Source: Anaerolineaceae bacterium
Lineage (GTDB): Bacteria > Chloroflexota > Anaerolineae > Anaerolineales > Anaerolineaceae
Length of the DNA: 64,000 nucleotides
Assembly (NCBI GenBank): GCA_020845515.1
Contig: JADLFQ010000018.1
Span: 5,186-69,185 of the forward strand
Reading direction: 5' to 3'
The notes under the pieces were generated by a model, which was not told the origin of the DNA, made no database searches, and saw nothing but the letters and a program-made list of their open reading frames with translations. The position numbers were made by a program, and so were the translations under genes. Shown in pieces: positions 1-64,000 of this stretch. Positions within the stretch are counted from its first letter, which is position 1. Every line of letters starts with the position of its first letter.

Positions 1-1753
1 GAAATGTGAGCGCCAGCGCGTCCAGCCGGGAAGCCTGGCGGCGCAGGAAAGCACGGGCAGCCTGGACGAGGCGAACGAGCAGGAGCAGAATGAGCGGGAA
101 GCCCGTCCAGGTGGCAAATTCGGCGTTGTTTAAGAGCAGGGCGTGCCGGATGCGCTCTCCCCAGGTGTCGAAATGCCATGTGGTGCGGTGGTTGGCAAAG
201 GCGCTGAGGTAGCGGGCGACGATATCGTAGTTGAGGAAAACACGGAAAAAGAGCGCAAATGCGGCGGCTCCTGCCAGGATGCCGAGGAGGAGCAGGATGG
301 TCTGCCGCAGGCGGGGCGCGGCCGGCTGGCGCAGCCATTCCATGCCAGCCCATAGCATGACAAAGGGCAGCAACGCGAGGAGGGAAAAAGAGAAATAGAG
401 GACGGTATAGCCGGCCGCGCCCAGCAAAAACCCCCCCAGGAAAGAGGGCCTCTTGAGTGCGAGCAGCGCTGCGCTCAGGACGAGCAGGAAGAACAGGGGG
501 TAGAGCACTTGGTCGAGAAATACCGGGATGAGAATGACGTTTGGGCAAAGGATATAGACGAGCGCCGGGAGGAGTGCATCTTGTGAGTCTTTGAACAGGC
601 GGCGGCTGAACCAGAACAGCACCCCAAGCACGAGAAAAGCGGCCAGCGGGTAGGTGTAGGCGGCCAGCTTGGTGAGTTTGTAAAAGCGCTCTTCCACGGT
701 TTGTGAGGGGCTGAGCAGGCTGGCGGCTTTTTCGGCGGCGGCGTATGGGATCAAGATGCCGGGCGGTTTGGTGCCGAGGTAGCGGTCCTGGCCGTAGAGG
801 GTCTCAAAGTTGTAGAGGGCGGGGTAGAGCGGCGGCTGCTCTGCGGCTGCCCAGGCATAGCCGTTGAAGACTGAGTCGGCGTATTTGAGACGGATAGTCT
901 CAAAGCCGCCCCCGGCGATGAACCCGAAGCTCACCTGCAAGCTGTAGCCAAGCGCGATGAGGATAAAAATGTTGCGGGGGAGCTTTGGACGCGAGAGGAC
1001 GAAGTGGATTACGAGCAGTGTGAGGAAGAAGAATACCAAAAAGAGCCCGTACTGGTGGGGGTAGATCTCCTTGGGTGTGATGTACCACTTCCACCCTGGA
1101 ATTGCCATAAAGGTTTTGAGATTAAAGACGAGCACGGTCCAGTGAAAGAGCGAGAGCGCCGTCATGAGCAGGAGGGCGAGGGCTTTGAAGATTGAACCGT
1201 CGCGCCATTTTTGCGAGAAGGCGGCGGCGTAGCTGCAGGCGAGCAGGGCGAGCGTTTGTATTCCCGCGGCTGCCGTCCAGAGGATGAGCGGTGCGGCACG
1301 CTGGAAGGCGGCGCGCAGAAGGTCAACCGCGTAGAGCATCCAGGCCGGGTAGGTAAACAGGATATCCTGCAGGCGGTAGGAGAGCCGGGTGGAAAAAACA
1401 AGTGTGAAACCGATGAGGAAAAGGGTGATGAAAAGGGCTGCGAGGAAGGCGGACAGCAGGTGGTCGCGGGTGAGGAGGTGATCATCCAGGCGGCGGCAAA
1501 GGTGCATGAGCCAGGCGGTGTCTTTGCGGGCGCGGCGCGCGGCCCACCCCAACGCGATGAGGGTGAGTATGGCGGCCAGGCCCAACACCAGCCGGGCGAG
1601 TGAGTAGCCGAGCAGGAGGCTGCGCCCGGCCTCGGAGGGCCTGGCGAAGAGCAGGATCGCGGCGACGGCACCTTCGGTGAGCATGAGCGCCAGCCAGATT
1701 TTGAACGCCGCGGGTTTGCATTTTGGTGTTTGTGCGAGGGCTGGTTGATCCAT
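1..1753 (-). CDS. polytopic integral membrane protein with its 3' end outside the window (possibly a GT-C/ArnT-like glycosyltransferase)
   Basis: My own minus-strand translation from the ATG at 1753-1751 (MDQPALAQTPKCKPAAFKIWLALMLTEGAVAAILLF...) stays open to the window edge. It is absent from the ORF track because it has no in-window stop. It contains many hydrophobic helices. The track ORFs here (e.g. 1162..1758) are P/S/R-rich off-frame artefacts. Confidence 0.6.
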   Translation of the reverse strand, partial: MDQPALAQTPKCKPAAFKIWLALMLTEGAVAAILLFARPSEAGRSLLLGYSLARLVLGLAAILTLIALGWAARRARKDTAWLMHLCRRLDDHLLTRDHLLSAFLAALFITLFLIGFTLVFSTRLSYRLQDILFTYPAWMLYAVDLLRAAFQRAAPLILWTAAAGIQTLALLACSYAAAFSQKWRDGSIFKALALLLMTALSLFHWTVLVFNLKTFMAIPGWKWYITPKEIYPHQYGLFLVFFFLTLLVIHFVLSRPKLPRNIFILIALGYSLQVSFGFIAGGGFETIRLKYADSVFNGYAWAAAEQPPLYPALYNFETLYGQDRYLGTKPPGILIPYAAAEKAASLLSPSQTVEERFYKLTKLAAYTYPLAAFLVLGVLFWFSRRLFKDSQDALLPALVYILCPNVILIPVFLDQVLYPLFFLLVLSAALLALKRPSFLGGFLLGAAGYTVLYFSFSLLALLPFVMLWAGMEWLRQPAAPRLRQTILLLLGILAGAAAFALFFRVFLNYDIVARYLSAFANHRTTWHFDTWGERIRHALLLNNAEFATWTGFPLILLLLVRLVQAARAFLRRQASRLDALALTF

Positions 1754-1864
1754 TCCAAGCCTTATTGTATCTTAAGGGCGTTTGAATTGAGATGTAATCT
1801 TTTCAGGGGGCGGGTTGAAGTTGTCAGGGGAATTGTTCCATAAAAAAAAACAAACAGAAACAAA

Positions 1865-2302
1865 TCAGGGGTCTTGGAGGGTTTTCAGAGGTGCGGAGGA
1901 AGGGGCCGCGCGGAGCTCCTCGTTTACTTCAATGAGCGCTTGATGGAGCGTTTTGGTAATTTCTTCGGTAGCGCCGCCGAGTATTTGATGGGTGCGCAGC
2001 AGGCTGGTGATGCTGCGGGTTGCGAGACTGAGGGCGCGCAACATGCTGATGTAGTCGAGGGGGTCTTCGAGGTTATCGCAGTGCTCGATGGCGCGGCGGA
2101 TGAAGACACGCAGCATGAGGATTTCATCCTGCAGGTTGTTGGCGGGGAATGCCTCCAGATCGCGGATTTCTACGGATTTGAAGCGAGGGGAGTAAAAGCC
2201 GTGCTTGAGGGCGTTTGTATTGTCCATGGGGGCTCCCCGGCGGCGGGGTGTTTTTGGGGCAGTGTTTGTGCGAGCACGGGGGCAGACTGTTTTTACGGGC
2301 AA
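1865..2302 (-). CDS. hypothetical protein with a basic N-terminus and a GAPxxNxNALKHGFYS motif
   Basis: 145-aa ORF with normal composition. The opposite-strand ORF 1874..2341 is G/A-rich off-frame. An alternative internal start lies at 2227. Confidence 0.45.
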   Translation of the reverse strand: MPVKTVCPRARTNTAPKTPRRRGAPMDNTNALKHGFYSPRFKSVEIRDLEAFPANNLQDEILMLRVFIRRAIEHCDNLEDPLDYISMLRALSLATRSITSLLRTHQILGGATEEITKTLHQALIEVNEELRAAPSSAPLKTLQDP

Positions 2303-2407
2303 AGGGAACCTCCGGAGATTAAGGTTTTTTTCTCAGGATAGGCGATATTTGCCGGTTTACAACCTGTTAAAATATGGAGGTTAACCTGTTAAAAGTGACA
2401 GGTTTGA

Positions 2408-2485
2408 CCCCCACCCCGACCTTCCCCTGCTTTGGGGGAGGGCACGACGCCCCCACCCCGACCCCCCCCGTTTTGGGGGAGGGGG
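2408..2485. repeat. two tandem copies of a GC-rich hairpin element (CCCCCACCCCGACC-N11/12-GGGGGAGGG)
   Basis: Copy 1 is 2408-2442 and copy 2 is 2450-2485, directly 3' of the creatininase gene stop. Related copies occur at 4264-4299 and, inverted, at 30685-30721. Confidence 0.7.
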
Positions 2486-3280
2486 TTAATACGCCGGGGA
2501 GAGGCCAAACTCGTCCTGGAAGGCAAGTTCGTAGCCTTCGAAGACATCTGCCAGGATCATTTTGCCTTTCTCGATGGATGAGCCGGTGGCGGGTGCGAGC
2601 GCGCCGTTCTTGGTGACGATATCGGGCGGGGTGGGGAAGATGGAATATTTTGGGTAGCGCGGCGCGGCTTCGTCCGGCAGTTTTTCCATATCCACTATGC
2701 CCGGGTTGATGCCCAGCATGGCTGAGGTCTCCAGCAGAGCGGCGTGTTCCGGGTCCCAGCCGGGGAATTTTCCGTTGAACAGTGCGTCCAGGGTATTGTC
2801 CTTGACGAACGGCGCCCAGCCGGTGAGCAAAATTTTGCATCCCAGCTTTTCCAAGCCGCGCCGCTGGCGCGCCAGCTCAATGCCTTCCACCAGGAAATTC
2901 TGATTTTCCAGGTGGGCGTTGATCAAAACGATGCGGCGCACGCCGTGACGCAGCAGTTCTTCCAGGATATCGCGCACGGTTGCGATCAGTGCTTCTGCGC
3001 CGATGCAGGTTGTGCCGGGGAACCGGTCGCCACCGCCGATGGTGGCCTGAGAGCGATAGCCGTAAGTTAGGGGGGGCATGACTACAGCCGGGTAGCGATT
3101 TGCCAGTTCCAGCGCGATTTCGTATCCCATCATATAGTCAAATCCAATAGGAAGGTGGGGGCCATGCTCTTCGATGGCGCCGGCTGTTAAAATAAAGATG
3201 GCGTTTTCCCTTACCTTTTGATCGAATTCCTGCCAGGTCAGGTGTTCCATGAGGCGTTTATCGAGTGCTGGAGAGGTCAT
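2486..3280 (-). CDS. creatininase-family amidohydrolase
   Basis: 264 aa. Motifs are ILTAGAIEEHGPHLPIGFD, VVMPPLTYGY and RIVLINAHLENQ, typical of the creatinine amidohydrolase/MftE/ArfB family. Confidence 0.8.
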   Translation of the reverse strand: MTSPALDKRLMEHLTWQEFDQKVRENAIFILTAGAIEEHGPHLPIGFDYMMGYEIALELANRYPAVVMPPLTYGYRSQATIGGGDRFPGTTCIGAEALIATVRDILEELLRHGVRRIVLINAHLENQNFLVEGIELARQRRGLEKLGCKILLTGWAPFVKDNTLDALFNGKFPGWDPEHAALLETSAMLGINPGIVDMEKLPDEAAPRYPKYSIFPTPPDIVTKNGALAPATGSSIEKGKMILADVFEGYELAFQDEFGLSPAY

Positions 3281-3322
3281 GAAAAATAAGCTCCTTTGTA
3301 AATGATTGTAAAAGCGATGAGG

Positions 3323-4105
3323 CTATAAACCGAATTCGGTTTTGAAGGCTTCGGCGTAACCGTTGAACACGTCCTGGAGGATGCGCTTTCCTTTTTCAAG
3401 GGAGGTTCCTTTTGCGGGGGCCAGCGCGCCGTTTTTTGTGACCACATCCGGGGGCGTTGGAAAGATGGAATATTTTGGATAGCGGGGGCACGACTCATCA
3501 GGGAGTCTGGACATATCCACGTATTCCGGATGGATCGCCAGCATGGCAGAGGTTTCGATCACGGCGGCGTGCTCAGGGTCCCAGCCGGGGAATTTTCCGT
3601 CGAACAGTGCGTCCAGGGTGGCATCCTGGACGAAGTTCCCCCACCCCGTCAGTAAAATCTTGCAGCCGTGTTTTTCGAGGTTGACGTTCCGGCGAGCCAA
3701 CTCGATCCCTTCCACCAGGAAGTTGTGGTTTTCCAGGTGGCTGTTGTTGACGACAATGCGGCGCACACCGTGGCGCAGCAGCTCTTCCAGGATATCGCGC
3801 ACGGTTGCGATCAGCGCCTGTGCGCCGACACAGGTTGTGCCGGGGAACTGGTCGCCGCCACCGACGGTTGCCTGGGAGCGGTAGCCGTATTGCAGCGGCG
3901 GCATGACGACCACCGGGTAGCGGTTAGCCAGCTCCAACGCGACCTCGTGTCCCATCAGATAATCGAACCCGATGGGCAGATGCAGGCCGTGCTGTTCGAT
4001 GGCGCCGACCGTCAAGATAAAAATATAGTTGTCTTTTACACGCTGGTCGAATTCCTGCCAGGTGAGGTGCGCCGCCAGGCGTTTGTCTCGTTGAGGAAGG
4101 GTCAT
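3323..4105 (-). CDS. creatininase-family amidohydrolase (tandem paralog)
   Basis: 260 aa, colinear with 2486..3280 and roughly three-quarters identical by eye, with the same metal-binding motif context. Confidence 0.8.
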   Translation of the reverse strand: MTLPQRDKRLAAHLTWQEFDQRVKDNYIFILTVGAIEQHGLHLPIGFDYLMGHEVALELANRYPVVVMPPLQYGYRSQATVGGGDQFPGTTCVGAQALIATVRDILEELLRHGVRRIVVNNSHLENHNFLVEGIELARRNVNLEKHGCKILLTGWGNFVQDATLDALFDGKFPGWDPEHAAVIETSAMLAIHPEYVDMSRLPDESCPRYPKYSIFPTPPDVVTKNGALAPAKGTSLEKGKRILQDVFNGYAEAFKTEFGL

Positions 4106-4263
4106 GCTTAATCTCCTTTTTATTCGGTAAAGTATTTTAGGACAGGATAATCAAACTCCCACTCCGCCCCTTACGATTCTCAGCGAAAGCGGGGCGGCAG
4201 CCAAATTCGCCGCCACTCCGCACTGCGCGGTCCTGGAGGAGTTCGCTCCAGGACGCTGCGCGG

Positions 4264-4299
4264 CCCCCACCCCGGCCCTCCCCAAAAGGTGGGGGAGGG
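4264..4299. repeat. GC-rich hairpin element, third copy
   Basis: Sequence CCCCCACCCCGGCCCTCCCCAAAAGGTGGGGGAGGG with a CCCTCCCC/GGGGAGGG stem. It lies in the intergenic gap between the ABC permease and the creatininase genes. Confidence 0.65.
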
Positions 4300-4374
4300 A
4301 GAACACCCGGAATGGTTTGTACAGGATTTGAAAACAGTCCGCAGGTATTTCATGAATCACAGTCATGCTATCCT

Positions 4375-5337
4375 TCAATCCACGCTGCGTTCGACGCGGC
4401 GGTAGGGCTGCCCGTAGGCCGCAGACCAACTTACCCTGCCGACCGCGAAGACGATGGCGAGGACGGTAAAAAGGTAGGGGATCATCAGGGCAAACTGGTA
4501 GGGGATGCCCATCCCCAAAGCTTGAATGCGCAATTGCAGTGCATCGGCAAACCCGAAGATGACCGCGCCCACCAGCGCGCCGAGGGGATTCCATTTTCCA
4601 AAGACAATGGCGGTATAGGCGATATAGCCCCGTCCGGCGGTCATTCCTTCCTGGAAGATCGTAGTTTGTCCAATGGAAAGAAAGGCGCCTGCCAGCCCGG
4701 CGACCAACCCTGATACGAGGATGGTGTAAATGCGTATCCGGTACACATTCAAACCGACGGTATCTGCGGCGCGGGGCGTTTCGCCGACGGCGCGGATGTT
4801 CAGCCCCCACTTGGTGCGGAACATGAAGAAATTGGCGATTGGCACGCTGAGGAATGCCAGGTAAACCAATGGTGATTGGTTGAAGAGGATGTTTCCCAAC
4901 ACGGGAAGATCGCCCAGCAAAGGAAGCCGCCAGATGGGCAAGCCGGTGATGTCCGGTGTTCTGCTCATCGCCCCAAAAATTTGCCGGAAGATCAAGCTGG
5001 TGGTCCCCAAGGAAAACACGTTCAACGCCACAGCGGTGACGATATGGTCGGTGCCGATGATGACAACAAAAACGGCAAACAGGAGAGATAAAACCATTGC
5101 CGCCAGCATGGCTCCCAGCGCGCCCAACCAGGGGCTTCCCAGGTAATAGGTGACGACGACGGCGGTCATAGCGCCCATGAGCATGAAGCCCTCGGTGGCG
5201 ATGTTCATAATACCTGCCCGTTCGCAAAAGATGCTTCCCATCGCGACCAGCAGGATGGGAGTCGTCAACCGGAAGACGGCGGCATAAAAATCTAATGAAG
5301 TAAAAATGAACGCAAATTGGGAGAGCAGATCAGCCAT
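4375..5337 (-). CDS. ABC transporter permease (BMP/nucleoside-type, YufQ-like)
   Basis: Start chosen at MADLLSQFAFIF, giving a TAAAATG junction with the upstream permease stop at 5339. The protein is a multi-TM permease. Confidence 0.8.
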   Translation of the reverse strand: MADLLSQFAFIFTSLDFYAAVFRLTTPILLVAMGSIFCERAGIMNIATEGFMLMGAMTAVVVTYYLGSPWLGALGAMLAAMVLSLLFAVFVVIIGTDHIVTAVALNVFSLGTTSLIFRQIFGAMSRTPDITGLPIWRLPLLGDLPVLGNILFNQSPLVYLAFLSVPIANFFMFRTKWGLNIRAVGETPRAADTVGLNVYRIRIYTILVSGLVAGLAGAFLSIGQTTIFQEGMTAGRGYIAYTAIVFGKWNPLGALVGAVIFGFADALQLRIQALGMGIPYQFALMIPYLFTVLAIVFAVGRVSWSAAYGQPYRRVERSVD

Positions 5338-5338
5338 T

Positions 5339-6469
5339 TTAGTTTCCTGGTTGAATTTCTTTTTTAAAGACATCCATCTGCTTCTCGCGCTTCCACCAGC
5401 GCCATCCAAAGCGGATGTGGTAACTCGCCAGTACGAACAAAATGATCAGGGCTTGAATCACATAAATCAAAGTGGAAGGGATCCCCAGAGAAATTTGCAT
5501 GCCGTTGGAGCCGGAACGCAAAGCGCCAAAAAAGAAGCCGCCCAGCAGGACGCCAAACGGATGAAGCTGACCGACCAGGGCGGCAGCAATGGCATCGTAG
5601 CCAAACCCGCTCAAGAAAGATTCCAACATGCGGTATTCTGTTCCGATAATATGGAGGGTTCCCGCCAGACCGGCCAGGCTGCCGCTGATCAAGAAGGACG
5701 TCAACATCGTTTTGGGGACATTGATCCCGGCGGCTTCGGCGGCGCGCTGGTTGGCGCCGACAAACCGGATGTTGAAACCCGGCACAGTGCGCCACAAGAA
5801 GAAATAGCACAGCACAACCAAGATCAGGGCGATGAAGATGCCAGGATGCAGGCGCATTTCCGGCACCAGGATGGGCAGCCGCGCGGTTTGGGCGACCTCT
5901 GCTGTTTTTGCGTAGAGCTGACCAGGTTCCCGTAAAGGCCCGCGTACCACCCAACTTAACAGCAGCGCCGCCATATAATTGAGCAGCAGGGTGACGATCA
6001 CTTCGTTGATGCCGCGTTTTGCTTTCAGCCAGGCTGGCAGCCAGGCGTAAGCCATGCCTCCGACCATACCGGCGATCATGCACAGGGGAATATGAATAAA
6101 GGGGGGCAGGCCAGTAACTTTTGTCCCGACCCAAACGGCGAAGATGCCCCCAATGAGGATTTGCCCCTCGACACCGATATTGAATATTTCGGCGCGGTAG
6201 GCGATGGTTACCGCCAGACCGGTGATTAACAACGGCAGGGATTTAATGATGGTCGTTCCAATTGCGGATTTGTTTCCGATGGCGCTCTCGAAGAGCGCCT
6301 GATAAGCCAGCAGCGGATTGAAGTTCATGACCAGCATCAACACACCACAGACAATTAAAGCAGCCGCAACAGCAATGAGGGGCGGCGAGAGTCTCTTCCA
6401 GAGGGATAAGGCAGTCTTTTGCAGGTTTTTGAGCCTGAGGAACGCGGGGATTTTGAAGGTTGTTTTCAT
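5339..6469 (-). CDS. ABC transporter permease (BMP/nucleoside-type, YufP-like)
   Basis: 376-aa multi-TM protein, with a 4-nt overlap with the ATPase gene. Confidence 0.8.
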   Translation of the reverse strand: MKTTFKIPAFLRLKNLQKTALSLWKRLSPPLIAVAAALIVCGVLMLVMNFNPLLAYQALFESAIGNKSAIGTTIIKSLPLLITGLAVTIAYRAEIFNIGVEGQILIGGIFAVWVGTKVTGLPPFIHIPLCMIAGMVGGMAYAWLPAWLKAKRGINEVIVTLLLNYMAALLLSWVVRGPLREPGQLYAKTAEVAQTARLPILVPEMRLHPGIFIALILVVLCYFFLWRTVPGFNIRFVGANQRAAEAAGINVPKTMLTSFLISGSLAGLAGTLHIIGTEYRMLESFLSGFGYDAIAAALVGQLHPFGVLLGGFFFGALRSGSNGMQISLGIPSTLIYVIQALIILFVLASYHIRFGWRWWKREKQMDVFKKEIQPGN

Positions 6470-7998
6470 GGCAAAGAGTCTTCCTGCTGCTCCAGCCGGA
6501 CACCGGCCATCATCATCCCAATTTGATTCACGTTCGTTTTCTCCACCGGAGCAATTCCCATCAACTCACCACGGTACATCACGGCAATCCGATCGCTGAG
6601 GCGAAAGATTTCCTGCAATTCAGTTGAAATCAGCAGGATGGCGGCACCTCTGGAGCGCTCCTGCACCAGTCTTTCATAGACCTGTTGGGTCAAGCCCACA
6701 TCCAAGCCGCGTGTCGGCTGAGCTGCGATCAACACCCTGGGCTGGTGGCCCAGGGCAGAGGCGAGAACAACGCGCTGCTGGTTTCCGCCGGAAAGTGTGG
6801 CTACAGCAGCGCGGGGAGAAGGTGTTTGGATGTTGAAGGTGCTGATCGAGTGCTGGACAAACTGGCGTATCGCTTTTGGGTTCAAGATTCCTCGCCTTGA
6901 ATAAGGCGGTTTCGAAATATGACTGGCGACCATGTTCTCTTCCACAGTCAGCTTGACAGCCACGGCGCGGTCCAGCCGGTCGCTTGGGATATGGGCAAGC
7001 CCAAGCTGGTGTAATTGATCCGGTTTGTAATGGCTGACTTCCTGCCCGTGCAGGAAGACTTGACCTTCGCGGATGCGCCGCAGCCCGCAAAGCACTTCTT
7101 CCAATTCCTGCTGGCCGTTGCCATCCACCCCTGCGAAGCCGAGGATCTCGCCTTCATGCAAGCTGAAAGAGATATTGTTGAGCGCCAGGGCGCCCCGCTC
7201 TCCAACTGCTTTGATGTTTTGCACTTCCAAAGCGATCTTTCCCTGTTTCAGGGGGGGCTTGTGGACATCGAAGATCACCTCGCGTCCGACCATCAGGTGC
7301 GCCAGTTCGTGCGGCGTTGTGTCAGAAGTTTTTACTGTCTCGACCACGCGCCCATCCCGCAACACTGTAACCCGGTCGCTGATTGCCATCACCTCTTCCA
7401 GTTTATGGGTGATAAGGATGACGCTCACCCCCCTGGCGCTCAGGCGGCGCAGGACGGCAAAAAGATCATTGACCTCCCCGGGGGTAAGCACGGCCGTCGG
7501 CTCGTCCAAGATCAACAACTGAATCTCGCGGTAAAGAGCTTTGAGGATTTCCACCCGCTGCTGCGCGCCGACTGGCAGGCGCCAGATGACGGCGCGGGGG
7601 TTCACTTCCAGCCCAAACTCCCGGCTCAGTGTATTGAGACGGGTTTCGATATATTCCAGATCTAACAGCAGCCCGCGGGTAGAAGCCAACCCTAAAGAGA
7701 CATTTTCTACGACCGACAGCACCGGGACCAGCATGAAGTGCTGGTGTACCATGCCGATGCCCAAAGATACCGCCGCGTGGCTGTCCGGAATTTCCATGGG
7801 CCGGCCGCGCCAGTAAATTTGTCCTGCATCCGGCTTGAGCTGGCCGTAAAGGCAGTTCATCAGGGTGGTCTTCCCTGCGCCGTTTTCACCCAGCAGGGCC
7901 AGGATCTCGCCTTCCCGAACGTCCAGAGAAATGCGGTCGTTTGCCAGGACGCCTGGAAAGGATTTGGTTATGTTGTCGAGACGCAGCATTTCACCCAT
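6466..7998 (-). CDS. ABC transporter ATP-binding protein with duplicated ATPase domains
   Basis: It has Walker A GENGAGKTT, the signatures LPVGAQQRVEI and LSGGNQQRVVL, and a second P-loop GVDGNGQ. Confidence 0.85.
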   Translation of the reverse strand: MGEMLRLDNITKSFPGVLANDRISLDVREGEILALLGENGAGKTTLMNCLYGQLKPDAGQIYWRGRPMEIPDSHAAVSLGIGMVHQHFMLVPVLSVVENVSLGLASTRGLLLDLEYIETRLNTLSREFGLEVNPRAVIWRLPVGAQQRVEILKALYREIQLLILDEPTAVLTPGEVNDLFAVLRRLSARGVSVILITHKLEEVMAISDRVTVLRDGRVVETVKTSDTTPHELAHLMVGREVIFDVHKPPLKQGKIALEVQNIKAVGERGALALNNISFSLHEGEILGFAGVDGNGQQELEEVLCGLRRIREGQVFLHGQEVSHYKPDQLHQLGLAHIPSDRLDRAVAVKLTVEENMVASHISKPPYSRRGILNPKAIRQFVQHSISTFNIQTPSPRAAVATLSGGNQQRVVLASALGHQPRVLIAAQPTRGLDVGLTQQVYERLVQERSRGAAILLISTELQEIFRLSDRIAVMYRGELMGIAPVEKTNVNQIGMMMAGVRLEQQEDSLP

Positions 7999-8067
7999 GG
8001 CAAACCTTGAGGGGGGACTGGCAGGTTTAGGAAAGAACCTGGCAGTCCCCAGAAATGGAAGTTGGTT

Positions 8068-9081
8068 TTACAAGTCAGTCCGGACGGGGATATCCAGCTT
8101 GCCGTCAATATACTGCTGCAGTCCGTCGTTAATTTCCTTCTGCAGGTCTTCCGGTACATTTGTACCGCACCAGGCCAGGTGTTGGGCATCGTTCTTGATG
8201 CTGTAAACGGAATAGCCGGATTTCAGGGTTCCTTTTTGGAACTCTTCGCCGGAGAGCTTCAGCAGGTATCCTGGAAGCTGTACCACGCTCAACAGCGTCT
8301 GCTCGGGCGCATACTGGCAGACATCTCCGGTCCACCCGATGACTTTGACGTCAACGCCTTTGGCTTTGGCTTCTTCGATCGCTTCGAAAACGCCAAAATC
8401 GCCCGAACCGGCAACGGATAAGATGACATCCACGCCTGATTCGATAGAAGCTTTGGTTAATTCCTTTGCTTTTGCCGGGTCTTGCCAACTGCCGACGTAG
8501 CCGATCACCGTTGTGGCCTCAGGGTTGACCGCTTTGGCGGCATTCTCGAATACTTCCTTGTCGTAAGAGACCAGAGGCGATTCTGTCCCGGCGATCCAGG
8601 CCAGCTTGTTGGTCTTGGTCATCTTGGCGGCCACAATGCCCGCAAAGTAAGACACTTCACCGGTAACCCAGCCGTTGGAACTGAAGTTATCTCCGCCTTC
8701 TGTATGTTCGTTGATGTTGACCCAGGTAGTATTCGGAAACTCCGGGGCGACCTTTTTCATCGGGTCGGCAAACAGCCAGCCAGGGCCGAAGACAATATCA
8801 TAGCCTTTTTGTCCGTATCCCCGCATCAACTCTTCCATATCTTCGGTCTCGGTATTGTCCACATAGCTGACATCCCAACCGTATTCTTTACTGAGCTGCT
8901 GCATGGCTTCCCAGCATGAGGTGTTCCAACCGGTATCGGCCAGCGGTCCTTCCAGCAGGACAGCTGCTTTAATAACTTTTTGAGCCGTTGGGGCTGCCGG
9001 TGCTGTCCCACCGCAGGCGGCCAGCCCGACGATGCTCACCAGGCAGATGACTACCAGCCATACATTAATCTTTTTGAACAT
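8068..9081 (-). CDS. BMP-family ABC substrate-binding lipoprotein
   Basis: MFKKINVWLVVICLVSIVGLAACGG is a signal peptide with a lipobox. The start at 9081 is preceded by GGAGGAG. The track start at 9093 is less likely. Confidence 0.8.
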   Translation of the reverse strand: MFKKINVWLVVICLVSIVGLAACGGTAPAAPTAQKVIKAAVLLEGPLADTGWNTSCWEAMQQLSKEYGWDVSYVDNTETEDMEELMRGYGQKGYDIVFGPGWLFADPMKKVAPEFPNTTWVNINEHTEGGDNFSSNGWVTGEVSYFAGIVAAKMTKTNKLAWIAGTESPLVSYDKEVFENAAKAVNPEATTVIGYVGSWQDPAKAKELTKASIESGVDVILSVAGSGDFGVFEAIEEAKAKGVDVKVIGWTGDVCQYAPEQTLLSVVQLPGYLLKLSGEEFQKGTLKSGYSVYSIKNDAQHLAWCGTNVPEDLQKEINDGLQQYIDGKLDIPVRTDL

Positions 9082-9237
9082 TTGCTCCTCCATATAGGAT
9101 ATTGTACTGGTTGACAGGATAAGGTGTTGTGGTAAAGACGGCCAATGGGAAAATAAAGTGCATTCCCTGAAAATCTTTTATGAAAGCACCTCCTTCCTGG
9201 GTCTGGCTGACCCAGAAGCGATCTCTCCGGCTCCAAC

Positions 9238-9642
9238 TCAGTTTGCGCCGATGTGGTCACTTTTTTGGGGGGATTGTGCATCGCGAATGGCGCGAAGCAG
9301 TTCGTCAATCGGGTTGCCCTTCAACAGGTAGCGAAAAGCACCTGCTGCCAGCGCTTCTTGATGTTTGATTTCGTCCATGAACAATGTGATTACAATGACC
9401 TGTACGCCTGGATAGCTGCGGGTAATGGCGGCTGTGACGGCTATGCTGTCCATGCCCGCAAGGTCGAGGTCTATCACTACGACATCCGGCATTGTCTTGC
9501 CGCATAGCTCCAGCGTCTCGTCTCCGTTGGCGGCCAGTCCGACGACCTGCATGTCTTCATGGGTGCTGATATGGTTTGCCAGCCCACGCCGGGCCATTTC
9601 ATGGTGATCAACGAGCAAGATGCGGATTGGAGGAAGGGTCAT
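9238..9642 (-). CDS. stand-alone response regulator receiver domain
   Basis: MTLPPIRILLVDHH...VVVIDLDLAGMDS...LLKG. The N-terminal extension in the track (to 9786) overlaps the neighbouring gene and looks non-coding. Confidence 0.7.
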   Translation of the reverse strand: MTLPPIRILLVDHHEMARRGLANHISTHEDMQVVGLAANGDETLELCGKTMPDVVVIDLDLAGMDSIAVTAAITRSYPGVQVIVITLFMDEIKHQEALAAGAFRYLLKGNPIDELLRAIRDAQSPQKSDHIGAN

Positions 9643-9757
9643 AAAATCATCCTGCCTGAATAGACAGGCATGGTTACATGTTAAGAAAAACCGACTTTTG
9701 GGTAAATCGGGCGGGTGGGGGATTTTCTGATCGGCCAGATGGGGGAGAAAAGAAAAT

Positions 9758-10402
9758 CTATGCGAATAGACGACGTTCCAGAGCAAATTTTACGGCTTCG
9801 AGCCGGCTGGAAACCCCCAGCTTGGCGAGGATGTTACTGACGTGGGTCTTGATGGTGGAGCGGCTGACGCCCAGCGCGGCGGCGATTTCAGGGTTGTTTT
9901 GGCCTGCGACCATTAAATGCAAGACTTCAAGCTCCCGGTTGGTCAGCCCGGTGTTTGTTGGGGTGGTGGCTGAATGGATGAGCGCCTGTGCAGCTTCGGT
10001 AGAGAGCGTGGGGATGCCGGCCCAGGCTTTTCGAATGGCTTCTCCGAGTTCGTCAATGGAAACGTTTTTATGCAAATAGCTGGTGGCGCCAGCCTGCAGG
10101 GCGGCCTTCACCATCTGGTCGTCTTCGAAGCTGGTGATGGCGATGATGCGGATGTCGGGATATTTTTTTGTGATCATCCCGGCGGCCTCCACCCCGTTCA
10201 TCCTCGGCATGACCATGTCCATTAGGATGACGTCTGGTTTGAGCTGCCCGCACAAACTCAAAGCCTCAAACCCGTCTCTGGCTTCACCGATCAGTTCCAA
10301 GTCGTCGAAGGCTTGTAAAAACACGCTCAATCCCCGCCGCACCATGTCGTGGTCATCAACAAGAAGGACGCGGATGGTTTGCCGGCTGCGTGTTGGGCTC
10401 AT
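9758..10402 (-). CDS. NarL/LuxR-family response regulator (REC plus HTH)
   Basis: IRVLLVDDHDMVRRGL...DVILMDMVMP for the receiver domain, and a C-terminal LTNRELEVLHLMVAGQNNPEIAAALGVSRSTIKTHVSNIL for the HTH. Confidence 0.85.
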   Translation of the reverse strand: MSPTRSRQTIRVLLVDDHDMVRRGLSVFLQAFDDLELIGEARDGFEALSLCGQLKPDVILMDMVMPRMNGVEAAGMITKKYPDIRIIAITSFEDDQMVKAALQAGATSYLHKNVSIDELGEAIRKAWAGIPTLSTEAAQALIHSATTPTNTGLTNRELEVLHLMVAGQNNPEIAAALGVSRSTIKTHVSNILAKLGVSSRLEAVKFALERRLFA

Positions 10403-11910
10403 AATACGACCTGTGACTGCGGGTTCTCCCAGTGAAGACCAAGGGTCGTTCCTTCACCGAGCTGACTGTTGATCTCCAGGACTGCTCCGATGGCAGCAGC
10501 GCGTTCCTGCAGGATCTTCAACCCCAGCCGGTCCGGCGGTACGGCTTCGATGTCGAAGCCGCAACCGTTGTCGCGGATGAAAAGGGAGACCCTCTGCGGC
10601 TGATTATTGAAAGCGATCAAAACCCGACTGGCGCGGGCGTGTTTGACGATATTGTTGAGAGTCTCCTGGGCAATGCGGAAGAAGGCGGTCTGGACTTCGG
10701 CCGGGAGGGGGCGGCGCCCCTCCAGCTTGAGTTCCACTACAACCTGGGTGCGCCCGGCCAGACCGTCCGCCAATTGGCGGATGAGATCACCCAGGTCTGC
10801 GTTGATCAAAGCTTTGGGTCTGAGTTCCACCAGCAGGTTGCGCATCTCCGCCAGCGCGCCGCGCGTCAGTTTTTGCAACTCAACCAGGCCCTCTTTCACT
10901 GTTTCGGGGCTGCGGTTCCAGATGCGGGGCAAGGTCTCCGCCATGACGGTTGCCGAAAAAAGCGACTGGCTGACGGCGTCATGCATTTCACGCGCCAGAC
11001 GCTGGCGCTCTTTGAACGCGGCGAGTTCCTGTGCCTGCTCGTACAGCCGGGCGTTACGGATGGCGATAGATGCCTGGTTGGCAAAGGCTCGCAGCCGTTC
11101 GATCTGCGCGGGTTGGAAAAAATTGGGGGCGGCGCTCATCAGGTAGATGTAACCGATGAGCTGATCGTCGAAAACGATGGGCGCTCCGGCGATTGATCTC
11201 ACCCATTCCATGCCCTTTGCTTTCATCCAGAGGGGCAGGTCGTTTGTCCGGTGCATATCCTCCAGCGGGATCTGGGCAGACAAGAGGGGCTGGACCTCCC
11301 CTGTTCCTGGGCGTTTCTTGTGGCGCGCCACATGGGCGGTTTTCCGGTCCTCTCCGACCAGGAGAATGGCGGCGGCATCGTGCGGCACGACGCGTTCCAC
11401 GTTGGTCAGAATACGGTCGAGCACCTCGTTGATATCCAGTGTGCTGTTCAGGGTGGCGGCGGTGTCGGCCAAGGCCTCAGCCAGGGTGCGCTGCTCGTGT
11501 TCGGCAAATTCCGCCTGTTTGCGCGCGGTGATATCGGTGGAAATGCCACACACTGCGTAGGACTCTCCGGTGGCCCGCCGCAAGGGGAACAGGACGGTCA
11601 GCAGGGTGAAAGGCGGATGTCCCGGGCGGCAAAAGGTTTCTTCAAATTCCTGTACAGAGTCGGTTGCGACGACCACCTGGTCGTGTCCTTCAAAGATATC
11701 CGCAATTTCTTTCGGCAAGACTTCGTGGGGGGTTTTTCCTTGAATATCCTCGTTTTTGATGTTGAAGACAAGTTCGCTCATGCGGCTGGTGAGGATATAC
11801 CGGCTTTGCAGATCTTTGATGTAAATGAAGGCCGGGGTATGGTCGAGGATGCCCTGGAGCAGGATGTCGTTATCAAGGGGGTAGGCTGGGCGGCTGGCGG
11901 GTATGTTCAT
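10399..11910 (-). CDS. sensor histidine kinase (PAS-GAF-HisKA_3-HATPase_c)
   Basis: H-box REMHDAVSQSLFS, N/G boxes NNIVKHA and DNGCGF. 4-nt overlaps with both neighbours. Confidence 0.8.
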   Translation of the reverse strand: MNIPASRPAYPLDNDILLQGILDHTPAFIYIKDLQSRYILTSRMSELVFNIKNEDIQGKTPHEVLPKEIADIFEGHDQVVVATDSVQEFEETFCRPGHPPFTLLTVLFPLRRATGESYAVCGISTDITARKQAEFAEHEQRTLAEALADTAATLNSTLDINEVLDRILTNVERVVPHDAAAILLVGEDRKTAHVARHKKRPGTGEVQPLLSAQIPLEDMHRTNDLPLWMKAKGMEWVRSIAGAPIVFDDQLIGYIYLMSAAPNFFQPAQIERLRAFANQASIAIRNARLYEQAQELAAFKERQRLAREMHDAVSQSLFSATVMAETLPRIWNRSPETVKEGLVELQKLTRGALAEMRNLLVELRPKALINADLGDLIRQLADGLAGRTQVVVELKLEGRRPLPAEVQTAFFRIAQETLNNIVKHARASRVLIAFNNQPQRVSLFIRDNGCGFDIEAVPPDRLGLKILQERAAAIGAVLEINSQLGEGTTLGLHWENPQSQVVL

Positions 11911-12401
11911 GGCGACCTTTGTGAGGCGAGGCGGACGATTTTCCCGGTGGTGATTTTGTTCAGGTCTTCGCGCCCCAGGCGGAAGACGGCGCGCGGTGTG
12001 CCCGCGGCGGCCCAGATCTCCGGGTAGTTCAGCAGGTCTTCATCAATGAAGGTTTGCAGGGGCTGCGGGTGTCCGAGGGGCGGCACGCCGCCGATGACAA
12101 AGCCGGTGTGCTGGCGGACAAAATCAGGGCTGGCTTTTTCCACCGGCTCGCCGGCCAGTTCGCTCAGACGGGCTTCATCTGCCCGGTTGCTGCCGCTCAC
12201 CAGGACAAGCAGGGGCTTTCCGCTGTGGCCGCCTTTGAACACCAGCGACTTGACGATCTGTGCGATCTGGCAGCCGATGGCCTCGGCGGCTTCCGGCGCG
12301 GTGCGCGTGGAGGCGGGCAGTTCGACCACTTGCAGGGGCAACCCCAGCGCCGCAAGAGCGGCCTGTACTTTTTGTGCGTTTTCGCTGAGTTGTTCGGGCA
12401 T
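11907..12401 (-). CDS. YbaK/EbsC-family aminoacyl-tRNA deacylase
   Basis: IVKSLVFKG...PLLVLVSGSNRAD...FVIGGVPPLGH, a YbaK/ProRS-associated editing domain pattern. Confidence 0.75.
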   Translation of the reverse strand: MPEQLSENAQKVQAALAALGLPLQVVELPASTRTAPEAAEAIGCQIAQIVKSLVFKGGHSGKPLLVLVSGSNRADEARLSELAGEPVEKASPDFVRQHTGFVIGGVPPLGHPQPLQTFIDEDLLNYPEIWAAAGTPRAVFRLGREDLNKITTGKIVRLASQRSP

Positions 12402-12525
12402 GGGTTTCCTCCAAAAAAAAGGGGGGTGTGAGCTGTGGGGCGTTCCGCCGAGCGTGATATACTCCAGTTAAAGGGCGGGGCATCCGACCCTGTCAAGTAT
12501 ATTCGATAAATTACTGCTTACAGGC

Positions 12526-14178
12526 ATGAAATATACGCTTTCCTTTTTGTTCGCGGTTTTTATTGTCCTTGCGGCGGCGTTTTTGCCGCGCAGACAGCCG
12601 AACAGCACAAAGCCGCCGGCGCGCGGGCACAGCCGCCTTTATTTTGGGGCGCTGCTGCTTGCGTTTGCAGCCGGCGCGGCGGTGCGGCTTTTCCGCTTTG
12701 GGGCGCTGCCCGGCGGGATTTTTATTGATGAAGCCGTGATCGGCTATGACGCCTACGCGCTTTTGCATTATGGCATTGACCACAACGGTTTCAGCTATCC
12801 GGTGCACCTGGCTTCGTTCGGCAGCGGTCAGCACGCGCTCTATGCTTATCTTTCCATGCCTTTTATTGCTGTCCTCGGACTGAACGCGGTCTCGGTGCGG
12901 CTGGTGAACCTGGTCTTTGGATTGCTTTCGCTGGGGGTGTTTTATTTGCTGGTTCTGCGCACCGACGGGCGCAAGACCGCGCTGGCGGCTTTGTTTTTGC
13001 TGGCGGTCAACCCGTGGCATATCATGATCTCCCGCTGGGGGCTGGAATGCAACCTTTTTCCGGCGGTCTTTTTGCTGGCGACGTGGCTGCTGGTGCGTGC
13101 ACTGCAGGGGGAGCGCGGCGGCTGGGCGGCAATGCTGCTCTACGGGCTGTCGTTGTATGCCTATGGCACGGCATATTTTGTCGTACCGGTGTTTCTGCTG
13201 ATGCTGGCGGGCTGTCTGGGGCTGCACCGCCGCTTGAAGGTCAGGGCTGTGCTGGGGGGGGGTGCGATCCTGCTGGCGGCGGGGCTGCCGGTTGGTTTGT
13301 ATGTGATGGTCAATGCGCTGGGGTGGAACACCCTCCAAATCGGCGGCATCACCATCCCCCGGCTGCCGGCGGCGGCGCGCTTTACACAGGTGTTTTCACC
13401 TTTTTCGGGAGCGGGCTTATCCGCATCGCTGGCTGGAAACGCCGCCGCGCTGGCGCGCCTTTTGGCTTTTCAAACAGACGGCGATCTCTGGAACGCCATC
13501 CCCGGTTTTGGAAGCCTGTATCTCTTCGGCCTGCCGCTCGCGGCAGGGGGGTTGTGGGCGTGCCTGCAAGAGATGCGAACAGGGCGGGCTTTCCGGGTGA
13601 GGAGTGTCTTTCTGCTTTGGCTGGCTGCCGGTATTTTGCTGGCGCTGGCAATGCCGGTGAATATCAACCGTGCCAACATTCTTTTTCTGCCGCTGATTTA
13701 TCTGGCGGCGCGCGGGCTGATCTTTGTGTGGGACCGCTCCAAGCTTCTGGCCGGGGGGCTGGTTCTGCTCTGCCTGGTTTGGTTTGGGCTGTTTGTTAAC
13801 GCCTATTTTACCGTGTATCCACAGCAGATCGGGGCGGCATTTAACGAGTCGCTTGGGGAGGCGATTCGGGAGGCTTCTGACCATACGGACGGGACGGTGT
13901 ACATCACCAAAGAAGTGCACCTGCCGTACGCATACGTGTTGTTTTATGAACAGCCCCCGCCGTACGAATTTTTAAATACGGTGACGTATGTGGACGCGGA
14001 AGCGGAGTTTCGCGATGCTGCCTCGTTTGGGCGCTACCGATTTGCTGCTGCGGTGGATATGCCGCGGGGGGCCGGGGCGTATGTGATCGGGAAGCGCGAG
14101 GCGGTGCAGTTTGATCTGGCGGGGGGGCGTGTGATCTCAACGCGGTTGTTTAACGTCCTGATTCCGGGGGCGGAATGA
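12526..14178 (+). CDS. glycosyltransferase family 39 (ArnT/PMT-like) membrane protein
   Basis: 550 aa with more than 10 TM segments, and FIDEAVIGYDAYALL in the first loop. It ends with TGA. Confidence 0.7.
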   Translation: MKYTLSFLFAVFIVLAAAFLPRRQPNSTKPPARGHSRLYFGALLLAFAAGAAVRLFRFGALPGGIFIDEAVIGYDAYALLHYGIDHNGFSYPVHLASFGSGQHALYAYLSMPFIAVLGLNAVSVRLVNLVFGLLSLGVFYLLVLRTDGRKTALAALFLLAVNPWHIMISRWGLECNLFPAVFLLATWLLVRALQGERGGWAAMLLYGLSLYAYGTAYFVVPVFLLMLAGCLGLHRRLKVRAVLGGGAILLAAGLPVGLYVMVNALGWNTLQIGGITIPRLPAAARFTQVFSPFSGAGLSASLAGNAAALARLLAFQTDGDLWNAIPGFGSLYLFGLPLAAGGLWACLQEMRTGRAFRVRSVFLLWLAAGILLALAMPVNINRANILFLPLIYLAARGLIFVWDRSKLLAGGLVLLCLVWFGLFVNAYFTVYPQQIGAAFNESLGEAIREASDHTDGTVYITKEVHLPYAYVLFYEQPPPYEFLNTVTYVDAEAEFRDAASFGRYRFAAAVDMPRGAGAYVIGKREAVQFDLAGGRVISTRLFNVLIPGAE

Positions 14179-14278
14179 AGAAAATCTTGTATCCTGCAAG
14201 GTTCTCCGGCCTGGCGGCGGAGAAAACGGGAGAAAGGAAAATTGTGATGACAATTAGAAAAGCAAACAAGCTTGAGAT

Positions 14279-15025
14279 ATGTTTTCCGGCGTAAACCTCT
14301 TTGCTTTTTATACCGGGCTGGGTGCGGTCATTGGCGTCTGGCAGGTGGCGCGCCGCGCGCCGCAGCAGGAGCTGGCGCGCTGGATCGGCGCGGCCTGGGC
14401 GGTTTTGCTGGGCTGTTTGCTGGGATCCCGGGCTGGTTTTGTCTTCTTTCATCTGACGTATTACCGCAACCATGCTGCCGAGGCCTTTCAGCTTTGGAGG
14501 GGCGGGCTGGATTGGCCCGGCGCGCTGTTGGGAGGGCTGGCGGCTTTCGCGGTTGTCTGGCGGCTGTGGCGCGCTCCGCCGGGGCGGCTGGCTGATGGGC
14601 TGGCGCCGCTGGTGCTGCCACTGGCGGCGGGGGTGTGGCTGGGCTGCTGGGAAGCGGGCTGCGCTTACGGCGGGGTACAGCAGGGGGGCCTTGGGCTTGC
14701 CGTTGTGGATGAGACCGGGCTGGTTCTCAGGCGGTTTCCTTTGCAGGCGCTGGCTGTGCTGGCGCTGATTGTACTGGCGGCATGGCTGGATGTGCGGCCT
14801 TTCAAATCCATTCCGCCGGGCCGGTATGCCAGCCGGGTGATGCCGGGGCTGGGCGCGGTGATGCTGGCGGCCGAGTTTCTGCGCGCTGACCCAGCACCGC
14901 ACTGGGCCGGGCTGCGCCCCGGCGCCTGGGCTGCGCTGGTGCTGATTGCTGTACCGCTGGCAGCTATCTGGAAATTCCGGTTGTATGGCGGCCACCTGAG
15001 CGGAGATGAGGTTACTTGGCGGTAA
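14279..15025 (+). CDS. prolipoprotein diacylglyceryl transferase (Lgt)-like membrane protein
   Basis: Multi-TM protein. The W.GGLDWPGALLGG segment resembles the Lgt signature. The family call is tentative. Confidence 0.5.
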   Translation: MFSGVNLFAFYTGLGAVIGVWQVARRAPQQELARWIGAAWAVLLGCLLGSRAGFVFFHLTYYRNHAAEAFQLWRGGLDWPGALLGGLAAFAVVWRLWRAPPGRLADGLAPLVLPLAAGVWLGCWEAGCAYGGVQQGGLGLAVVDETGLVLRRFPLQALAVLALIVLAAWLDVRPFKSIPPGRYASRVMPGLGAVMLAAEFLRADPAPHWAGLRPGAWAALVLIAVPLAAIWKFRLYGGHLSGDEVTWR

Positions 15026-15674
15026 AAGGCTCCGCCTGGCTGTAATTCTCGCAGCGCCCGGTTCTGTGGACAAATTCGCACACGCGGAAGAAGTAATTAT
15101 CCGGCTGGGTGACGTCCACCACCGCGGAGCGCAATTTGCCGTTGCCGAAATAGACCCAATAGTCATCCGGGTAGGCTGGTTCGGGGTTGCTCTTTGACCA
15201 GACGACGGTGAAACCGCCGGGGAAGCTGCCCTGGCACTCCCAATTGACTTTGACTTTGCCGTCTCCCAAGTATTCCAGGCTGGTGATAGTGATCGGGCCG
15301 CTGGGGATGATGGTTTCAAGGGTGTTGGTGATTGAAGGGCGCGGCTGTGCGGTGGAGGCGGCAGCCGGGACGGGGGTGAGCGGTGTGGTTGTCTGCGCCG
15401 GGGTGGCGGTGGCTGCGGGGGGCAGGGCGGTCAGCGTCTGGACGACGGAGGTTCCTACGCGTGCTTCCACCTGGGTGGCGAGCAGTTCTGCGGTCAGCGT
15501 GGCGGCCTGGGTTTGAACGATGGCCGTCTGGATGCGGTCTTCTTCGAGCACGGCGGGGGTTTTGAGCATGTCCGCAGCCTGCGTTTGAGCGATGGCGGTC
15601 TGTACGGCTTCCGGTGCGGGAGCGCAGCCGGCAAGCAAAATAACAATGGTCAGGAGTAACAGGCGTTTTTTCAT
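15012..15674 (-). CDS. lipoprotein of unknown function
   Basis: MKKRLLLLTIVILLAGC lipobox, then repeated AIAQTQAA/AIVQTQAA segments and a beta-rich C-terminal domain. Confidence 0.6.
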   Translation of the reverse strand: MKKRLLLLTIVILLAGCAPAPEAVQTAIAQTQAADMLKTPAVLEEDRIQTAIVQTQAATLTAELLATQVEARVGTSVVQTLTALPPAATATPAQTTTPLTPVPAAASTAQPRPSITNTLETIIPSGPITITSLEYLGDGKVKVNWECQGSFPGGFTVVWSKSNPEPAYPDDYWVYFGNGKLRSAVVDVTQPDNYFFRVCEFVHRTGRCENYSQAEPFTAK

Positions 15675-15815
15675 TTTTTACCTCGAACCCGTGAGGGGTT
15701 TTCACCCATTATACCCATTGTTGGCGGGGCGGGAGGGGCCGCGCGAGCCTGGCGGGTTTTGAAATTTTGGGAATATAATATTAGTTACAAGCGGATGCTG
15801 GAAAGGAGGCAACCC

Positions 15816-16652
15816 ATGAGCAAAGACTTGACAACCGAACTGACAATTGACGCCGGACAGGTGCGCAGTACGCTGACCGGCTTCATCCGCAGTGAAATTG
15901 CCAGCGCGGGCTTTTCACATGCGGTGATCGGGCTTTCCGGCGGGATTGATTCGGTGCTGGCGTGTTATCTGGCTGCCGAAGCGCTGGGACCACAAAACGT
16001 CCTGGCGATCCGCATGCCGTACCGCGACTCTTCACAGGAATCGCTTGACCATGCTCAAATGACCATCGAAGCGACCGGCGTGCAAGCCATGACGGTGGAG
16101 ATCACTCCGATGGTGGAACCGCTTTTCCAGCTTTACCCTGATATCAGCGATCTGCGCAAGGGAAACATCATGGCGCGCCAGCGCATGATCATCCTGTACG
16201 ACCAGTCGGTGGTTTTTAACGGGCTGGTGGTTGGCACGGGTAATAAAACGGAAATTCTGCTGGGCTACGCCACGCTCTTCGGCGATTCGGCTTGTGCGTT
16301 TAACCCGATTGGTGATCTGTATAAGACGCAAGTGCGCCAGCTCGCGCGCGCGCTGGGTATTCCGGAGGTGATTGTTGGCAAGGCGCCAAGCGCCGACCTG
16401 TGGGCCGGGCAGACGGATGAAGGCGAACTGGGGTTTACGTATGCCGAGGTGGATAAGCTCTTGTTCCTGTTGGTGGACAAGCGCTACAGCCCGCAGCAGT
16501 GCATCGAAGCCGGTTTTGCGGAGCCGTTTGTGCACACTGTGATCCAACGCATCCGGCGCAGCCAGTTTAAGCGCACCCCGCCGCCGATTGGGAAGCTTAA
16601 CGGACCTGCCGCCGGTTATGGTTTTCCTGAGCTGCCGGATTGGGGGGCGTAA
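15816..16652 (+). CDS. nadE: NH3-dependent NAD+ synthetase
   Basis: SGGIDS PP-loop (GLSGGIDSVLACYLA). The ATG at 15816 is preceded by GGAAAGGAGG. Confidence 0.85.
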   Translation: MSKDLTTELTIDAGQVRSTLTGFIRSEIASAGFSHAVIGLSGGIDSVLACYLAAEALGPQNVLAIRMPYRDSSQESLDHAQMTIEATGVQAMTVEITPMVEPLFQLYPDISDLRKGNIMARQRMIILYDQSVVFNGLVVGTGNKTEILLGYATLFGDSACAFNPIGDLYKTQVRQLARALGIPEVIVGKAPSADLWAGQTDEGELGFTYAEVDKLLFLLVDKRYSPQQCIEAGFAEPFVHTVIQRIRRSQFKRTPPPIGKLNGPAAGYGFPELPDWGA

Positions 16653-16758
16653 CCGCCTGTAAAACATACCCCCTGCCGCGCCTGTGCTGTGAAGGGGTGC
16701 GGCGCCCAAGCCTTGTACGGCGCGGCTGTTTTTGATTCCTGCTGGAACCGCTTTCCCC

Positions 16759-18669
16759 TTAAACGTTTTCAGAACTGAAGAGCGCTTCCCATTCCTGAAG
16801 GTGGGCTTCCAACTCGCTCTGCAAGCCCATATATTCCTGTCCCAACTTCTGCACCCGTGCAGAGTCGGCGGGGGGATTTTCGAGCTGGCGCGTGACAGCG
16901 TTCAACCGGCTTTCCAGTGCGCTGATTTCCTGTTCCAGCGCATCCTGCCGCTGCTGGCGGCGGCGCTGCTCGTGTTTGCTCAGGCGTGTTGGGGCTGTCT
17001 CTTGCGAAGTTTTTAGTACGGCTGGCGGCGCGGCCGCCGGTTCAACGCGCGGCGACGCCTGTGATTGGAGGGATGCTTTGTACCCGCTGTAACTGCCTTC
17101 GAAGATACGCAATTCCGCCTCCACCGGCAGCACTTCCCAAATCTGACTCGCCAGTGCATCAATCAGATAGCGGTCGTGAGAGACGAGTAAGATGGTGCCA
17201 TTGAAGGATTGCAGGATGGCTTGCAAGGTTTCCTGTGAGGATAGGTCGAGGTGGTTGGTCGGCTCGTCCAGCAGCAACAAGTTGGCCCCCTGCAGCGCCA
17301 GACAAGCGAGCGCCAGCCGCCCGCGTTCGCCGCCGGAAAGCACCTCCACAGTTTTGAAGACGTCATCGCCGCTGAATAAAAAGCGTGCCAGGTAATCGCG
17401 TATCTGGTGCGGCAGCATGGCGGGCGCGGCAGCCTCGATTTCTTCCATGAGCGTCTTTTCGGGGTGCAGACCGTCGTGTGCCTGGGCAAAATAGCCGATT
17501 TTGAGGTTTGCGCCCAGTTCAACTTCGCCTGCAAACGGGGGGGTCTGCGCCAGGATGGTCTTGAGAAAGGTGGTTTTACCCGCGCCGTTGGGGCCAAGGA
17601 TGGCGGCACACTCACCGCGCTGAAAGACGATGTCCGGCGATTGAAACAAGGGCTTGCCCTCATCCGCGTAGCCTACACTCAGGCCGGTGGTGCGCAGCAC
17701 CAGATCGCCGGAACGCGCTTCTGTTTCCAGTTTGATGTGCAGCCGGCGGTGTGTGGAAGGCGGCGTCAGACGGGCTTCTTCCAGCATACGCTCCAACCGT
17801 TTGCGGCGACCCTGCGCCTGGCGGCTGTTCTGTCCGGCAATGTTGCGGCGGATGTATTCCTCTTCTTTTTCGATGAATTCCTGCTGCGCCTGAAATTCCT
17901 CCAGTTGCCGCTGGTAGCGCGCCCCGCGCTGCTGCATGTAGGCGCTGTAGTTCCCCCGGTAGGTCTCCAGTGCGGGCGTCATTTCCCAGATTGTGTCCAC
18001 CACCTGGTCGAGGAAATAGCGGTCATGCGAGACGATTACCGCCGCACCGGGCCACTCCCGCAGGAAGGCTTCCAGCCATTCGATGGCGGCGATATCGAGG
18101 TGATTGGTGGGTTCGTCCAACAGGAGGACATCCGGGTTTTGCAAGAGCAAGCGTGCCAGGGAGGCGCGCGTGCGCTGTCCGCCGGAAAGCTGGAGGACAG
18201 GCCGCCGGGTGTCCTCCGGGCTGAAACCCAGGCCGGTGAGCGTGCGGAGGATGTGTGTTTCAAAGGTATAGCCGCCCAAGTGTTCGAACTCGGCTTGCAA
18301 ATGACCGTAGGTTTCCAGCACATCGGTGCGCTTTTGTGGGTCGGCCATCCCGGCTTCGAGGCGCGCCAGTTCGCGCTGGCGGCTGCGCAGTGCGTCGAAC
18401 ACCGAGAGGCATTCCTCCCACAGGGTGTTGGCTGAGTGCAGGGAGGCTTCCTGGGGCAGGTATCCGATGGTTGTCCCTCTGGCGCGCCGCACCTGGCCGC
18501 TTGTGGGTTCTTCCAGCCCATACAAGATGCGCAGAAGTGTCGTTTTGCCGACGCCGTTTGGACCTACCAGACCGGCGCGTGCCCGTTTGGGGACGCTGAT
18601 TGAGATATCCGCGAAGATATCTTCTGCGCCAAAGGATTTGCTGAGACCTGTGGTGGAGAGGAGAGACAT
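16759..18669 (-). CDS. ABC-F family ATPase (no TM domains, Uup/EttA class)
   Basis: Two ABC cassettes (GPNGVGKTT and GPNGAGKTT, LSGGQRTR and LSGGERGR), an inter-domain linker and a C-terminal coiled coil. Confidence 0.85.
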   Translation of the reverse strand: MSLLSTTGLSKSFGAEDIFADISISVPKRARAGLVGPNGVGKTTLLRILYGLEEPTSGQVRRARGTTIGYLPQEASLHSANTLWEECLSVFDALRSRQRELARLEAGMADPQKRTDVLETYGHLQAEFEHLGGYTFETHILRTLTGLGFSPEDTRRPVLQLSGGQRTRASLARLLLQNPDVLLLDEPTNHLDIAAIEWLEAFLREWPGAAVIVSHDRYFLDQVVDTIWEMTPALETYRGNYSAYMQQRGARYQRQLEEFQAQQEFIEKEEEYIRRNIAGQNSRQAQGRRKRLERMLEEARLTPPSTHRRLHIKLETEARSGDLVLRTTGLSVGYADEGKPLFQSPDIVFQRGECAAILGPNGAGKTTFLKTILAQTPPFAGEVELGANLKIGYFAQAHDGLHPEKTLMEEIEAAAPAMLPHQIRDYLARFLFSGDDVFKTVEVLSGGERGRLALACLALQGANLLLLDEPTNHLDLSSQETLQAILQSFNGTILLVSHDRYLIDALASQIWEVLPVEAELRIFEGSYSGYKASLQSQASPRVEPAAAPPAVLKTSQETAPTRLSKHEQRRRQQRQDALEQEISALESRLNAVTRQLENPPADSARVQKLGQEYMGLQSELEAHLQEWEALFSSENV

Positions 18670-18780
18670 GGCGGATTTTTTCCTGTTGCGCGCAAGTATA
18701 ACATAGCGCCGGATGGCGATGCCGGCTTCCGGGACCGGCTTCCGGGAGCTGCGGGTAAAAAAGGTTGTAATAAGGCGGGC

Positions 18781-19227
18781 TTAGGGAAAGGCGCGGCGGT
18801 CGTACCAGCCGCAGCAGACACCGGTGCGATGGTCGAAGTCCGGGATATAGGGCTTGATATCGAGCAGAGGGGTGCCGTCCAGCACATCCACTCCGGCGAT
18901 CTCCAATGTGTGCCCGCGCCGGGCGGTTAGCCCGACGACCGAAAAGCCGAGCGGGTTGGGGCGGCAGGGGTAACGCGTGGTGAACAAACCGCGCTTCTGG
19001 TCATCCAGAAAGGGCTGCACCATCAACTTGTATTCCTCGGAGCGGTGGAAGACGTAGAGCAAGATCAGGTGCGAAAATTCTTCGATCCCTTCCAAGCCTG
19101 CGGTGTATTCCGGGAAAACCTCAACGCTCCCCCGGGCGTTTGAGCGGATGGCCTGGATTGGCGTTTCGGTTTTCTCCTGAAAAGGAGAATGGATCACGCC
19201 GATGGGGGTGAAGGTAAAGGGGGTCAT
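18781..19227 (-). CDS. trmO: tRNA (t6A37-N6)-methyltransferase TrmO (YaeB/TsaA-like)
   Basis: IGVIHSPF...RPNPLG...GTPLLDIKPY motifs. Confidence 0.75.
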   Translation of the reverse strand: MTPFTFTPIGVIHSPFQEKTETPIQAIRSNARGSVEVFPEYTAGLEGIEEFSHLILLYVFHRSEEYKLMVQPFLDDQKRGLFTTRYPCRPNPLGFSVVGLTARRGHTLEIAGVDVLDGTPLLDIKPYIPDFDHRTGVCCGWYDRRAFP

Positions 19228-19242
19228 GACCCTCCCGAACCG

Positions 19243-19869
19243 CTATGCGGATGAGTAGCCGAAGTGCCGGCCGCCGAAAGTCTCCCGTTTTTGCGCCGGG
19301 GTCATCACCAGCAAGAGTTGGGTAAGCCCGTCGTGTGCGTTTTCCCAGGAGTGCTGTAAATGCGCCTCGAAGATGAGGCTGTCGCCCACTTCCAGTTGGT
19401 AGGTTTCGTTTTCGACGGTGTACAGGACGCTTCCTTTCAGGCAGTAGACGAATTCAATGCCTGTATGCACAATTGGAGCGGGGCCGCTGCCTGCGCCGGG
19501 CTGCAAGGTGATGAGAAAAGGCTGGAATTCTTCCTCGCTCAACTCTTTATTTAAGTTGATCAGCGAGGTGCCGTTGATGTCTGTTGTTTTTTGCTGCGAC
19601 ACGGGCAAAAAGGAGATGGGCTTCTTCTCTGTTGGCGATTCAAAGAAGGCGATAATTGGCACGCTCAGAGCGCCTGCCAGGCGCTGCAGGGTGCTGACCG
19701 AAGGGGAGCTTTTCTCTTTCTCGATCAGCGAAAGCGTGTTGATGTTAAGCCCGCTCCGTTCTGCCAGGATGCGCAAGGAATAGCCGCGCTGGTGGCGCAA
19801 GCTGCGAATGCGATCTCCGACGCTTGCCTGGGCGGCCGGTTCATTTGAGGATATTTTATTTGTAGGCAA
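19243..19869 (-). CDS. XRE-family HTH plus cupin-domain transcriptional regulator
   Basis: VGDRIRSLRHQRGYSLRILAERSGLNINTLSLIEKEK is the HTH, and the cupin domain is C-terminal. The start is uncertain: I chose the TTG at 19869 preceded by GGAG, while the track extends to 20016. Confidence 0.6.
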   Translation of the reverse strand: MPTNKISSNEPAAQASVGDRIRSLRHQRGYSLRILAERSGLNINTLSLIEKEKSSPSVSTLQRLAGALSVPIIAFFESPTEKKPISFLPVSQQKTTDINGTSLINLNKELSEEEFQPFLITLQPGAGSGPAPIVHTGIEFVYCLKGSVLYTVENETYQLEVGDSLIFEAHLQHSWENAHDGLTQLLLVMTPAQKRETFGGRHFGYSSA

Positions 19870-20031
19870 TTTCCCGCTCCGTTCTTTTTTTGTGCATGGG
19901 AGGATTACCGCCTGCCAACCGATAATGGGTGCAGGGGGCGTCCCCGCCAAGCGCACTGCCTCAATAGAAAAAAACGGCAGGCAGCACTTAAAGAGGGCGG
20001 CCCCCATACGAGCCAACTTATGCGCAGTTGG

Positions 20032-20499
20032 TTAATCCACCTGTTCCACCAGGTAGTTCTGAATCGCCATTTGATCAATCTGATCCAATTGGGTTTCGAT
20101 CCAGTCGAGGTGGTTTTCTTCATCCTTGAGGATGGACTCGAGCAGTTCGCGTGTGCCGTTATCTGCCAGATCGCTTGCCAGTTTGATGCCCTCATTGTAA
20201 GACTTGACCGCATCGGTCTCGGCGGCGCAGTCATTTTTAAACTGAACTGGCACGGATGACCCGATGTGGATGCTGTTGAGCTGGCTGACCGTGGGCGACC
20301 CTTCCAGGAAGATAATGCGACCGATGAGCTTCTCGGCGTGCTTCATCTCTTCGATGGCGCGTTTTTCAACCGCCTCGTGCAGATTGCCATATCCCCAGTC
20401 TGCTCACATTTCAGAATGCACCATAGACTGGTTGATGGCTGTTAATTCTTCAGCCAGCAGTGCGTTGAGTTTCGCGATGATTTTCTCATTTCCTTTCAT
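20032..20499 (-). pseudogene. bfr: bacterioferritin interrupted by an in-frame TGA at codon 32 (20404-20406)
   Basis: The minus strand reads MKGNEKIIAKLNALLAEELTAINQSMVHSEM-TGA-ADWGYGNLHEAVEKRAIEEMKHAEKLIGRIIFLEG... in one frame. The track shows only the 104-aa part after the stop. GGAGAAACTTGT lies before the ATG at 20499. Confidence 0.8.
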
Positions 20500-20746
20500 G
20501 ACAAGTTTCTCCTTTTTCTATTATGTTCGTTTTGCCACCGTTGGATTGTTGGTTTTTACTGTTACACCATCCGGCCGTGTTCATACTGGTCGTGCAACCA
20601 ACGCTATTATAACAAATAGTCTGTTTCAGCGTTTTCAGGGAGTTTTTCCAAAAGCCATGGGTTGCGATAATATGCATTTGGAGGCAGGGTTTTCCGGCTG
20701 CCGTGTCCTGTTGAAATGATGGGAAGTGTGTGTCAGAAAGGTTACT

Positions 20747-23179
20747 TTACTCATCGAGCATGACGCGGTTGCGTCCAGCCAGTTTCGCGCGATACATTGC
20801 CTGGTCTGCACGGTGGATGAAAGCCTCCAGGTTGTGGCGACCGGCATGAAGCTGCGCGACCCCCAGGCTCACCGTCACGCCCAAATTGCCGTGGGAAGTT
20901 GGCGCTGCCATGTGCTCCACTGCTATGCGCAGGCGGTTCGCCACTTCGCAAGCGGCGGCCAGATCCGTGTCCACCAGCAAGATCACAAATTCTTCACCGC
21001 CGTACCGCCCGACAAGGTCTATCTCGCGCACACCACTTTTTAAGGTTTTTGCCACCGAGGCCAGCACCCGATCGCCGACAGCATGAGAATACTGGTCATT
21101 GAGGTCCTTAAAATGGTCAATGTCGGCAAAAATTGCGCACAGCGGGCGAAGGAAGCGGGCTGCCCGTTCCACCTCGCGCGCGCCCAGATCCATCAGCCCG
21201 CGCCGGTTGAAAAGCCCGGTCAAATCGTCCATGATGGCCAACCGCTCCAGGCGTGCGTACAGGCGCGCGTTTTCAACTGCAATTGCGGCCTGGTCGGCAA
21301 ACAGTGAAACCAGCCGGATGTCCTCTGTGCTAAACGGCTGTGCGATCTTATCGTCGGCGATATTAATCACCCCGATGACTTTCCCTTTCACTTTAAGCGG
21401 CACGGCCAGCAAGCGTTTGATGTGAAGATCGTCCAGGGATGGGTCTCTCTCTTTCCATGTTGAATAATCGGTGATAAACATGGCTTCCCCGCTCTGCGCC
21501 ACCTTTTCTACGAGGTTTTCTCCCATGTGCGGGGTGTCTCCGGGGTTGTTTGTTGGCAAATGATAGCCGATCACCTGTTCCAGGGTGTTACCTCCCGGCA
21601 TAACCAGATGCAGGCTGCCCATGTGTGCGCCCAACATTTGGGCGGCCTGCTCAACAGTATTTCGGAGCAGCGCGGGGAGTTCGGTTTGTGCGTTGATCGC
21701 CAGCGAGGTGGTGTGCAGGGCTTCCATCTGCCGGGCGTATTTTGCCAGCCGATTTTCCGCCTGGTGGCGCTCTGTGAGATCGTGGATGACGCCATCAATA
21801 TGCACAGGTTTCTCCTGCAATTCCGGCACGGGCCGCCCGCGCTCTACACAGAATCGAAGCTCCCCATTTTTATGCCGGATGCGGTAGGCAACCTCAAACG
21901 GACGATTTGCCTCAACGGCGGTTTTGATCGTGCGATTGACTTTGTTGCGGTCTTCGAGCAGGATCAGCGCTTCGAGCGGGCTGAACTTTCCGGGCGATAT
22001 TTCCGCGGGGGTGTAGCCGGTGATTTCTTTAAGCATCGGGTTGAAAAACTCGGCTGATTTGTCAGCCCCCATGTGCAGGCGAAAAACGATCCCCGGCAGA
22101 TTGCTGGCAAGCGCACGGTAGGAAACTTCGCTGCTGCGTGCCTGAGAGTAGAGCCGCGCCCGCGCGATGGCAATGCGGATGTGCTCAGTCAGCGCCAGCA
22201 TCAAGTTCAAGTCGGCTTGTGTCAGCTTGACGCCCTGGGTGCTTTCTATATCAAAAATGCCGACAAGCGTATCCTGGTCAAATACGGGAACACACACTTC
22301 GGAGGTAATGTTGTCGAGTGCTCCGATGAAATCAGGGTCTGTACGGACATCCTCCAGCAGCACAGGCTGCCCGGTGCGCGCCACCCGCCCGCTGATGCCC
22401 TCATCCAAAGATATTGTCGGAAAGATACTTGCGTAGCCAACCTGATGCTCCATTTCCAGGCGGCCGTTTCGCAGCAAGTACAGGCTTACCTGGGTATAGC
22501 CGAAAGTTTCCGCGGTGGCTTCAACAAGCAGCCGGTAGAGGCTGGGGAGTTCCATTTCATGCGCCAGCGCGATACGCACGCGTTCCAACAGCGCCAGTTC
22601 CTGCGCCTGGCGCTGCGCTGAGAGATATAATGCCTCGTAACGCTCGCGACTTTCCTGCAGGGCTGTTTCGGTCTGCTTTCTTTCTGTGATGTCGAGGAAG
22701 GTGGCCAGCGTTCCAATGTATTTTTGGTTTTCATCCAGTTGTGGGGCGGCGTTGACCAGCATAATCCTTTTGCTGTTGCCAGGGAGGCTGATTTCCAGTT
22801 CGTACAGGCTTTTCTCCCCCGCCAGCCGCTTATTGGTTTCAGAGATTAGTTTTGCAAGGTTCTGTGTGTCGGTAAAATCCGCCAGGCTGCGCCCAATAAG
22901 AGCATCTTGTTCCACCCCCAGAATTGCTCCTGCAAATGAGTTGGCGTATAGGATGACCTCATCCTGTCCAACGACGACGAAACCCTCCGACTGATTTTCC
23001 ATCAGAAAACGGAATGTTTCTTCCTGTAAATTTGCGGTTTTGCGGGCAATATTTTTTTCCTTTTTCTTTCCGGCATGCTGCGGGTAGGCGCGCCAAAATT
23101 TTTTGGCTTGCAAAACGGAAAACAACACCAGCGCGGTTTCTTTAATGGTGAGAAGATACTGATTAAAAAGATTTTTCAT
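20747..23179 (-). CDS. PAS/GAF multi-sensor diguanylate cyclase (GGDEF)
   Basis: C-terminal DDLTGLFNRRG...RYGGEEFVILL, with alternating PAS and GAF modules upstream. Confidence 0.85.
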   Translation of the reverse strand: MKNLFNQYLLTIKETALVLFSVLQAKKFWRAYPQHAGKKKEKNIARKTANLQEETFRFLMENQSEGFVVVGQDEVILYANSFAGAILGVEQDALIGRSLADFTDTQNLAKLISETNKRLAGEKSLYELEISLPGNSKRIMLVNAAPQLDENQKYIGTLATFLDITERKQTETALQESRERYEALYLSAQRQAQELALLERVRIALAHEMELPSLYRLLVEATAETFGYTQVSLYLLRNGRLEMEHQVGYASIFPTISLDEGISGRVARTGQPVLLEDVRTDPDFIGALDNITSEVCVPVFDQDTLVGIFDIESTQGVKLTQADLNLMLALTEHIRIAIARARLYSQARSSEVSYRALASNLPGIVFRLHMGADKSAEFFNPMLKEITGYTPAEISPGKFSPLEALILLEDRNKVNRTIKTAVEANRPFEVAYRIRHKNGELRFCVERGRPVPELQEKPVHIDGVIHDLTERHQAENRLAKYARQMEALHTTSLAINAQTELPALLRNTVEQAAQMLGAHMGSLHLVMPGGNTLEQVIGYHLPTNNPGDTPHMGENLVEKVAQSGEAMFITDYSTWKERDPSLDDLHIKRLLAVPLKVKGKVIGVINIADDKIAQPFSTEDIRLVSLFADQAAIAVENARLYARLERLAIMDDLTGLFNRRGLMDLGAREVERAARFLRPLCAIFADIDHFKDLNDQYSHAVGDRVLASVAKTLKSGVREIDLVGRYGGEEFVILLVDTDLAAACEVANRLRIAVEHMAAPTSHGNLGVTVSLGVAQLHAGRHNLEAFIHRADQAMYRAKLAGRNRVMLDE

Positions 23180-23386
23180 TTCATTACAATGTTTGGCGGG
23201 GTGGACAATTGTATCCTCACAAGGAGCTTGTTCTTTGGTAAGAATCTAACACAAACCAGCCGCAGATACAATCCGCGTTGTTTGCATTTTGCCTACAACT
23301 TTATGGAGATAGCGGTTCGGAACGGCGGAACATGAACTGATCTCATCGAAGCGAGGCCATCCGGCAATTGTGGTAAACTTTGAGCG

Positions 23387-25780
23387 ATGGATGAGAAGAC
23401 GCTGCACATTTTGGAATTTCCGGTTGTGCTGGAGCGGTTGGCAGCGTATGCCGATTTTTCCGCTTCTGCAGAGCTGGCGCGCGCTTTGCATCCTTCCCGC
23501 TTGATGGAGGAAGTGCTGCTGCGCCAGGCGCGCACTGCCGAAGCCCGGCGGCTGCTCAGCCTCGACAGCACGATAAGCGTAGGCGGGGCGCGCGATATCC
23601 GCGCCAAGGTGGAACTGGCTGCGCACGCCGGTGTGCTCGAAGAGGCGGAACTCCTCGATATCCGCAATACACTGATTGCCGCCCGCGAGCTGGGACGCAC
23701 GCTGGAGCGCCACGCGGCTGTGGCGCCCAACCTGGCGCTGCCGGGAGCCAGTCTGCCGCCGCCGGCGGGGGTGATTGAGGCGATTAGCCGGGCGATTTCA
23801 GACCGGGGCGAGGTGGTGGACGGCGCTTCAGACCGCCTTGCCAGCATCCGGCGCGAGCTTAAAGCCGCGCATGACCGCCTGCTGGGACGCCTGGAGCGCA
23901 TCATTAACGACCCCAAAAACATTCCCATGCTGCAGGATACCCTGATCACCCAGCGCAATGGACGCTATGTTGTCCCGCTGCGGGCGGAGTTTAAGGGGCA
24001 ATTGCGCTCCATCATTCATGATCAATCTTCTTCGGGCGCGACGCTCTTTGTAGAACCGTTGGTTGTTGTAGAGCTGAACAACCAGCAGCGCGAGCTGCAA
24101 CTGGCGGAGCGCGACGAAGTCCGGCGTATTCTGGCGGAGCTTTCCGCGCAGGTTGGCGGACATGCTGCTGCGTTGATTGCCATGCTCGGCGCGCTGGCAC
24201 AAATTGACCTGGCGTTGATGTGCGCCCGTTACGCGGATGATCTGCATGCATCCGAGCCGGTGATCGTCCCCTCCCGGCCGCGCGCGGGGCATCCGGGGTC
24301 GGTCATCCAACTGATGCATGCCCGCCACCCGCTGCTGCCGCCGGAGAAGGTTGTTCCGGTGGATATCATGCTGGATGAGAGCACCTTTGCGGTGGTGATT
24401 ACAGGGCCCAACACTGGCGGCAAAACGGTCACGCTTAAGACTGTTGGCTTGCTGGCGGTGATGGCACAATCGGGGCTGCATATTCCGGCACAATCCGGCT
24501 CCACGCTGAGCCTGTTTGAAAATGTATTCGCGGATATTGGCGATGAGCAATCCATTGAGCAGTCGCTTTCCACCTTTTCCGGGCACATCACCAACATTGT
24601 GCGCATCCTCAAGCGCGCTGTCCCCCGGACGCTGGTGCTGCTGGATGAACTGGGCGCCGGTACCGACCCGCAGGAAGGCGCCGCACTGGCGCGTGCCTTG
24701 CTGGCAGATCTGGTTGCGCGCACCATCCCGTGCCTGGCGGCCACCCACTATCCGGAGCTGAAAGCCTTTGCGCACGCGACCCCCGGCGTGGTCAACGCCA
24801 GTATGGAATTTGACCTGCAAACCCTGCGCCCCACCTACCGTCTGACCATCGGGCTGCCAGGGCGTTCCAACGCGCTGCTGATTGCCGAACGGCTGGGGTT
24901 GAGGCAGGAGATCATCCGGAACGCCCGCGCCACGATTGATCCTGCCGATTTGCGCGCCGAAGACCTGCTGGATGAGATCCACCGCCAGCGCGAGCAAGCC
25001 CGCGAGGCCCGCGCAGAAACAGTGCGTTCACTTCAAGCAGCGGAAGAAGCGCGCGGTGAGCTGGAGCAGCGGTTGGAAAACATTGAGGATGAGCGCCTGA
25101 AAGTGCTGGAAAGCACCCGTGCCCAGGCGCAGGAAGAGTTGGAGGCGCTGCGCCGGGAACTGGAGAGCACGCGCCGCGAACTGCAACGCGCCCGCCAGCC
25201 GCTTGAAGCGCTCAAACCAGTGCAGGAAAGCGTGGAGGCGTTGGAGGCGGAAGTTGAAAAACCGGTTGTCCGGCGTGTCCGGCCGCAGTCAAAGCGCGCG
25301 CCGCTGCGGGTGGGCTCACGCGTTCACCTGCCTGCTCTGCACGCGGAGGGCGTGGTGACCGCGATCGGCGAGAATGACCTGGAAGTGCAAATTGGCGCGC
25401 TGCGTCTGCGGGCGCGTCCAAATGATATTCAAGTTGCCGGGGAGGAGCAAACACCTGCCCCTCCGCCCAAACCCGCCCCGCGCCCACGGACAGGCAAAAA
25501 AGAGGCGCCGGCGGCCATCTTTCATGCTTCTCCGGGGGTTGAATTGGATCTGCGCGGCCAACGCGCCGAAGATGCCCTGCCGGCGCTGGAACGCTTTTTG
25601 GAACAGGCCTACCTGGCCGGGCTGCCGTATGTGCGCATCATCCATGGCAAGGGAACCGGCCGGCTGCGCCAGGCGGCGCGCGAGACGCTGCGCCAATTGC
25701 CACAGGCAGCGCGTTTTGAAAACGGTCTGGATAGCGAAGGCGGCGAAGGCGTCACCGTTGTGCATCTGAAGGGCGATTGA
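23387..25780 (+). CDS. mutS2: endonuclease MutS2 (MutS ATPase plus C-terminal Smr domain)
   Basis: ITGPNTGGKTV Walker A, DELGAGTDP, a coiled-coil region, and Smr LDLRGQRAEDAL...IIHGKGTGRLR. Confidence 0.9.
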   Translation: MDEKTLHILEFPVVLERLAAYADFSASAELARALHPSRLMEEVLLRQARTAEARRLLSLDSTISVGGARDIRAKVELAAHAGVLEEAELLDIRNTLIAARELGRTLERHAAVAPNLALPGASLPPPAGVIEAISRAISDRGEVVDGASDRLASIRRELKAAHDRLLGRLERIINDPKNIPMLQDTLITQRNGRYVVPLRAEFKGQLRSIIHDQSSSGATLFVEPLVVVELNNQQRELQLAERDEVRRILAELSAQVGGHAAALIAMLGALAQIDLALMCARYADDLHASEPVIVPSRPRAGHPGSVIQLMHARHPLLPPEKVVPVDIMLDESTFAVVITGPNTGGKTVTLKTVGLLAVMAQSGLHIPAQSGSTLSLFENVFADIGDEQSIEQSLSTFSGHITNIVRILKRAVPRTLVLLDELGAGTDPQEGAALARALLADLVARTIPCLAATHYPELKAFAHATPGVVNASMEFDLQTLRPTYRLTIGLPGRSNALLIAERLGLRQEIIRNARATIDPADLRAEDLLDEIHRQREQAREARAETVRSLQAAEEARGELEQRLENIEDERLKVLESTRAQAQEELEALRRELESTRRELQRARQPLEALKPVQESVEALEAEVEKPVVRRVRPQSKRAPLRVGSRVHLPALHAEGVVTAIGENDLEVQIGALRLRARPNDIQVAGEEQTPAPPPKPAPRPRTGKKEAPAAIFHASPGVELDLRGQRAEDALPALERFLEQAYLAGLPYVRIIHGKGTGRLRQAARETLRQLPQAARFENGLDSEGGEGVTVVHLKGD

Positions 25781-25847
25781 AGGCCCGCATTCTTGAGAAC
25801 AGTTATAATAGAAGAAGGAATAAAAAAACTCCGTTTGGGAGGAAGCT

Positions 25848-27143
25848 ATGGCTTTGGAAATTGTCGTCGGCACACAATGGGGGGATGAGGGCAAGGGGCG
25901 CGTGGTGGACATGCTTTCGGCCGGTGCGGCAATTGTAGCCCGGTACAATGGAGGGGATAACGCCGGACATACCGTTACGGTAGGCTCCACAACCTTCAAA
26001 CTGCATCTGCTGCCTTCCGGTATGATTCACCCTGAAACGATGGGCATTTTGGGGACAGGCGTGGTGATTAACCCTGCCACACTGCTCAAAGAGATGGACA
26101 TGCTGCGATCGCGCGGCCTGGAGGTCACCCCGCAGCGCTTGCGACTCTCATTTGCCGCCCACCTGATTACACCGGTGCACCAGGCGCTGGATGCCGCGCA
26201 GGAGGCCGCACGCGGCAAAGACCAACTGGGCACCACAGGCCGGGGCATTGGTCCGGCTTATACAGACAGAGCCTCGCGCCGGGGACTGCGCGCCATGGAT
26301 CTGCTCGATCTCGACCAGTTTGCGGAAAAATTCAAGGTGCATATCGCCGCAGCCAACCTGGCGCTGGTCAACCTGTACCATGCCGAACCGCTGGATGGAG
26401 CGGCGCTGCTGCCGGAGTATCTGAATTTTGCCCGTCAGCTTCAGCCTTATGTAGATGATGTTGGCCGCCAAGTGCAAGCGGCGCTGGCTGAGGGCAAACG
26501 CGTGCTGGCTGAGGGCGCGCAAGGCACGCTGCTGGATATTGATCTGGGCACTTATCCGTTTGTCACCAGCTCTTCCTCGCTGGCGCCGGCTGCGCTGACC
26601 GGATTGGGCATCGGGATCATGCCGGTCGGGCGCATTATAGGCGTGACCAAGGCTTTTCAGACCCGCGTTGGTGCGGGGCCTTTTCCGACCGAGGTGATGG
26701 ACGAGAACGCGGAGCGCCTGCGCGGTACGGGATCAAAACCCTGGGACGAGTTTGGCACCACCACCGGGCGGCCGCGCCGGGTGGGCTGGCTTGACGGCGT
26801 CTTGCTGCGCTATGCTGTGCGCATCAACGGCGTCACCGAACAAACGCTGACGAAGATGGATGTGCTCAGCGGTCTGCCCGTCCAGCGCATCTGTGTGGCA
26901 TACCGCACCGGCGACAAGATCTGGGATCACCTGCCGATGGGACCGGCAGACCTCTCCACTTTTGAGGCGGTCTATGAAGATCTGCCAAGTTGGGATGCCG
27001 ATCTGACGGGCATCCGCACTTGGGAGGAGCTGCCTTCCGCGGCAAAGCAATATGTCTGCCGTGTGGAAGAAGTCAGTGGCGTGCCTGTGAGCTATATCTC
27101 AGTTGGGCCTGAACGTGATCAGGTGATCGAACGAAGCGTGTGA
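25848..27143 (+). CDS. purA: adenylosuccinate synthetase
   Basis: GTQWGDEGKGRVVD P-loop, GTTGRGIGPAY and GTTTGRPRR motifs. GGAGG precedes the ATG. Confidence 0.9.
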   Translation: MALEIVVGTQWGDEGKGRVVDMLSAGAAIVARYNGGDNAGHTVTVGSTTFKLHLLPSGMIHPETMGILGTGVVINPATLLKEMDMLRSRGLEVTPQRLRLSFAAHLITPVHQALDAAQEAARGKDQLGTTGRGIGPAYTDRASRRGLRAMDLLDLDQFAEKFKVHIAAANLALVNLYHAEPLDGAALLPEYLNFARQLQPYVDDVGRQVQAALAEGKRVLAEGAQGTLLDIDLGTYPFVTSSSSLAPAALTGLGIGIMPVGRIIGVTKAFQTRVGAGPFPTEVMDENAERLRGTGSKPWDEFGTTTGRPRRVGWLDGVLLRYAVRINGVTEQTLTKMDVLSGLPVQRICVAYRTGDKIWDHLPMGPADLSTFEAVYEDLPSWDADLTGIRTWEELPSAAKQYVCRVEEVSGVPVSYISVGPERDQVIERSV

Positions 27144-28006
27144 AGTTCCTGCGCGTGTTCGGATGGACGGGAGCTGCCGCCTGGCTGTTGTCAGCCTGCG
27201 CTGGATTCTTGCCGTCTCCCACCGAAATTCCGCCAACTCCGACTGAACCTCCCCCCTCTGCGGCGACCAGCACGATTGTCTGGTTCCCTGCCACCGACAC
27301 CCCCCGTCCGGTGGTCACCCCCAGCGTTCAGCCGAGCCGCGATCTGCACCCCGGTGTGGATGAGCAGATTTTCGATGATCCTTTCACCTCCGATTCCGCC
27401 TGGCAGACCGCGCGCGGCGGGGAAGCCAGCATTGCCTATGGAAACAACGAACTCACCCTGGCGATCAGGCAGCCCAAGGTCTCGCTCGCGAGCATGAACA
27501 GCGAGCTTTTCCTGAGCGATTTTTACCTGGAAGTGACTGCCAACCCCAGCTTGTGCCGGGGGGAGGATGTTTACGGACTGCTGCTGCGGGCGGCGACTTC
27601 GTCGGACGGTTACCGCTGGTTGTTTTCATGCAATGGTCAAATTCGCCTGGAGCGTCTCAAGAACGGTAAAATAACCGTACTTCAGGACTGGGTATACAGC
27701 GGGCAGGCGCCGCCCGGCTCGCCTTCTCTTTTACGACTTGGTGTGTGGGCATTGCGCGATGAGCTGCGTTTTTTTGTAAATGACTTTTACCAGTTCAGCG
27801 CCAGCGATGCGCTCTGGCGCAGCGGCGGGCTGGGCTTCTTCGCCCGCTCGGCGGGCAACACCGCGCTGACGGTCAACTTCACCAACTTGAAGGTCTATTC
27901 CCTTAACCCTGCCGATGTCCCGCCAACCGAAACTCCCACCATCACCCCTACGCTGACCACCACCGCGACGCGCATCGCGCCAAAGCCGACGTATATTGTA
28001 CAATAG
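27140..28006 (+). CDS. putative lipoprotein with a P/T-rich linker and a beta-sandwich-like domain
   Basis: The GTG start overlaps the purA stop (GTGA). LLSAC lipobox, then PTEIPPTPTEPPP linkers. Confidence 0.55.
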   Translation: MKFLRVFGWTGAAAWLLSACAGFLPSPTEIPPTPTEPPPSAATSTIVWFPATDTPRPVVTPSVQPSRDLHPGVDEQIFDDPFTSDSAWQTARGGEASIAYGNNELTLAIRQPKVSLASMNSELFLSDFYLEVTANPSLCRGEDVYGLLLRAATSSDGYRWLFSCNGQIRLERLKNGKITVLQDWVYSGQAPPGSPSLLRLGVWALRDELRFFVNDFYQFSASDALWRSGGLGFFARSAGNTALTVNFTNLKVYSLNPADVPPTETPTITPTLTTTATRIAPKPTYIVQ

Positions 28007-28090
28007 GGAGTTCACCGCCCACATACAGGAAGCGGTTCATCATGGCACTAAAACAGAAAAATGATTTTCAACACCCCTTAGGATGACAAG

Positions 28091-28879
28091 ATGTATGATT
28101 CTTTTAGCGTAGATTACGATCGTTTCGTCAACTGGAAAAACCGCCTGACGTTTGAAATGCCGTTCATCGAAACGCTCCTCCGGCCATTGGGGGAAGAGGC
28201 GGGCGGCCGCCCGGTGCGCATTCTGGACGCCGCCGCCGGTACCGGCATGCACGCCATTGAACTGGCGCGGCGCGGGTATGAAGCCGCCGGCGCTGACCTG
28301 AGCGCGGGGATGATTGAACGGGCACGCGCCAACGCCGCGGCCGCGGGTGTTCATGTCCGCTTTGAAGCCGCCGGTTTTGGCGACCTGCACAGCACTTTTT
28401 TTCCGGATGCCGCCATGCCGCCTTTTGATGCGGTCTTGTGCCTGGGAAACTCCATCCCCCACTTGTTAAGCTCCGCTGAAATTCAGAACGCTCTGACCGA
28501 TTTTGCCGCCTGTCTGCGCCCGGGCGGGCTGGTTTTGATTCAGAATCGCAATTTCGACGCGGTTGCGGCGCGCAGCGAACGCTGGATGGAGCCACAGTCG
28601 CATCGTGAGGACGGCGCGGAGTGGATCTTTCTGCGCTTTTACGACTTTCTGCCGGACGGACTGATCAACTTTAACATCATCACGCTGCACCGCGCTGGAG
28701 AGGGCGGCTGGCAGCAGCAGGTGAGCAGCACCGGGCTGTACCCGCTGCGAGAGGCGGAACTCACGCGACACCTGAGCATCGCCGGGTTTGCCCCGCCCGC
28801 GCGCCATGGCAGTATGACCGGCGAGGACTTTAACCCTGAAAAAAGCGGCAACCTGGTGGCCGCTGCACGCAAGCTTTAA
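28091..28879 (+). CDS. class I SAM-dependent methyltransferase
   Basis: ILDAAAGTGMHAIELARRG motif I and ADLSAGMI motif II. Confidence 0.75.
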   Translation: MYDSFSVDYDRFVNWKNRLTFEMPFIETLLRPLGEEAGGRPVRILDAAAGTGMHAIELARRGYEAAGADLSAGMIERARANAAAAGVHVRFEAAGFGDLHSTFFPDAAMPPFDAVLCLGNSIPHLLSSAEIQNALTDFAACLRPGGLVLIQNRNFDAVAARSERWMEPQSHREDGAEWIFLRFYDFLPDGLINFNIITLHRAGEGGWQQQVSSTGLYPLREAELTRHLSIAGFAPPARHGSMTGEDFNPEKSGNLVAAARKL

Positions 28880-28926
28880 GAGCGATTGTCTTCTCCCGAG
28901 AGGGGGCGGCGCACAAACAGTCTGTT

Positions 28927-29832
28927 TTAACCCCCTGCCCCGTACACCTGTTTGGCGACGCGGTAGGTCTGGACGTGCGCCTGCACGGTAAGTTCCACCG
29001 GTTCAGCGTATCCGCCTCCCATCACCAGCGCAAGCGGGATTTTCCGGCTGTGGCACGCCTCAAACACACGGCGGTCGCGCCGCTCCAGCCCCTCCATGCT
29101 CAGGCTCAAGCGCCCCAGGCGATCTTCGTTCAGCGGATCCACACCGGCCTGGTAAAAGACGAACTGCGGATCGAAAGCCAGCACAGCTTCCAACCCTTCT
29201 TCCAGCGCATCCATGTACTCCTCATCGCCGCAGCAATCGGGCAGGTCAATGTCCAGTGTGGAAGGGGAGCGGCGGTAAGGGTAATTCTTCGCGCCGTGCA
29301 GGCTGAGCAGGAAGACCTCCGGGCGTCCGTTTAGGATGGCGGCTGTGCCGTTGCCCTGATGCACGTCGAGATCAATGACGGCAAGGCGCTGCAGTTTGTC
29401 TGCTGCGAGCAAATCCAGCACGGCGACTGCCAGGTCGTTGAACACGCAGTAGCCCATGCCTTCACCGGCAAGGGCGTGGTGGGTGCCGCCCGCCAGGTTG
29501 CCGGAGAAGCCAGCTGCGAGCGCCTGATAAGCTGCCGTCAGTGTGCCGCCCACGCTTGCCAGCGAGCGACGGAAGAGTTCGGGGCTCCACGGCAAACCGG
29601 TCTGGCGCACGATGCGTGTATCCAGCGTTCCGGCGGCGACCGCGTCGTAATAGTCTGCGGTGTGTGCCCGCAGGATCTGCTGGCGTGAGGCCAGAGGAGA
29701 GGGGAAAAGCTCTGCGGGGGAGAGCACATCCTCTTCCAGCAAAGCCTGGCGCAGGCGGGCGTATTTTTTTATCGGAAAGCGGTGCCCCGGCGGCAGGGCG
29801 ACGGTAAAGTGATCGGAGTAAAAGACTTTCAT
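28927..29832 (-). CDS. histone deacetylase-family (HDAC/AcuC-like) amidohydrolase
   Basis: Start chosen at MKVFYSDHF (29832). GGTHHA, DLDVHQGNGT and GGGY motifs. Confidence 0.8.
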   Translation of the reverse strand: MKVFYSDHFTVALPPGHRFPIKKYARLRQALLEEDVLSPAELFPSPLASRQQILRAHTADYYDAVAAGTLDTRIVRQTGLPWSPELFRRSLASVGGTLTAAYQALAAGFSGNLAGGTHHALAGEGMGYCVFNDLAVAVLDLLAADKLQRLAVIDLDVHQGNGTAAILNGRPEVFLLSLHGAKNYPYRRSPSTLDIDLPDCCGDEEYMDALEEGLEAVLAFDPQFVFYQAGVDPLNEDRLGRLSLSMEGLERRDRRVFEACHSRKIPLALVMGGGYAEPVELTVQAHVQTYRVAKQVYGAGG

Positions 29833-29950
29833 GCCAATGATTCTACCTGATAAGCGCTTCTGCCGGGGGATAACCGGAAAGTTGGGTTGAAAAAAACGCG
29901 GTTCAAGGGCTAAAATAACGACGTACTTTAATTTCAAGGAGTTGATTTTT

Positions 29951-30670
29951 ATGAAAACCATTGGTCTGATCGGCGGCATGAGTTGGGAGTCTTCCCTAGA
30001 ATATTACCGGATTATTAATGAAGCCATCAAAGCAAGGCTCGGCGGGTTTCATTCCGCCAAGAGCATCTTATATTCGGTAGATTTTGCCGAGATTGAGAGC
30101 CTCCAGCGATCTGGAAGGTGGGAAGAGGCAGCCGGGATGCTGGCGGGCGCAGCGAAAAGCCTGGAGAATGGCGGCGCTGATTGTGTTGTCTTGTGCACGA
30201 ATACCATGCACAAGGTGGCGGAGGAGATCGAGACCAGCGTCAACATTCCGTTTCTTCATATTGTGGACACAACGGCGCAACAGATCAAGCGTGCCGGTAT
30301 TCGGAAAGCAGGGCTGTTAGGGACGCGTTTTACGATGGAGGAAGAATTTTATGTCAACAGGCTTGTTCAAAAGCATGGTCTGGATATTCTCATCCCGGAT
30401 GCTCAAGGGCGGGAGCTTGTGCACCGTGTGATTTTTGATGAGCTGGTGTTGGGGGAAATTCGCCTGCCTTCCAAGGAGAGGTATCTTGATGTTATTGCGC
30501 AGATGGTTGAGCAAGGCGCTGAAGGAATTATCCTGGGGTGCACTGAAATTGGGCTGTTGGTTCACGCGCAGGATTGCCTGGTCCCGCTTTTTGACACCGC
30601 GAGGATCCACGCCGAAGCAGCGGTTGAATTTTCACTGGGAACCGCCCGTCAGGGCAGCCCCGATATATAA
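29951..30670 (+). CDS. aspartate/glutamate racemase family protein
   Basis: MKTIGLIGGMSWESSLEYY...CTNTMH...LGCTEI (two catalytic Cys motifs). AAGGAG lies 10 nt upstream of the ATG. Confidence 0.8.
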   Translation: MKTIGLIGGMSWESSLEYYRIINEAIKARLGGFHSAKSILYSVDFAEIESLQRSGRWEEAAGMLAGAAKSLENGGADCVVLCTNTMHKVAEEIETSVNIPFLHIVDTTAQQIKRAGIRKAGLLGTRFTMEEEFYVNRLVQKHGLDILIPDAQGRELVHRVIFDELVLGEIRLPSKERYLDVIAQMVEQGAEGIILGCTEIGLLVHAQDCLVPLFDTARIHAEAAVEFSLGTARQGSPDI

Positions 30671-30684
30671 CAGGTATGGAAATG

Positions 30685-30721
30685 CCCTCCCCCGATTTTT
30701 GGAGGAGGGCCGGGAGGGGAG
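30685..30721. repeat. GC-rich hairpin element, fourth copy, inverted orientation
   Basis: The reverse complement CCCCTCCCGGCCCTCCTCCAAAAATCGGGGGAGGG matches the 4264-4299 copy. It sits between convergent stops and could act as a bidirectional terminator. Confidence 0.55.
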
Positions 30722-30739
30722 AAGCTCCCAGAAATTTTT

Positions 30740-33700
30740 TTACTCCGCTTCGATCTTCACCTGAACGGCGCGCACCACCGTGCGCCAGGCGTAAGAATTA
30801 TTCTTTTCATCGTAGCCCTGGCAGGTGATCAGCGTCAGCCACGGTTTCGCCTCATGGCGCAGCGGGCGCAGGTCGGACGGTGCAGTCCAGTACACTTCGC
30901 GCACCTCATAGATGTACTTTGAGCCAAACGCCTGGATGATGATCCGGTCACCCCAGTGCAGGTTCTTCAGGTTGATGAAGGGGCCGGGCATGCCATCGGC
31001 ACGGTAGACATGTGCGGTCAGGCCGCTGTTGCCCTCCCAGGTTGGGAAGGCGGTGCCTTCCAGGTATCCCACCTGCCCGTTCAGCCAGGTCAGATCCCAA
31101 GCTTCGGCGCCATACGGTACGCCGACGATCTGCGACCATACTCCCAGCGCCGGGATCGAGAGGCTCATTCCGCTCATCTGGTCATAGGCACGGTCTGGCG
31201 GCTGAGCCGCGAGCGGCGTGACACGCCCGGGCGCAAAGCCGGTTTTGGGCAGTTCTTCCGGCAGGCTGATGGTTGCCTGGGCGCTGACGTAGTAAATGTC
31301 GGCAGGGTGGGCGGGGTCGTAATGGCGCTCATGTGCGTGTATGTTGTGCGTGGAAAGCGGCGCAGAAACATCGCCGGGCAGACTGCTCCAAGCCACGCTG
31401 GCGGTGTTGACCACAGAAGATCCGTTGGGGAAGCTATCCACCCGCGCCTGGAAGGTTAACAGCGCCTCTGTGGGTGTGCCCGAGGTTGAGAGCGGGAACA
31501 CAGGCCATTCGACCACCAGCCGGGATAGATTGGAATCGTTCACTGTTCCGGCGGGGCCGCTGGCAATTTGCAGGGAACCGGGAATGTACGTCAGGCCCAT
31601 TGGGATTGGGTCAGTCAGGATGACATCGAAGGCATCCATTGTGCTGCCAGGAAGCTGGGCGACGCGCAGGCTGAAGGTGACGATGCTGCCGACCATGGCG
31701 ATGGGGGTGTTGACAACCTTGACCAGCCCGAGCGCCGGTTCGACGATTTGCACCGGTGCAGCGGACTTTTGCAGCGGCAGTGCGCCATCCCATGTCCAGA
31801 CTGCGGTGTTGGTCAGGCTGCCACCCGCCTGGTTGCCGAGCACGTCCAGTACAGCCACGCGGTAACGGATGAGCAAATGCTCTTCCGCCCCTGTATTGGT
31901 TAAACTGCCAAAGTTGAGCGTCATGCGGCGGCCAGGGCTGGTATCGGCGGCGTAAGCCGGGTTGGCGGGATCCGGCACGGAGGTGATTGCAGCCGCGCTG
32001 CACACCGCGGAAAGGTCTGTGAGGGGAAGACCCGCGCCGAGCGTATACGAGAGATTGCTCGGGGCGGTATCCGAAACAAGACTGTCGCAGCCGATGAACG
32101 CCAGCCCCGGATCGAGGGTGTCGGTCATTACGAGGTTGTCCATCGTCCCGGTGGGGACGGTGAACCGCACCTCGTAGGTGAAGACTTCGCCGATGGCCGC
32201 ATTGGGCGTGGTGGTGTTGGCGCCGGGCGTGTCTGCGGCGATGATTTTGGTCAGGTCGGTATTGGGCAGGGTGACCAGTGCGTCGGTATCTGTTGCGGTG
32301 TTGTCGGTGGGGTTACCGTCCGGGCCGTTGCTGCCATCGTCTGCGATGCTTGCGGTATTGGCGATGCTGGTTGCACCTGCTGTTACCGGACTATCCACGG
32401 TTACGGCAAAGAGGATGGCGGGTGCAGCGGTATATCCGGCCAGGCTTGAGATGGTATAGGAACACACCGTGCCGGCGGGATCACCGTTGGCACAGCCAGT
32501 CCAGCCGGGGGAGCTTCCTGCGGCATTGAAAGTGGTTTCGGCGGGGACGGTTTCGGTGATGGTGATGCCCGCCGCTTCCTGTGTGCCGTCGTTGCGCACC
32601 TGGATGGCATAGACCAGCGCAGAGCCGGGGGTTACCGCGCTGACGCCGTTGCTCTTGGTTATGACGAGATCGGGGGCGGCGTCCAGTGTGGTGGTGGTAT
32701 CGTCCTCGTTGTCTGCCGGGGTGGGTTCGTCGCCGTGCGTGCCGTCATCGTTGATTTTGACATGGTTATCGGTTTGGGTGATACCGGCAGGCAGCGGGTC
32801 AATCACGTTGACCGCAAAGACGGCGGTCAGGCCTGTTGCTGCGGCGGGGACGCTCGCGATGGTTAACTGGCAGGCGGTTCCGGCAGGTGAACCGTTCGCG
32901 CACGACCAGCCGGAGGTACTGGCGGCGGTGTTGAAGGTTGTGTGTGCCGGTACGGTCTCATGGATGATCACGCCCGTTGCAGCCAGTGAGCCGGAATTTC
33001 CGTAGGTGATTGTGTAAGAAATGGTGCTTCCGGCGGCTGCCGGGCTGCCGGCGAGGCCGTCGTCCTTGCTTATGCTCAAATCTACATTGGTAAAGGTCAG
33101 GTCTTGCGTGCTGCTGGCGGAGTAATCATTTACGCCGCCGCTGCCGGTGCGCTCGTTGGCATCCGCGCCGGGGAGCGAGGTCCAATTTACGGAAGCGGTG
33201 TTGGGCAGGGCGCCGCCGATCGCCGGGGCTGGGGTTGCCAGTTGGGTGTCAAAGGTGACGACAAGCTGGCAGCCAAGCGGCAGGCTGGCGGCGCGCACGT
33301 CAACGAGTTGGCCGGAACTGTTGGTGGTATCCACGCCTGTGGCACAACCTCCCGGTACGGAAGATGAGGCAATATTGACGGGAGCGAGGAAGACCGCATT
33401 GAGTGTATCGCTGATGATTACGTCGAAGGCGTTTGCATGGCTGTTGGCGTTATGGTTCACCGTCAGGTTGTATGTGATTGTCTCGCCCAGCACCGGGCTG
33501 GCTGTACTGGCGGTTTTTTGGATCGCCAGAAGGGGTTCAACGACGTTTGCCTGGGCGGTTGAGGCGGGAGTGGTGATGCTGCCAACTTCGAGATATGCGG
33601 AGTTGACCAGCGCCGTCCCGTCCTGGCTGCCAGCCTCATTTAAGACTGCCGCCTGGAAACGGATGATGAAGGAATTATCGGTGTCGTTGTTGTTGGCAGT

Positions 33701-36700
33701 GACAACAGTTGAGCCGATGGTGATATCGAGGTCATCGCCGCTGCCCACCGGCGGGGCGACGGGGGTCACGGTGACAGTCCCGACCGTACCGGCAAAGCCG
33801 GTGGTATCCACCTGTACGGAGCCGACCACGAACTGCAAGCCAGCCGGCAGGTCGTCGGGGATGTGCAAGGAGGGTGTTGTGCCTTCCGGCAGAGTTATTT
33901 GCAGGGCAAAGGTGATTGTCTCGCCGATGGCAACGGAGGGATCCACTGTGTGGGGCGCCGAGGTCAGCGCGATTGACTTGCTGAAGAGCGGATCGGAGAT
34001 GGTGAATGAGGTGCCGTCGGCGGCGGCGTAGTCGTTCAGGGCGCCGCCAGGGCCGTCGCCTCCGTTGCGCTCATTTGGATTGCCGCCCGGTGTAGATGTC
34101 CAGGTGACATCGCCGGTGTTGGCAATCAGTTGCGCCGGGGTTACGCTCTGGTTGAGGGTGACGCTGTAGGTGATGACCACACTGCTCCCGGTGGTATTGG
34201 GGATGGATCCGATCAGCACGTTTACGACAGAGGCGGTGGAGTTATCGGTTACCCCCAGGGCACCGCCGTTAAGGGTTGCGCTGACTGAGCCGGGGACGAG
34301 CGTCACCGCAGCGGGAAGAGTATCAAGGAAATGAACGTCAAAAGCGGCGGCTGTGCTGCCAGAAGCCGGAGCGAGTGTCACCCGGTAGGTGACCGTATCG
34401 CCCGCGTCGGGGGTGACGTCAATTGAGGCGATCTCTTTGTCAATTGTCAAGACCGGTTCGACAATGTAGAAATCGTCGCTATCCATGCTGCTGCGCGATG
34501 TTCCGCCCTGGCTTGTGTAGGTTAATTCCACTTCGTTCACCAAGTGGCTGCCGTTGGCGTTGGCGTTGACGTTGGCGACGATGGCGTCATATTCAATGGT
34601 GATCGTCGGGGTGGAGACGACCGTATCGCCGAAATCCCAGGTGAGCGTCACCGCGGCGCTGCCGTCATTTGGGCTGGAGGCGGTGAAGGTTGCTGCGCCG
34701 ATGCCGGACGAGACCGTCTGGCTGCCGGCGTCATAGATTAATCCGGCCGGGAGGGTATCCACTACTTTGGCGTCTTGCAGGGTGCCGAGCGGGCTGGTGA
34801 TCGTCAGGGTGATGTGTACTTTGCCGCCGATTACTTCCTGCGTCACACCGCCATCGTCTTTGCTGATGGTTGCGCCGGTGGAGGTGACGGTGGCGGTTGC
34901 CGTGTCTTGCGTGCCGTCCACGCCGGGGCGGGAGACACTGTCATTGTAGATGCGCCCGCCGCCGTCACGCGATGCCCAGTCGGCGTCAACTGTGTTGGTG
35001 TAGTCACCGTCGAGTGTTATGTTACTCTGGATGTTGACTGTGTAGATGCACTGGATGTATCCGCCGACCGGGATGTCCCAGCTTCCGGCGGGGCTGCCCT
35101 GCAGGGTCAATACCGCGCCTGCCTGACTGGCTTGAGAAGGCACGGCCACACTGGTTTGATTTACGCATGAAGTCAGGGCGTTAAACTGGAAGCCCGCCGG
35201 CAAGGTATCCTCGGCAATCACGTCGTGGGCGATTGCCGTGCCGGTGTTGGCGAAGCGCACAGTGTAGGTCAGGGTATCTCCTGCCTGCACGCCCGTGGCG
35301 GGCACAACCGATTTGGTGGTTGTGATGATGGACTCTGTGATGGTGGAAAAGGCGCTGCTGATCTGGCGCGGGGCAGCGGTGTCGTCGGCAAAATGGTGGT
35401 CCAGCCAGACTTCGTTGACCAGGTTGGTACCGTTTACATTGGAGGTGACATCTGCGACGCGCGCCGAATAGATTATTGTAGCGTTGGCGAGGGTCTTTTC
35501 GGCGTCACCGAAGTTCCAGGTTACGGTCACCGGCGCCGAGCCGTCGTTCGGAGCGCTGACGGACGGGGTGGCGGCTGGCAGGCCGTTGATGACCGCGTCG
35601 TTGTTGTAGACCAACCCTGCCGGAAGATGGTCAGTGACGGCTGCACTGCGCAGCGTACCCATAGGGCCGCTGATGGTCAGCGTGAAGGTGATGGTATTGC
35701 CCACAACCGTCTGGGTTACACCGCCGTCGTCCTTGGTGATGGCCGGCGCGGGGGAGGTGAAGACCGCCGAGGCGGTATCCTGCGCGCCGTCCACGCCGGG
35801 GCGGGAGACGCTGTCGTCATAATGGCGCCCGCCGCCGGTGTTCAACGAGTACCAGTCGGCGTCTATGGTGTTGGTGTGTGCGCCGTGGAGGTGCAGGCTG
35901 TTTTGCGCCACTGCGGGGTACGTACATTCGATGTAGGCGTTCGCTGCCGTTGCGGGCAAATCCCACGAACCGGCCGGGATGCCGTCAAAGGTTATGGTAT
36001 TTCCGGCGGCTGCCGCGGCAGCCGGGATGGGTGTAGAAACCGCACCATCGAAGAAGGTGCAGACGCCGCTGAAGGCGGCGGTGTTAAAGGCAACGCCTTG
36101 CGCCAGGGTGTCTTGTGCGGTCACATCGTAGGCTGTGGCGCTTCCGGTGTTGGTGAAGCGCACGGTGTAGGATAGGGCATCCCCTGCCTGCACACCTGTG
36201 ACGGGTGCAACCGACTTGGTGGTTGTGATGACAGGCTCGACAATCGCCGCGGTTACCGGGGCGGATGTGGCTGTCGTGCCGGTGGCGGTGACGGTGAAGT
36301 CGTTGTTTTTGAGCGCCGCGTTGGCGTTGACGATGTTGTCCGTCACCAGCGCGTCGAACTCGACGATCAGGTATTCGTCGTCCGTATCATTGGAAAGGTC
36401 GTTGTTAACAATGTCATCGAGGGTGATGGTCACCACCTGTCCTGCCACGGAAACCCGCGCTGCGGGAACATCAAAGGTGGGCGGTACGGCATCGTTATCT
36501 GCGCCTGCCAGGTCGGCGGCTTCGGTGATGTCCTGGTCAGCGACAAAGGAGAGCTTCGGGTTGCCGGCGTAGGAAAAGCCCGCCGGGAGGGTGTCTGTGA
36601 GGATGGTTGACTGGAAGGTGCCCTGCGGCAGTGTGACTGCCAGGCGATAACGCACGGTCTCGCCGATGGTCAGGCTGGCACCTGTGGTGCCGCTGTCGGA

Positions 36701-39700
36701 GCTGGCGACGATGGATTTGATTGCCGAGAAATCGGGTGCGGTCACTGAAGCGGCCGCGCTGGTTTTGTAATCATTCTGCGCGCCCGGGCTCACGCCGTCG
36801 CGCTCACCGGTATTGCTCCCGCTTGCGCCGGGGGTCACCGAGCTGGTGGGGTTGGCGGGTGTGCCGTTCGGGCCGGGCAGGCTGGTATAGGTCAGGTTGG
36901 CAGTGTTGTCAAGCACATCGGAGGCGGTGATGGTGTACAGGATCAGAGCCGGGTAAGTGATGATCACCTGGCAGTTTACCGGCACGCTGGCAATTGTGAT
37001 GTCAATATTGTTGCCTGCTGATGTGCTGGTATCCACACCTGTGGCGCAGTTCGCCGGGGTGCTGGTTACGTTCAGGGCGCCGAGGCTGGCCGCCATTTTT
37101 GCCGGGACGATATCGGTGATGTGGACATCGAAGGCAGTTGTGTTATAGGCGGCGTTGGCGTTGGAGAAGGTCAGCGTGTAGGTGATCGTATCGCCAGCCT
37201 GCCCAACTGCGGGCACAGCCGTCTTGGTGAGGTTGGTGATTGCAGGCTCAACAATACGGTGGTACGTGTTATTGGAGTATCCACCCACCTGTACAAGGCT
37301 GCCGGAAGCGTTGTTGGCATAAATACGGAAGCGGTTGAATTGGGTTTCGTTGGCGTCATTGCTGTTTGCGCCACCGTAGTTGTCCACCAGTGCGTTGAAC
37401 TCCACGATGACGTACTCGGCATCGGCATCGTTGTCATTGTTGACCAGGCTGCCGAGCTTGATGTAGGGGTCGCTGCTGCTGACAAACAGGTCTGTGCCGT
37501 CATTGCTTGAACTATTGGTCAGGCTCAGGTTATTGTCCGCTAAAACACTGCAATTTGCCGGAATGGCGGGCGTCAGGCCGTTCGCCGTGCTGCCAGTGAT
37601 CTGACAGTTTGGGTCGGTCACGCCGGGGATGGGAAGGGCGCCATAGGAAGAGGAGGTGATGCCCCCGTTTGAGACAAAGACCGCCTTGGCGGTGTTGTCA
37701 TCGAGAAAGACCAGGCCGTTTGGCAGGGAATCGAGGATTTGGAAGTTGCTGCTGGTGCCTTCGGGCAGGCTGACGACCAAACGGTAGCGGATGATCTCGC
37801 CAATTGCGACCGGTACGGCGCTGGCAGGGGTGGTGGGCTGGTAGGGGGCGACCGGGCCGGCGGTGTGGGCTTCGGAGGTTTGTACCAGATATTTGCTTGG
37901 CTGTGCCGACGCGATGGTCACATTTACCGTACTGGAGGCGTTGTAATCGTCCCAGGCTGTGCCACTGCCGCGCCGTTCGTCCGAAGCGGTGTTTTGGGTG
38001 GAACGGTCGTTTATATCCCCGTCGAGGCTCGTCCAGTCGACGCGGGCGGTGTTGGCCAGCACCTGCCCGGGGATAACGCAGTACGCCATTGTTCCACTGA
38101 CGCGGATGGTGATCAGCCGCCCCGCAGTGCGGGGCAGGTCGAAGCTGCCGCCGCTGGGGGTGCGCAGCGTCCAACCGGCGGCGTTGCCGCCAGCCAGTTC
38201 AAAATTTGCGGCAGTCACCAGCCCGGCTGTGTCGGCAACCGTCAGGGCGGCAACCGGGTCGCTGATGTTCAGGGCGGAAGCGCCGCCCGCACTGCAACGC
38301 GGCAGAGCGTCGCTGAAGGTGACGTCCAAGGCGTCTGTTTGACTGCCGGCGGCGTGCGCCAGCGTGATGGTGTATTCCACCGGGTCGCCTGCGTCGGCAG
38401 TGGCTGGGTTAACGGTCTTAACCGCCGCCAGGGTGGGTTCGATCACGGTGATCCCCGGCGCGGAAACGGGTCCTGCGGAAGCCGCGACTGTGCTGCCATC
38501 CGCGTCGAGCGTGTTCCAGTCAATGCGCACCGAGTTGCTCAGCACACTGCCGCTCTGGTTGCTGCTGACGTTTAACACAACCGCGGTGTATTCAAAGGTG
38601 AGGGTTTCGTCTATGCCGGTGCTGTTGGCGGTATTGGTGACCGTACCGAGCGCCCAGGTGAGCGTCTGACCGTTGTTTGTGATGGCTGGCGTGGTGCTGC
38701 CACTTACCGTGAGGTTTGCCGGGTCCGACAAAGTAACTGAATCCTGCCGGACAAAGGCCAGGCCGGCGTCGAGCGTATCCACAATGACCGTATCCGGGCT
38801 GCTGCCTTCGGGGATGGTCATTGTCAGACGGTAGCTGACCAGTTCGCCGATGACGGCTTGTGTGGCGCTATTCTGGGCATTGTTCAATTCAGTGCCGGTG
38901 ACGATCTTGGCGAGTGCGGGATTTGCAATCGTGCTGTTGGCGCTGTCTTCGATGGGGATATCAACGTAGTTGTCGCCGCCCTCGGAGCCGGAGTAGTGGG
39001 TGATCTGACCTTTGTTCTCCAGCAATTGCCCCGGCGCGACGTCGGGTTTGACCATCAGATCGTAGGTGATGAGGATAACGTTCTTGCCGTTGGTGGTGTC
39101 GTGTCCCTGGCAGGCGCCTTTGCCGTATTCCGGGTCGCCCGGCGGGAGCACCGGATCGTTGATGCGGATGCCCTGGTCGAAGAAATCCAGCGGGGTGTTG
39201 CTTGCGCCCATGTATTGCAGGCTGGAACCTGTGCCGTCATCCAATGCGACGCCGTCGCCGCGGTAGATCTGCAAGTTGAACCCGCCCAAGCCGATGGCTG
39301 GAACGGGGATCATGTACCCGGCGGGGAGAATATCGCGCACGGTGATATCGAACGCGCCGTTCAGGCCTGAACCTGTGTTTTCGATGACGATGGCAAACTT
39401 AACCAGGTCGCCGCCGTCAATGCCTCCGATGCCGCTGCCGAGCGGGTTGGCGGCCAGATAGACCGAGTTGAGCGGGCTGCCGGTGTTCCAGGGGGCGCCG
39501 ATGGAGCCGGGTGTGCTGAAGACGATGGGTGCGGGAATCGGCGGGTTGGGAACAACGCCGGCGTGATCGGTGGAGATGACGCTCTTGCTGCCGACCAAAA
39601 CGGGCTCGGTCAGGGTTACGTCCATGAAGGTGTTCTGCGAGGAAAGCGAGCCAGGGCTGTTGGCATCCTGTTGGAGGACGCTGTTGCGCATCTTCAGGCC

Positions 39701-41974
39701 GTCGCCGAATTTTTCTGCGGTCACCCGTACGGTGAAGAGCAGATCAATCATCTTGGGGTCGTTGACCGGGTCATCGTAGCTGCCGAACGAGAATTTGACC
39801 GAGTTGTCGGCGGTGGAGGGGGAGATTGTCACACTGGCGGGGTCGAGCCCACGTGTGTCGGCGGGGCCGCGCATCCATGTTCCGGCATCGGGGATGACCT
39901 CCGAGCCGGTGTATTTGGGCCAAGTGGTCAGGTTGGAATTGTCGGTGTTTGGGTCCTGGGCATGGAAGATTGGCAGGGGCAGAAAGTCGGTCAACGAGAA
40001 ATCGAAGAAATCGCCGGTCAGCAGGTCGTACTGCAGGCGGTAAGTGAGCGTATCGCCCGCGGCGATCTGGATGCTGGTGCACGGGTTGAAGGCGTTGCAC
40101 AACGCGCCGTTGCGCGCCACGATGGTCTTTTCCACGCTGCCGCGCCCGATGTTGACATCCGCAGAACTGCTGCGGCTGCGTATGGTTGCGGTGATTGTGC
40201 ACGGGCCGGGGCTGCAGGTTGCGGTGTCAACCAAATTTCCGCGGATTGAAGCGGTATCGTTGAGCGTATCGCCCATACGAACGGACTCGCCGGGATAGGT
40301 ATCGGCATAGGTGTCTTCAATGATTGCGTAGAAGACCACCCGCCCGGTGGCGGCGGCGTTGGCGTGTCCCAAGCCATCGTTTACGTAATCTCCCAGCACC
40401 TGATCGCTGACAGCCCGGCCGCGCAGCTCTTGTGCGAGATCGAAGGTGATTGTTGTGCGGCCGTCGTTGGCGGCGGGGTCGTCCTGGTCGCATTCTGCGC
40501 CGGGGCCGCCGGTGTAGTTGCAATTGACGGTTACGTTGGCCGGGTTGAAGGTGTAGTTTTCGGCTGTCCCGTCGCGCGTGATGTGCAGGGCGGGCTGGAG
40601 GCTGGCATTTGTGTAATAATGCTGTCCGTCCGGCAGCAAGTCTTCAACGGTAAGGTTGGCAAAGCCGAAATAATCGGAGATTTCAAACGTCAGGGTATAG
40701 GCGATGATATCGCCGGGCGTTGCACCGGCCTCGCCGGTGTTGACTGCGATGGCGCTGTCTTTGCCGAGGGTGATGCTGCGGTCGTTGGAGGTGGATGAGC
40801 TGGGGCCGATATCTGTGTTGGTCAATGTGACCGGTGGTGAGCCGTCTGAGGGATCCCAGGTAATTGAATCTACTGTTGCGGTGTTGGTGGAGGTGCTTTC
40901 GGCGGTGGAAACACCGCTGGCGTCAAATTCCGGGATGTAGTAGTCAAAGGAGACGGTAATATCGCTGGTGACGGGGCCATCGTAATGCAGTTGGATTGTC
41001 TGTCCGCTGTGCGGCAGGCCGTCCACCGGCGGCGCGGAAACCGTGGTTGCGGCCGGATTGCTTGTCAGCCCGCCCAGGTAGACGATGCTGTCGGGAAGGG
41101 TGTCGGTGATATCAATATCGCGGAAGGACTGCCCCCCGGCGACATTAACGGTAATGGTGTAGCGCGCCGGGTTGTTGGGGCCGGTGGCGATGTTGGTATT
41201 GGAACTTGTTTTGGAGAGGAGGACGACGGTCGGGATGACGTCTGAGTGGGGCGCCCAGGTTATGGGGGCGCCGCTGTCGGAGACGATGGTCGTATCCACC
41301 GGGGTGGTGCAGCACCAGTCTATTGTCGGCGTGCGCCCATACTGAAAGCCGGCGCGGCCGCGCACGGTGAGTGCATCGCCGAGGTTGGCGTTGGGACTCA
41401 GGCGCGCCGGTACTGTGACCGTTACCGGGGGCTGGCCGGAGGTGAAGGAACCGTAGGGGATCTTGATCGAGACGATTTGGTCGCCGGCTTTGCCGCACAC
41501 CGGCAGGAAGAAGCCCGCTGTATCCAACCCCCAGGGGTGATTTACACAACCCTGGCCTGATCCGTCATCGGGAAAGGTCTGGGTGACGACGGTCAACACC
41601 TCGCCGGTATCCGTCGTGGCGGTGTAGTTTGCACCGGATGCCGGGCTGATGCCGTCGTAATTGGGTTCATCCGGGAAAACGCCATCGGGCCCGGTGTGAG
41701 GGATATATAGATCAATGAAGGGACCGTAACCGGTGTCTCCGTTGTTCTTAAATGTTGCTGTGATGTTAAAGGTGTCGCCCAGCATGACCGAGCCGGTATT
41801 GATTGTAACCGCAGGCAGCGGTACGAAGAGCGGGCGTTCCTGGCTGGAAGGCAGCGGCGCGGCAGACACGCTTTGCGCGGGTACAGTGGATATTAATATG
41901 GAGAGGGCCACAAGACCGGAGAGCAGGCAGGAGAAAATAGCTGGTCTTGTCTGTGGTGTGGTTGTATTGTGCAT
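30740..41974 (-). CDS. giant secreted surface protein with many DUF11-type (conserved repeat domain) Ig-like modules, a C-terminal LPKTG motif and a fused sortase domain
   Basis: Single uninterrupted ORF of about 11.2 kb. The signal peptide follows the MHNTTTPQTRPAIFSCLLSGLVALSILISTVPAQSVSA start (41974; the track start 42019 lacks an RBS). Repeated units of the type LTYTVRFANTGTAIAHDVIAEDTLPAGF occur more than 10 times. Confidence 0.85.
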   Translation of the reverse strand: MHNTTTPQTRPAIFSCLLSGLVALSILISTVPAQSVSAAPLPSSQERPLFVPLPAVTINTGSVMLGDTFNITATFKNNGDTGYGPFIDLYIPHTGPDGVFPDEPNYDGISPASGANYTATTDTGEVLTVVTQTFPDDGSGQGCVNHPWGLDTAGFFLPVCGKAGDQIVSIKIPYGSFTSGQPPVTVTVPARLSPNANLGDALTVRGRAGFQYGRTPTIDWCCTTPVDTTIVSDSGAPITWAPHSDVIPTVVLLSKTSSNTNIATGPNNPARYTITVNVAGGQSFRDIDITDTLPDSIVYLGGLTSNPAATTVSAPPVDGLPHSGQTIQLHYDGPVTSDITVSFDYYIPEFDASGVSTAESTSTNTATVDSITWDPSDGSPPVTLTNTDIGPSSSTSNDRSITLGKDSAIAVNTGEAGATPGDIIAYTLTFEISDYFGFANLTVEDLLPDGQHYYTNASLQPALHITRDGTAENYTFNPANVTVNCNYTGGPGAECDQDDPAANDGRTTITFDLAQELRGRAVSDQVLGDYVNDGLGHANAAATGRVVFYAIIEDTYADTYPGESVRMGDTLNDTASIRGNLVDTATCSPGPCTITATIRSRSSSADVNIGRGSVEKTIVARNGALCNAFNPCTSIQIAAGDTLTYRLQYDLLTGDFFDFSLTDFLPLPIFHAQDPNTDNSNLTTWPKYTGSEVIPDAGTWMRGPADTRGLDPASVTISPSTADNSVKFSFGSYDDPVNDPKMIDLLFTVRVTAEKFGDGLKMRNSVLQQDANSPGSLSSQNTFMDVTLTEPVLVGSKSVISTDHAGVVPNPPIPAPIVFSTPGSIGAPWNTGSPLNSVYLAANPLGSGIGGIDGGDLVKFAIVIENTGSGLNGAFDITVRDILPAGYMIPVPAIGLGGFNLQIYRGDGVALDDGTGSSLQYMGASNTPLDFFDQGIRINDPVLPPGDPEYGKGACQGHDTTNGKNVILITYDLMVKPDVAPGQLLENKGQITHYSGSEGGDNYVDIPIEDSANSTIANPALAKIVTGTELNNAQNSATQAVIGELVSYRLTMTIPEGSSPDTVIVDTLDAGLAFVRQDSVTLSDPANLTVSGSTTPAITNNGQTLTWALGTVTNTANSTGIDETLTFEYTAVVLNVSSNQSGSVLSNSVRIDWNTLDADGSTVAASAGPVSAPGITVIEPTLAAVKTVNPATADAGDPVEYTITLAHAAGSQTDALDVTFSDALPRCSAGGASALNISDPVAALTVADTAGLVTAANFELAGGNAAGWTLRTPSGGSFDLPRTAGRLITIRVSGTMAYCVIPGQVLANTARVDWTSLDGDINDRSTQNTASDERRGSGTAWDDYNASSTVNVTIASAQPSKYLVQTSEAHTAGPVAPYQPTTPASAVPVAIGEIIRYRLVVSLPEGTSSNFQILDSLPNGLVFLDDNTAKAVFVSNGGITSSSYGALPIPGVTDPNCQITGSTANGLTPAIPANCSVLADNNLSLTNSSSNDGTDLFVSSSDPYIKLGSLVNNDNDADAEYVIVEFNALVDNYGGANSNDANETQFNRFRIYANNASGSLVQVGGYSNNTYHRIVEPAITNLTKTAVPAVGQAGDTITYTLTFSNANAAYNTTAFDVHITDIVPAKMAASLGALNVTSTPANCATGVDTSTSAGNNIDITIASVPVNCQVIITYPALILYTITASDVLDNTANLTYTSLPGPNGTPANPTSSVTPGASGSNTGERDGVSPGAQNDYKTSAAASVTAPDFSAIKSIVASSDSGTTGASLTIGETVRYRLAVTLPQGTFQSTILTDTLPAGFSYAGNPKLSFVADQDITEAADLAGADNDAVPPTFDVPAARVSVAGQVVTITLDDIVNNDLSNDTDDEYLIVEFDALVTDNIVNANAALKNNDFTVTATGTTATSAPVTAAIVEPVITTTKSVAPVTGVQAGDALSYTVRFTNTGSATAYDVTAQDTLAQGVAFNTAAFSGVCTFFDGAVSTPIPAAAAAAGNTITFDGIPAGSWDLPATAANAYIECTYPAVAQNSLHLHGAHTNTIDADWYSLNTGGGRHYDDSVSRPGVDGAQDTASAVFTSPAPAITKDDGGVTQTVVGNTITFTLTISGPMGTLRSAAVTDHLPAGLVYNNDAVINGLPAATPSVSAPNDGSAPVTVTWNFGDAEKTLANATIIYSARVADVTSNVNGTNLVNEVWLDHHFADDTAAPRQISSAFSTITESIITTTKSVVPATGVQAGDTLTYTVRFANTGTAIAHDVIAEDTLPAGFQFNALTSCVNQTSVAVPSQASQAGAVLTLQGSPAGSWDIPVGGYIQCIYTVNIQSNITLDGDYTNTVDADWASRDGGGRIYNDSVSRPGVDGTQDTATATVTSTGATISKDDGGVTQEVIGGKVHITLTITSPLGTLQDAKVVDTLPAGLIYDAGSQTVSSGIGAATFTASSPNDGSAAVTLTWDFGDTVVSTPTITIEYDAIVANVNANANGSHLVNEVELTYTSQGGTSRSSMDSDDFYIVEPVLTIDKEIASIDVTPDAGDTVTYRVTLAPASGSTAAAFDVHFLDTLPAAVTLVPGSVSATLNGGALGVTDNSTASVVNVLIGSIPNTTGSSVVITYSVTLNQSVTPAQLIANTGDVTWTSTPGGNPNERNGGDGPGGALNDYAAADGTSFTISDPLFSKSIALTSAPHTVDPSVAIGETITFALQITLPEGTTPSLHIPDDLPAGLQFVVGSVQVDTTGFAGTVGTVTVTPVAPPVGSGDDLDITIGSTVVTANNNDTDNSFIIRFQAAVLNEAGSQDGTALVNSAYLEVGSITTPASTAQANVVEPLLAIQKTASTASPVLGETITYNLTVNHNANSHANAFDVIISDTLNAVFLAPVNIASSSVPGGCATGVDTTNSSGQLVDVRAASLPLGCQLVVTFDTQLATPAPAIGGALPNTASVNWTSLPGADANERTGSGGVNDYSASSTQDLTFTNVDLSISKDDGLAGSPAAAGSTISYTITYGNSGSLAATGVIIHETVPAHTTFNTAASTSGWSCANGSPAGTACQLTIASVPAAATGLTAVFAVNVIDPLPAGITQTDNHVKINDDGTHGDEPTPADNEDDTTTTLDAAPDLVITKSNGVSAVTPGSALVYAIQVRNDGTQEAAGITITETVPAETTFNAAGSSPGWTGCANGDPAGTVCSYTISSLAGYTAAPAILFAVTVDSPVTAGATSIANTASIADDGSNGPDGNPTDNTATDTDALVTLPNTDLTKIIAADTPGANTTTPNAAIGEVFTYEVRFTVPTGTMDNLVMTDTLDPGLAFIGCDSLVSDTAPSNLSYTLGAGLPLTDLSAVCSAAAITSVPDPANPAYAADTSPGRRMTLNFGSLTNTGAEEHLLIRYRVAVLDVLGNQAGGSLTNTAVWTWDGALPLQKSAAPVQIVEPALGLVKVVNTPIAMVGSIVTFSLRVAQLPGSTMDAFDVILTDPIPMGLTYIPGSLQIASGPAGTVNDSNLSRLVVEWPVFPLSTSGTPTEALLTFQARVDSFPNGSSVVNTASVAWSSLPGDVSAPLSTHNIHAHERHYDPAHPADIYYVSAQATISLPEELPKTGFAPGRVTPLAAQPPDRAYDQMSGMSLSIPALGVWSQIVGVPYGAEAWDLTWLNGQVGYLEGTAFPTWEGNSGLTAHVYRADGMPGPFINLKNLHWGDRIIIQAFGSKYIYEVREVYWTAPSDLRPLRHEAKPWLTLITCQGYDEKNNSYAWRTVVRAVQVKIEAE
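30743..31252 (-). other. LPKTG sorting motif (31238-31252) followed in the same polypeptide by a sortase catalytic domain
   Basis: ...EELPKTGFAPGRV...LSIPALGV...NSGLTAHVY (His)...WLTLITCQGYDEKNNSYAWRTVVRAV (TLxTC Cys and Arg). This resembles S. aureus SrtA QLTLITCDDYNEKTGVWEKRKIFVA (quoted from memory). Confidence 0.75.
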
Positions 41975-42210
41975 GGCATGACCCCTAAAGAATTGAATTG
42001 ATAAAATCGCCAACAGCATTAAGCTTTAGATGTAAAAATCCCCGCATCATCGGTTCAACTTCCTATTATACTGATAAAAACAAATAATAAACACCAATTT
42101 GATTTGTAATTGTATTGTAAGGTGGAGCGCATGGTTTTTGCACCCTGCTAAAAATTGACGGGGCGGCTCTGAAATTCGGCATCTTACATATAATTACAAA
42201 GGAGAACATA

Positions 42211-44154
42211 TTGACCGTACACTGGAGGCGTATGCAAAAAATCACTTTCCAATCACGTGCTCGTTACTGGTTTGACAACCTGGTCGCCAGGGGGCCGGCC
42301 GCGCTGATAGCCGGTTTGTTTCTGCTTTCGCTCACGCTGATCCTGCTGGTCTCGCTGGTGGTGGCGGTCTCGGGCATTGCCCCGCAGGATGGTGGGGGCG
42401 CTAATCCCTCCTTTATCCAAATTGCCTGGATGAGCCTGATGCGCACACTCGACGCCGGCACAATGGGCGGCGACAGCGGAAGCTGGTATTATCTGCTGGC
42501 GATGTTTATCGTTACGCTGGGCGGTGTTTTTATTGTTTCGACGTTGATCGGTGTGCTGACCTCCGGCATTGATGGCAAGCTTGAGGAAATCCGCAAGGGG
42601 CGCTCGCTGGTGGTGGAGCAGGGGCATACCGTTATTCTTGGCTGGGCGCCGCAGATTTTCACCATCCTCTCGGAGTTGATCCTTGCCAATGCCAATCGGA
42701 GGCGCGCGGTTGTTGCCATTCTGGCGGAGAAGGATAAGGTGGAGATGGAGGATGAGATCCGCGCCCACCTGCCGCATACGGGCAGTACGCGCATTGTCTG
42801 CCGCACCGGCAGCCCGGTTGAGATTGCTGACCTGGAGATTGTCAACCCGCAAGCATCGCGGGCGATCATCATCCTGCCCGCCGAGGAGAGTGAAACCCCC
42901 GACTCCAATACCATCAAGACCATCCTGGCGCTGACGAACGCCCCCGACCGCCGGCTGGACCGTTACCACATTGTCGCGGCGCTCCACAATCCTAAAAACT
43001 TCGAAGTGGCGCGGATGGTCGGGAAGGACGAGGTGGAGCTGGTGCTGGTAGGCCGCCTGATCGCGCGCGTCACCGCGCAGACCTGCCGCCAGTCGGGCCT
43101 GTCGGTGGTTTATACCAAACTGCTGGATTTTGACGGCGATGAGATCTACTTTCAGGAAGAAGCAGCCCTGACAGGCAGCACCTTTGGCGAAGCGCTGATG
43201 CGATACGAAGATTCTGCGGTGATCGGGCTGGAGAAAGACGGGCGCGTGCTGCTTAACCCGCCGATGGATATGCCGATTGCCGCCGGTGACCGGGTGATTG
43301 CCGTCTCTGCGGATGATGACACCATCCGCCTTTCCGGAATAGCGCATAACGCCATTGATGAAAGCGCCATCCGCTCTGCTGATTGTGCGTCGCCTGAACC
43401 CGTTCCCGAGCGCACGCTGATGCTTGGCTGGAACCGGCGCGCGCCCCTTATCATCCGTGAGATGGAAAACTACACGCCGCGCGGCTCGGAGGTGACGATT
43501 GTGGCCGAAACCCAAGCCTTTGAGCAGCCCGGCTTTCTCAAGCGGGTGCATCTGGACGGCATGAAACATCAGACGCTGCGCCTGCAGTACGGTGATACGA
43601 CCGACCGCCAGACGCTCGACACGCTGGACACGCACGCCTATGACCGCATCATCGTCCTGAGCTATTCGGATAACCTGGCGCGGCAGGAGGCTGACGCCCG
43701 TACGCTGATCACCCTGCTGCACTTGCGCGATATGGCGGAAAAGAGCGACAGCGACTTTACGATCATCAGTGAGATGCTCGATGTGCGCAACCGCGACCTG
43801 GCTGAATCGACGCGTGCGGATGATTTTATCATCAGCGACCGTCTGATCAGCCTGATGCTGACGCAGATTTCGGAGAACAAGCAACTTGGTGCGGTTTTTG
43901 CCGATTTATTTGACGCCGAGGGCTGTGAACTGTATATCAAACCGGCGGCGATGTTCGTTGAAACCGGCAAGGCGCTCAATTTCTACACTGTTGTTGAGGC
44001 CGCCCGGCGCTGTGGGGCGGTTGCCATCGGCTATCGCATTCACGCGGAGGCGCATGACGCCGCAGCGGAATATGGCATTCATATCAATCCGCGCAAATCG
44101 CAGATGGTCACCTTTGTACCTGAAGACCGTATCATCGTGCTGGCGGAGAAGTAG
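42211..44154 (+). CDS. CASTOR/POLLUX-related putative ion channel with tandem RCK-like domains
   Basis: N-terminal RARYWFDNLVARGPAALIAGLFLLSL plus TM and pore-like segments, then two Rossmann-like RCK regions (HTVILGW..., RTLMLGWN...). The TTG start follows AAGGAG. An alternative ATG lies at 42232. Confidence 0.65.
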   Translation: MTVHWRRMQKITFQSRARYWFDNLVARGPAALIAGLFLLSLTLILLVSLVVAVSGIAPQDGGGANPSFIQIAWMSLMRTLDAGTMGGDSGSWYYLLAMFIVTLGGVFIVSTLIGVLTSGIDGKLEEIRKGRSLVVEQGHTVILGWAPQIFTILSELILANANRRRAVVAILAEKDKVEMEDEIRAHLPHTGSTRIVCRTGSPVEIADLEIVNPQASRAIIILPAEESETPDSNTIKTILALTNAPDRRLDRYHIVAALHNPKNFEVARMVGKDEVELVLVGRLIARVTAQTCRQSGLSVVYTKLLDFDGDEIYFQEEAALTGSTFGEALMRYEDSAVIGLEKDGRVLLNPPMDMPIAAGDRVIAVSADDDTIRLSGIAHNAIDESAIRSADCASPEPVPERTLMLGWNRRAPLIIREMENYTPRGSEVTIVAETQAFEQPGFLKRVHLDGMKHQTLRLQYGDTTDRQTLDTLDTHAYDRIIVLSYSDNLARQEADARTLITLLHLRDMAEKSDSDFTIISEMLDVRNRDLAESTRADDFIISDRLISLMLTQISENKQLGAVFADLFDAEGCELYIKPAAMFVETGKALNFYTVVEAARRCGAVAIGYRIHAEAHDAAAEYGIHINPRKSQMVTFVPEDRIIVLAEK

Positions 44155-44165
44155 GCATTTATCAT

Positions 44166-44198
44166 ACTGAAGCTTCCGGGCTGTCCGGAAGCTTCAGT
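44166..44198 (+). terminator. intrinsic-terminator-like hairpin between convergent genes
   Basis: ACTGAAGCTTCCGG-gctgt-CCGGAAGCTTCAGT is a perfect 14-bp stem, followed by GTGGGCTTTGTTTG. Confidence 0.6.
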
Positions 44199-44325
44199 GT
44201 GGGCTTTGTTTGTCTGTACTGTGCCGCTGGCTTATGCGGGAGTGAGGAAAGCCCGAAGCCGGGGAAGGGTTTATCAGCCGCGCATGCCGTCCGCGGCGCA
44301 CCTGGGCGGTTTTGCACGAAGGGAG

Positions 44326-44862
44326 TTACTCAAACTCCCACCGGTCAGTTCCATTGAGCAGCGCGCGGAGATGATTGATTTCGCCAGCATGATAAAGATC
44401 GTGGGCGATCATAATGCGGATGATGGTACGAGTGGGCAAACGTTTTCCCCAATGCGTAAGGCGTTCTTTCTCCAATTCGGCATCATTGGAGAGGGTGCGA
44501 ACCGAATCGAGCCAGTGTTTATGTCCCTCGGTGAGCCAGCGTAGAAGCTCATCATAGGGGCGCGAACGCGCTCCGCCAGGAGGGACAAGCGGAGGTTGAT
44601 CGCCGCGCATGGCAGCAGACCCGAAAGCATAGTTTTCGTACATCCATTTGCACCAACCGACATGTTCCAGGATATCGGCAATTGAACGCCCGGCGCCAAC
44701 TGGAAGGCTTGTCCATTCGTCGTCTTTCATATCATGGAGGTTGGCAAGAAGTGAATGAGTGGAATCTTCCTGGAAGGCATCTTCAATAAGCCAAACGAGG
44801 GTGTCAATGGCAGTACGAGAGCCTGCATTTCCACCAGATTGATTATTTAAAGCCATGTTCAT
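44326..44862 (-). CDS. DinB-family protein
   Basis: Start MNMALNNQ is preceded by AGGAGGAAAAAA. Four-helix DinB pattern with H...H...DLYHAGEINHL. Confidence 0.75.
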   Translation of the reverse strand: MNMALNNQSGGNAGSRTAIDTLVWLIEDAFQEDSTHSLLANLHDMKDDEWTSLPVGAGRSIADILEHVGWCKWMYENYAFGSAAMRGDQPPLVPPGGARSRPYDELLRWLTEGHKHWLDSVRTLSNDAELEKERLTHWGKRLPTRTIIRIMIAHDLYHAGEINHLRALLNGTDRWEFE

Positions 44863-44863
44863 T

Positions 44864-45019
44864 TTTTTCCTCCTATTGTTAGCGCATATTTTGCTGTGAA
44901 GCGACCACCCGGCGATAAGCGCTGCCTGCGTGCGGGCGGGCGTGGACCCGGTTTGGGGGCGGAAAAACTTGAAGCCGGAAGAATGCAGACTCATGCATGT
45001 CAGGTATGGGTTGTGTCGG
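44864..45019 (-). repeat. degenerate attC-like remnant
   Basis: The minus strand keeps ...CCTGACATG... and GCGCTAAC-AATAGGA, aligned with the L''-TGAC and L' (GCTAAC)-7-nt blocks of the better sites. The R' position is replaced by the DinB RBS. Confidence 0.3.
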
Positions 45020-45027
45020 AGGCTTTT

Positions 45028-45732
45028 TCATGATGGAATCACCATGAATGCCCCCATCATCCAAAATAATCCATGGGCAACGAAGGGGGCAATCAAACTT
45101 GTCCCTCGTTTCCGCAACAAACCCAGGATAATCCCTGTCACAAATGCAGAGCCGAAATCAAGAGGGTGACTCAAATAGCCAAGGTGTGCTGCAGAAAAAA
45201 TAACCGCTTGAACGATAACCGCCGGCCAAACGCTCATCTTTTCTGCGAGGAGCGGCTGCAAGTACCCGCGATACAAATTTTCTTCCACCCAGGCAGGCAA
45301 GCCAAAAGCAAAAAACATTACGAGAAGTAACCGGGCCGGGCTGGGGGTAAACATTTCCGGCTGTGCGGTGTTTCCTTTGAGCATTGCCCATACAATGATA
45401 TTGATATATAGCAATATAAAACCAACCACACCCAGCCCAATGGATTTGAGCACACCCTTTCGTACCCAACCTAATTCCTGCCATGAGGTTTTGGTTAACC
45501 AAACAATTCCCCCCGCGATCAGCCCCATGGACATTAGAACGAACCACAGCAATAAAAATAAAGCAAAGAGGGGGGATTCCTGGAAGTCAAGAGAGCCAAA
45601 CCATTGCCGCCAAATGGCAGTTTCGATGAAGCGCATTAGCGAAAAAGCCACAACCAACATTCCCCCCCACAGGAGACGGTTGTTTTGAAACCATGCACGA
45701 AAGTTTTTTGACTCAGTTGTCATGTTTTTCAC
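45028..45732 (-). CDS. CPBP-family intramembrane glutamic endopeptidase (CAAX protease-like)
   Basis: Multi-TM protein with the VEENLYRG (EExxxR) and FSAAH motifs. Confidence 0.75.
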   Translation of the reverse strand: MKNMTTESKNFRAWFQNNRLLWGGMLVVAFSLMRFIETAIWRQWFGSLDFQESPLFALFLLLWFVLMSMGLIAGGIVWLTKTSWQELGWVRKGVLKSIGLGVVGFILLYINIIVWAMLKGNTAQPEMFTPSPARLLLVMFFAFGLPAWVEENLYRGYLQPLLAEKMSVWPAVIVQAVIFSAAHLGYLSHPLDFGSAFVTGIILGLLRKRGTSLIAPFVAHGLFWMMGAFMVIPS

Positions 45733-46083
45733 TTTAGTGTTTATGGTGCAGGGCGGAGCGCCCGGCGATTAATTATACGAACTTGTGTGCGGCTGTCGTC
45801 ATCCTGTGCAAAGGTGTATTGCACTGCAACCAGGCCTGTTCCTTCAAACAACCGGCTGTGTACTGATTTTAAAATATTATACATGCGGGCTTGTAAAATC
45901 AAATACCCATGACCGATCCGCGCGGCAGGATTATGCGCCGCCAGCCTCCCGCCTCAGGGGTTCGGGCGGACGACCGGGGCGGCAAGGTTTTCCCCCTGTT
46001 ATTCCTGCCGTCCTGGATTTCCGGCTTTCGGAAAGAACCTGATCTTATTTTTTGCTGCCCTGCCAGCAGCCGGACAGGGTGCT

Positions 46084-46551
46084 TCAGGGTTTAGGTGCGT
46101 GAGGGCTGACGTAATCGCCCACCGGGGTGCGGAAGGCGACGTTCATCCGGTTCCAACCATTGATCGCGATGATCGCCAGGGTCAAGTCTACCAGGGTTTT
46201 TTCGTCGAAGTGTTCACGCACTTCGGCGTAGAGCTCATCGGATATTTCCTCTGCGGCGACCAGGGTGACTGCTTCGGTCCAGGCCAGCGCGGCGCGCTCG
46301 CGCGCGCTGTAGCACGGAGCCTCGCGCCAGGTTGGAAGCAGGTATAGGCGCTGCTCGGTTTCGCCGCGGGCGCGGGCGTCTTTGGTGTGCATGTCCAGGC
46401 ACCAGGCGCAGCCGTTGATTTGCGAAGCGCGGGACTTAACCAGCTCCAGCAGAGATTCCTCAAGATCGCTCTTGTGAACCTGCTGTTCGGTATGCATTAA
46501 AGCGTTGAAGGCGCCGGGGGATGAAAGCTTGTAATCGAGTCGTTGACTCAT
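46084..46551 (-). CDS. carboxymuconolactone decarboxylase/AhpD-like family protein
   Basis: INGCAWCLDMH CxxC motif, 155 aa. Confidence 0.8.
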   Translation of the reverse strand: MSQRLDYKLSSPGAFNALMHTEQQVHKSDLEESLLELVKSRASQINGCAWCLDMHTKDARARGETEQRLYLLPTWREAPCYSARERAALAWTEAVTLVAAEEISDELYAEVREHFDEKTLVDLTLAIIAINGWNRMNVAFRTPVGDYVSPHAPKP

Positions 46552-47411
46552 TGGATACCTCCTTGCAAGGCGTTTTTAGGATTTGTAAACAACCCCTGGA
46601 TACTTTCGTAACCCAGGGCGGCATCGAGACCATCAAAGCAGCCGCTGCTTTGCAATTGCCCGGCGGCATCGCGGGCGGCTGATAATGCCATCATAGCCAG
46701 CCTGGTGGCGGTGCTGACGCGTGCCACACCGAGGCGGCCAAGTTCTGCCAGATTTGGCAGGCCGGCGCGGGCGCTGATGTTGACCGGCGCTTCGATCTCC
46801 GTACACAGCCGGGCAATCACTTCGGGTTTTCCCAGGGCGATAGGAAAGATGCAATCGGCGCCGGCTTCAAGATAGGTGTGTGCCCGGCGCAACGTCTCTT
46901 CAATGCGCGCGGCTTCACTGGCGCTGCCGCCGATTATCCAGGTGTCAACGCGCGCGTTGATTACGATCGGCACCCCGGCCTGATGAGCGGCTTGCCGCGC
47001 GGCTGCGATTCGCTGGGCGGCATCGCCTATGTCGCGCAAGCGCTCGTGGCGGACACCGTCCTCCAGGTTGATGCCGGCGATACCGGTATCAATGAGTTTG
47101 CGGACACTGGCAGCCACCGCTCCGGGCGAGTCTCCGTAGCCTGCTTCAAAGTCCACGCTGACCGGGAGCGGGGTGACGCGTACCACGCGCCGGATCGCGG
47201 CGATGACCTCATCCAGCGGCGCCTGCTCGCCATCGGGGTAGCCCAGGGACCAAGCCACACCGCCGCTGGTGGTGGCGATGGCGTCGAAACCAAGGCTGGC
47301 GAAGACCAGCGCACTGCCGGCATCCCAGGCGTTGGGCAAGAGCAACACCCGGCTGCGGTCGTGCAGCGCACGAAAACGCTGTACTTGCTGAATTTGTAAG
47401 TCTTTCTCCAT
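46548..47411 (-). CDS. isocitrate lyase/PEP mutase family protein (methylisocitrate lyase-like)
   Basis: Start at MEKDLQIQQVQRFRALH (47411). LLLPNAWDAGSA, ATTSGG and INLEDG motifs. ATGA overlap with the downstream gene. Confidence 0.75.
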   Translation of the reverse strand: MEKDLQIQQVQRFRALHDRSRVLLLPNAWDAGSALVFASLGFDAIATTSGGVAWSLGYPDGEQAPLDEVIAAIRRVVRVTPLPVSVDFEAGYGDSPGAVAASVRKLIDTGIAGINLEDGVRHERLRDIGDAAQRIAAARQAAHQAGVPIVINARVDTWIIGGSASEAARIEETLRRAHTYLEAGADCIFPIALGKPEVIARLCTEIEAPVNISARAGLPNLAELGRLGVARVSTATRLAMMALSAARDAAGQLQSSGCFDGLDAALGYESIQGLFTNPKNALQGGIQ

Positions 47412-47676
47412 ATTCAACCCTCTCCAAATCATACCGCAGTTTTTGCCACTTTCACCGGGCAATTTGTAATGAAATTCCTTTATTTTATCCAATTTGTATA
47501 AATCATTCATCCCTTGTTGCACGCGGGCTGAGGGTTTTATTCGTGAATTGCGGATGGGCTGGGAGTTTACCCGCCTGCACAGGCACACGCGGGCGCAGAA
47601 AAATGCCCGACTGCCTGAAGGTCATGCCGCAGTTTCACGTATCAGGTAAATACTGTATTGTGCGCTGGTACTGCCA

Positions 47677-48744
47677 TTACGGGACTTGTTGGGTTTTGCT
47701 GAACATTCTTTTCTGAAAATAAAATGCGACATTGACCAAAGCAATCATTACAGGCACTTCAATCAGAGGGCCAATGACCGCCGCAAATGCCGCGCCCGAA
47801 TTAATCCCGAATACAGCAACTGCAACGGCGATAGCCAATTCAAAATTATTGCTTGCGGCGGTAAATGAAAGTGTTGTGGTTTTCGAGTAATCCGCACCGA
47901 CCGCCCGTCCCAAGAAGAATGAAACCAGAAACATGACTACAAAATAAAGCAACAAGGGAATGGCGATACGAACAACATCAAGGGGAAGTTCGACAATGAC
48001 ATCCCCTTTGAGAGAAAACATAACAACGATGGTAAAAAGTAAAGCAATGAGAGTAATCGGGCTGATTTTTGGCACAAAAGTTTTGTGATACCAGTTTTTT
48101 CCTTTTATACGGACAAGAAGCAGCCGGGTTAAAAACCCTGCAATGAACGGAATTCCCAAATAAATAAAGACGCTCTTTGCAATTTCGCGAATGGTTATAT
48201 TAACGATATTACCGGTCAATCCAAACCATGTTGGCAAAACGGTGATGAATAGATAGGCGTATACGCTGTAAAACAGGACTTGAAAAATGCTATTGAAGGC
48301 GACCAGGCCTGCCGCATATTCATTGTCGCCTTTGGCAAGCTCGTTCCATACGATAACCATGGCTATACAACGCGCAAGACCGATAAGAATTAGCCCTGTC
48401 ATATATTCGGGATAGTCACGCAAAAAGAGAATGGCAAGAATGAACATCAAAACGGGGCCAATCACCCAATTTTGCACGAGCGAAAGACTTAGAATTTTCC
48501 AGTTTCGAAAGACATCACCCAATTCTTCATAGTGTACTTTTGCTAGCGGGGGATACATCATCAGAATTAAACCTATGGCGATGGGAATGTTTGTTGTCCC
48601 CACTGAAACAAGATAATTGAATCTTGCGACTTGGTAGGTAAAGAAATAACCAATGAAAACGCCAGCCGCCATGGCAAGAAAAATCCATAAGGTCAGATAC
48701 CGGTCAAGAAAAGATAAACCTTTGCGGGATGCTTGTTTTGCCAT
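47677..48744 (-). CDS. acr3: ACR3-family arsenite efflux transporter
   Basis: [29 protein letters not shown]..., about 10 TM segments, typical of the Acr3/ArsB (BART) family. The start at 48744 follows AAGGAA. Confidence 0.8.
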
Positions 48745-48962
48745 TCTGTTGTTCCTTTTGATAAATTGTAACTGCCAGGCCACTGACATAAAGGGCAGGC
48801 GGAACAAAAGGTGAACCCAGCCAGGCAAGACACAATGCTTCGAGCGCGCTTGCACCGTTCTTCCTTGCCGGCGATATAAACCCGAAGCGTGGAAAGCGCC
48901 TGAAAATGCCGTGTGCTGGCGCCTGTTTGCTTCGCGAAATTCCGCGCGGATGGATTCTCAAA

Positions 48963-49027
48963 AGTGCCTTCGCCGCGTTCACAACACCCCAGACGGCTCC
49001 CAAGCTCCGCCGCGCGGCGAAGGCACT
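48963..49027. repeat. 15-bp perfect inverted repeat with a 35-nt spacer
   Basis: AGTGCCTTCGCCGCG (48963-48977) pairs with CGCGGCGAAGGCACT (49013-49027). On the minus strand it is followed by TTTTGAG. Confidence 0.85.
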
Positions 49028-49099
49028 GATCTTCCTGCCGAGTTTGGCCAAACCTGCGCGGCCAATTGCCGCGATCAGGCTTTCAGTCGGGGAGTGAAA

Positions 49100-49981
49100 T
49101 TAATCGCGCAATGCCCTGATTTGCGAAAGGTGCGTACTTTCATGTGCGGCGAAGTAACTGACCTGCTGGCGGAGGGTTATCGTGCCGAATTCCTCATGTT
49201 TGCCTGTGCGCCACCAATCGGAGAGGGGGAGTGATTCCAGTTTGCGGAGGGTTTCCGCGCGCGAGGTGCGATAGGCCTCGAAGATGTCGTGCACTGAGGG
49301 CGGACGTTCTGTTTCGTTTTTCGCCCATGCAAAGACGGCTTTCGATTCGAGGACAGGATGCAGTTCTTTGAGGAACAAGTTGACGCGAAAATCGAGCACG
49401 CCTTGTGCGTCACGCAGATGACCCAGGGTGTTGCGTATTGCCCAACCGCCATCAGGTGGAATTCGATTCAGCGTTTCGTCGGACAACCCTTCGATGAGTT
49501 TTTCCACTACAAACGGAGTCTGGCGCAGACATTCCAACGCGGCGGGTGGTTCAAGCGCGTCGAACCAATAGTTGGGCATAAAAATTTGGAAGGTCTCCGC
49601 CCACGCGCCGCAGGCAGGACATGGCCCGGTGGGCGGGGTGAGAGTCAAATGTCCGCATATGCGGCAAACATAGGGGTGAGGCGCTGTGGTGATGAGAGGC
49701 AGTCCCCCCTGTGCGAAAGTATCCACACTCTGTTTCATGGCGGATAGCAATTCTGCGCTCACATCCAGGTGAGACAATGTCTCAATCGTTTGCCGGATAT
49801 CGGCGGTTAATTTGTCTTTGTCGGCAGGGATTTCGATGGGATAAGCAGATTGGCGGCATAACGAATCCGCTGCGGCGCGCGTTAGCTTGGCAAGATTATA
49901 TTGCCCTTCTCCTTCCAATCTTGTAGCCAGAGCGAAAAGATGTACAAGCGTGTCTTTCCAATTAGAATTATTTGCAGCCAT
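49100..49981 (-). CDS. fusion of an N-terminal helical domain and rubredoxin-like zinc ribbon with a C-terminal DinB-family domain
   Basis: CRICGH...CPACG zinc ribbon, and C-terminal ...IRNTLGHLRD...YFAAHESTHLSQI, a DinB-like His triad pattern. Confidence 0.6.
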   Translation of the reverse strand: MAANNSNWKDTLVHLFALATRLEGEGQYNLAKLTRAAADSLCRQSAYPIEIPADKDKLTADIRQTIETLSHLDVSAELLSAMKQSVDTFAQGGLPLITTAPHPYVCRICGHLTLTPPTGPCPACGAWAETFQIFMPNYWFDALEPPAALECLRQTPFVVEKLIEGLSDETLNRIPPDGGWAIRNTLGHLRDAQGVLDFRVNLFLKELHPVLESKAVFAWAKNETERPPSVHDIFEAYRTSRAETLRKLESLPLSDWWRTGKHEEFGTITLRQQVSYFAAHESTHLSQIRALRD

Positions 49982-50009
49982 ATCATTTTCTCCTGAAGAC
50001 TCTTGTAAT

Positions 50010-50077
50010 ATCCAATTGCAGGGGGCGGTTACGGGCTGGTATCAACCGGGCTGCCCGCAGGATGGCACCGGCTGGAT
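50010..50077 (-). repeat. attC-like site (weaker)
   Basis: The minus strand reads ATCCAGC-CGGTG-CCATCCTGCGGGCAGCCCGG...CCCGTAACC...TGCA-ATTGGAT. The terminal boxes are complementary (ATCCA/TGGAT) and there is an internal bulged stem CCGGTGCC/GGCAGCCCGG. It is 68 nt, like 56414-56481. Confidence 0.4.
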
Positions 50078-50084
50078 TGCATTG

Positions 50085-50657
50085 TCAGGCGGCTTTATTA
50101 TAATTTCCTTTGTGGATTTCATAGCGCAACTCGACCATGCCTGTTCCCATTTGATGAACAGATGTTAAGCGCAGGGAAGGGCTCAGCACTCTGCGAGGAA
50201 ACAGCGGTTTGCCTTTGCCAAGGGTGGCTGAACCAACCTGGACGATCAGTTCGTCCAATAATCCGGCATCGTAAAACTGGCCCGCGAGATCACCTCCGCC
50301 AACAACCCAGATGTTTCTGTCTCCGGCAGCAGCCCGCATTTCAGCATGGACATGACGCACATCTCCATTGGCGAATCGGATGTTTGCGCCTTCGATGATT
50401 GGAAGTTTGCGACTGGAGAATATCCAGGCTGGTTGAGTGTATGGCCAGGGTGAGCCAGTCTCGGCCACAACTTTTTCTGCGTTTCGCATCAACCATTCGT
50501 AGGTCGCTGATCCCATAGCCAGGGCGCCAACTTCTGATATGAATGCCGGATAGCTGGAATCACCCAGATCGCCAAGGGAGAAAAGCCATTCCAGCGAGTC
50601 GTCTTCAGTCGCGATAAATCCATCAAGGCTTGCAGCTGTGTAGTACTGAGTTTTCAT
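50085..50657 (-). CDS. dihydrofolate reductase-family protein (RibD C-terminal domain)
   Basis: MKTQYYTAASLDGFIA...VVGGGDLAGQF...DELIVQV pattern. Confidence 0.75.
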   Translation of the reverse strand: MKTQYYTAASLDGFIATEDDSLEWLFSLGDLGDSSYPAFISEVGALAMGSATYEWLMRNAEKVVAETGSPWPYTQPAWIFSSRKLPIIEGANIRFANGDVRHVHAEMRAAAGDRNIWVVGGGDLAGQFYDAGLLDELIVQVGSATLGKGKPLFPRRVLSPSLRLTSVHQMGTGMVELRYEIHKGNYNKAA

Positions 50658-50684
50658 AAATTGACCCTGACGCTCCATCGTGCC

Positions 50685-50781
50685 GCCCAACGGCTGATGT
50701 TAGCAACGGCGTAGGCGGGGGTGAAAAAATGTTTGGGAATGCTGCACGCGCCCTGCCTGTCAGATGCGTGTTTTGTCAGCC
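50685..50781 (-). repeat. attC-type recombination site
   Basis: The minus strand reads GGCTGAC-AAAAC-ACGCATC-TGACAGG...-TGCTAAC-ATCAGCC-GTTGGGC. It overlaps the last codons of ORF 50760..51086. Confidence 0.6.
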
Positions 50782-51086
50782 TGTTTTTGTTTGGGCATAA
50801 TCTTTTTTGATTTCGTGACGTCTGTTGGATAAGGTTCTTTTTGTTCAAACAAACGTAACTGCACAGGCAACCCGGAGTATTCAATTATACTATCTGGTAT
50901 TGGCAGCCTTTCAAGAGCACGTGGTTCTACTTTTACAGCACCATCACCATAAGATTTTCCAATTAAGGAAAGATTTGAAATTGTATCCGGGTGATTAAGG
51001 ATTTTCCAAAGACGTTCCATAAATTCTTTATCTTCACTCTTAGGGTAGACGCATAAGAAACCTGTAAGAGGTCTTATCTGATTCAC
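50760..51086 (-). CDS. small protein resembling the C-terminal end of N6-adenine DNA methyltransferase/type IIG enzymes
   Basis: The GTG start follows AAGGAGGAG. The motif SYGDGAVKVEPRALERLPIP resembles the ...GGG.LK.EP.ELE.LPIP tail of Eco57I/PglX-like methylases (from memory). Only 108 aa. Confidence 0.45.
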   Translation of the reverse strand: MNQIRPLTGFLCVYPKSEDKEFMERLWKILNHPDTISNLSLIGKSYGDGAVKVEPRALERLPIPDSIIEYSGLPVQLRLFEQKEPYPTDVTKSKKIMPKQKQADKTRI

Positions 51087-51174
51087 GCTCCTCCTTATCA
51101 GGGATTGGCAGTTCTGCTGACCCCTGTTTATATGTAAAATGGATACAGAAATAAATTACTGCGAGGGAATTGTG

Positions 51175-51870
51175 ATGCCTGCTGCCAAGATACTCATTAT
51201 TGATGATGAATCTTCGATTCATACCGTTCTGAGCGCCTATTTGAAGGCGGAAGGGTATGAATTCAAATCCGCTTATGATGGGATAACCGGGTTGGCTGCG
51301 GCCCGCTCTTTCAAACCGGATATCATTGTGCTGGACGTTATGCTACCCGGCATGGATGGAATTGAGCTGCTGGCTAATCTGAGGCGGGATTCGAACGTTT
51401 ATGTGATCATGCTTACTGCCCGGTCGGAAGAAACCGATAAGATTGTGGGGCTTTCGGTCGGTGCGGATGACTATCTGACCAAACCCTTCAGCCCGCGCGA
51501 ATTGGTTGCCCGCATCAAGGCAGCTCTCAGGCGCTTGCAGAACCCAACCGGGAATACTGGAGAGAATACGGTTCTTAATTTCGTGCATCTTCGCATTGAT
51601 ATTGCCGCCAGGCGGGTCTGGGTGGACGAAAATTTGATTGATTTGACCCCCGTTGAATTTGATTTGCTGGTGGTCCTCGCCCAGCATCAGAGTATGGTTC
51701 TCAGCCGCGAACAATTGTTGGAGAAGATATGGGGATACGATTATTTTGGCGATACTCGTGTGGTGGACGTCCATATCGGGCATATTCGCCAAAAACTAGG
51801 GAGTGAATGCATGATTGAAACGATTCGCGGGGTTGGTTACCGTTTTGAGGATAAGCAGGTGATGCCATGA
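51175..51870 (+). CDS. OmpR-family response regulator
   Basis: KILIIDDE...DIIVLDVMLPGMDG...KPF for the receiver, and a winged-helix C-terminus ...IETIRGVGYRF. Confidence 0.85.
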   Translation: MPAAKILIIDDESSIHTVLSAYLKAEGYEFKSAYDGITGLAAARSFKPDIIVLDVMLPGMDGIELLANLRRDSNVYVIMLTARSEETDKIVGLSVGADDYLTKPFSPRELVARIKAALRRLQNPTGNTGENTVLNFVHLRIDIAARRVWVDENLIDLTPVEFDLLVVLAQHQSMVLSREQLLEKIWGYDYFGDTRVVDVHIGHIRQKLGSECMIETIRGVGYRFEDKQVMP

Positions 51871-53012
51871 TGAAGTTTATACGTACGCATCTTGCCTGGA
51901 AGGTATTCCTTTCATATATTCTTGTCGTGCTAGTCAGTGCAGTGATTCTTATGTCCGCAGCAAGCATATCCGTCCCTGCGGCCTTTGAACGACACATGGC
52001 CAGCATGAATGCGATAATGACCAACGCAGACATGATGGGTAACAATCAGCAAATGCAATCGGAATTATTTTCGCAATATACGACGGCAGTGTATGAAGCA
52101 GTTACTTATGCAGCGCTTGCGGCTTTGATTGCAGCAATCCTGGCAAGTTTCTTCATCAGCCGCCAAGTTGTTACCCCTATGCTACGCATGATGAGCCTTA
52201 GCCACCGCATAGCGGAAGGTGAGTATGAAGAAAGGTTATCTGTGCCTGGTGGTCAACCAGCGAATCAGATTTATGAACTGGGTCAACTCGCGCTCAGTTT
52301 CAACCAGATGGCGGATAAATTGGAAAAGACAGAAACCATGCGCCGTGAACTGATTGGTGATGTTACCCACGAATTACGGGCGCCGCTCACCGCGGTCAAA
52401 GGATATCTTGAGGGGTTAATGGATGGGGTTTTACCTGCCGATCCGGAAATCTACCAGCAAATTCACGCTGAAATTGACCGGCTACAGCGGTTGGTAAATG
52501 ATTTACAAGAACTGAGCCGGGTGGAAGCCGGAGCGATTCAACTGCATCTGTCCCTTGTCTCCCCTGCAAGCCTGATCGAGAGAATTCAAAGTACTCTTGG
52601 ACGCCAATTTGAGGACAAGAACATCATTCTAGAGATAGGAGTAGAGCCAAACCTTTCCGATATCGTTGTGGATAGAGACCGGATTATCCAGGTGTTGACA
52701 AACCTGGCCGGTAATGCGCTTCGATATACACCCGGGGGAGGAAAGGTTACCCTTCAGGTTCGCCGTGAAAGGTCAGGTATGCTTTTCACTGTGAAAGATA
52801 ATGGAATAGGTATCTCCGTAGAGCAACTTCAATATGTTTTCAACCGTTTTTACCGCACTGACAAATCGCGCACAAGGGCGAGCGGTGGCGGCGGTATTGG
52901 TCTGACTATCGCCAAAGCACTCGTACAGGCTCATCAGGGGAAGATTTGGGCCGAGAGTGATGGAGAAGGGAAAGGCAGTACTTTTTCTTTCCTGATCCCT
53001 TTCCCCAAATAA
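51867..53012 (+). CDS. sensor histidine kinase (TM-HAMP-HisKA-HATPase_c)
   Basis: H-box IGDVTHELRAPLT, N box LAGNALRYT, G boxes DNGIGI and GGIGLTI. ATGA overlap with the regulator gene. Confidence 0.85.
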   Translation: MMKFIRTHLAWKVFLSYILVVLVSAVILMSAASISVPAAFERHMASMNAIMTNADMMGNNQQMQSELFSQYTTAVYEAVTYAALAALIAAILASFFISRQVVTPMLRMMSLSHRIAEGEYEERLSVPGGQPANQIYELGQLALSFNQMADKLEKTETMRRELIGDVTHELRAPLTAVKGYLEGLMDGVLPADPEIYQQIHAEIDRLQRLVNDLQELSRVEAGAIQLHLSLVSPASLIERIQSTLGRQFEDKNIILEIGVEPNLSDIVVDRDRIIQVLTNLAGNALRYTPGGGKVTLQVRRERSGMLFTVKDNGIGISVEQLQYVFNRFYRTDKSRTRASGGGGIGLTIAKALVQAHQGKIWAESDGEGKGSTFSFLIPFPK

Positions 53013-53145
53013 GGGGGGTTACTTCCCGGATTTCTTTAACGAAACTTTACAAACTCTTTAATGATGCTTCATCCTCCTGGTGTAAGATAGGCCTGCAAGT
53101 AAAAAAGACAGCTCTTGATTGGGCTCAATGAAAGGATGAAACATT

Positions 53146-53400
53146 ATGATGATGTGTCATTGGTACGGTGGTCTTGGCTGGATTGGGATGGTCATTAATC
53201 TGATACTTTCGGTTTCATTGATCATCGGCGTGGTTTTTTTGGTTATCTGGATTGTGAAGCGGTTGAGCAATAACGATGCTGCGCGAATATTTAATAATGC
53301 TGCACCGTCAGCAGTTGAAATTGCCAAGGTGCGTTACGTGAAAGGTGAGATCACCCGCGAAGAGTTTCAGAAGCTTGTTACAGATTTGGGAACAAGGTAG
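53146..53400 (+). CDS. SHOCT-domain membrane protein
   Basis: One or two TM segments, then AKVRYVKGEITREEFQKLVTDLG. Confidence 0.65.
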   Translation: MMMCHWYGGLGWIGMVINLILSVSLIIGVVFLVIWIVKRLSNNDAARIFNNAAPSAVEIAKVRYVKGEITREEFQKLVTDLGTR

Positions 53401-53407
53401 GTGAGAA

Positions 53408-53617
53408 ATGATGGGATTTGGAATGATGGGCGGCATGCTGGTCTTTTGGGTTATTGTTATTGTACTGGCAGTTTTGCTGGTGAAAGGGTTGTTCAACTCA
53501 GACGGCACGCGTTCAGAAGGCAATGCAAATACCGCAAAGCAGATCCTGGACGAAAGATATGCCAGAGGCGAGATCACCCAGGAACAATATCAGACAATGG
53601 CGAAAGATATTCGCTAA
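53408..53617 (+). CDS. SHOCT-domain membrane protein
   Basis: TM segment, then LDERYARGEITQEQYQTMAKDI. Confidence 0.65.
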   Translation: MMGFGMMGGMLVFWVIVIVLAVLLVKGLFNSDGTRSEGNANTAKQILDERYARGEITQEQYQTMAKDIR

Positions 53618-53632
53618 ATGGCTCAATTTTTG

Positions 53633-53670
53633 GAGAGCAAGGCAGTCTTACTGGATTTGCTCTCTCTTTT
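53633..53670 (+). terminator. intrinsic terminator candidate
   Basis: GAGAGCAA-16 nt-TTGCTCTC followed by TCTTTT. A related sequence (CAATTTTGGGAGAGCAAAGCC) recurs after the next gene at 54286-54306. Confidence 0.5.
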
Positions 53671-53709
53671 CGATCAAACATTAACTTTACATGCAAAGGA
53701 ACCAACTAA

Positions 53710-54279
53710 ATGAAAAAACCTTCAGGCTTGATACTCACGGCGCTGGTCATAGTTGTTGTGATTGCAGTTGCTGTTTTTCTGGTAAAAAAACCCGTTAGTC
53801 AATCGGATACCGCCTTCCTTGAAAAATATGGTTTGAGCGGACTTTCTGTAGAGGAAATGGTGCAAAAGCTTGATAGCAGTGTGTCGGACCCTTCAGCGCT
53901 CCGGGCAGGCATCACCAGCGATTATCTGATCCTCTCAGATGGTTCAAGCGAGGTCAGGGTAGCGCTGCCCAAGGATAAGTTTTACCTCTCCTTCGCACCT
54001 TATATCTCCCAAACTCATCCCTGCGGAACCCATAACCTGACCTCCTGTCAGGGTGAACTGGTCAACACGGAAATTCATACAGTCATTACCGACAAGGAAG
54101 GGAAAGAGATTGTGAATTCCAACCTGACCACCATGGCGAACGGCTTTGCAGGTGTGTGGCTGCCCCGAAATATTGATGGTACTGTGAGCGTCAGTTACAA
54201 TGGGAAAGCTGCACAGGCGCCAATTTCAACCTATGCTGGAAGCAATACCTGCCTGACGACTGCACTTCAACTTAACTGA
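53710..54279 (+). CDS. CueP-like periplasmic metal-binding protein
   Basis: Signal/TM segment, then FYLSFAPYISQTHPCGTHNLTSCQGEL, a Cys/His cluster. The family assignment is from memory of the CueP motif. Confidence 0.5.
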   Translation: MKKPSGLILTALVIVVVIAVAVFLVKKPVSQSDTAFLEKYGLSGLSVEEMVQKLDSSVSDPSALRAGITSDYLILSDGSSEVRVALPKDKFYLSFAPYISQTHPCGTHNLTSCQGELVNTEIHTVITDKEGKEIVNSNLTTMANGFAGVWLPRNIDGTVSVSYNGKAAQAPISTYAGSNTCLTTALQLN

Positions 54280-54333
54280 TGATCCAATTTTGGGAGAGCA
54301 AAGCCAATATACAGGTTTTGATCTCCCTTCCTA

Positions 54334-54678
54334 TTGTGGCATTTTTGGCTGGAAACGATGATGGCTGGAAAGATGCTGGCCTGCCTGGAGCGCAGTTTTC
54401 AGAGGGGCGAAGGAACTGCAATCAAGGGGCGTGATTTCTATGATTTGCTGTGGTTCATGCAGCAGAAAATCAGACCACTGGAGGAAAAGCTGGCCAAAGA
54501 TGGCCACCAGCCTTATACGGTTCAATCCGCGATGGAATTGCTGGGGGAAAAGATTTCTGAAATGAGGCTCTCTGACATGGCGGAGGATTTGCTGCCTTTG
54601 TTCGAACAGCGGTCTTTCATCGAAGCCTGGCTGGAAGGGTTTAAGGAGAATTTTTTGGAATACGCAAAGAATTACTAA
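54334..54678 (+). pseudogene. C-terminal fragment of an AbiEii/AbiGii-family nucleotidyltransferase toxin
   Basis: ...AGKMLACLERSFQRGEGTAIKGRDFYDLLWF... matches the conserved KxRDxYDL region. The N-terminal catalytic part is absent. Confidence 0.45.
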
Positions 54679-54868
54679 ATAAGAGGGTGATTACCTGGCA
54701 TCCCCGTTATTCCGCCCAATCTTTGGCAATGACTTCCGCCGTGATGGTTCTACTGGTCACACCGAGCGATGTGTACCAAGGGATGGCTCTGCAGCGGATC
54801 CAATCAAAGAAGTTCATCGCGCGCCTATCCTGCCAAAGCTCAATGCGCCCACCACTCAGCTCTCCGCC

Positions 54869-55018
54869 GTCCAATGGTTTGCGTCAGTGGCGGACGGGAG
54901 GCGGGGGTGGACTGCGAAGCGTGCCTGGGAGCAGAAAATGCCTGGGCGCAGAAAAAGCCCGAAAATGGCGCACGCTGAAGGCGGCAGTCCCACCCGTCAG
55001 GTGCATGCTTTGTTAGAC
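54869..55018 (-). repeat. attC-type recombination site (long form)
   Basis: The minus strand reads GTCTAAC-AAAGC-ATGCACC-TGACGGGTGGGACTGC...GCAGTCCACCC...CACTGAC-GCAAACC-ATTGGAC, with central inverted repeats. Confidence 0.6.
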
Positions 55019-55081
55019 GGCTTTTCGGCTCTCGCCAGCATCACGGCTGCTCCTTCACTTGTCCGTAGAATTCATCCTTGA

Positions 55082-55486
55082 TTATCCTATCATGAAATCA
55101 TATCCATTGAGGACTTGGTACCAAATGACCACAAAAGAGAAGGCGATGAGCATGTGCAGCACGATAAGCACCCACTGCTTGGAACGCTTTGCGAATAAAA
55201 TGTATATGAGCAGAAAAAGCATGGTTGGGTAAATCAGAACAAGAATGAGAGCTGCCAGATCTGACACCTTACCTTGCAGAATAAGGCTGGCAAATCCTCC
55301 CAGGATCGCAAACGGCCATCCAACCGCCCCCATGCCTTGCCAGAGGAGCACTTCCATCAACTCGCGAAATGTGTAGATGTGAAAGGGAGGGATAGCGAGT
55401 GGCAAAATAGTCCAGGAAAGCAGGAAATTGACGATCAGTCCTATTATTATGGATTTTGTTTTTGAATATAGTGTAGCCTTGATCAT
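55082..55486 (-). CDS. small integral membrane protein (about 4 TM)
   Basis: 134-aa hydrophobic ORF. Confidence 0.55.
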   Translation of the reverse strand: MIKATLYSKTKSIIIGLIVNFLLSWTILPLAIPPFHIYTFRELMEVLLWQGMGAVGWPFAILGGFASLILQGKVSDLAALILVLIYPTMLFLLIYILFAKRSKQWVLIVLHMLIAFSFVVIWYQVLNGYDFMIG

Positions 55487-55510
55487 ACTGCACCGTGTAA
55501 ATACCTGCCG

Positions 55511-55762
55511 CTATTTTCTTCTTTTTGCTTGATTTGAACGGATGGAAAGCCGCCCTCGAATGGCACTGCTTAAGAGTGATACACCGCCGGACGTGATTAT
55601 GAGAAAAAGGAAGGCGGAAAATAATCTCAACCACTCTCCTTGAAATGCAAAACTGAACTCTCTCACCGAGAAAAACAATCCGGCTACAACGACAAGGATT
55701 CCTAAAGTGCCGATCAAAAATCGAAAGATTGGTCCGATGGAAATCTCATGTGTCTTGAACAT
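55511..55762 (-). CDS. small integral membrane protein (2 TM)
   Basis: 83-aa ORF with two hydrophobic helices and a basic tail. Confidence 0.5.
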   Translation of the reverse strand: MFKTHEISIGPIFRFLIGTLGILVVVAGLFFSVREFSFAFQGEWLRLFSAFLFLIITSGGVSLLSSAIRGRLSIRSNQAKRRK

Positions 55763-55812
55763 AGTATTCAGTCAGCCGTCTGGCTATCAATCAGGCAGCC
55801 TGATGACGCTTC

Positions 55813-56379
55813 TTATGACGTGACGGGAACACATCTTAGGAGCACGGTGCCGGAGGAGAAGGTGCGGGTTTCAACCGGCATGAGCGGGATCTGCCGTTGA
55901 ATCTGTGAAAAGACTGACTTGCCAGAACCCAGAAGGACTGGGACATAATAGAAGCGGTATTCGTCGATCAGGCCGGCGGATGCCAAGGTCGAGGCAAGGG
56001 CGAGACCGCCGACGCCAATGGTGCTGCCTGGCTGGGCCTTCAGCCTGGCAACTTCGGCGACAGGATCGCTTCTCACGAGCCGCGAGTTCCATTGAACGCC
56101 ATCGAGGGTCGAGGAGAAAACAACTTTGAGAACCGGCTTCCAGAGCCGGGCGTATTCCACAATGAAGCTGGGCGCCGAAGGATCCTGGTCGGCCGTGGGC
56201 CAATAGCCGACCATGATTTCGTACATGCGGCGGCCGTACAGGAGGGTATCAACCTCCCGTTCAACGTCGTTGAAATGTCTATGAAGGTTCTCGTCGGGAA
56301 TGACCCAACTTGGGTCTCCGGTTGCAGCTTCGATGTAGCCATCGAGCGAGAGCGAGGTCGAGTAGACGAGTTTGCGCAC
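55813..56379 (-). CDS. dihydrofolate reductase-family protein (RibD C-terminal domain)
   Basis: The GTG start at 56379 follows CCAGGAGGACCAA. VRKLVYSTSLSLDGYI...GVGGLALAS...IDEYRFYYVP. Confidence 0.75.
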   Translation of the reverse strand: MRKLVYSTSLSLDGYIEAATGDPSWVIPDENLHRHFNDVEREVDTLLYGRRMYEIMVGYWPTADQDPSAPSFIVEYARLWKPVLKVVFSSTLDGVQWNSRLVRSDPVAEVARLKAQPGSTIGVGGLALASTLASAGLIDEYRFYYVPVLLGSGKSVFSQIQRQIPLMPVETRTFSSGTVLLRCVPVTS

Positions 56380-56413
56380 TTGGTCCTCCTGGAACGGCAA
56401 GATCCTTCAGGCT

Positions 56414-56481
56414 GCCCAACGGTGTGTGTTAGCGACGGACGGGGCGGCGGTTCCATACGTCAGGTGAACGCTTTGTTGGCT
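56414..56481 (-). repeat. attC-type recombination site
   Basis: The minus strand reads AGCCAAC-AAAGC-GTTCACC-TGACG...CGT-CGCTAAC-ACACACC-GTTGGGC. It is 68 nt and lies between two minus-strand ORFs. Confidence 0.65.
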
Positions 56482-56508
56482 GCGTTCTGATAATGAAACC
56501 TGCTCTCC

Positions 56509-57225
56509 CTAACGCCGCGCACGCAAGAGAAAATCCAGAAAATCATACGCGGTCTGCTCTCCGGCTATGTACCCTTCAATAGCCACTCCAACGAACCCCT
56601 GCCCCCAACCAGCATCCGTTACCTCCTGTACAAGCTGACCATTTATCAACAAGCTGAATTGCGCCTCCCGCCCGATGACTTCCAATTGATTGACCCCATA
56701 CGGTCGGATGGTGTCGCTGCGTGTCCATTCTACTATATTCCGCCAGCTACCTGTTTCTATGACCGAGACAGCATATTGCTGGCTATCCGTCATCCGAAAA
56801 TAATAGTAATTACGATTGTCTTGTACGCGGTAGAGCACCCCCCAACTACTGCCACCTTTACTCCCTGCGATATGTTTACAACTCACCCGCAGATGAAAAT
56901 CATCCACCGCATACCCCGTCAGCCAGGCTGTGGATATACTGGTCACGTGACTGACTTCCGCTTCCCAGCGATAACGGCCATCTGCTATCGTTTGGCTAAA
57001 CCGTGCAAAATGCTCACTGGGCTGGTTTCTCACCAACCAGTTATTCTCATTTGTAACAAATCGGTCAAACAAAAGTGTCGCCCATAGCGCCGCATCAGGA
57101 CTTTGCCGCAAGGCTTCCGGCACCACCACGGATGTGTGACAATACGGACAGTTGATAAGCGCCTTACTCCCACTAGACATCAGAGGTGCGCCACACGTTG
57201 GACATTGAAAAGAATGAGCTGTCAT
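56509..57225 (-). CDS. zinc-ribbon protein with a C-terminal beta-sandwich-like domain
   Basis: Start at MTAHSFQCPTCGAPL...CPYCH (57225). The C-terminal region is loosely similar in style to ORF 27140..28006. Confidence 0.55.
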   Translation of the reverse strand: MTAHSFQCPTCGAPLMSSGSKALINCPYCHTSVVVPEALRQSPDAALWATLLFDRFVTNENNWLVRNQPSEHFARFSQTIADGRYRWEAEVSHVTSISTAWLTGYAVDDFHLRVSCKHIAGSKGGSSWGVLYRVQDNRNYYYFRMTDSQQYAVSVIETGSWRNIVEWTRSDTIRPYGVNQLEVIGREAQFSLLINGQLVQEVTDAGWGQGFVGVAIEGYIAGEQTAYDFLDFLLRARR

Positions 57226-57336
57226 GGTTTTTCTTCTTTCGATGCAAAATTCAAATGATTTATATTTGCAGCAAGCCGTTGTTGGGCGGCTTTGTGTTGT
57301 TATAAGAATGCAATCCATCAGCAGGCGGTACGGGTA

Positions 57337-58323
57337 TCAGCGCCTCTTTTCCACTACGATCAAATCGTCGCTCCAATCTGGAATAAATAAGCAGCCAGCA
57401 TGGTAGTCCATGCTGCAAATCTTGGGGAGATTTATCTTGTATGGGTCAGTCTCCAGTGGGTTGTTCCTTTGATTAGATTCGGCGTGATGTTTCCCGACAA
57501 TGGTCGAAATCTGACGGGTAGAGTGGTCCACCATTCGCACCACATGGTTGTAGGTGTCGCCGATGAAGATGTTCCCTTCCTCATCAAGCGATATTGAAAA
57601 AGGCCCATCGAAATACTCGTCTGGATTGCTTCCTAAGGTGGCGGTGTGAGCAAGTTCCCCATCTCCTGAATATCCTGGCTCCCCAGTCCCAACCACTGTA
57701 GAAACCGTGCCTTGATTAACGTTGATCCGCCTCACGCTAAAATTCTTGCTATCCAATACATACATATTGGCGTCCGGCCCAAGACGCATATCATAAATCC
57801 AGTTAAACTGAACCGCCTCAAATGGGACGGTTTCTCCTTGAAATCCGGGATGTCCGTTCCCGAGGGTCAAAACTGGCTCGCCGGCCAAATTGAACTTCCA
57901 GACCCGACATCCCTCGATCTCGTTCACCCATATATACCCTTGCTCGTCATAGACACAGTTCCCAATGTCTTTTAAGCCAATACGTTTAGTATTGATGAAT
58001 AGCTCAGCGGACTTTTTATCTGGTCGGATTTTAAAAACCTCATTGGTACCATTGCTGGAGACAAGCAATGAACCATCGGGTAATTCGGCAATGTAGTGAG
58101 GGTATTTTGCCTCGAAAGGAATGTGATTTCGACTCAGGCCCTTATCGGCTGCGCCAGCCGTCCAGATAAACTCATCCTCAGCCGTAATGCATCCCAGCCA
58201 GTGCTCGTTATAGTCCAGAAAGTATTGTGTGCCTCTTTTGCCATGAAAACCAAATTTCACGAAGCCTTGCTCCCACGATTTGTTCTCCGTAAAGTTGAAG
58301 ATGCGCTTTATTCTCCACTCCAT
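57337..58323 (-). CDS. NHL-repeat beta-propeller protein
   Basis: GTGEPGYSGDGELA...IFIGDTYNHVVRMVD-type blades are repeated. Confidence 0.65.
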   Translation of the reverse strand: MEWRIKRIFNFTENKSWEQGFVKFGFHGKRGTQYFLDYNEHWLGCITAEDEFIWTAGAADKGLSRNHIPFEAKYPHYIAELPDGSLLVSSNGTNEVFKIRPDKKSAELFINTKRIGLKDIGNCVYDEQGYIWVNEIEGCRVWKFNLAGEPVLTLGNGHPGFQGETVPFEAVQFNWIYDMRLGPDANMYVLDSKNFSVRRINVNQGTVSTVVGTGEPGYSGDGELAHTATLGSNPDEYFDGPFSISLDEEGNIFIGDTYNHVVRMVDHSTRQISTIVGKHHAESNQRNNPLETDPYKINLPKICSMDYHAGCLFIPDWSDDLIVVEKRR

Positions 58324-58389
58324 TTTTTCAGCTCCTCAAAGCGGGTATAAACCTGGCCGCCCAACCATGTATTATTCGCTCAAAGAACC

Positions 58390-59541
58390 TCATTCTTTAT
58401 CCCTGATTATCTCCAATTTTACCAGCGGCAAAGCCGTTATTTTTTCTGTTACCGGATACACTTCATTCCCCGGATAGACGATCCAGAGCCGTTCAAGGTT
58501 TAACTCAGAAACTGCAATCCGCATCGAGGGTGTCAGCGCAGGCGCTTCATTGAACTTAACTTCCAGCCCATATCGCCTTCCTTTGTTTTGGAACACCAGG
58601 TCAATTTCCGCGCCGGCGTGTGTGCCCCAAAAATAAGCCGCAGTGGGGCGGAGAATTTGAAGCGCCTGTTCGATGGCAAAACCTTCCCAAGAAGCGCCAA
58701 CCTTGGGATGTCCCAGCAGGATGTGCCGATCAGGAATATCCAACAGGCTATGCAACAATCCCGTATCCCTGAAATAAATTTTTGGAGATTTCACCTGGCG
58801 CTTGCCCAGGTTCTCAAACCAGGGTTGGAGCTGGCGAATCATGAACGTGCCGGTCAGAATATCGAGATAAGAACGCACGGTCTTATCTGAAAGCCCCATC
58901 GAACGGCCAATCTCAGCCGCATTCCATGTTTGCCCGTGATAATGAGCCAGCATGGTCCAGAAGCGGCGCATGGTGACCGCCGGGATGTTGATCCCGAGTT
59001 GAGGAATGTCGCGTTCCAAAAAGGTGCGGATAAAGCCCTCGCGCCAGGCGAAACTGTCTACATCCGAATTGGCAAGAAAAGAACGCGGATAACCACCTCT
59101 CAGCCATAACGTTTCCAAGGTATTTATTCCTGTTTCAGACAGGTTAAACCCCTGCAGTTCAATGAATTCCAGCCTGCCTGCCAGCGTCTCGGACGCCGAT
59201 TTAACAATCTCCGGTGATGCGCTGCCCAAGACCAAGAAGTGCGCCTGATTTTCAGGGCGGTCCACCATAACCCGCAGAACCTGGAAGAGCTCCGGCATTT
59301 TTTGAATTTCATCGAGAATGACCAGCCCTTTCAGTCCGCCCAGCATCAATTCCGGATTCTGCAGCCGGCGCTGGTCAGGAAGAGACTCGATATCAAAGAA
59401 TGTGGATGGCTGATGTTCGGCGAGCTGGCGTGCCAGGGTTGTTTTTCCGCATTGGCGTGGACCTAATAAAGCGGTTACGGGTGAACGCCCAATCGCTGGT
59501 TTTAACCGGTTGAGATAGTCATCTCTCTGGATCATACCCAT
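58390..59541 (-). CDS. AAA-family ATPase with a DUF4143 C-terminal domain
   Basis: LLGPRQCGKTTLA Walker A, VILDEIQ Walker B, and a C-terminal restriction-endonuclease-like region typical of DUF4143 proteins. Confidence 0.8.
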   Translation of the reverse strand: MGMIQRDDYLNRLKPAIGRSPVTALLGPRQCGKTTLARQLAEHQPSTFFDIESLPDQRRLQNPELMLGGLKGLVILDEIQKMPELFQVLRVMVDRPENQAHFLVLGSASPEIVKSASETLAGRLEFIELQGFNLSETGINTLETLWLRGGYPRSFLANSDVDSFAWREGFIRTFLERDIPQLGINIPAVTMRRFWTMLAHYHGQTWNAAEIGRSMGLSDKTVRSYLDILTGTFMIRQLQPWFENLGKRQVKSPKIYFRDTGLLHSLLDIPDRHILLGHPKVGASWEGFAIEQALQILRPTAAYFWGTHAGAEIDLVFQNKGRRYGLEVKFNEAPALTPSMRIAVSELNLERLWIVYPGNEVYPVTEKITALPLVKLEIIRDKE

Positions 59542-59545
59542 ATTG

Positions 59546-59586
59546 TACCTTGAGATATCGGAGTTAAACTCCGATATCTCAAGGTA
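59546..59586. repeat. 41-nt perfect palindrome (20-bp arms) abutting the ATPase start codon
   Basis: TACCTTGAGATATCGGAGTT-A-AACTCCGATATCTCAAGGTA. On the minus strand its 3' arm ends 4 nt before the ATG at 59541 and contains the only SD-like AAGG. Confidence 0.9.
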
Positions 59587-59780
59587 AAGGCTTCCGGCCG
59601 CACTTTATTTTCAAAATAAAGGGGCTTTCAAATAACAAACCGCACTCTCGATCATGATTGATAAAGAGTGCGGCATGATGATGTATGGTAATGGCTATGG
59701 AAACCCGCCCCCATAATATATAGGGGTACGTCTGTCATTTTAATATCCTACGTCCCTATCTGCCGGCACCAAGTCCTGCA

Positions 59781-59845
59781 GGCCGGAACTTGTAGCCGTA
59801 CATCCGACTCGGTCCGCGCGAGAGGAGTCAAAGTAATTACCTAAC
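59781..59845. repeat. copy A of the 37-nt-core repeat family
   Basis: GGCCGGAACTTGTAGCCGTACATCCGACTCGGTCCGC, then GAGAGGAG...ACCTAAC. Confidence 0.85.
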
Positions 59846-59902
59846 GCCCGGATTCATCTGCGTTTAATTGGGACGTTAACCAATTCCAAAGCCGGATCCA
59901 TC

Positions 59903-60478
59903 CTACTCCATATTCTTAAAGGCGCGTTCCAGTAAGTCACTGACTTTGAGTTCGTTTGCCCATTTTCGCAGATAATCCAGATCAAGTTCGCCAGCCCGTG
60001 TTTTTAATACACCAAGAATGTCGCGCCACTGACGCTCCGATACCTCGCCGCCTAGGCGATACCATTCGAGTTTGGCCAGGATGATATCTTCGGGACTGGC
60101 AAATTTTACGCTGACTTCCGATTCAAAAAGGAAGGTCTGGTTTTGGGCACGGACAAGCTGGGATTGCAGAAAGGGACGCGGGTGGGGGATGAAAACATCC
60201 ACTTTGAACATGGATTCGCGATGAATAATGTTAAAACTGGAATGGCGCTGGATGGATTCGGCGATCATTTCATTGTCCATATAAAAATCATCCTGCAAAG
60301 CCAAAACAAACGGCTCGAGATGTTCAAGCCGCATTTCGGTAACGATGTCTGAATCCTGGGTAGTGCGTACCATGCCGTAAAGGGTGCTGGCAAGTGAACC
60401 GCCAATGAGATAAGGGATGCCGAGGCTTTCAAGAACATGGGTGACTTTAGCCGTGACTTCAATTGGTTCATTTTGCAT
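59903..60478 (-). CDS. nucleotidyltransferase-domain protein (MNT-like)
   Basis: Start at MQNEPIEV (60478). LIGGSLASTLYG...QDSDIV is the GS...DxD polymerase-beta-type NTase motif. Confidence 0.6.
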   Translation of the reverse strand: MQNEPIEVTAKVTHVLESLGIPYLIGGSLASTLYGMVRTTQDSDIVTEMRLEHLEPFVLALQDDFYMDNEMIAESIQRHSSFNIIHRESMFKVDVFIPHPRPFLQSQLVRAQNQTFLFESEVSVKFASPEDIILAKLEWYRLGGEVSERQWRDILGVLKTRAGELDLDYLRKWANELKVSDLLERAFKNME

Positions 60479-60725
60479 GAGGCAGCTCTCCATAGACCTT
60501 GTTTGCGATTTCTTCTCCGAGCAGTAATCCCGCCAGTCTACGCCACAATTCGGCTTCGTTGGCTTGGGGATACTGCGAACGCAACCCCGCCAGTGCAAGC
60601 AGTCTGGCCGATTGGTTGAGCTGCGCCACCATTTGCATTTTACGGGTGGGGCTGGCCTGCCGCCAAAGTTGAATTTGCAGGGCTTCCATTTTGGGGTGAG
60701 TGTCAGAGAATAAGGCGCTCATCAA
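60468..60725 (-). CDS. small helical protein, partner of the nucleotidyltransferase gene
   Basis: 85 aa. Its stop overlaps the downstream start by 11 nt (ATGCAAAATGA). Confidence 0.5.
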   Translation of the reverse strand: MMSALFSDTHPKMEALQIQLWRQASPTRKMQMVAQLNQSARLLALAGLRSQYPQANEAELWRRLAGLLLGEEIANKVYGELPHAK

Positions 60726-61021
60726 CTTCCTATCCCTTCAAAGATAATGATTTCATCCTTCCCTAACCCAAATAGATGATAAGCCAGCGCACCAGATATA
60801 TCCGATTGAGGTGTCATGATTTGATTCTACCCGGAAATGTATCCATCAGGACCTCTTGCAACTCTCCAAACCTATTTTGTTTCATAAATTGCCAGTAATC
60901 ACCCGCAGGAATTAATTATATGGTCATTAATTTGAAGATTGAAATAAAAAACGTCTTTCACATTTAGAAGGCGCTTTCTTTTCAGTAGAAAAAATGGGTC
61001 TACCGCGGCCCAATTCCAGCC

Positions 61022-61087
61022 GGCCGGAACTTATGCCCGTACACACGACTTGGTCCGCGGTGGGAGAGGTGAGAGTGACAATCTAAA
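61022..61087. repeat. copy B of the 37-nt-core repeat family
   Basis: GGCCGGAACTTATGCCCGTACACACGACTTGGTCCGC, then GGTGGGAGAGG...ATCTAAA. The TAG stop of ORF 61083..61742 lies in the ATCTAAA block. Confidence 0.85.
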
Positions 61088-61742
61088 GGTTTGCATTACC
61101 CATCAAAAACCTTCCCCCTGATTTAATGTCGTGCGCAAATCCAAAGATGAAGGTCAAGGGCAGGAGGATCACTTCGGCGGCCAGGCATCCAAGCATGATT
61201 GTGATGACGATTTCCGGATTGTTTACACCAGGCAAAAATCCGGTTGTCGCAATCGCTAGTACTATTAGCAACAGCACTGTACCCAAACCCAGAAACCACG
61301 GCCATAATTTGCCTGGCAGGGCTTGCTTACCGTCAAAAAACCTCTCCCAAAAAACCAGGGGTTTGTTGATCTGTCTTGAAACGATGTATATCCACGGAAA
61401 GAATAGAACCTGCGCCATGCCTCCGCCGACCAAAAGAAGCAGGATAAAAAGGAGCAACAAAATGATGGGGCCTTTTTTCTTATGGACATAACCGCATGAC
61501 CAGATGATGACAGTCAGTCCAACCAACATCGCCGCGATGCCGGTGATGAGGAAATTGGGGATCAGAGTGAAAGCAGGTTCATTGCCGTGAGGCCACATCT
61601 TCTGTGTTTCTCCAATTGCAGAAATGAACCGGCCGCCTGTCGGGATGTTCCCCTGGAGAGTTTCAAAGAGACCGTGGTTAATGCCCGATATTCCAAAGAT
61701 CACGCCCAATAAGGCAACGTTGATCCGTGTTGCGCGATTCAT
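61083..61742 (-). CDS. integral membrane protein (about 6 TM)
   Basis: 219-aa hydrophobic protein with a 4-nt overlap with the flavodoxin-like gene. Confidence 0.6.
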   Translation of the reverse strand: MNRATRINVALLGVIFGISGINHGLFETLQGNIPTGGRFISAIGETQKMWPHGNEPAFTLIPNFLITGIAAMLVGLTVIIWSCGYVHKKKGPIILLLLFILLLLVGGGMAQVLFFPWIYIVSRQINKPLVFWERFFDGKQALPGKLWPWFLGLGTVLLLIVLAIATTGFLPGVNNPEIVITIMLGCLAAEVILLPLTFIFGFAHDIKSGGRFLMGNANL

Positions 61743-62263
61743 TTTTTCTCTTTCTCCATCAAAAGTTCATCGGCAATCCCTTTTGCCCAGGCAACAATGT
61801 TCTCCCAATCTCGAAAGTCGCCTTCAGCAGCCTGAACCCGGTTCATCATCCATTTCTCAAGACCGTTCAATTTTTGCAGGTTCACCGCTCCGCGAAAAAC
61901 AGTAATGCTGCGCGGCTGGATCCAATCGGCGGCAGATTGCAGCCCTGATGGGAATTTCCAATCTTGCAGCAGTACTTCCAGGTCACCTTCACCGGTTGGT
62001 CCGCTGGAGAAGAGCCAGACAGGCTTTTGTGCCATATCCATCTTATTTGCTTTCAAGAATGATGCTGCTTCTTTTCGCCACATACCAATGTAGACCGCGC
62101 TGCCCAGCACCACTGCCTGGTAGCCGGTTGATTTTTTGACAGGATTCGCAGGTAAAACGTCGGTTTGCAGACCTGCCTCGCGCAATACCTGTCCAATCCT
62201 CCCGGCTATTTCTGCTGTGTTGCCGTACTTCGAAGCGAATGCTACTAAAACCTTGCCGTCCAT
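61739..62263 (-). CDS. flavodoxin-domain protein (HemG-like family)
   Basis: The start MDGKVLVAFASKYGNTAEIA follows AAGGAG. This is the flavodoxin FMN-binding N-terminus. Confidence 0.7.
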   Translation of the reverse strand: MDGKVLVAFASKYGNTAEIAGRIGQVLREAGLQTDVLPANPVKKSTGYQAVVLGSAVYIGMWRKEAASFLKANKMDMAQKPVWLFSSGPTGEGDLEVLLQDWKFPSGLQSAADWIQPRSITVFRGAVNLQKLNGLEKWMMNRVQAAEGDFRDWENIVAWAKGIADELLMEKEKK

Positions 62264-62328
62264 CTTTGCTCCTTGTTGCACAATCATCCTGAAATTTATG
62301 AGGAATTACATGCTGTGATATGCTGCAC

Positions 62329-62952
62329 CTATTTCTGAATCGAGGTGAGGTTAACTCCCAGAGCGCGGAGAACAAAATCTGCGACTGCGTCCATGTCGAG
62401 CGGTGTAACCCCATTTTCGTCTGCGGTTGACCCCACCCCGAGGTAAAACGTCATGATCATGATGGAGGTGCTTACCGGGTCAGTGGGTTGAAAAACCCCC
62501 TGCTGCATACCCGGGAGCAGGATTTCTTCACAGATGAGCTGCATCATCGGTTCATAGATCTGGCTCAGCTGTGTTTTGAACTGCCTGTTTACACCCTGCA
62601 TGGATGCAAAAAGTACCCTCGCCTGGTTGGGGTTTGCTCTTACATAATCAAAGGCCACAGCCAGGAGCCGTTTTAAGCGCAGGACATAATTATTTTCCTG
62701 ACGGATTTGTTCCGCGATATACGAACAGTGCTCCGCCCCAATCTCTCCCAGGAGGGTGAGCATGAGTTCATTTTTGCTGGGGAAGTAGTTGTAGATTGTT
62801 CCGACGGCAACACCGGCAGCCTGGGTAATGCGGTTGATACTTGCGCCTTCAAAACCCGCGCTTGCAAATTCATCTACAGCAGCTTTGAGCAAACGCTGCC
62901 GGGTTTCGTTTATCAATTTCATACGATTTTCGTTCTTGTAACGGGGTGTCAT
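62329..62952 (-). CDS. TetR/AcrR-family transcriptional regulator
   Basis: LLKAAVDEFASAGFEGASINRITQAAGVAVGTIYNYFPSK HTH. Confidence 0.85.
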   Translation of the reverse strand: MTPRYKNENRMKLINETRQRLLKAAVDEFASAGFEGASINRITQAAGVAVGTIYNYFPSKNELMLTLLGEIGAEHCSYIAEQIRQENNYVLRLKRLLAVAFDYVRANPNQARVLFASMQGVNRQFKTQLSQIYEPMMQLICEEILLPGMQQGVFQPTDPVSTSIMIMTFYLGVGSTADENGVTPLDMDAVADFVLRALGVNLTSIQK

Positions 62953-62970
62953 TTTTTGAATCCTGCAATT

Positions 62971-62996
62971 AATATGAATGAATACTCATTCATATT
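62971..62996. promoter_or_regulatory. candidate TetR operator palindrome
   Basis: AATATGAATGA-ATAC-TCATTCATATT has 11-bp perfect arms and lies 19 nt upstream of the tetR start. Confidence 0.6.
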
Positions 62997-63034
62997 ATCT
63001 AGAATTATTGAATCTGTCAAGAGGTTTTGAGAGA

Positions 63035-63067
63035 TATAAAAAACCGCTTCCCTTGTGGAAAGCGGTT
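63035..63067 (-). terminator. intrinsic terminator (minus strand)
   Basis: The minus strand reads AACCGCTTTCC-ACAA-GGGAAGCGGTT followed by TTTTTTAT. It lies downstream of copy C and upstream of the tetR operator. Confidence 0.65.
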
Positions 63068-63110
63068 CAATTGATTGCTATTTACTTGTCTTTGCTACTA
63101 CCTCATCACA

Positions 63111-63175
63111 GGCCGGAACTTATGCCCGTACACACGACTTGGTCCGCACTAGGGAGGTAAAGGTTGTTGTCTAAA
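63111..63175. repeat. copy C of the 37-nt-core repeat family
   Basis: GGCCGGAACTTATGCCCGTACACACGACTTGGTCCGC (identical to copy B over 37 nt), then ACTAGGGAGG...GTCTAAA. Confidence 0.85.
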
Positions 63176-63318
63176 GGCAAGCGTTTTCGACGGGCGGGGG
63201 ATCTGGCAGTAAAAACGACCAGTTGCCGGATCCGCCTTTAAAACTGAATCCCTGAAAGTGTGGGCTTTGCCCGCACTTGTCCAGTGCACGCGATGTTGGC
63301 TTGTTTTGCGCCAAGAAT

Positions 63319-64000
63319 TTAGGTTTGGATTTCACCTTGACCTTTTAACCCATGCATTTCAATTTCTTGCGTGACTTTGGTTAGCCACAAAAACAATGAC
63401 TCGATTTGTTTTTCTGAAAACTTTCGATTTATCAAGCACTTTAATTCTCTGCCTGCGGGCTGAAATAAACCTGAACTTTGGGCTTCTGCGTACAAAGCCT
63501 GTAATTCTTGTTCAGAGACATCTATTTTGCTCAATAAACCGCCACGTCCAACAAATGCTGAATAAATAGACTGCTGATAAACAGATTTTGGAGGATACCC
63601 AAAACAAAAAGCAACATGAGTACCAGATAGATTGACATTAAGAGAAAAACCTTTTGTACCCCAATGGATTGGAAACGAATTAGTTTTTGCCCATGCCAGT
63701 AATTTCTCAAAAATTAATTTGCCGTTGGGGTCTAAAGAATTGAAAAAGGAACTTTCAGAAATTACAGGCAATGAACCTGATGAAACTTTAGATATATTGG
63801 CAGACTCGTTTCCGACAACAATACTTGTGGATAACAACCTTAATCCACCATCGGCTTTGAAAAATGTAAATTCCAAACAAGTGATCCTTATGCCCTTATT
63901 TCGCAGAAAAGTTGATGTTTGGTGAATTTCAGGCGTAATTTTTTGACCGACAATAACGATTCTTTGGTCGTTATTGAATACAACTGCTTCATCAGAGACC
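63319..64000 (-). CDS. hypothetical protein with its 5' end outside the window
   Basis: The track starts it at the TTG at 63876, but I read the same frame open to 64000 (...VSDEAVVFNNDQRIVIVGQKITPEIHQTSTFLRNKGIRITCLEFTFFKADGG...). The gene is AT-rich. Confidence 0.55.
   Translation of the reverse strand, partial: VSDEAVVFNNDQRIVIVGQKITPEIHQTSTFLRNKGIRITCLEFTFFKADGGLRLLSTSIVVGNESANISKVSSGSLPVISESSFFNSLDPNGKLIFEKLLAWAKTNSFPIHWGTKGFSLNVNLSGTHVAFCFGYPPKSVYQQSIYSAFVGRGGLLSKIDVSEQELQALYAEAQSSGLFQPAGRELKCLINRKFSEKQIESLFLWLTKVTQEIEMHGLKGQGEIQT

Follow-up and report, generated by a model that had tools for sequence, protein, structure and literature searches.

What becomes of a sorting motif when the polypeptide that carries it runs straight on into a sortase? 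Characterised sortases are separate, membrane-anchored, multi-turnover enzymes, and their substrates are held in the membrane by a hydrophobic tail of their own. The window analysed here, a 64-kb stretch of an Anaerolineaceae contig, encodes a giant surface protein in which an LPKTG motif and a sortase domain share one chain (Table 1). The gene is a single unbroken frame of 3,759 codons plus a stop. An earlier note on this DNA had drawn it as an ORF of about 3,750 aa at 30740..41974; the single frame held up, and 41974 is the second Met of a frame that reaches 42019. That second ATG is probably the true start, where a typical signal peptide begins. Its cleavage site was placed from a V-S-A pattern, and residues 25-47 form the only hydrophobic stretch in the whole protein (Kyte-Doolittle 2.3). 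At the other end, 69 bases separate the stop codon from the end of a convergent racemase gene (30670), with a terminator-like hairpin inside the gap. Nearby in the window lie housekeeping genes (for a deacetylase, a racemase and a K+ channel), and scans of the gene's surroundings for tRNAs, tandem repeats, promoters and terminators returned nothing remarkable.

Table 1. Features of the giant surface protein gene and its C-terminal tail (window positions).
Feature	Position	Strand	Remarks
Giant secreted surface protein ORF	30740..42019	-	Stop codon 30740-30742
Predicted Sec signal peptide, aa 16-53	41861..41974	-	MHNTTTPQTRPAIFSCLLSGLVALSILISTVPAQSVSA, cleaved before AP; sole hydrophobic segment of the protein
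Cargo, ~3,500 aa	31268..41860	-	Tandem DUF11/CLIPPER, DUF7507/DUF7619 and isopeptide-forming (RrgB-D2-like) Ig-type domains
LPKTG sorting motif, aa 3590-3594	31238..31252	-	Predicted scissile bond T3593-G3594
Non-hydrophobic 25-residue tether, aa 3595-3619	31163..31237	-	FAPGRVTPLAAQPPDRAYDQMSGMS; joins motif to sortase beta1
Sortase catalytic domain, aa 3620-3759, up to the C-terminus	30743..31162	-	PF04203 and AlphaFold2/Foldseek
Catalytic His3670 (in LTAH)	31010..31012	-	100% in 283 tails; invariant in alignments A1 and A4
Leu3720, short helix in beta6/beta7 loop	30860..30862	-	Co-varies with the motif's first residue
Catalytic Cys3733 (in TLITC)	30821..30823	-	100% in 283 tails; aligned with the Cys of TLxTC in solved sortases
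Catalytic Arg3746	30782..30784	-	99% in 283 tails; invariant in alignments A1 and A4
Terminator-like hairpin	30712..30729	.	Consensus match only, no commoner than in shuffled sequence

The bulk of the protein is cargo. Profile searches matched it to PF01345 (DUF11) at 223 bits, to TIGR01451 at 329 bits and to TIGR04226 at 278 bits, the first two bearing out the DUF11-repeat body proposed from the sequence. The cargo includes seven RrgB-D2-like fimbrial isopeptide domains, and a two-domain unit of ~300 aa is duplicated within it, the copies being 53% identical.

The C-terminal domain proved to be a complete sortase fold, as the earlier note had claimed. PF04203 matched aa 3620-3753 at 69 bits in the 252-aa C-terminal fragment and at 64.5 bits in the whole protein (cut-off 26.6), AlphaFold2 modelled the domain as an eight-stranded beta-barrel (pLDDT 95.6, pTM 0.91), and Foldseek aligned it to class A, C, D and E sortases with probability 1.0 and TMq of 0.59-0.68. 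The landmarks that had been read as catalytic sit where they were placed: LSIPALGV at 31139-31162, NSGLTAH at 31010-31030, WLTLITC at 30821-30841 and WRTVVRA at 30767-30787. By triad conservation and fold the enzyme is intact, and cleavage activity is predicted. Membership of sortase classes A-F/GN was rejected, every NCBIfam class model scoring below its cut-off (E, 38.3 versus 160; C, 36.9 versus 160; F, 32.7 versus 166; D, 28.1 versus 165; SrtD, 31.4 versus 140; GN, 17.3 versus 158); TIGR01076 likewise reached 35 bits against a cut-off of 39.35. The enzyme has no membrane anchor: the nearest 3,500 residues contain no hydrophobic segment, and 0-6 aa lie beyond the domain in the window protein. 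A six-frame tail-profile search found no second sortase domain in the window, which agrees with the initial reading that no separate sortase gene lies there.

The motif itself resembles one half of a classical sorting signal: the protein has an N-terminal signal peptide and an LPXTG pentapeptide, positioned exactly as first reported and followed, by count, by 165 residues where a classical signal lies ~35 from the protein end. Neither a hydrophobic segment nor a positive tail follows it (Kyte-Doolittle maximum 1.18 over the last 250 aa), again as the sequence had first been read. What follows is a tether with the family consensus GFAP[GND]xxTxLPxQPxxxxY, placing 18-25 residues between G3594 and beta1. 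AlphaFold2 gave this tether a pLDDT of 91-96 with and without the upstream domain, and by DSSP it has nearly no regular secondary structure, with one 3-residue helical turn. LPKTG is the sole LPxTG in the 3,759-residue protein, for which composition predicts ~0.2.

The last 170 residues are thus a self-contained C-terminal tail made of [LIVA]PxTG, a 25-residue tether and a sortase domain, and this tail extends far beyond one protein. A genome scan with a profile built from a 9-sequence alignment gave at least 576 matches in Chloroflexota genomes, with several tails per genome, and the tail profile matched at least 1,447 protein clusters (50% identity, E<=1e-30). The cultured Ornatilinea apprima P3M-1 is among the carriers. 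The tail stops 0-13 aa from the C-terminus in all 150 clusters listed of those at least 1,447. Of 85 complete tails from 80 genome loci, 84 have an in-frame [LIVM]PxTG at one constant position, and the motif is present in all 148 cluster representatives listed, with P, G and F each at 100%. This constancy of position rules out a chance LPxTG. Among 283 non-redundant tails, the motif residues P and G (100% each) and T (98%), with the F after them (99%), are conserved on par with the catalytic triad, and the motif-to-Cys spacing is 140-145 residues in 141 of 141 representatives (143 from L to Cys in the window protein). The window protein carries every mark of the proposed family: it has a signal peptide, and at its very C-terminus [LIVA]PxTGFAP precedes the TLxTC Cys by 140-145 residues. 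In its orthologue P0244 (3,745 aa; 72% identity over 3,719 aa) the motif-sortase fusion is kept, and no stop or frameshift separates motif from domain across more than 80 assemblies, which settles the orthologue survey that the earlier note had proposed. In a paralogue (L002, 10890-13670) the motif has degenerated to APAAG, and the Cys is kept.

The cargoes joined to this tail are unrelated between members: DUF11, FG-GAP, cadherin, GEVED/SpaA, SdrD, an S8 protease and even a stub of ~60 aa. Family members have N-terminal signal peptides, and their mature N-termini are not conserved. The tail is best read as common to many secreted Chloroflexota proteins, replacing the classical combination of LPXTG, TM segment, basic tail and separate membrane sortase. 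The first description, made on one adhesin, was right about the architecture and needs widening, since more than 1,400 clusters carry the tail. Such breadth of unrelated cargo weakens the head-to-tail polymerisation first suggested and favours a general sorting-signal role. No ORF with a classical LPXTG, TM segment and basic tail occurs in the window and the 80 loci (1.36 Mb); elsewhere in the carrier genomes the tail may exist side by side with stand-alone membrane sortases and classical substrates. Around the tails at the 80 loci we found no conserved partner gene, the best neighbour cluster being an ABC-F ATPase (12/80). Databases annotate such proteins as plain 'sortase'.

Covariation ties the motif to the enzyme. 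The pair formed by motif position 1 and the Leu3720 position ranks 13th of 14,365 pairs at a modest Neff of 76, and the pairing (L with L; I, A or V with F) runs in a complementary size direction, with a sister-pair odds ratio of 4.05 (p = 0.005). Leu3720 falls in the beta6/beta7 loop, where DSSP assigns a helix at model residues 292-294; in characterised sortases this loop forms the sorting-signal groove. Taken together, conservation, fixed spacing, the modelled tether and covariation support the motif as the putative substrate of its own domain. Such self-recognition would suit the cis self-processing and self-anchoring suggested in the earlier note. From the model confidence values and the covariation, we infer that LPKTG would dock at Cys3733.

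Engineering offers a measure of whether the tether would allow this. Autocyclases are engineered cargo-LPXTG-linker-SrtA fusions that react unimolecularly with 21-33 residues from motif to beta1 (PMC9985607), so that by analogy the natural gap of 18-25 makes cis geometry feasible. The order of cargo, LPXTG, short linker and sortase is the same in both; autocyclases pair S. aureus SrtA with linkers that are artificial and flexible, whereas in the natural tail a divergent sortase follows a tether that is both ordered and conserved. Sortase self-cleavage tags, too, are engineered fusions (PMC2901362).

We therefore propose a self-contained sorting tail that would cleave its own T-G bond in cis, hold the cargo as a thioester and transfer it to an envelope amine, a reading to which we assign a probability of about 0.5. 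The protein would be exported N to C through Sec by its predicted N-terminal signal peptide, the tail emerging and folding last, beside membrane and wall. The tether would then place the protein's own LPKTG in its own sortase groove, as conservation, spacing, covariation and the model suggest. By analogy with characterised sortases, Cys3733 would attack T3593-G3594, leaving the cargo as a thioester on the enzyme and an enzyme fragment that begins GFAPG. An envelope amine, on a peptidoglycan stem peptide or on some other polymer or protein of the envelope, would resolve the thioester, so that the cargo would be covalently fixed and the spent sortase domain released. Each enzyme copy would act once, like a Hedgehog autoprocessing domain. 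Tentatively, we picture the tail as a single-use 'autosortase' tag that displays surface proteins of Anaerolineae and related Chloroflexota, its domain being discarded after transfer. Several points count against this reading: the enzyme has no membrane anchor with which to reach lipid II, the fresh N-terminal Gly would stay near and could reverse the cleavage, the covariation is modest, and one paralogue has lost the intact motif.

Of the alternatives, action in trans survives best, although we consider it unlikely. One molecule's sortase would cut a neighbour's LPxTG and join it to a Lys or the N-terminal amine of another copy, building covalent fibres or a cross-linked protein mesh or sheath, much like the pili that sortases assemble. 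The nearest solved relatives of the domain are class C pilus-polymerising sortases (6ixz, 7d6p, 8t28, 2xwg, 2w1k and 6bwe rank with the best matches by sequence and by structure), and the seven fimbrial isopeptide domains of the cargo would suit such a product. Engineered autocyclases also yield dimers and oligomers (PMC10804404), and a giant DUF11 protein of another Chloroflexota species forms trimeric filaments (bioRxiv 10.1101/2025.08.19.671072). The covariation is neutral here, fitting cis recognition and homotypic trans recognition equally. Against trans action, a common acceptor Lys is unlikely because the cargo families are unrelated, some of them tiny and some enzymes, and the tether's fixed length, conserved sequence and confident model are unnecessary for a reaction between molecules. 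Canonical pilin polymerisation in particular was rejected, as we found neither a YPK-type pilin motif in the window protein nor a conserved mature N-terminus.

Improbable, in our judgement, is a tail that removes itself and does nothing more, water resolving the thioester after the T-G cut so that the domain serves as a throwaway aid to secretion or folding, or as a release switch, and the free cargo ends in LPKT. When a nucleophile is lacking, sortases hydrolyse instead, and autocyclase hydrolysis was observed in vivo (PMC9985607); that the enzyme lacks any anchor also fits this reading. Yet a 170-residue enzyme, strictly conserved across over 1,400 cargo families, would be a costly tail trimmer, and adhesin-like cargoes, having no other anchor, would lose their attachment to the cell.

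A touch less probable still is a pseudo-substrate lid, with LPxTGF as an uncleaved, autoinhibitory cover of the groove and the sortase displayed on the surface to act on other proteins. In class C sortases a lid segment lies over the active site, ~135 residues ahead of the Cys, against 140-143 for the motif of the tail. The tail resembles it in having an ordered segment at the same position, N-terminal of beta1, the tether being ordered in the models, and Foldseek alignments to SrtC structures with a lid span 165-184 columns in some cases. Unlike class C, however, the tail has [LIVA]PxTGFAP in place of DP[FWY] in 148 of 148 representatives, which is the exact substrate consensus; it has neither N-terminal helices nor a membrane anchor, and it carries a family-specific GWDxxWL insertion. 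The sampled 1.36 Mb contains no other LPXTG substrates on which such an enzyme could act, a general enzyme mounted on hundreds of unrelated cargoes, even a 60-residue stub, is implausible, and the covariation between the first motif position and the specificity loop fits substrate recognition. Finally, an artefact in which frameshift, mis-assembly or read-through joined two separate genes, one for a surface protein and one for a sortase, has next to no probability and was rejected, for although database relatives are in many cases short 'sortase' fragments and one long-read MAG splits the giant gene into overlapping frames, motif and domain share one frame even there, the in-frame junctions come from independent assemblies of differing projects and technologies, full-length fusion proteins reach 4,649 aa, and the tether has no start-codon context, signal peptide or TM segment of its own.

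Set beside known systems, the proposed sorting tail shares with classical sorting (classes A-F) the Pfam domain, the beta-barrel, the His-Cys-Arg triad with TLxTC, and LPxTG on surface proteins with signal peptides. It departs from classical sorting in uniting enzyme and substrate in one polypeptide, which implies one turnover per enzyme, and in having no hydrophobic segment or basic tail after the motif and no membrane anchor on the enzyme. Another parallel is the Hedgehog/Hint C-terminal domain, which acts once in cis, forms a thioester at the junction and yields to a second nucleophile, leaving its cargo covalently anchored. The route proposed for the tail would be alike, whereas fold and chemistry are unrelated and the parallel is one of analogy: Hedgehog/Hint uses an N-S acyl shift at the domain's first residue, and the tail would use attack by a distal Cys on LPxTG. 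As a portable C-terminal tag on unrelated secreted proteins, with several copies per genome, the tail recalls PEP-CTERM/exosortase, the T9SS CTD and GlyGly-CTERM/rhombosortase; those tags depend on a separate dedicated membrane enzyme, whereas the Chloroflexota tail carries its enzyme with it, without a conserved partner gene.

In the literature outside subscription-only papers, we found no description of a natural LPXTG-sortase fusion. The nearest mentions are a remark on a Chloroflexus sortase homologue (Cavalier-Smith 2006, PMC1586193) and, otherwise, engineered fusions. The present analysis corrects an annotation, since the label 'sortase' hides both cargo and motif, and it points to hundreds of natural, pre-optimised motif-tether-sortase tails of practical use for self-cleaving tags, self-ligation and cyclisation. 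With motif and enzyme in one chain in at least 1,447 clusters, the family departs from the rules of a separate enzyme and a membrane-held substrate. If the proposed reading is true, it would mean covalent anchoring without a dedicated membrane enzyme; the tail would be nature's counterpart of autocyclases and would have converged on Hedgehog-type autoprocessing, and it would add single-turnover, self-contained sorting beside the known systems of tag and dedicated enzyme. Confirmation would also account for the way in which Chloroflexota, an abundant and little understood phylum whose monoderm envelope is atypical, fix adhesins, proteases and giant fibrillar proteins to their surface.

The giant surface protein is encoded by one uninterrupted frame, and its only LPxTG motif is followed in the same chain by 165 residues that include a sortase domain, an arrangement that an earlier note had proposed from the sequence alone. 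That note ran the gene from 30740 to 41974 (about 3,750 aa); the frame is open as described, while the full ORF reaches 42019 and 41974 marks its second Met. The missing anchor after LPKTG was borne out, since the sole hydrophobic segment of the entire protein lies within the signal peptide, and Kyte-Doolittle values peak at 1.18 over the last 250 residues, with nothing hydrophobic after the motif. The four landmarks LSIPALGV, NSGLTAH (His), WLTLITC (Cys) and WRTVVRA (Arg) all lie where the note put them, and, as it had stated for a separate sortase gene, a search of the six-frame translation of the window with the tail profile found no second sortase domain. PF04203 (Pfam Sortase) matches aa 3620-3753 at 69 bits against a gathering score of 26.6, and Pfam and NCBIfam HMMs match the body many times (DUF11/CLIPPER, DUF7507, DUF7619 and the isopeptide-forming fimbrial domain TIGR04226). 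CLIPPER, the new name of DUF11, has been shown with isopeptide bonds (PMC12617251), and polar grappling-hook filaments of Litorilinea come from a giant DUF11 protein (bioRxiv 10.1101/2025.08.19.671072).

Features of the giant surface-protein gene in the window
Feature	Window position	Residues	Strand	Remark
Giant surface-protein ORF	30740..42019		minus	one open frame, 3,759 codons
Second Met	41974		minus	opens typical signal peptide MHNTTTPQTRPAIFSCLLSGLVALSILISTVPAQSVSA/AP
LPKTG	31238-31252	3590-3594	minus	single LPxTG of the protein
Family-specific segment GAEAWDLTWLNGQVGYL	31040-31090	~3636-3652	minus	invariant W3641, W3645, L3646

Standing by itself, the gene has a convergent racemase gene on one side and a divergent K+ channel gene on the other. 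Within its body (34430-36247, minus strand, aa ~1925-2530) a two-domain unit of ~300 aa occurs twice in tandem (53% identity), each copy beginning I(V/T)E(P/S)(V/I)ITTTKSV. GC skew is strong and steady across the gene (+0.14 to +0.20 on the plus strand, 32000-42000), and the many long antisense ORFs there, e.g., 35225-36175 (316 aa), seem to stem from the composition of a high-GC gene rich in Thr, Ala, Gly and Val rather than to be real genes. The listed starts of the divergent deacetylase (28927-29979, minus) and racemase (29942-30670, plus, TTG start) ORFs overlap by 38 bases at 29942-29979; the true racemase start probably lies further downstream than 29942. At 48001-64000, G+C drops from ~0.60 to 0.45-0.51 over ordinary genes (SBF transporter, DinB, RibD_C, an OmpR/HisKA two-component pair, CueP and a DUF4143 ATPase). 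No tRNA was found in the entire window.

Aligning 148 representatives of at most 50% mutual identity gave the tail consensus [L73 I11 A7 V4]-P100-x-T97-G100-F100-A91-P92-[GND]-x-x-T88-x-L86-P-x-Q92-P-x4-Y84, which leads into beta1 of the sortase domain. The first motif residue stands 140-145 residues from the catalytic Cys in 141/141 sequences, and among 283 non-redundant tails the motif residues P, T, G and F are conserved at 98-100%, on a par with His3670, Cys3733 and Arg3746. AlphaFold2 models built from a 70-sequence alignment reached a pLDDT of 91.5 for the last 333 residues and 95.6 (pTM 0.91) for the 175-residue tail alone. In both, the tether between motif and domain scores 91-96 despite having essentially no regular secondary structure by DSSP beyond one short helical turn, so it is modelled as packed on the sortase domain rather than as a floppy linker; for the block with LPKTG the value is 91 in the presence of the upstream domain and 83 in its absence. 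Foldseek gave matches to class C, D, E and A sortases with probability 1.0 (TMq 0.59-0.68), in support of the fold that the note had read from the sequence.

To see whether each domain recognises the motif of its own chain, 283 tails were compared by APC-corrected mutual information (Neff 76). Two profile positions, 136 and 133, couple to the residue that opens the motif (ranks 13 and 18 among 14,365 pairs). Position 136 corresponds to Leu3720, 13 residues N-terminal of the Cys, in a short helix (DSSP on the model) of the beta6/beta7 loop, the loop by which sortases bind the Leu-Pro of a sorting signal and on which their specificity depends. The residues at the two sites complement each other in size: Leu in the motif goes with Leu in the loop in 149 of 177 motif-L sequences with loop L or F, and I/A/V/M/T in the motif with loop Phe in 31/42 (uncorrected Fisher p = 9e-13). 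In 142 disjoint nearest-neighbour pairs, taken to discount shared ancestry, a switch at the loop position occurs in 11/30 motif-switching pairs versus 14/112 non-switching ones (odds ratio 4.05, p = 0.005), in the complementary direction in 10 of the 11. This covariation favours the view that a motif is recognised by the kind of sortase domain that the protein itself carries.

The reading we consider likeliest, with a probability of about 0.5, is a reaction within the chain. After Sec export, the tail would fold last, close to the wall, and the conserved tether would dock LPKTG in cis; Cys3733 would attack the T3593-G3594 bond, forming a thioester that links cargo and enzyme fragment; an envelope amine would then resolve it, leaving the cargo covalently fixed and the spent domain lost. 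The Chloroflexota envelope is regarded as monoderm and multilayered. Feasibility of the cis reaction has a precedent in engineered 'autocyclases' (cargo-LPXTG-linker-SrtA), which react unimolecularly with 21-33 residues from motif to beta1 (PMC9985607); the natural tail has 18-25. The covariation is equally compatible with homotypic trans action on another copy, and trans polymerisation or a meshwork is an unlikely but live alternative. Hydrolytic self-removal, which would share the cleavage, is less likely still.

By HMM, fold and triad the tail belongs to the sortase superfamily; a recognised class is ruled out, as none of the NCBIfam sortase class models recognises it (best 38 bits versus 160). 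A profile search of solved proteins puts class C pilus sortases and C. perfringens SrtD nearest (E ~1e-13), and in alignments with solved class C enzymes the GAEAWDLTWLNGQVGYL segment falls opposite a gap or divergent residues. As in class C, an ordered segment appears to lie over the active site, which would suit an uncleaved pseudo-substrate lid; this segment, however, has a genuine LPxTGF motif where class C enzymes have their DP[FWY] lid, and we regard such a lid as improbable. In contrast to the classical system, the enzyme lacks a membrane anchor and the substrate motif a hydrophobic/basic tail. In its logic the tail comes closest to man-made self-cleaving sortase fusions (PMC2901362, PMC9985607), and Hedgehog-type autoprocessing is a further parallel. 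Databases give the proteins generic names ('sortase', 'LPXTG-site transpeptidase family protein', 'isopeptide-forming domain-containing fimbrial protein'), and a search of the openly accessible full-text literature yielded no description of a natural LPXTG-sortase fusion.

Scanning one genome per GTDB species with a 9-sequence tail profile gave at least 576 confirmed matches. The best 80 of these loci are all from Chloroflexota, mostly Anaerolineales MAGs, and include the isolate Ornatilinea apprima, a Herpetosiphon MAG and a Dehalococcoidia chromosome; [LIVM]PxTG is in frame with the sortase domain in 84 of their 85 complete tails, the lone exception being APAAG. The fusion is also kept in P0244, a 3,745-aa protein of an Anaerolineaceae MAG with identical end architecture and 72% identity over 3,719 residues. 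Among 1.84 billion cluster representatives, 1,447 matched at E<=1e-30, and in 150/150 of those listed (223 to 4,649 aa) the match begins at the motif and stops 0-13 residues before the C-terminus. These genome and cluster matches rule out a one-off, and P0244 with the in-frame tails makes an assembly artefact extremely improbable. The short 'sortase' proteins dominating the first homology search are fragments from 1-2 kb contigs or frame-error-broken long-read assemblies, which is why the family looks like small stand-alone 'sortase' proteins in databases. In one 1.7 Mb long-read MAG (contig_10721, L001/L004, 629-10804) a homologous giant gene is spread over at least 8 overlapping frames, most likely through indel errors. 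Directly downstream of the window-gene orthologue at another locus (L002:10890-13670, plus) lies a 927-aa tail paralogue with APAAGFAPG in place of LPxTGFAPG that retains TLITC and the remainder of the domain; it may represent a variant that resists cleavage or is processed differently. The LPxTG-sortase tail is real and general, and apparently undescribed.

In complete members with an N-terminal signal peptide the cargo is unrelated from one protein to the next and comprises seven FG-GAP repeats, cadherin, GEVED+SpaA_3+DUF11, DUF7507+SdrD_B, or no known domain; S8 subtilase and Big_9 occur as cargo in fragments. The complete minimal member P0072 (258 aa, 5 contigs) consists of a signal peptide, ~60 Gly-rich residues, LPSTGFSPN and the sortase domain; nearly cargo-free, it is a convenient construct for biochemistry. 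Several genomes hold more than one tail copy, some in tandem. Two loci have adjacent large genes that both end in LPxTG-sortase (L015:2141-10534 and 10710-20120; L025:84-3188 and 3498-10133), which suggests that surface proteins with the tail were duplicated locally. The 80 loci share no conserved neighbouring gene, and no classical LPXTG+TM+basic-tail ORF was found in the 1.36 Mb of window and loci, a sample small enough that this absence is suggestive only. Judged from these sequences, the tail behaves like a sorting signal.

Follow-up and report, generated by a model that had tools for sequence, protein, structure and literature searches.

Attention was drawn to this locus by repeated intergenic elements in the right-hand part of the window (the whole 64-kb stretch of Anaerolineaceae DNA that was analyzed), and the question is whether these elements are integron attC sites and, if so, whether the cassette array that they mark is still active. 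A sequence-only reading had quoted three such elements, and each was found on the minus strand where it had been placed; they are designated here S56, S55, and S50 (Table 1). The evidence below indicates that the region from approximately 44.3 to 64 kb is, with good confidence, a decayed integron cassette array in the Anaerolineaceae chromosome, of the CALIN type, i.e., an attC cluster without an integron integrase (Cury et al. 2016, PMC4889954; Néron et al. 2022, PMC9024848).

Three intergenic elements share attC-like boxes

The 5' box common to the three elements, YAACAAARCRYKCAYCTGAC, has only three matches in the 64 kb, which are the three quoted sites. Shuffled sequences give an expectation of 0.13 matches, and none of 100 shuffles reached three. 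The 3' box, TRAC-N5-CC-RTTGGRC, likewise occurs exactly only at the same three sites; with two mismatches allowed, it is no more frequent than chance. The attC layout is seen in all of the window sites, including those described below. The strict consensus RYYYAAC...GTTRRRY, which the sequence-only reading had ascribed to the quoted sites, is found in both boxes of none of the three, nor of any other window site. Chance resemblance of three intergenic regions would draw on this degeneracy of individual boxes, and it is refuted by the box count relative to shuffles and by the E-values of an independent model described below (5e-11 to 1.5e-3, on one strand and in one block); its probability is negligible.

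The window sites belong to an attC family of complete Anaerolineae integrons

The 5' box YAACAAARCRYKCAYCTGAC is present in at least 120 metagenome contigs. There, near-identical attC sites of approximately 130 nt often form co-oriented arrays with a spacing of 0.5–1.7 kb, for example, seven sites on contig L012, five each on L022 and L028, and four on L026. Full-length IntI homologs adjoin the arrays of L007, L016, L032, L035, and L105 in the canonical divergent position. The four of these five that were scored, from L016, L032, L035, and L105, reach 449–465 bits on TIGR02249 (cutoff 265), and the L016 protein has the same sequence (100% identity) as the integron integrase annotated in Candidatus Denitrolinea symbiosum (Anaerolineae). 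The family consensus is GCCTAAC-AAAGC-GTGCACCTGACGYKGGGG...CCCCMRCGCAGGTAAC-GCAAACC-GTTRGGC. Intact outside sites possess both the R'' and the R' box, and the consensus folds into a hairpin (−29 kcal/mol) that has bulged bases and in which five pairs show compensatory changes. A 108-bit member is carried by L005, from an Anaerolineaceae MAG.

A covariance model, R1, was built from 35 outside sites, with no window sequence included. In the window, R1 gave four significant matches of 50.8, 38.5, 31.0, and 21.6 bits (E 5e-11 to 1.5e-3, from a shortened calibration) and two marginal ones. All six are on the minus strand between 44.9 and 63.3 kb, nothing else exceeds approximately 9 bits, and nhmmer agrees with R1 on the window sites. 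The three quoted elements are matched by this family-specific model at 21.6–50.8 bits, which establishes homology to bona fide integron attC sites. The window sites belong to the homogeneous attC family that is used by complete integrons of Anaerolineae.

Each quoted site lies directly 3' of a minus-strand ORF, as had been proposed. S56, S55, S50, S45, and S63 are found 0–64 nt past a minus-strand stop codon or overlapping it, and this placement behind a co-oriented ORF recurs along the array, with all sites on the minus strand. The overlap that had been reported for one site is that of S50 (50781->50685), which extends over the 3' end of ORF 50760-51086. The candidate previously listed as weak at 44864-45019 is a genuine 31-bit family member, S45, which is the leftmost site of the array and directly 3' of the CPBP-protease ORF. 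Its counterpart at 50010-50077 gained no support from R1 or nhmmer, and the isolated R'-like sequence GTTGGGCGGC at 58365->58356 is present, although only as an R'-like box.

The marginal remnant S48.9 has the Zn-ribbon/DinB ORF on one side and the SBF transporter ORF on the other. S63, which was absent from the sequence-only reading, is directly 3' of the NucS-like ORF and reads AGCCAAC-ATCGC-GTGCAC...GAAAAC-GCTTGCC-TTTAGAC; both boxes fit loose family patterns. In L005, the 108-bit site shows the order found at S63, attC followed by a 35-nt element and a terminator. The 3' half-site at 61075..61100 lies inside the end of ORF 61083-61742 and, by visual comparison, fits the family L'-spacer-R' consensus at 18 of 20 positions.

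Ordinary dispersed repeats (REP- or MITE-like) with a chance likeness to attC and no relation to integrons would be compatible with the failure of the strict consensus and with folds that are no better than those of shuffles. They would not be expected to show homology, with E down to 5e-11, to arrayed sites adjoining TIGR02249 integrases, nor to have every copy co-oriented and at an ORF 3' end. R1 detected none in the window's 44 kb of backbone, no matches at E<=0.01 in L001–L004 and L006 (approximately 59 kb), and none at E<=1 in L129–L131 (37.6 kb). A dispersed repeat is therefore a highly improbable source of these sites.

Table 1. Positions of attC-family sites, 35-nt elements, and flanking features in the 64-kb window
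Feature	Position	Strand	Evidence or context
Backbone gene, Castor/Pollux-type K+ channel	42211..44154	+	Adjoins left end of array; protein MCC6146447.1
Low-GC block with putative cassette cargo	44326..64000	-	Pfam, composition
S45, attC-family	44907..45021	-	CM R1 31.0 bits, E 5.8e-6; nhmmer E 2e-5
S48.9, marginal attC remnant	48803..48936	-	CM R1 12.9 bits, E 0.24; nhmmer interior match E 0.04
S50, attC-family, 97 nt	50685..50781	-	CM R1 21.6 bits, E 1.5e-3
S55, attC-family, 150 nt	54869..55018	-	CM R1 50.8 bits, E 5e-11; nhmmer E 6e-14
S56, attC-family, 68 nt	56414..56481	-	CM R1 38.5 bits, E 7e-8
35-nt element copy 3, 5 substitutions	59781..59815	-	After R'-like GTTAGGT
35-nt element copy 2	61022..61056	-	Directly after attC 3' remnant
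attC 3' half, GGTAATGCAAACCTTTAGAT	61075..61100	-	Visual comparison; nhmmer 3'-box-only match, not significant
35-nt element copy 1	63111..63145	-	Starts ~25 nt after R' of S63
S63, probable attC remnant	63169..63301	-	CM R1 8.9 bits, E 2.5 (noise level)

Composition and cargo of the low-GC block

The part of the window that had been read as an AT-richer array is indeed so, with a GC content of 0.496 at 44.2–64 kb compared with 0.588 for the backbone at 1–44.2 kb. Together with the R1 homology, the shared orientation, and the position at ORF 3' ends, this composition supports the integron attC interpretation. Minus-strand cargo assigned by Pfam comprises NucS-like, TetR-flavodoxin-hyp219, hyp231, AAA_14/DUF4143 ATPase, NHL, Zn-ribbon/3-keto-disaccharide hydrolase, RibD_C, two small ORFs, hyp108, a further RibD_C, Zn-ribbon-DinB, SBF, PEP mutase, CMD, CPBP protease, and DinB_2. 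A plus-strand block at 51139-54678 encodes a response regulator, histidine kinase, SHOCT, CueP, and truncated AbiEii. The last of these, a fragment at 54334-54678, is nucleotidyltransferase-like and is all that stands of an "NTase pair" listed by the sequence-only reading.

None of the cargo genes has homologs among approximately 490 kb of intact arrays that were compared, and close relatives of the NucS-like gene are found in non-cassette contexts without attC, so the arrival of single genes as cassettes is not demonstrable. The absence of an integrase from the window was borne out by tblastn with IntI1 and XerC probes, which found no tyrosine recombinase within the 64 kb. In a complete integron, an adjacent divergent intI (TIGR02249) would accompany attI and Pc; the window has no such intI.

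The attC-family sites of the window are eroded

Intact sites score 100–148 bits with R1, whereas the window sites score 9–51 bits and keep 15–17 of the 22 consensus pairs, compared with a mean of 21.1 in outside sites. The window sites have broken L boxes, and all but one have cleavage-box changes (R' G->A or G->T, or R'' A->G), the altered boxes being ATT in S55, GAC in S50, GAC and GCC in S45, and TTT in S63. S55, the best preserved in sequence, has the R' box ATTGGAC (G->A) and three broken L-box pairs; it keeps 17/22 pairs and as DNA folds into an interior stem only (z −0.35/−0.54). S56, the interior of which is deleted relative to the ~130-nt family, is the sole window site with both R'' AAC and R' GTT and also keeps 17/22 pairs, with a DNA fold no better than shuffles (z +1.8/+1.6). 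The two remaining significant sites each keep 15/22 pairs: S50 has R'' GGCTGAC (A->G) and R' GTTGGGC, and its MFE structure differs from the attC hairpin; S45 has R'' CCGAC and R' GCCGGGT, so both of its catalytic boxes are mutated, and forms no hairpin (z +1.1/+0.7).

Across the window sites, z ranges from −2.0 to +1.8, and the attC hairpin stem sought by folding is formed by none of them; the controls L022, L012, and L127:6791-6921 give the full hairpin with z −1.6 to −3.7. Distances between sites are also larger, 1.4–6.7 kb in the window versus 0.5–1.7 kb in intact arrays. Low score alone is no proof of inactivity, because a 46-bit site that does fold is part of the complete Ca. Denitrolinea integron, and MFE folding reflects function only imperfectly, because the 108-bit L005 site also folds poorly. 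The recombination sites in the window are mutated and probably inactive.

Alternatively, the window could hold the distal portion of a sedentary chromosomal integron that is still active, in which a tolerant IntI can use the diverged attC sites; the intI and attI would lie beyond 64000, within the last 6 kb or less of the 69,952-nt source contig, or on another contig. The minus-strand orientation places intI to the right, as in L007, L016, and L127. Cassettes proximal to attI are normally the most recent, yet S63, nearest the presumed intI side, is the most degraded of the sites (8.9 bits). Complete Anaerolineae integrons with the same attC family include sites down to 46 bits, and S56 retains AAC, GTT, and its 17 pairs; however, the family hairpin is formed by the 46-bit reference site but by none of the four significant window sites, and the GTT or AAC cleavage boxes of S55, S50, S45, and S63 contain substitutions. 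Gaps between sites are several-fold longer than in intact arrays. MAG assemblies frequently break inside integrons (PMC9024848). None of the best 120 of 7,999 IntI-family relatives is encoded on a contig of 69,952 nt, which is weak evidence against an active integron. We consider an active integron unlikely. Eroded boxes, low scores, and the lack of a hairpin fit an integrase-less cluster or relic better than an active array, and the sequence-only reading had offered an integrase-less attC cluster as its alternative.

For such a decayed array, we propose that an integron integrase would have captured promoterless cassettes singly, each consisting of an ORF and an ~130-nt attC, by recombination of the folded bottom strand of attC with attI. 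The outcome would be a co-oriented minus-strand array with intI expected to the right. The array would then have ceased to be maintained by recombination: most attC sites may have lost R''/R' cleavage-box bases or L-box pairing and the ability to fold, and several may have disappeared altogether, leaving longer gaps. Two modules within the array do not appear cassette-like: the two-component/CueP operon on the plus strand, and a TetR unit that has a putative promoter and operator of its own. The region would now be a fixed, AT-richer accessory island and would no longer serve as a shuffling platform.

A conserved 35-nt element at cassette boundaries

A 35-nt element is found at the cassette 5' boundary, after the attC R', in three window cassettes and in L005 and L068. 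In L005 and at all three window copies, it is followed by an intrinsic terminator; after copy 1, the terminator (63068->63041) is succeeded by the TetR promoter (63020->62992). The AAA_14/DUF4143 ATPase gene lies downstream of copy 3, and L006 shows the same arrangement. The 35-nt core, which has an approximately 25-nt CU-rich leader, has no Rfam match and is neither a tRNA nor a tmRNA. A coding function is unlikely, and only weak structure is predicted for it. Very tentatively, the core and leader might represent a previously undescribed non-coding element travelling with Anaerolineaceae integron cassettes, and could be a small RNA, a 3'-UTR module, or a protein- or recombinase-binding site.

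Comparison with known integrons

The novelty of a cassette array in a Chloroflexota-like background had been overstated, since Chloroflexota integrons are already documented (PMC4889954, PMC8618304), and with sites that are mutated and probably inactive, the array is a real but ordinary feature. It adds an example of integron-array death in a little-studied phylum, and suggests a route by which cleavage boxes and pairing are lost and some sites vanish, while the cargo persists as a fixed accessory island that has promoters and terminators of its own. A homogeneous Anaerolineae-type attC family of ~130 nt, abundant in metagenomes, is a further outcome of the analysis, as is a family-specific model, R1, that detects its diverged relics. 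The understanding of integrons is unchanged, Chloroflexota integrons and degraded CALINs both having been described before.

The sequence-only reading compared the sites with the attC of aadA7, from class 1 mobile integrons. That site shares the layout R''-5 nt-L''...L'-6/7 nt-R' with those of the window, and in both the top strand has bulged bases on its 5' arm. The aadA7 site is approximately 60 nt rather than 130 nt and probably has no sequence homology with them outside the boxes. The superintegron of Vibrio cholerae is sedentary and chromosomal, with homogeneous VCRs of approximately 120 nt, and the near-identical ~130-nt sites of the outside arrays are a hallmark of lineage-specific sedentary integrons. 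The attC sites of sedentary integrons are homogeneous, whereas those of the window differ both among themselves and from the consensus.

CALINs have been proposed to be degraded integrons (PMC4889954, PMC9024848). The window resembles them in having at least two co-oriented attC-homologous sites with no integrase nearby, and cargo of mostly unknown or miscellaneous function. By R1 calls, S56 and S55 are both significant and 1.4 kb apart, with no intI in the window. CALINs are defined by the generic attC model of IntegronFinder, with sites at most 4 kb apart, whereas the window sites were called by the family-specific R1, and two gaps of approximately 4 kb or more are unlike the CALIN spacing rule. 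The S55–S50 gap is 4.09 kb and the S48.9–S45 gap 3.8 kb.

The integron of Ca. Denitrolinea symbiosum (GCA_017312345.1, BLAA01000001.1, approximately 2.453–2.464 Mb; L127) is from the same bacterial class as the window. It differs in possessing an intact divergent TIGR02249-type intI (the identical L016 copy scores 465 bits), of which the window has none, and in that at least some of its attC sites fold correctly, whereas those of the window are all eroded. Its three co-oriented sites (92, 76, and 46 bits with R1) are of the same attC family as those of the window, and its array GC of 0.466 against a backbone of 0.647 mirrors the 0.496 against 0.588 seen here.

Attributes of the attC-like sites in the window

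The three minus-strand elements that the sequence-only reading had quoted as attC sites are present (S56, S55 and S50 in the table). They have the 5' box YAACAAARCRYKCAYCTGAC in common, which occurs nowhere else in the 64 kb and for which dinucleotide-preserving shuffles give a chance expectation of 0.13 matches; exact matches to the 3' box are likewise confined to them. They lie in an AT-richer region, as had been proposed, with a GC content of 0.496 (44.2-64 kb) against 0.588 in the remaining window. The attC box layout holds, but strict RYYYAAC...GTTRRRY in both boxes is found in none of the three, and a scan for that strict pattern, tried as a detector, missed all quoted sites and yielded chance pairs only. 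Folding with DNA parameters found no quoted site more stable than shuffled sequence (0/3). Because the strict boxes fail and the sites fold no better than shuffles, sequence inspection alone is insufficient for interpretation.

The attC family outside the window

A scan of metagenome contigs found the specific 5' box YAACAAAGCRYKCACCTGACR in at least 120 of them, many with co-oriented copies spaced at 0.5-1.7 kb (seven in contig L012, five each in L022 and L028, and four in L026). The outside copies form a homogeneous element of ~127-131 nt, with the family consensus GCCTAAC-AAAGC-GTGCACCTGACGYKGGGG ... CCCCMRCGCAGGTAAC-GCAAACC-GTTRGGC. When 35 diverse copies are aligned, the consensus hairpin comes to -29.3 kcal/mol, with a paired R box, a 5' arm with bulged bases, an L-box helix ACCTG/CAGGT, and compensatory changes between CTG/CAG and TGT/ACA in the stem. 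As modeled, the outside family has the attC anatomy known from textbooks. A full-length IntI1-like protein (47-50% identity over ~320 aa) is encoded on five of the contigs, its gene being in the canonical position, upstream of the co-oriented sites and divergent from them. All four integrases tested match the NCBIfam model TIGR02249, 'integron integrase', from end to end at 449-465 bits (cutoff 265).

Covariance model search of the window

A covariance model of the family, R1, was trained on 35 outside sites only, and the whole window was searched with filters off. The top six matches are all on the minus strand within 44.9-63.3 kb, and the remaining matches are noise (at most 8.8 bits) from the plus strand or the higher-GC backbone. 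A sequence-only profile (nhmmer) agrees with R1 on the window sites. The quoted sites are thus recognized by an attC family model; the weak site suspected at 44864-45019 is recovered as S45, and the one suspected at 50010-50077 is without support from R1 or nhmmer. The 3' half of a further attC site, at 61100->61083, is an nhmmer match below significance, and by visual comparison 61100->61075 matches the family L'-spacer-R' consensus at 18 of 20 positions. No Rfam family was found in the whole window at the gathering threshold or in 44-64 kb at E<=1, and the attC sites are unmatched in Rfam.

Features of the array and copies of the 35-nt element
Feature	Position	Strand	Score or source
Probable attC remnant S63	63301->63169	minus	R1 8.9 bits, E 2.5
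attC site S56	56481->56414	minus	R1 38.5 bits, E 7e-8
attC site S55	55018->54869	minus	R1 50.8 bits, E 5e-11
attC site S50	50781->50685	minus	R1 21.6 bits, E 1.5e-3
Marginal site	48936->48803	minus	R1 12.9 bits, E 0.24
attC site S45	45021->44907	minus	R1 31.0 bits, E 5.8e-6
NucS-like gene (PF01939), ~356 aa, cut by window end	63319-64000	minus	Pfam
Response regulator, histidine kinase, SHOCT, hypothetical protein, CueP, truncated AbiEii	51139-54678	plus	Pfam
DinB_2 x2 (one fused to Zn-ribbon), RibD_C x2, CMD, PEP-mutase-like enzyme	array	minus	Pfam
SBF transporter, CPBP protease, NHL protein, Zn-ribbon/3-keto-disaccharide-hydrolase protein	array	minus	Pfam
AAA_14/DUF4143 ATPase, TetR-flavodoxin unit, several hypothetical proteins	array	minus	Pfam
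35-nt element, three window copies	63145->63111, 61056->61022, 59815->59781	minus	
35-nt element, one copy each	L004 369-403, L005 465-499, L006 764-798		Anaerolineaceae/Bellilinea MAGs
35-nt element, one copy	L068 79-113		metagenomic array contig

A chance resemblance to attC is contradicted by the three 5'-box matches where 0.13 are expected, and by the independent R1 E-values of 5e-11 to 1.5e-3. A dispersed REP-like repeat family unrelated to integrons is contradicted as well, since some of the outside arrays, from a set of at least 120 contigs with the box, adjoin TIGR02249-scoring integrases. R1 was also silent in outside loci L001-L004 and L006 (~59 kb, zero matches at E<=0.01) and L129-L131 (37.6 kb, zero matches at E<=1), which again argues against dispersed repeats. 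Homology of the window sites to the attC sites of real integrons is established.

Probable erosion of the window sites

On R1, scores of intact family members range from 100 to 148 bits. Of 22 consensus pairs, 17, 17, 15, and 15 are retained in the four window sites with significant matches, against a training-set mean of 21.1 and minimum of 17, as counted from a model-guided alignment, which favors structure. The R' box reads ATT instead of GTT in S55 and TTT in S63, the R'' box of S50 has GAC instead of AAC, and both cleavage boxes of S45 are mutated (GAC and GCC). S56 is the sole site to keep both AAC and GTT, and its interior is gone together with part of the L box. Under identical folding conditions, intact sites of L022 and L012 form the full attC hairpin, as does a 46-bit site from the complete integron of Candidatus Denitrolinea symbiosum despite its sequence divergence, its L box carrying compensatory changes (z -1.6 to -3.7 for the three controls). 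The hairpin was formed by none of the window sites in DNA folding, a result that is not diagnostic alone, as a 108-bit site of L005 (an Anaerolineaceae MAG) fails as well. Distances between window sites (1.4, 4.1, 1.75, 3.8, and 6.7 kb) are several-fold above those of intact arrays, and modules inside the array, such as the TetR unit, have their own promoter and operator, with a terminator before them.

The region is most likely an eroded remnant of an Anaerolineae-type integron cassette array, equivalent to a CALIN, a cluster of attC sites lacking an integron integrase. Cassettes would have been captured by IntI, and the array would have decayed later. Alternatively, the region could be the distal stretch of a sedentary integron that is still active, with its intI in the at most ~6 kb of contig right of the window. 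We regard this as improbable because hairpin and cleavage-box bases are missing from the window sites, the worst-degraded remnant is the one closest to the presumed intI side, and, as weak evidence, none of the best 120 of 7,999 IntI relatives sits on a contig of the source contig's length, 69,952 nt.

Cargo genes and surroundings

Pfam annotation bears out the miscellaneous content that the sequence-only reading had seen between sites, and its statement that the window lacks an integrase also holds: tblastn with IntI1 and XerC probes found no tyrosine recombinase in the 64 kb. No tRNA or tmRNA genes that could be integration targets are present in the window, and the unannotated ORFs have no NCBIfam match. 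A search of ~490 kb of intact arrays found no cargo homologs. The sole ones found lie in L006, a Bellilinea MAG contig that is no array: one for the DUF4143 ATPase and one for the AbiEii fragment, which has 86% identity to a stretch of this locus.

The plus-strand block occupies the 4.1-kb interval between S55 and S50. CueP is a periplasmic copper-binding protein, and the block probably represents a copper-responsive operon that was either inserted into the array or captured by it. For the NucS-like gene, the relatives that are 82-89% identical come from metagenomes and MAGs named Fervidobacterium, and those that are 59-74% identical are named Chloroflexota, Anaerolineae, or Geobacteraceae. 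In three contexts examined, the gene sits in unrelated, ordinary chromosomal neighborhoods with no attC sites; it resembles a single gene that moves independently or is often transferred. Immediately to the left of the array, the high-GC backbone contains a single 3,759-aa minus-strand ORF (30740-42019). A channel gene (42211-44154) adjoins the array, and its product is 100% identical to MCC6146447.1 of an Anaerolineaceae bacterium MAG; other channel-gene relatives (75% and 62% identity) have no neighboring genes in common with the window and no attC.

A 35-nt element associated with attC sites

A 35-nt core, GGACCAAGTCGTGTGTACGGGYATAAGTTCCGGCC, preceded by a ~25-nt CU-rich leader, directly follows an attC R' box in five of eight copies and is followed by a terminator in four. 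The copy near S63 and that of L005 are homologous from attC to terminator, with different flanking genes. The element is missing from nearly all intact arrays examined, has no Rfam or tRNA match, and gave 0 matches in a viral contig scan. Its consensus structure is weak, with modest stability in single folds. Judged by eye, it does not look like a group IIC-attC intron end (no domain V-like hairpin), an attI remnant (absent from the intI-proximal regions examined), a dif-like site (no inverted arms), or a promoter or small peptide (a 1-nt indel, no start codon). Candidate identities are a small RNA, a 3'-UTR element, and a protein-binding site. The element precedes the AAA_14/DUF4143 ATPase gene both in the window (59815-59781; gene 59541-58390) and in L006 (798-764; gene 2-565), the two ATPases having 49% amino acid identity, and in both copies the core's 5' half can base-pair with a 3' extension, GGACTTGGT. 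Element and ATPase may form a conserved module.

Comparison with Anaerolineae integrons

Locus L016 encodes an integrase with 100% identity to the one annotated as integron integrase in Ca. Denitrolinea, and the further close relatives of this integrase, among the matches listed, are named Anaerolineae, Anaerolineales, or Chloroflexota. Loci with this identical IntI differ in the cassettes nearest to intI: in L016 there are two intact attCs (133-143 bits) within 3 kb, and the Ca. Denitrolinea integron locus L127 has a TIR-WD40 gene and the 46-bit attC. This contrast of L016 with L127/L128 suggests, from sequence comparison, ongoing cassette turnover in the Ca. Denitrolinea population. In L127, two IS110-family transposase genes (2390-5679) lie either side of a partial attC match (3946-4044, model positions 15-114 only), which suggests IS insertion into or beside an attC site. 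The 108-bit family member of L005 (523-651), which was outside the R1 training set, is solitary, with no second attC within 5.5 kb; it has a rearranged 3' stem (CCCAC-CTGCAAG-CAGGT), does not form the hairpin (z +0.7/+1.7), and may be another relic.

Unlike L127, where intI is followed by three family attC sites on the opposite strand, the window has no intI within 64 kb. The GC contrast is alike, at 0.466 on the array side and 0.647 in the backbone of L127, and 0.496 and 0.588 in the window. Integrons are on record in Chloroflexi/Chloroflexota (PMC4889954, PMC8618304). Anaerolineae genomes already carry annotated integron integrases, as seen in the IntI relatives among the matches listed. The array is therefore a solid find, yet one unsurprising to a specialist, and adds a member to a known kind.

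Follow-up and report, generated by a model that had tools for sequence, protein, structure and literature searches.

Composite islands of the SCC/ECC type hold several elements in tandem, including pseudo-SCC elements devoid of ccr genes. Their large serine recombinases (LSRs) integrate the elements at an attB located in the 3' end of a housekeeping gene, and direct repeats of ~50 bp that contain inverted repeats bound elements whose cargo is highly variable (PMC6222049). These islands are the closest analogue of the locus described here, i.e., three copies of a conserved repeat in a window of 64,000 nucleotides from an Anaerolineaceae bacterium (GCA_020845515.1, JADLFQ010000018.1:5186-69185; «the window» is the whole stretch analysed). 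The comparison of sequences with related loci indicates that the three repeats are very probably attachment-site junctions of an LSR-driven site-specific recombination, which would stack small gene modules, one of them an integron, behind the 3' end of a conserved OB-fold gene, as SCCmec cassettes do behind orfX in staphylococci. An LSR, a target at a gene 3' end, repeats and variable cargo are common to both systems. The differences from SCC are that: (i) the target is an OB_ChsH2_C / zf-ChsH2 gene located by a thiolase gene, and not rlmH (orfX); (ii) the LSR is not a Ccr (39-48 bits with the NCBIfam CcrA/B/C models, for cut-offs of 700-900); (iii) there is a single LSR instead of a CcrAB pair; (iv) the LSR gene crosses its own att site; (v) modules go down to 1.2-1.4 kb, one of them is an integron and the host phylum is Chloroflexota. 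To our knowledge, an SCC-like arrangement was known only in staphylococci and enterococci.

The integrases of phiC31, Bxb1, SPbeta and the skin element use att sites of ~40-50 bp, with an imperfect dyad about a central non-palindromic dinucleotide, and integrate within genes or at their ends. Large serine integrases are described as unidirectional without a directionality factor (PMC12286644, PMC11722253). With respect to phage LSRs, the present locus differs by its many tandem junctions, mostly beside modules without a recombinase gene, and by an integrated state that would alter the recombinase C-terminus. Other genomic islands regenerate the 3' end of a tRNA or protein gene. SGI1 splits its target trmE and restores it. 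Islander-type islands are described likewise (PMC4383910): insertion cuts the target in two, the incoming element makes it whole again and the displaced fragment marks the far end. However, the enzymes of such islands (SGI1 included) are tyrosine integrases and the islands are usually one or few and large, whereas an LSR and many kb-sized modules characterize the present system.

Integron arrays are similar to the locus in their small, mostly single-function modules, placed in one orientation beside a fixed platform; moreover, the LSR array physically contains true integron parts. In contrast with integron arrays, it is the sequence of the site that is conserved rather than its structure; both of its strands code, and it is double-stranded in logic. 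The enzyme would be a serine and not a tyrosine recombinase, and insertion would duplicate ~23 or more bp of the target. No prior description was found in the literature on integrons and DUF35, integrons and Anaerolineae, or LSRs and Chloroflexi.

Repeat copies in the window

The 37-mer GGCCGGAACTTATGCCCGTACACACGACTTGGTCCGC is found exactly on the plus strand at 61022-61058 (copy B) and 63111-63147 (copy C). This exact pair, pointed out in an earlier note on this DNA, is confirmed, such matches being obtained in 0 of 100 shuffles. Positions are numbered p1-p37 along the 37-mer, plus strand. A third copy with six differences had been announced at 59781-59817 (copy A); the repeat search indeed puts the three copies in a single family (D1), with a length up to ~66 nt. 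Both blocks described to the right of the core, one purine-rich and the other YCTAA(A/C)G, are seen in 3/3 copies. Reading of the sequence agrees with the inverted flanks given for copy B (60999-61011 and 61052-61064) and with the TACCTC/GAGGTA flanks of copy C, and the minus-strand terminator placed to the left of copy C is real. The block GCCGGATCC, said to be shared by copies A and C, is present near copy C, but at 63225-63233 and not at 63226-63234. As for the statement that the flanks are unrelated outside these blocks, it is valid to the left of the copies; on the right side of copy C there is on the contrary an attC of ~135 nt, homologous to the attC of a related locus.

The repeat is coding on both strands

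Scans of genomes and metagenomes find the core in 80 loci, all apparently of Anaerolineae type, and the repeat is coding on both strands in 85 related copies (Anaerolineae genomes and metagenomes). The minus strand of p1-23, continued by a short tail of variable sequence, encodes the C-terminus (YGYKFRP...stop) of a Zn-ribbon OB-fold protein of the DUF35/ChsH2 type, whose gene belongs to the mevalonate operon. The full-length gene (Pfam OB_ChsH2_C + zf-ChsH2, with an adjoining thiolase gene) is present in at least 14 loci, where its end (...YGYKFRP plus tail) falls exactly on the left part of the core.

Read on the plus strand, p2-64 give the C-terminal 20 codons and the stop of an LSR of ~555 aa. 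Full-length LSRs (Resolvase + Recombinase + Zn_ribbon_recom) cross the core and stop at p62-64 in five loci (L006, L017, L022, L052 and L059); the LSR gene adjoins the site in these five and in L085, L086 and L087. The LSR and OB-fold genes overlap convergently at the core in L085 (5.4-Mb contig) and L086 (1.47-Mb contig), and the genes of thiolase, HMG-CoA synthase and HMG-CoA reductase lie beyond the OB-fold gene. In 57 of 71 unique copies, the LSR frame stays open over exactly 20 codons before its stop. The LSR family is large and diverse (more than 600 homologues). Two of its genes are located at L006:379-2046 and L087:10001-11662, and the elements also contain small HTH_17 proteins, which are candidate directionality factors. 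The GGAGG block is thus due to the LSR codons Gly-Gly-Glu and the YCTAA block to the LSR stop codon. The earlier note had listed, as its third candidate, a recombination site for an unidentified enzyme: this candidate is retained, and the enzyme would be the LSR whose 3' end is encoded across the repeat.

Neither the LSR gene nor the OB-fold gene was found within the 64,000-nt window; the link is therefore made through sequence identity with the related loci. The OB-fold gene and any LSR would sit past position 64000. The window contains three junctions and two complete modules. Each junction consists of a tail, a core and an arm, as follows:

58390..59541, minus strand: AAA_14/DUF4143 ATPase gene (Pfam match; left-flank cluster 52), module to the left of copy A
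59756..59780, minus strand: tail A, OB-fold frame ...P-AGLGAGR-stop (translation, tail classes); on the plus strand, putative remnant of LSR 3' codons (P-type half-site)
59781..59817: core of copy A, candidate att-site centre, six positions unlike copies B and C
59818..59844, plus strand: arm A, rest of the LSR C-terminal codons (..VRARGVKVIT), TAA at 59842-59844
59839..59900: attC-like remnant, begins ACCTAAC (GTTAGGT on the minus strand) and holds GCCGGATCC; weak alignment to the attC of L010
59903..60725, minus strand: module of two overlapping ORFs (59903-60598, 60468-60725) that separates copies A and B
61000..61021, minus strand: tail B, OB-fold frame P-AGIGPR-stop (translation); on the plus strand STAAQFQP, similar to the LSR sequence STAVQIQS
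61022..61058: core of copy B, exact 37-mer
61059..61088, plus strand: arm B, LSR C-terminal codons, frame lost by a 1-nt insertion
61083..63020, minus strand: module between copies B and C, three genes (Pfam)
61083-61742, minus strand: membrane protein of this module
61739-62287, minus strand: flavodoxin of this module
62329-62952, minus strand: TetR-family regulator of this module
63041..63068, minus strand: intrinsic terminator after tail C (63068-63041, 12 pairs then a T-run)
63098..63110, minus strand: tail C, OB-fold frame P-VMR-stop (translation, tail classes)
63111..63147: core of copy C, same sequence as copy B
63148..63174, plus strand: arm C, LSR C-terminal codons (..VRTREVKVVV), TAA at 63172-63174
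63169..63303, minus strand: true integron attC of ~135 nt, with a homologue in the attC next to the repeat in L010
63319-63876: cassette ORF preceding this attC

The module with the AAA_14/DUF4143 ATPase is also found after a repeat copy in L003, L016 and L010. The profile search gives no family match for the two ORFs of the module between copies A and B. The three-gene module between B and C has a promoter-like site of its own (63020-62992), and the CTA of arm B doubles as the stop codon of ORF 61083-61742. The remnant at 59839..59900 is the apparent distal end of an integron-derived module. Tail C belongs to the «PVM» class, i.e., the commonest one, which is like the native gene ends; a hairpin at the position of its terminator is also present at most copies elsewhere. 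Copy B with its flanks forms a dyad of 16/28 pairs centred after p10, among the three best of all sites together with L006 and L017. Copy B is attP-like, as far as this dyad indicates.

Arrays, flank reassortment and probable crossover

The OB-fold gene heads, in some loci, arrays of modules of 1-4 kb with a repeat copy between each. It is followed by four more copies within 10 kb in L088 (4.87-Mb contig); five sites are found in 6.7 kb in L016 and three in L003. A gene-end copy and displaced copies, all in one orientation, are observed in L003, L016, L010, L088 and L066. Thus, direct repeats bound the inserted DNA in related loci, one of them inside the target gene (the target gene being located outside the window). 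Flank clustering indicates that the same right flanks are paired with different left flanks, and vice versa. The alleles at p3/p6/p9 are linked to the left flank and those at p23-24 to the right flank.

In the best sites, including copy B, the centre of the dyad is located after p10 (T|T) with 15-16/28 complementary pairs, while most sites have a non-palindromic left half. The most likely place of crossover is the central TT (p10/p11) of AACTTATA, within an imperfect palindrome of ~54 bp, the informative pairs for this mapping being few (12 and 1). A clearly palindromic, attP-like left half is found in a minority of sites only; most sites have a «PVM» tail and a terminator. This counts against an LSR, since the latter sites are not obviously able to recombine under standard LSR rules. 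Moreover, as integration destroys attB, it is difficult to see how an LSR would insert elements one after another. Homologous recombination between repeats of 37-60 bp could be behind some of the reassortment.

Proposed mechanism

The chromosomal attB would be the 3' end of the OB-fold gene (DUF35/ChsH2 type, with a Zn-ribbon) that belongs to the Anaerolineae mevalonate operon. Mobile modules would bring a matching site, organized as tail, core and arm on the plus strand. The left part of the core (p1-23) and the tail would rebuild the last codons and the stop of the OB-fold gene on the minus strand. Since p2-64 encode the C-terminus and the stop of the LSR, the LSR gene would span its own attP. 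At each integration one copy would stay at the gene end and one would be displaced; successive events would thus give a tandem array of modules with repeat copies between them. Most modules are without a recombinase gene and would be mobilised in trans, or be fossils. The sequences show the coding content of both strands, the LSR and OB-fold genes adjoining the repeat in related loci, the arrays and the flank reassortment; the exact crossover, a present-day activity and the way in which modules without an LSR move are inferred. One type of module is a complete integron (intI, attI, cassettes and last attC), hence the attC sequences next to the arms of copies A and C.

Alternative explanations

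It is unlikely, although several observations go in this direction, that the LSR made only the first junctions and that the att sites are now fossil, reassorting by homologous recombination or gene conversion between decayed and immobile modules. Most modules are indeed without any recombinase, full-length LSR genes are found in only 5 of ~80 loci and intI is mostly fragmentary. In addition, the arm of copy B is frameshifted, several copies have small insertions within the core or an LSR frame interrupted by stop codons, and copies B and C have the same core with differing arms, which suggests gene conversion. However, the open frame of 20 codons with its stop at a fixed position is kept in 57/71 copies, even without an adjacent LSR gene, and the exchange points of the flanks fit one position (p10/11). 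Efficient exchange by RecA would also call for repeats longer than 37-60 bp. A substrate of the integron integrase, i.e., a second attC class (as the earlier note proposed) or an attI-like site, is very improbable. The points in its favour are that intI adjoins the core in L010 and remains as remnants in six other loci (L014, L016, L020, L051, L064 and L073), that attC sequences touch the arms of copies A and C, and that some sites form a hairpin of 12-17 bp with ATCTAC/GTTAGAT-like ends. Nevertheless, the consensus fold (alifold, 67 copies) reaches only -1.4 and -3.8 kcal/mol, i.e., there is no shared structure, and the centre of the repeat is conserved in sequence, unlike attC where structure is conserved rather than sequence. 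The repeat is absent from the 10-kb cassette arrays by the closest IntI proteins (L081-L084), and the attI of this clade is on the 5' side of intI with a different look (TAG|TTRGSY). The module boundaries, and the reassortment with them, are inside the core and not at the G|TT of the R' box; the ATPase modules have the repeat and no attC. The R'-box likeness remarked upon for the YCTAA block is partly correct: in copies A and C this block falls on the R' end of an attC-type site, which is a true attC in copy C and a remnant in copy A, but the block is also the LSR stop codon. The array absence, the boundaries inside the core and the LSR frame led to the rejection of the repeat as the right flank of attI or as a cassette 5' leader recognised by IntI. 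A second tyrosine recombinase gene, seen in L071 and L017, is not generally associated with the repeat and was also discarded.

A regulator transcribed from the minus strand, i.e., a mini-ORF (M/V-YGYKFRP...) and a terminator acting as leader-peptide attenuator or insulator where each module begins, is extremely improbable. It is true that one codon is ATG (58) or GTG (10) in 68 of 69 unique copies, with an ORF of 10-15 codons after it, or 11-15 when counted from the ATG/GTG up to the stop, and a terminator-type hairpin 10-40 nt beyond. But these codons are the end of the OB-fold gene, where the position of the start codon reads V or I; the distance from stop to hairpin is variable and too long for ribosome-dependent attenuation, and the terminator can be attributed to the end of the OB-fold operon. 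The leader peptide, suggested by a 3-nt periodicity, was dropped since full-length genes end in the same codons. The structured RNA or 3'-UTR element envisaged in the earlier note fares no better: Rfam gives no match at gathering thresholds and the permissive search only chance-level matches elsewhere in the region, no covarying structure is found, and single-sequence folds on both strands are not better than those of shuffles. A MITE or an IS end hardly fits, the flanks being unrelated cargo and the conserved segment gene-coding on both strands. By eye, no motif supports a sigma-54 promoter, a dif/Xer site or the ends of a group II intron.

Implications of the att-site reading

LSR attachment sites, as the preferred reading, account for the conserved repeat, for which an annotation as attC class or as RNA should be avoided. 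Natural att pairs would be defined, i.e., the 3' end of the OB-fold gene (target) and tail-core-arm (element site), useful for genome engineering and for delimiting islands in Chloroflexota MAGs. The cassette-chromosome logic would be extended to Chloroflexota, with an integron as cargo of another site-specific system, which bears on the movement of integrons between chromosomes. It is possible, but rather doubtful, that Anaerolineae hold a second cassette system based on a serine recombinase, beside and above integrons, shuffling kb-sized modules. If so: (i) even a whole integron platform would be shuffled as a cassette at the end of a gene of an essential pathway; (ii) the attP would split the recombinase gene and integration would swap the last ~14-20 residues; (iii) this swap could be a built-in switch of LSR activity or directionality; (iv) gene-like «PVM» tails would rebuild an attB-like site, permitting serial capture. 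The OB-fold protein itself has a hypervariable C-terminal tail: YGYKFRP is present in 120/120 of the closest homologues and is followed by 74 different tails, a variability that a recombination site at this place would explain.

The repeat copies in the window

Copies B and C are identical over 37 nt, as the earlier note had stated, and this 37-mer has zero matches in shuffled sequences; the diverged third copy (A) was also found. The repeat finder places A, B and C in one family spanning about 66 nt. A purine-rich block and a CTAA block had been described 3' of every core, and both are seen in the alignment of the three copies. The surrounding genes are on the minus strand throughout. Positions along the 37-mer (+ strand) are called p1-p37, the numbering being carried on into the flanks, i.e., the tail (left of the core) and the arm (right of the core).

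Left of copy A, minus strand, DUF4143 ATPase gene
59781-59817, copy A
Between copies A and B, minus strand, two ORFs for which no annotation is possible
61022-61058, copy B
Between copies B and C, minus strand, TetR-flavodoxin-membrane protein operon with its own promoter-like site
63068-63041, minus strand, strong terminator
63111-63147, copy C

A perfect 20+20-nt palindrome (TACCTTGAGATATCGGAGTT/AACTCCGATATCTCAAGGTA) at 59546-59586 overlaps or directly precedes the listed start of the DUF4143 ATPase ORF (59541) and may be an operator; a different palindrome has the equivalent place upstream of the homologous ATPase in a related locus (L003, 570-606). At 62960-63020, just upstream of the TetR gene, a promoter-like TTGACA-17-TAATAT is followed by the palindrome ATATGAATGAGTATTCATTCATAT, probably the operator of this gene.

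Origin of the core

The core occurs in three Anaerolineaceae MAGs (pattern scan of reference genomes) and in 77 loci of a metagenome scan, the pattern of the latter being looser. The copies differ at every third base: all four bases occur at p3 and p24, and transitions almost exclusively at p6, p9, p12, p18 and p30. Read on the minus strand, the core gives ...G-P-S-R-(M/V)-Y-G-Y-K-F-R-P, then 2-7 variable residues and a stop. When the fetched loci were searched with a profile, many partial copies appeared, sharing p1-22 only and continuing differently. Each of them is the 3' end of a real gene of 130-150 aa (...IGMPVEMVTRKIRxDGDERGMIVYGYKFRP plus a tail) with the Pfam domains OB_ChsH2_C and zf-ChsH2 (former DUF35) and an adjoining thiolase gene; thus the left part of the core corresponds to the 3' terminus of a housekeeping gene. 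This OB-fold gene is, in longer assemblies, the last of an HMG-CoA reductase/HMG-CoA synthase/thiolase operon. It is absent within the 64-kb window.

A large serine recombinase reading through the core

The earlier suggestion of a recombination site for an unidentified enzyme is borne out, since genes of a large serine recombinase (LSR) run through the core in related loci. Serine-recombinase queries against all locus ORFs gave proteins of about 555 aa in L006, L017, L022, L052 and L059, with Resolvase, Recombinase and zinc-ribbon domains. Their genes are on the + strand (window orientation), pass through the core and stop at p62-64; the C-termini are ...QVPMVGTYTRTYDLVRGGELRVLI (L006) and ...IQSVGICTRTFDSVRRGEVKIVV (L052), while overall identity is only 52%. 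The two blocks beside the core thus find an explanation: the «GGAGG-like block» corresponds to the codons Gly-Gly-Glu of the LSR frame, and YCTAA(A/C)G to its last codon plus TAA, TAG or TGA. The variability of every third base over p38-64 is due to the wobble of this frame.

In displaced copies, i.e., those away from the OB-fold gene end, the frame is open for exactly 20 codons and then stops (57 of the 71 unique copies). It reads AGTCSRTSDSVRARGVKVIT and stop in copy A, AGTYARTHDLVRTREVKVVV and stop in copy C; one extra base leads to a frameshift in copy B, left of which the + frame is still STAAQFQPAGTY, resembling STAVQIQSVGTY of the L086 LSR. For this LSR family, more than 600 homologues reach E ≤ 1e-30, the named ones belonging to Anaerolineales or Chloroflexota. 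On two long contigs (L085, 5.4 Mb; L086, 1.47 Mb) the LSR and OB-fold genes are convergent, with an overlap of about 90 nt located exactly at the core, and the element behind the LSR carries UvrD, RadC, ArdC-like and HTH genes. Where it overlaps the OB-fold gene, the LSR C-terminus is altered (...VGTYTRTPASPVRRHRTAACG, stop); in L087 the gene runs into the canonical arm instead (...VETYTRIYDSVRGGEVKVVV, stop). The LSR gene is absent within the 64-kb window.

Architecture of the site and probable crossover

A tail that stems from the 3' end of the LSR gene (e.g., GCGGACCAAGTCC) repeats p26-37 (GACTTGGTCCGC) in inverted orientation. The best sites, with copy B tied for the best dyad score, have 15-16 complementary pairs out of 28 and a dyad centre that follows p10, which makes TT the central dinucleotide, with half-sites of about 27 bp each. 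Flank clustering associates one right flank with several left flanks, and vice versa. Pairs with a common right flank differ consistently at p3 and p6 only. In the sole pair with a common left flank (L005 and L067), rare p3/p6/p9 alleles follow that flank and divergence starts from p23 on. Strand exchange at p10/11 would fit the dyad, flank and allele data; as the mapping uses a small number of informative pairs, we infer this position from the sequences. The OB-fold gene end, the proposed attB, would be destroyed upon integration; 'PVM' tails are candidate half-sites of attB type.

In L016 (2440-2490) and L068 (1857-1936), short G+C-rich insertions able to form hairpins (about 27-50 nt; CGCCCCTTCGGGCG...) split the repeat between p12 and p13; they may be a tiny insertion element targeting the repeat site.

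Arrays and modules

Copies are found in series behind the gene end: at 6453 (gene end), then 5321 and 764 with unchanged orientation in L003; as a gene end plus four displaced copies within 6.7 kb in L016; and, behind the operon in L088 (4.87-Mb contig), at positions 12.7, 15.1 (partial), 19.0 and 20.1 kb. The modules between copies measure 1.1-4 kb and their cargo is unrelated (hydrolases, DUF4143 ATPases, short-chain dehydrogenase, regulators). The short tail after FRP belongs to the module that follows rather than to the gene: ...GLG..(K/R) is the tail of all ATPase modules, be they 3' of the gene or of a displaced copy. Consistent with this, the closest 120 OB-fold homologues (at least 74% identity) all have YGYKFRP (120/120) and display 74 different tails.

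In L089, the OB-fold 3' end is duplicated across an nrdD-nrdG pair (10367-10391 and 13609-13629), including about 40 nt of gene-side sequence; because the gene side is taken in, this insertion differs from LSR-type junctions. In L086 (12141-17307), the OB-fold and thiolase genes, neighbours in other genomes, are kept apart by a series of small unrelated genes (AIM24, nitroreductase, PD-(D/E)XK nuclease, ICMT) over about 5 kb; the 5' side may be a second hotspot of insertion.

Structured RNA, integron and SCC as alternatives

A structured RNA had been put forward and is not retained. Rfam gives zero matches at gathering thresholds and, at permissive ones, chance-level matches only, elsewhere in the region. 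Folds of each copy on both strands are no better than shuffled sequence (z from −0.2 to +2.1), and the consensus fold of 67 copies reaches −1.4 and −3.8 kcal/mol and is practically devoid of pairs. Neither an RNA nor a hairpin is supported.

The other proposal, a second attC class, meets real integrons in these loci. In L010, the module enclosed by the gene-end copy and a displaced one encodes a genuine integron integrase of 331 aa (IntI1 match at E = 7e-95; Phage_int_SAM_4 and Phage_integrase domains), in the order tail - terminator - intI - attI - one cassette - attC - arm, and intI fragments have the equivalent position in six other loci. The repeat has, however, zero copies in the 10-kb arrays adjoining the closest IntI proteins, and the attI of the L010 integron clade (..TAG|TTRGSY) lies 5' of intI and shows no relation to the repeat. 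Therefore the integron is one type of cargo module and the repeat is not an attC. Right of copy C, the 135 nt at 63169-63303 share homology with the attC abutting the repeat in L010; copy C is thus the distal end of an integron module, with 63319-63876 as last cassette ORF. Right of copy A, ACCTAAC...GCCGGATCC is a weaker remnant of this kind.

The logic of the repeat/LSR system matches that of SCC/ECC elements, and SCC elements are also composite tandem islands, recombinase-less units included. However, the LSR scores 39-48 bits on Ccr models (cut-offs 700-900) and the target gene differs, thus a true SCC is ruled out. No earlier description of the system was found in the literature available to search.

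Other recombination features and composition of the window

The window has imperfect palindromes of attC type (GCCCAAC...GTTGGC; repeat families D2 and D4) in between genes of the minus strand, none with the 37-nt core beside it:

50683-50790, attC-type palindrome
56403-56475, attC-type palindrome
54900-55013, attC-type palindrome (GTTAGAC), of seemingly opposite orientation
47625-47659, perhaps an attC-type palindrome

One Anaerolineales integron cassette array, that of L081, includes a gene for a group II intron reverse transcriptase/maturase (6031-7594; RVT_N, RVT_1, Intron_maturas2) whose orientation is opposite to that of the cassettes, an arrangement like that of attC-targeting group IIC introns. 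A common palindrome, TATTATACAGC-N6-GCTGTATAA, stands between intI and the crossover in L010 (1290-1400) and upstream of intI in L081-L084, possibly as a LexA-like repressor box of these Anaerolineales attI/promoter regions. L071 (12282-13232) and L017 (7887-8837) encode a second tyrosine recombinase of 316 aa (Phage_integrase), with 96% identity between the two loci. In L071 it lies about 700 nt away from the leftmost copy of the repeat seen there, the sole one in this locus; in L017, about 7 kb with an LSR lie between it and the repeat.

The G+C content of the window is about 0.60 up to roughly 44 kb, where it drops to about 0.48. The low-G+C stretch (44000-64000) is a mosaic of accessory genes (DinB_2, two RibD_C, CAAX protease, PEP mutase, CueP) and also has a two-component system, encoded on the opposite strand. 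The whole looks like a single long zone of accretion, with the three repeats marking its right-hand part only. The high-G+C part contains one ORF of 3759 codons on the minus strand (30740-42019).
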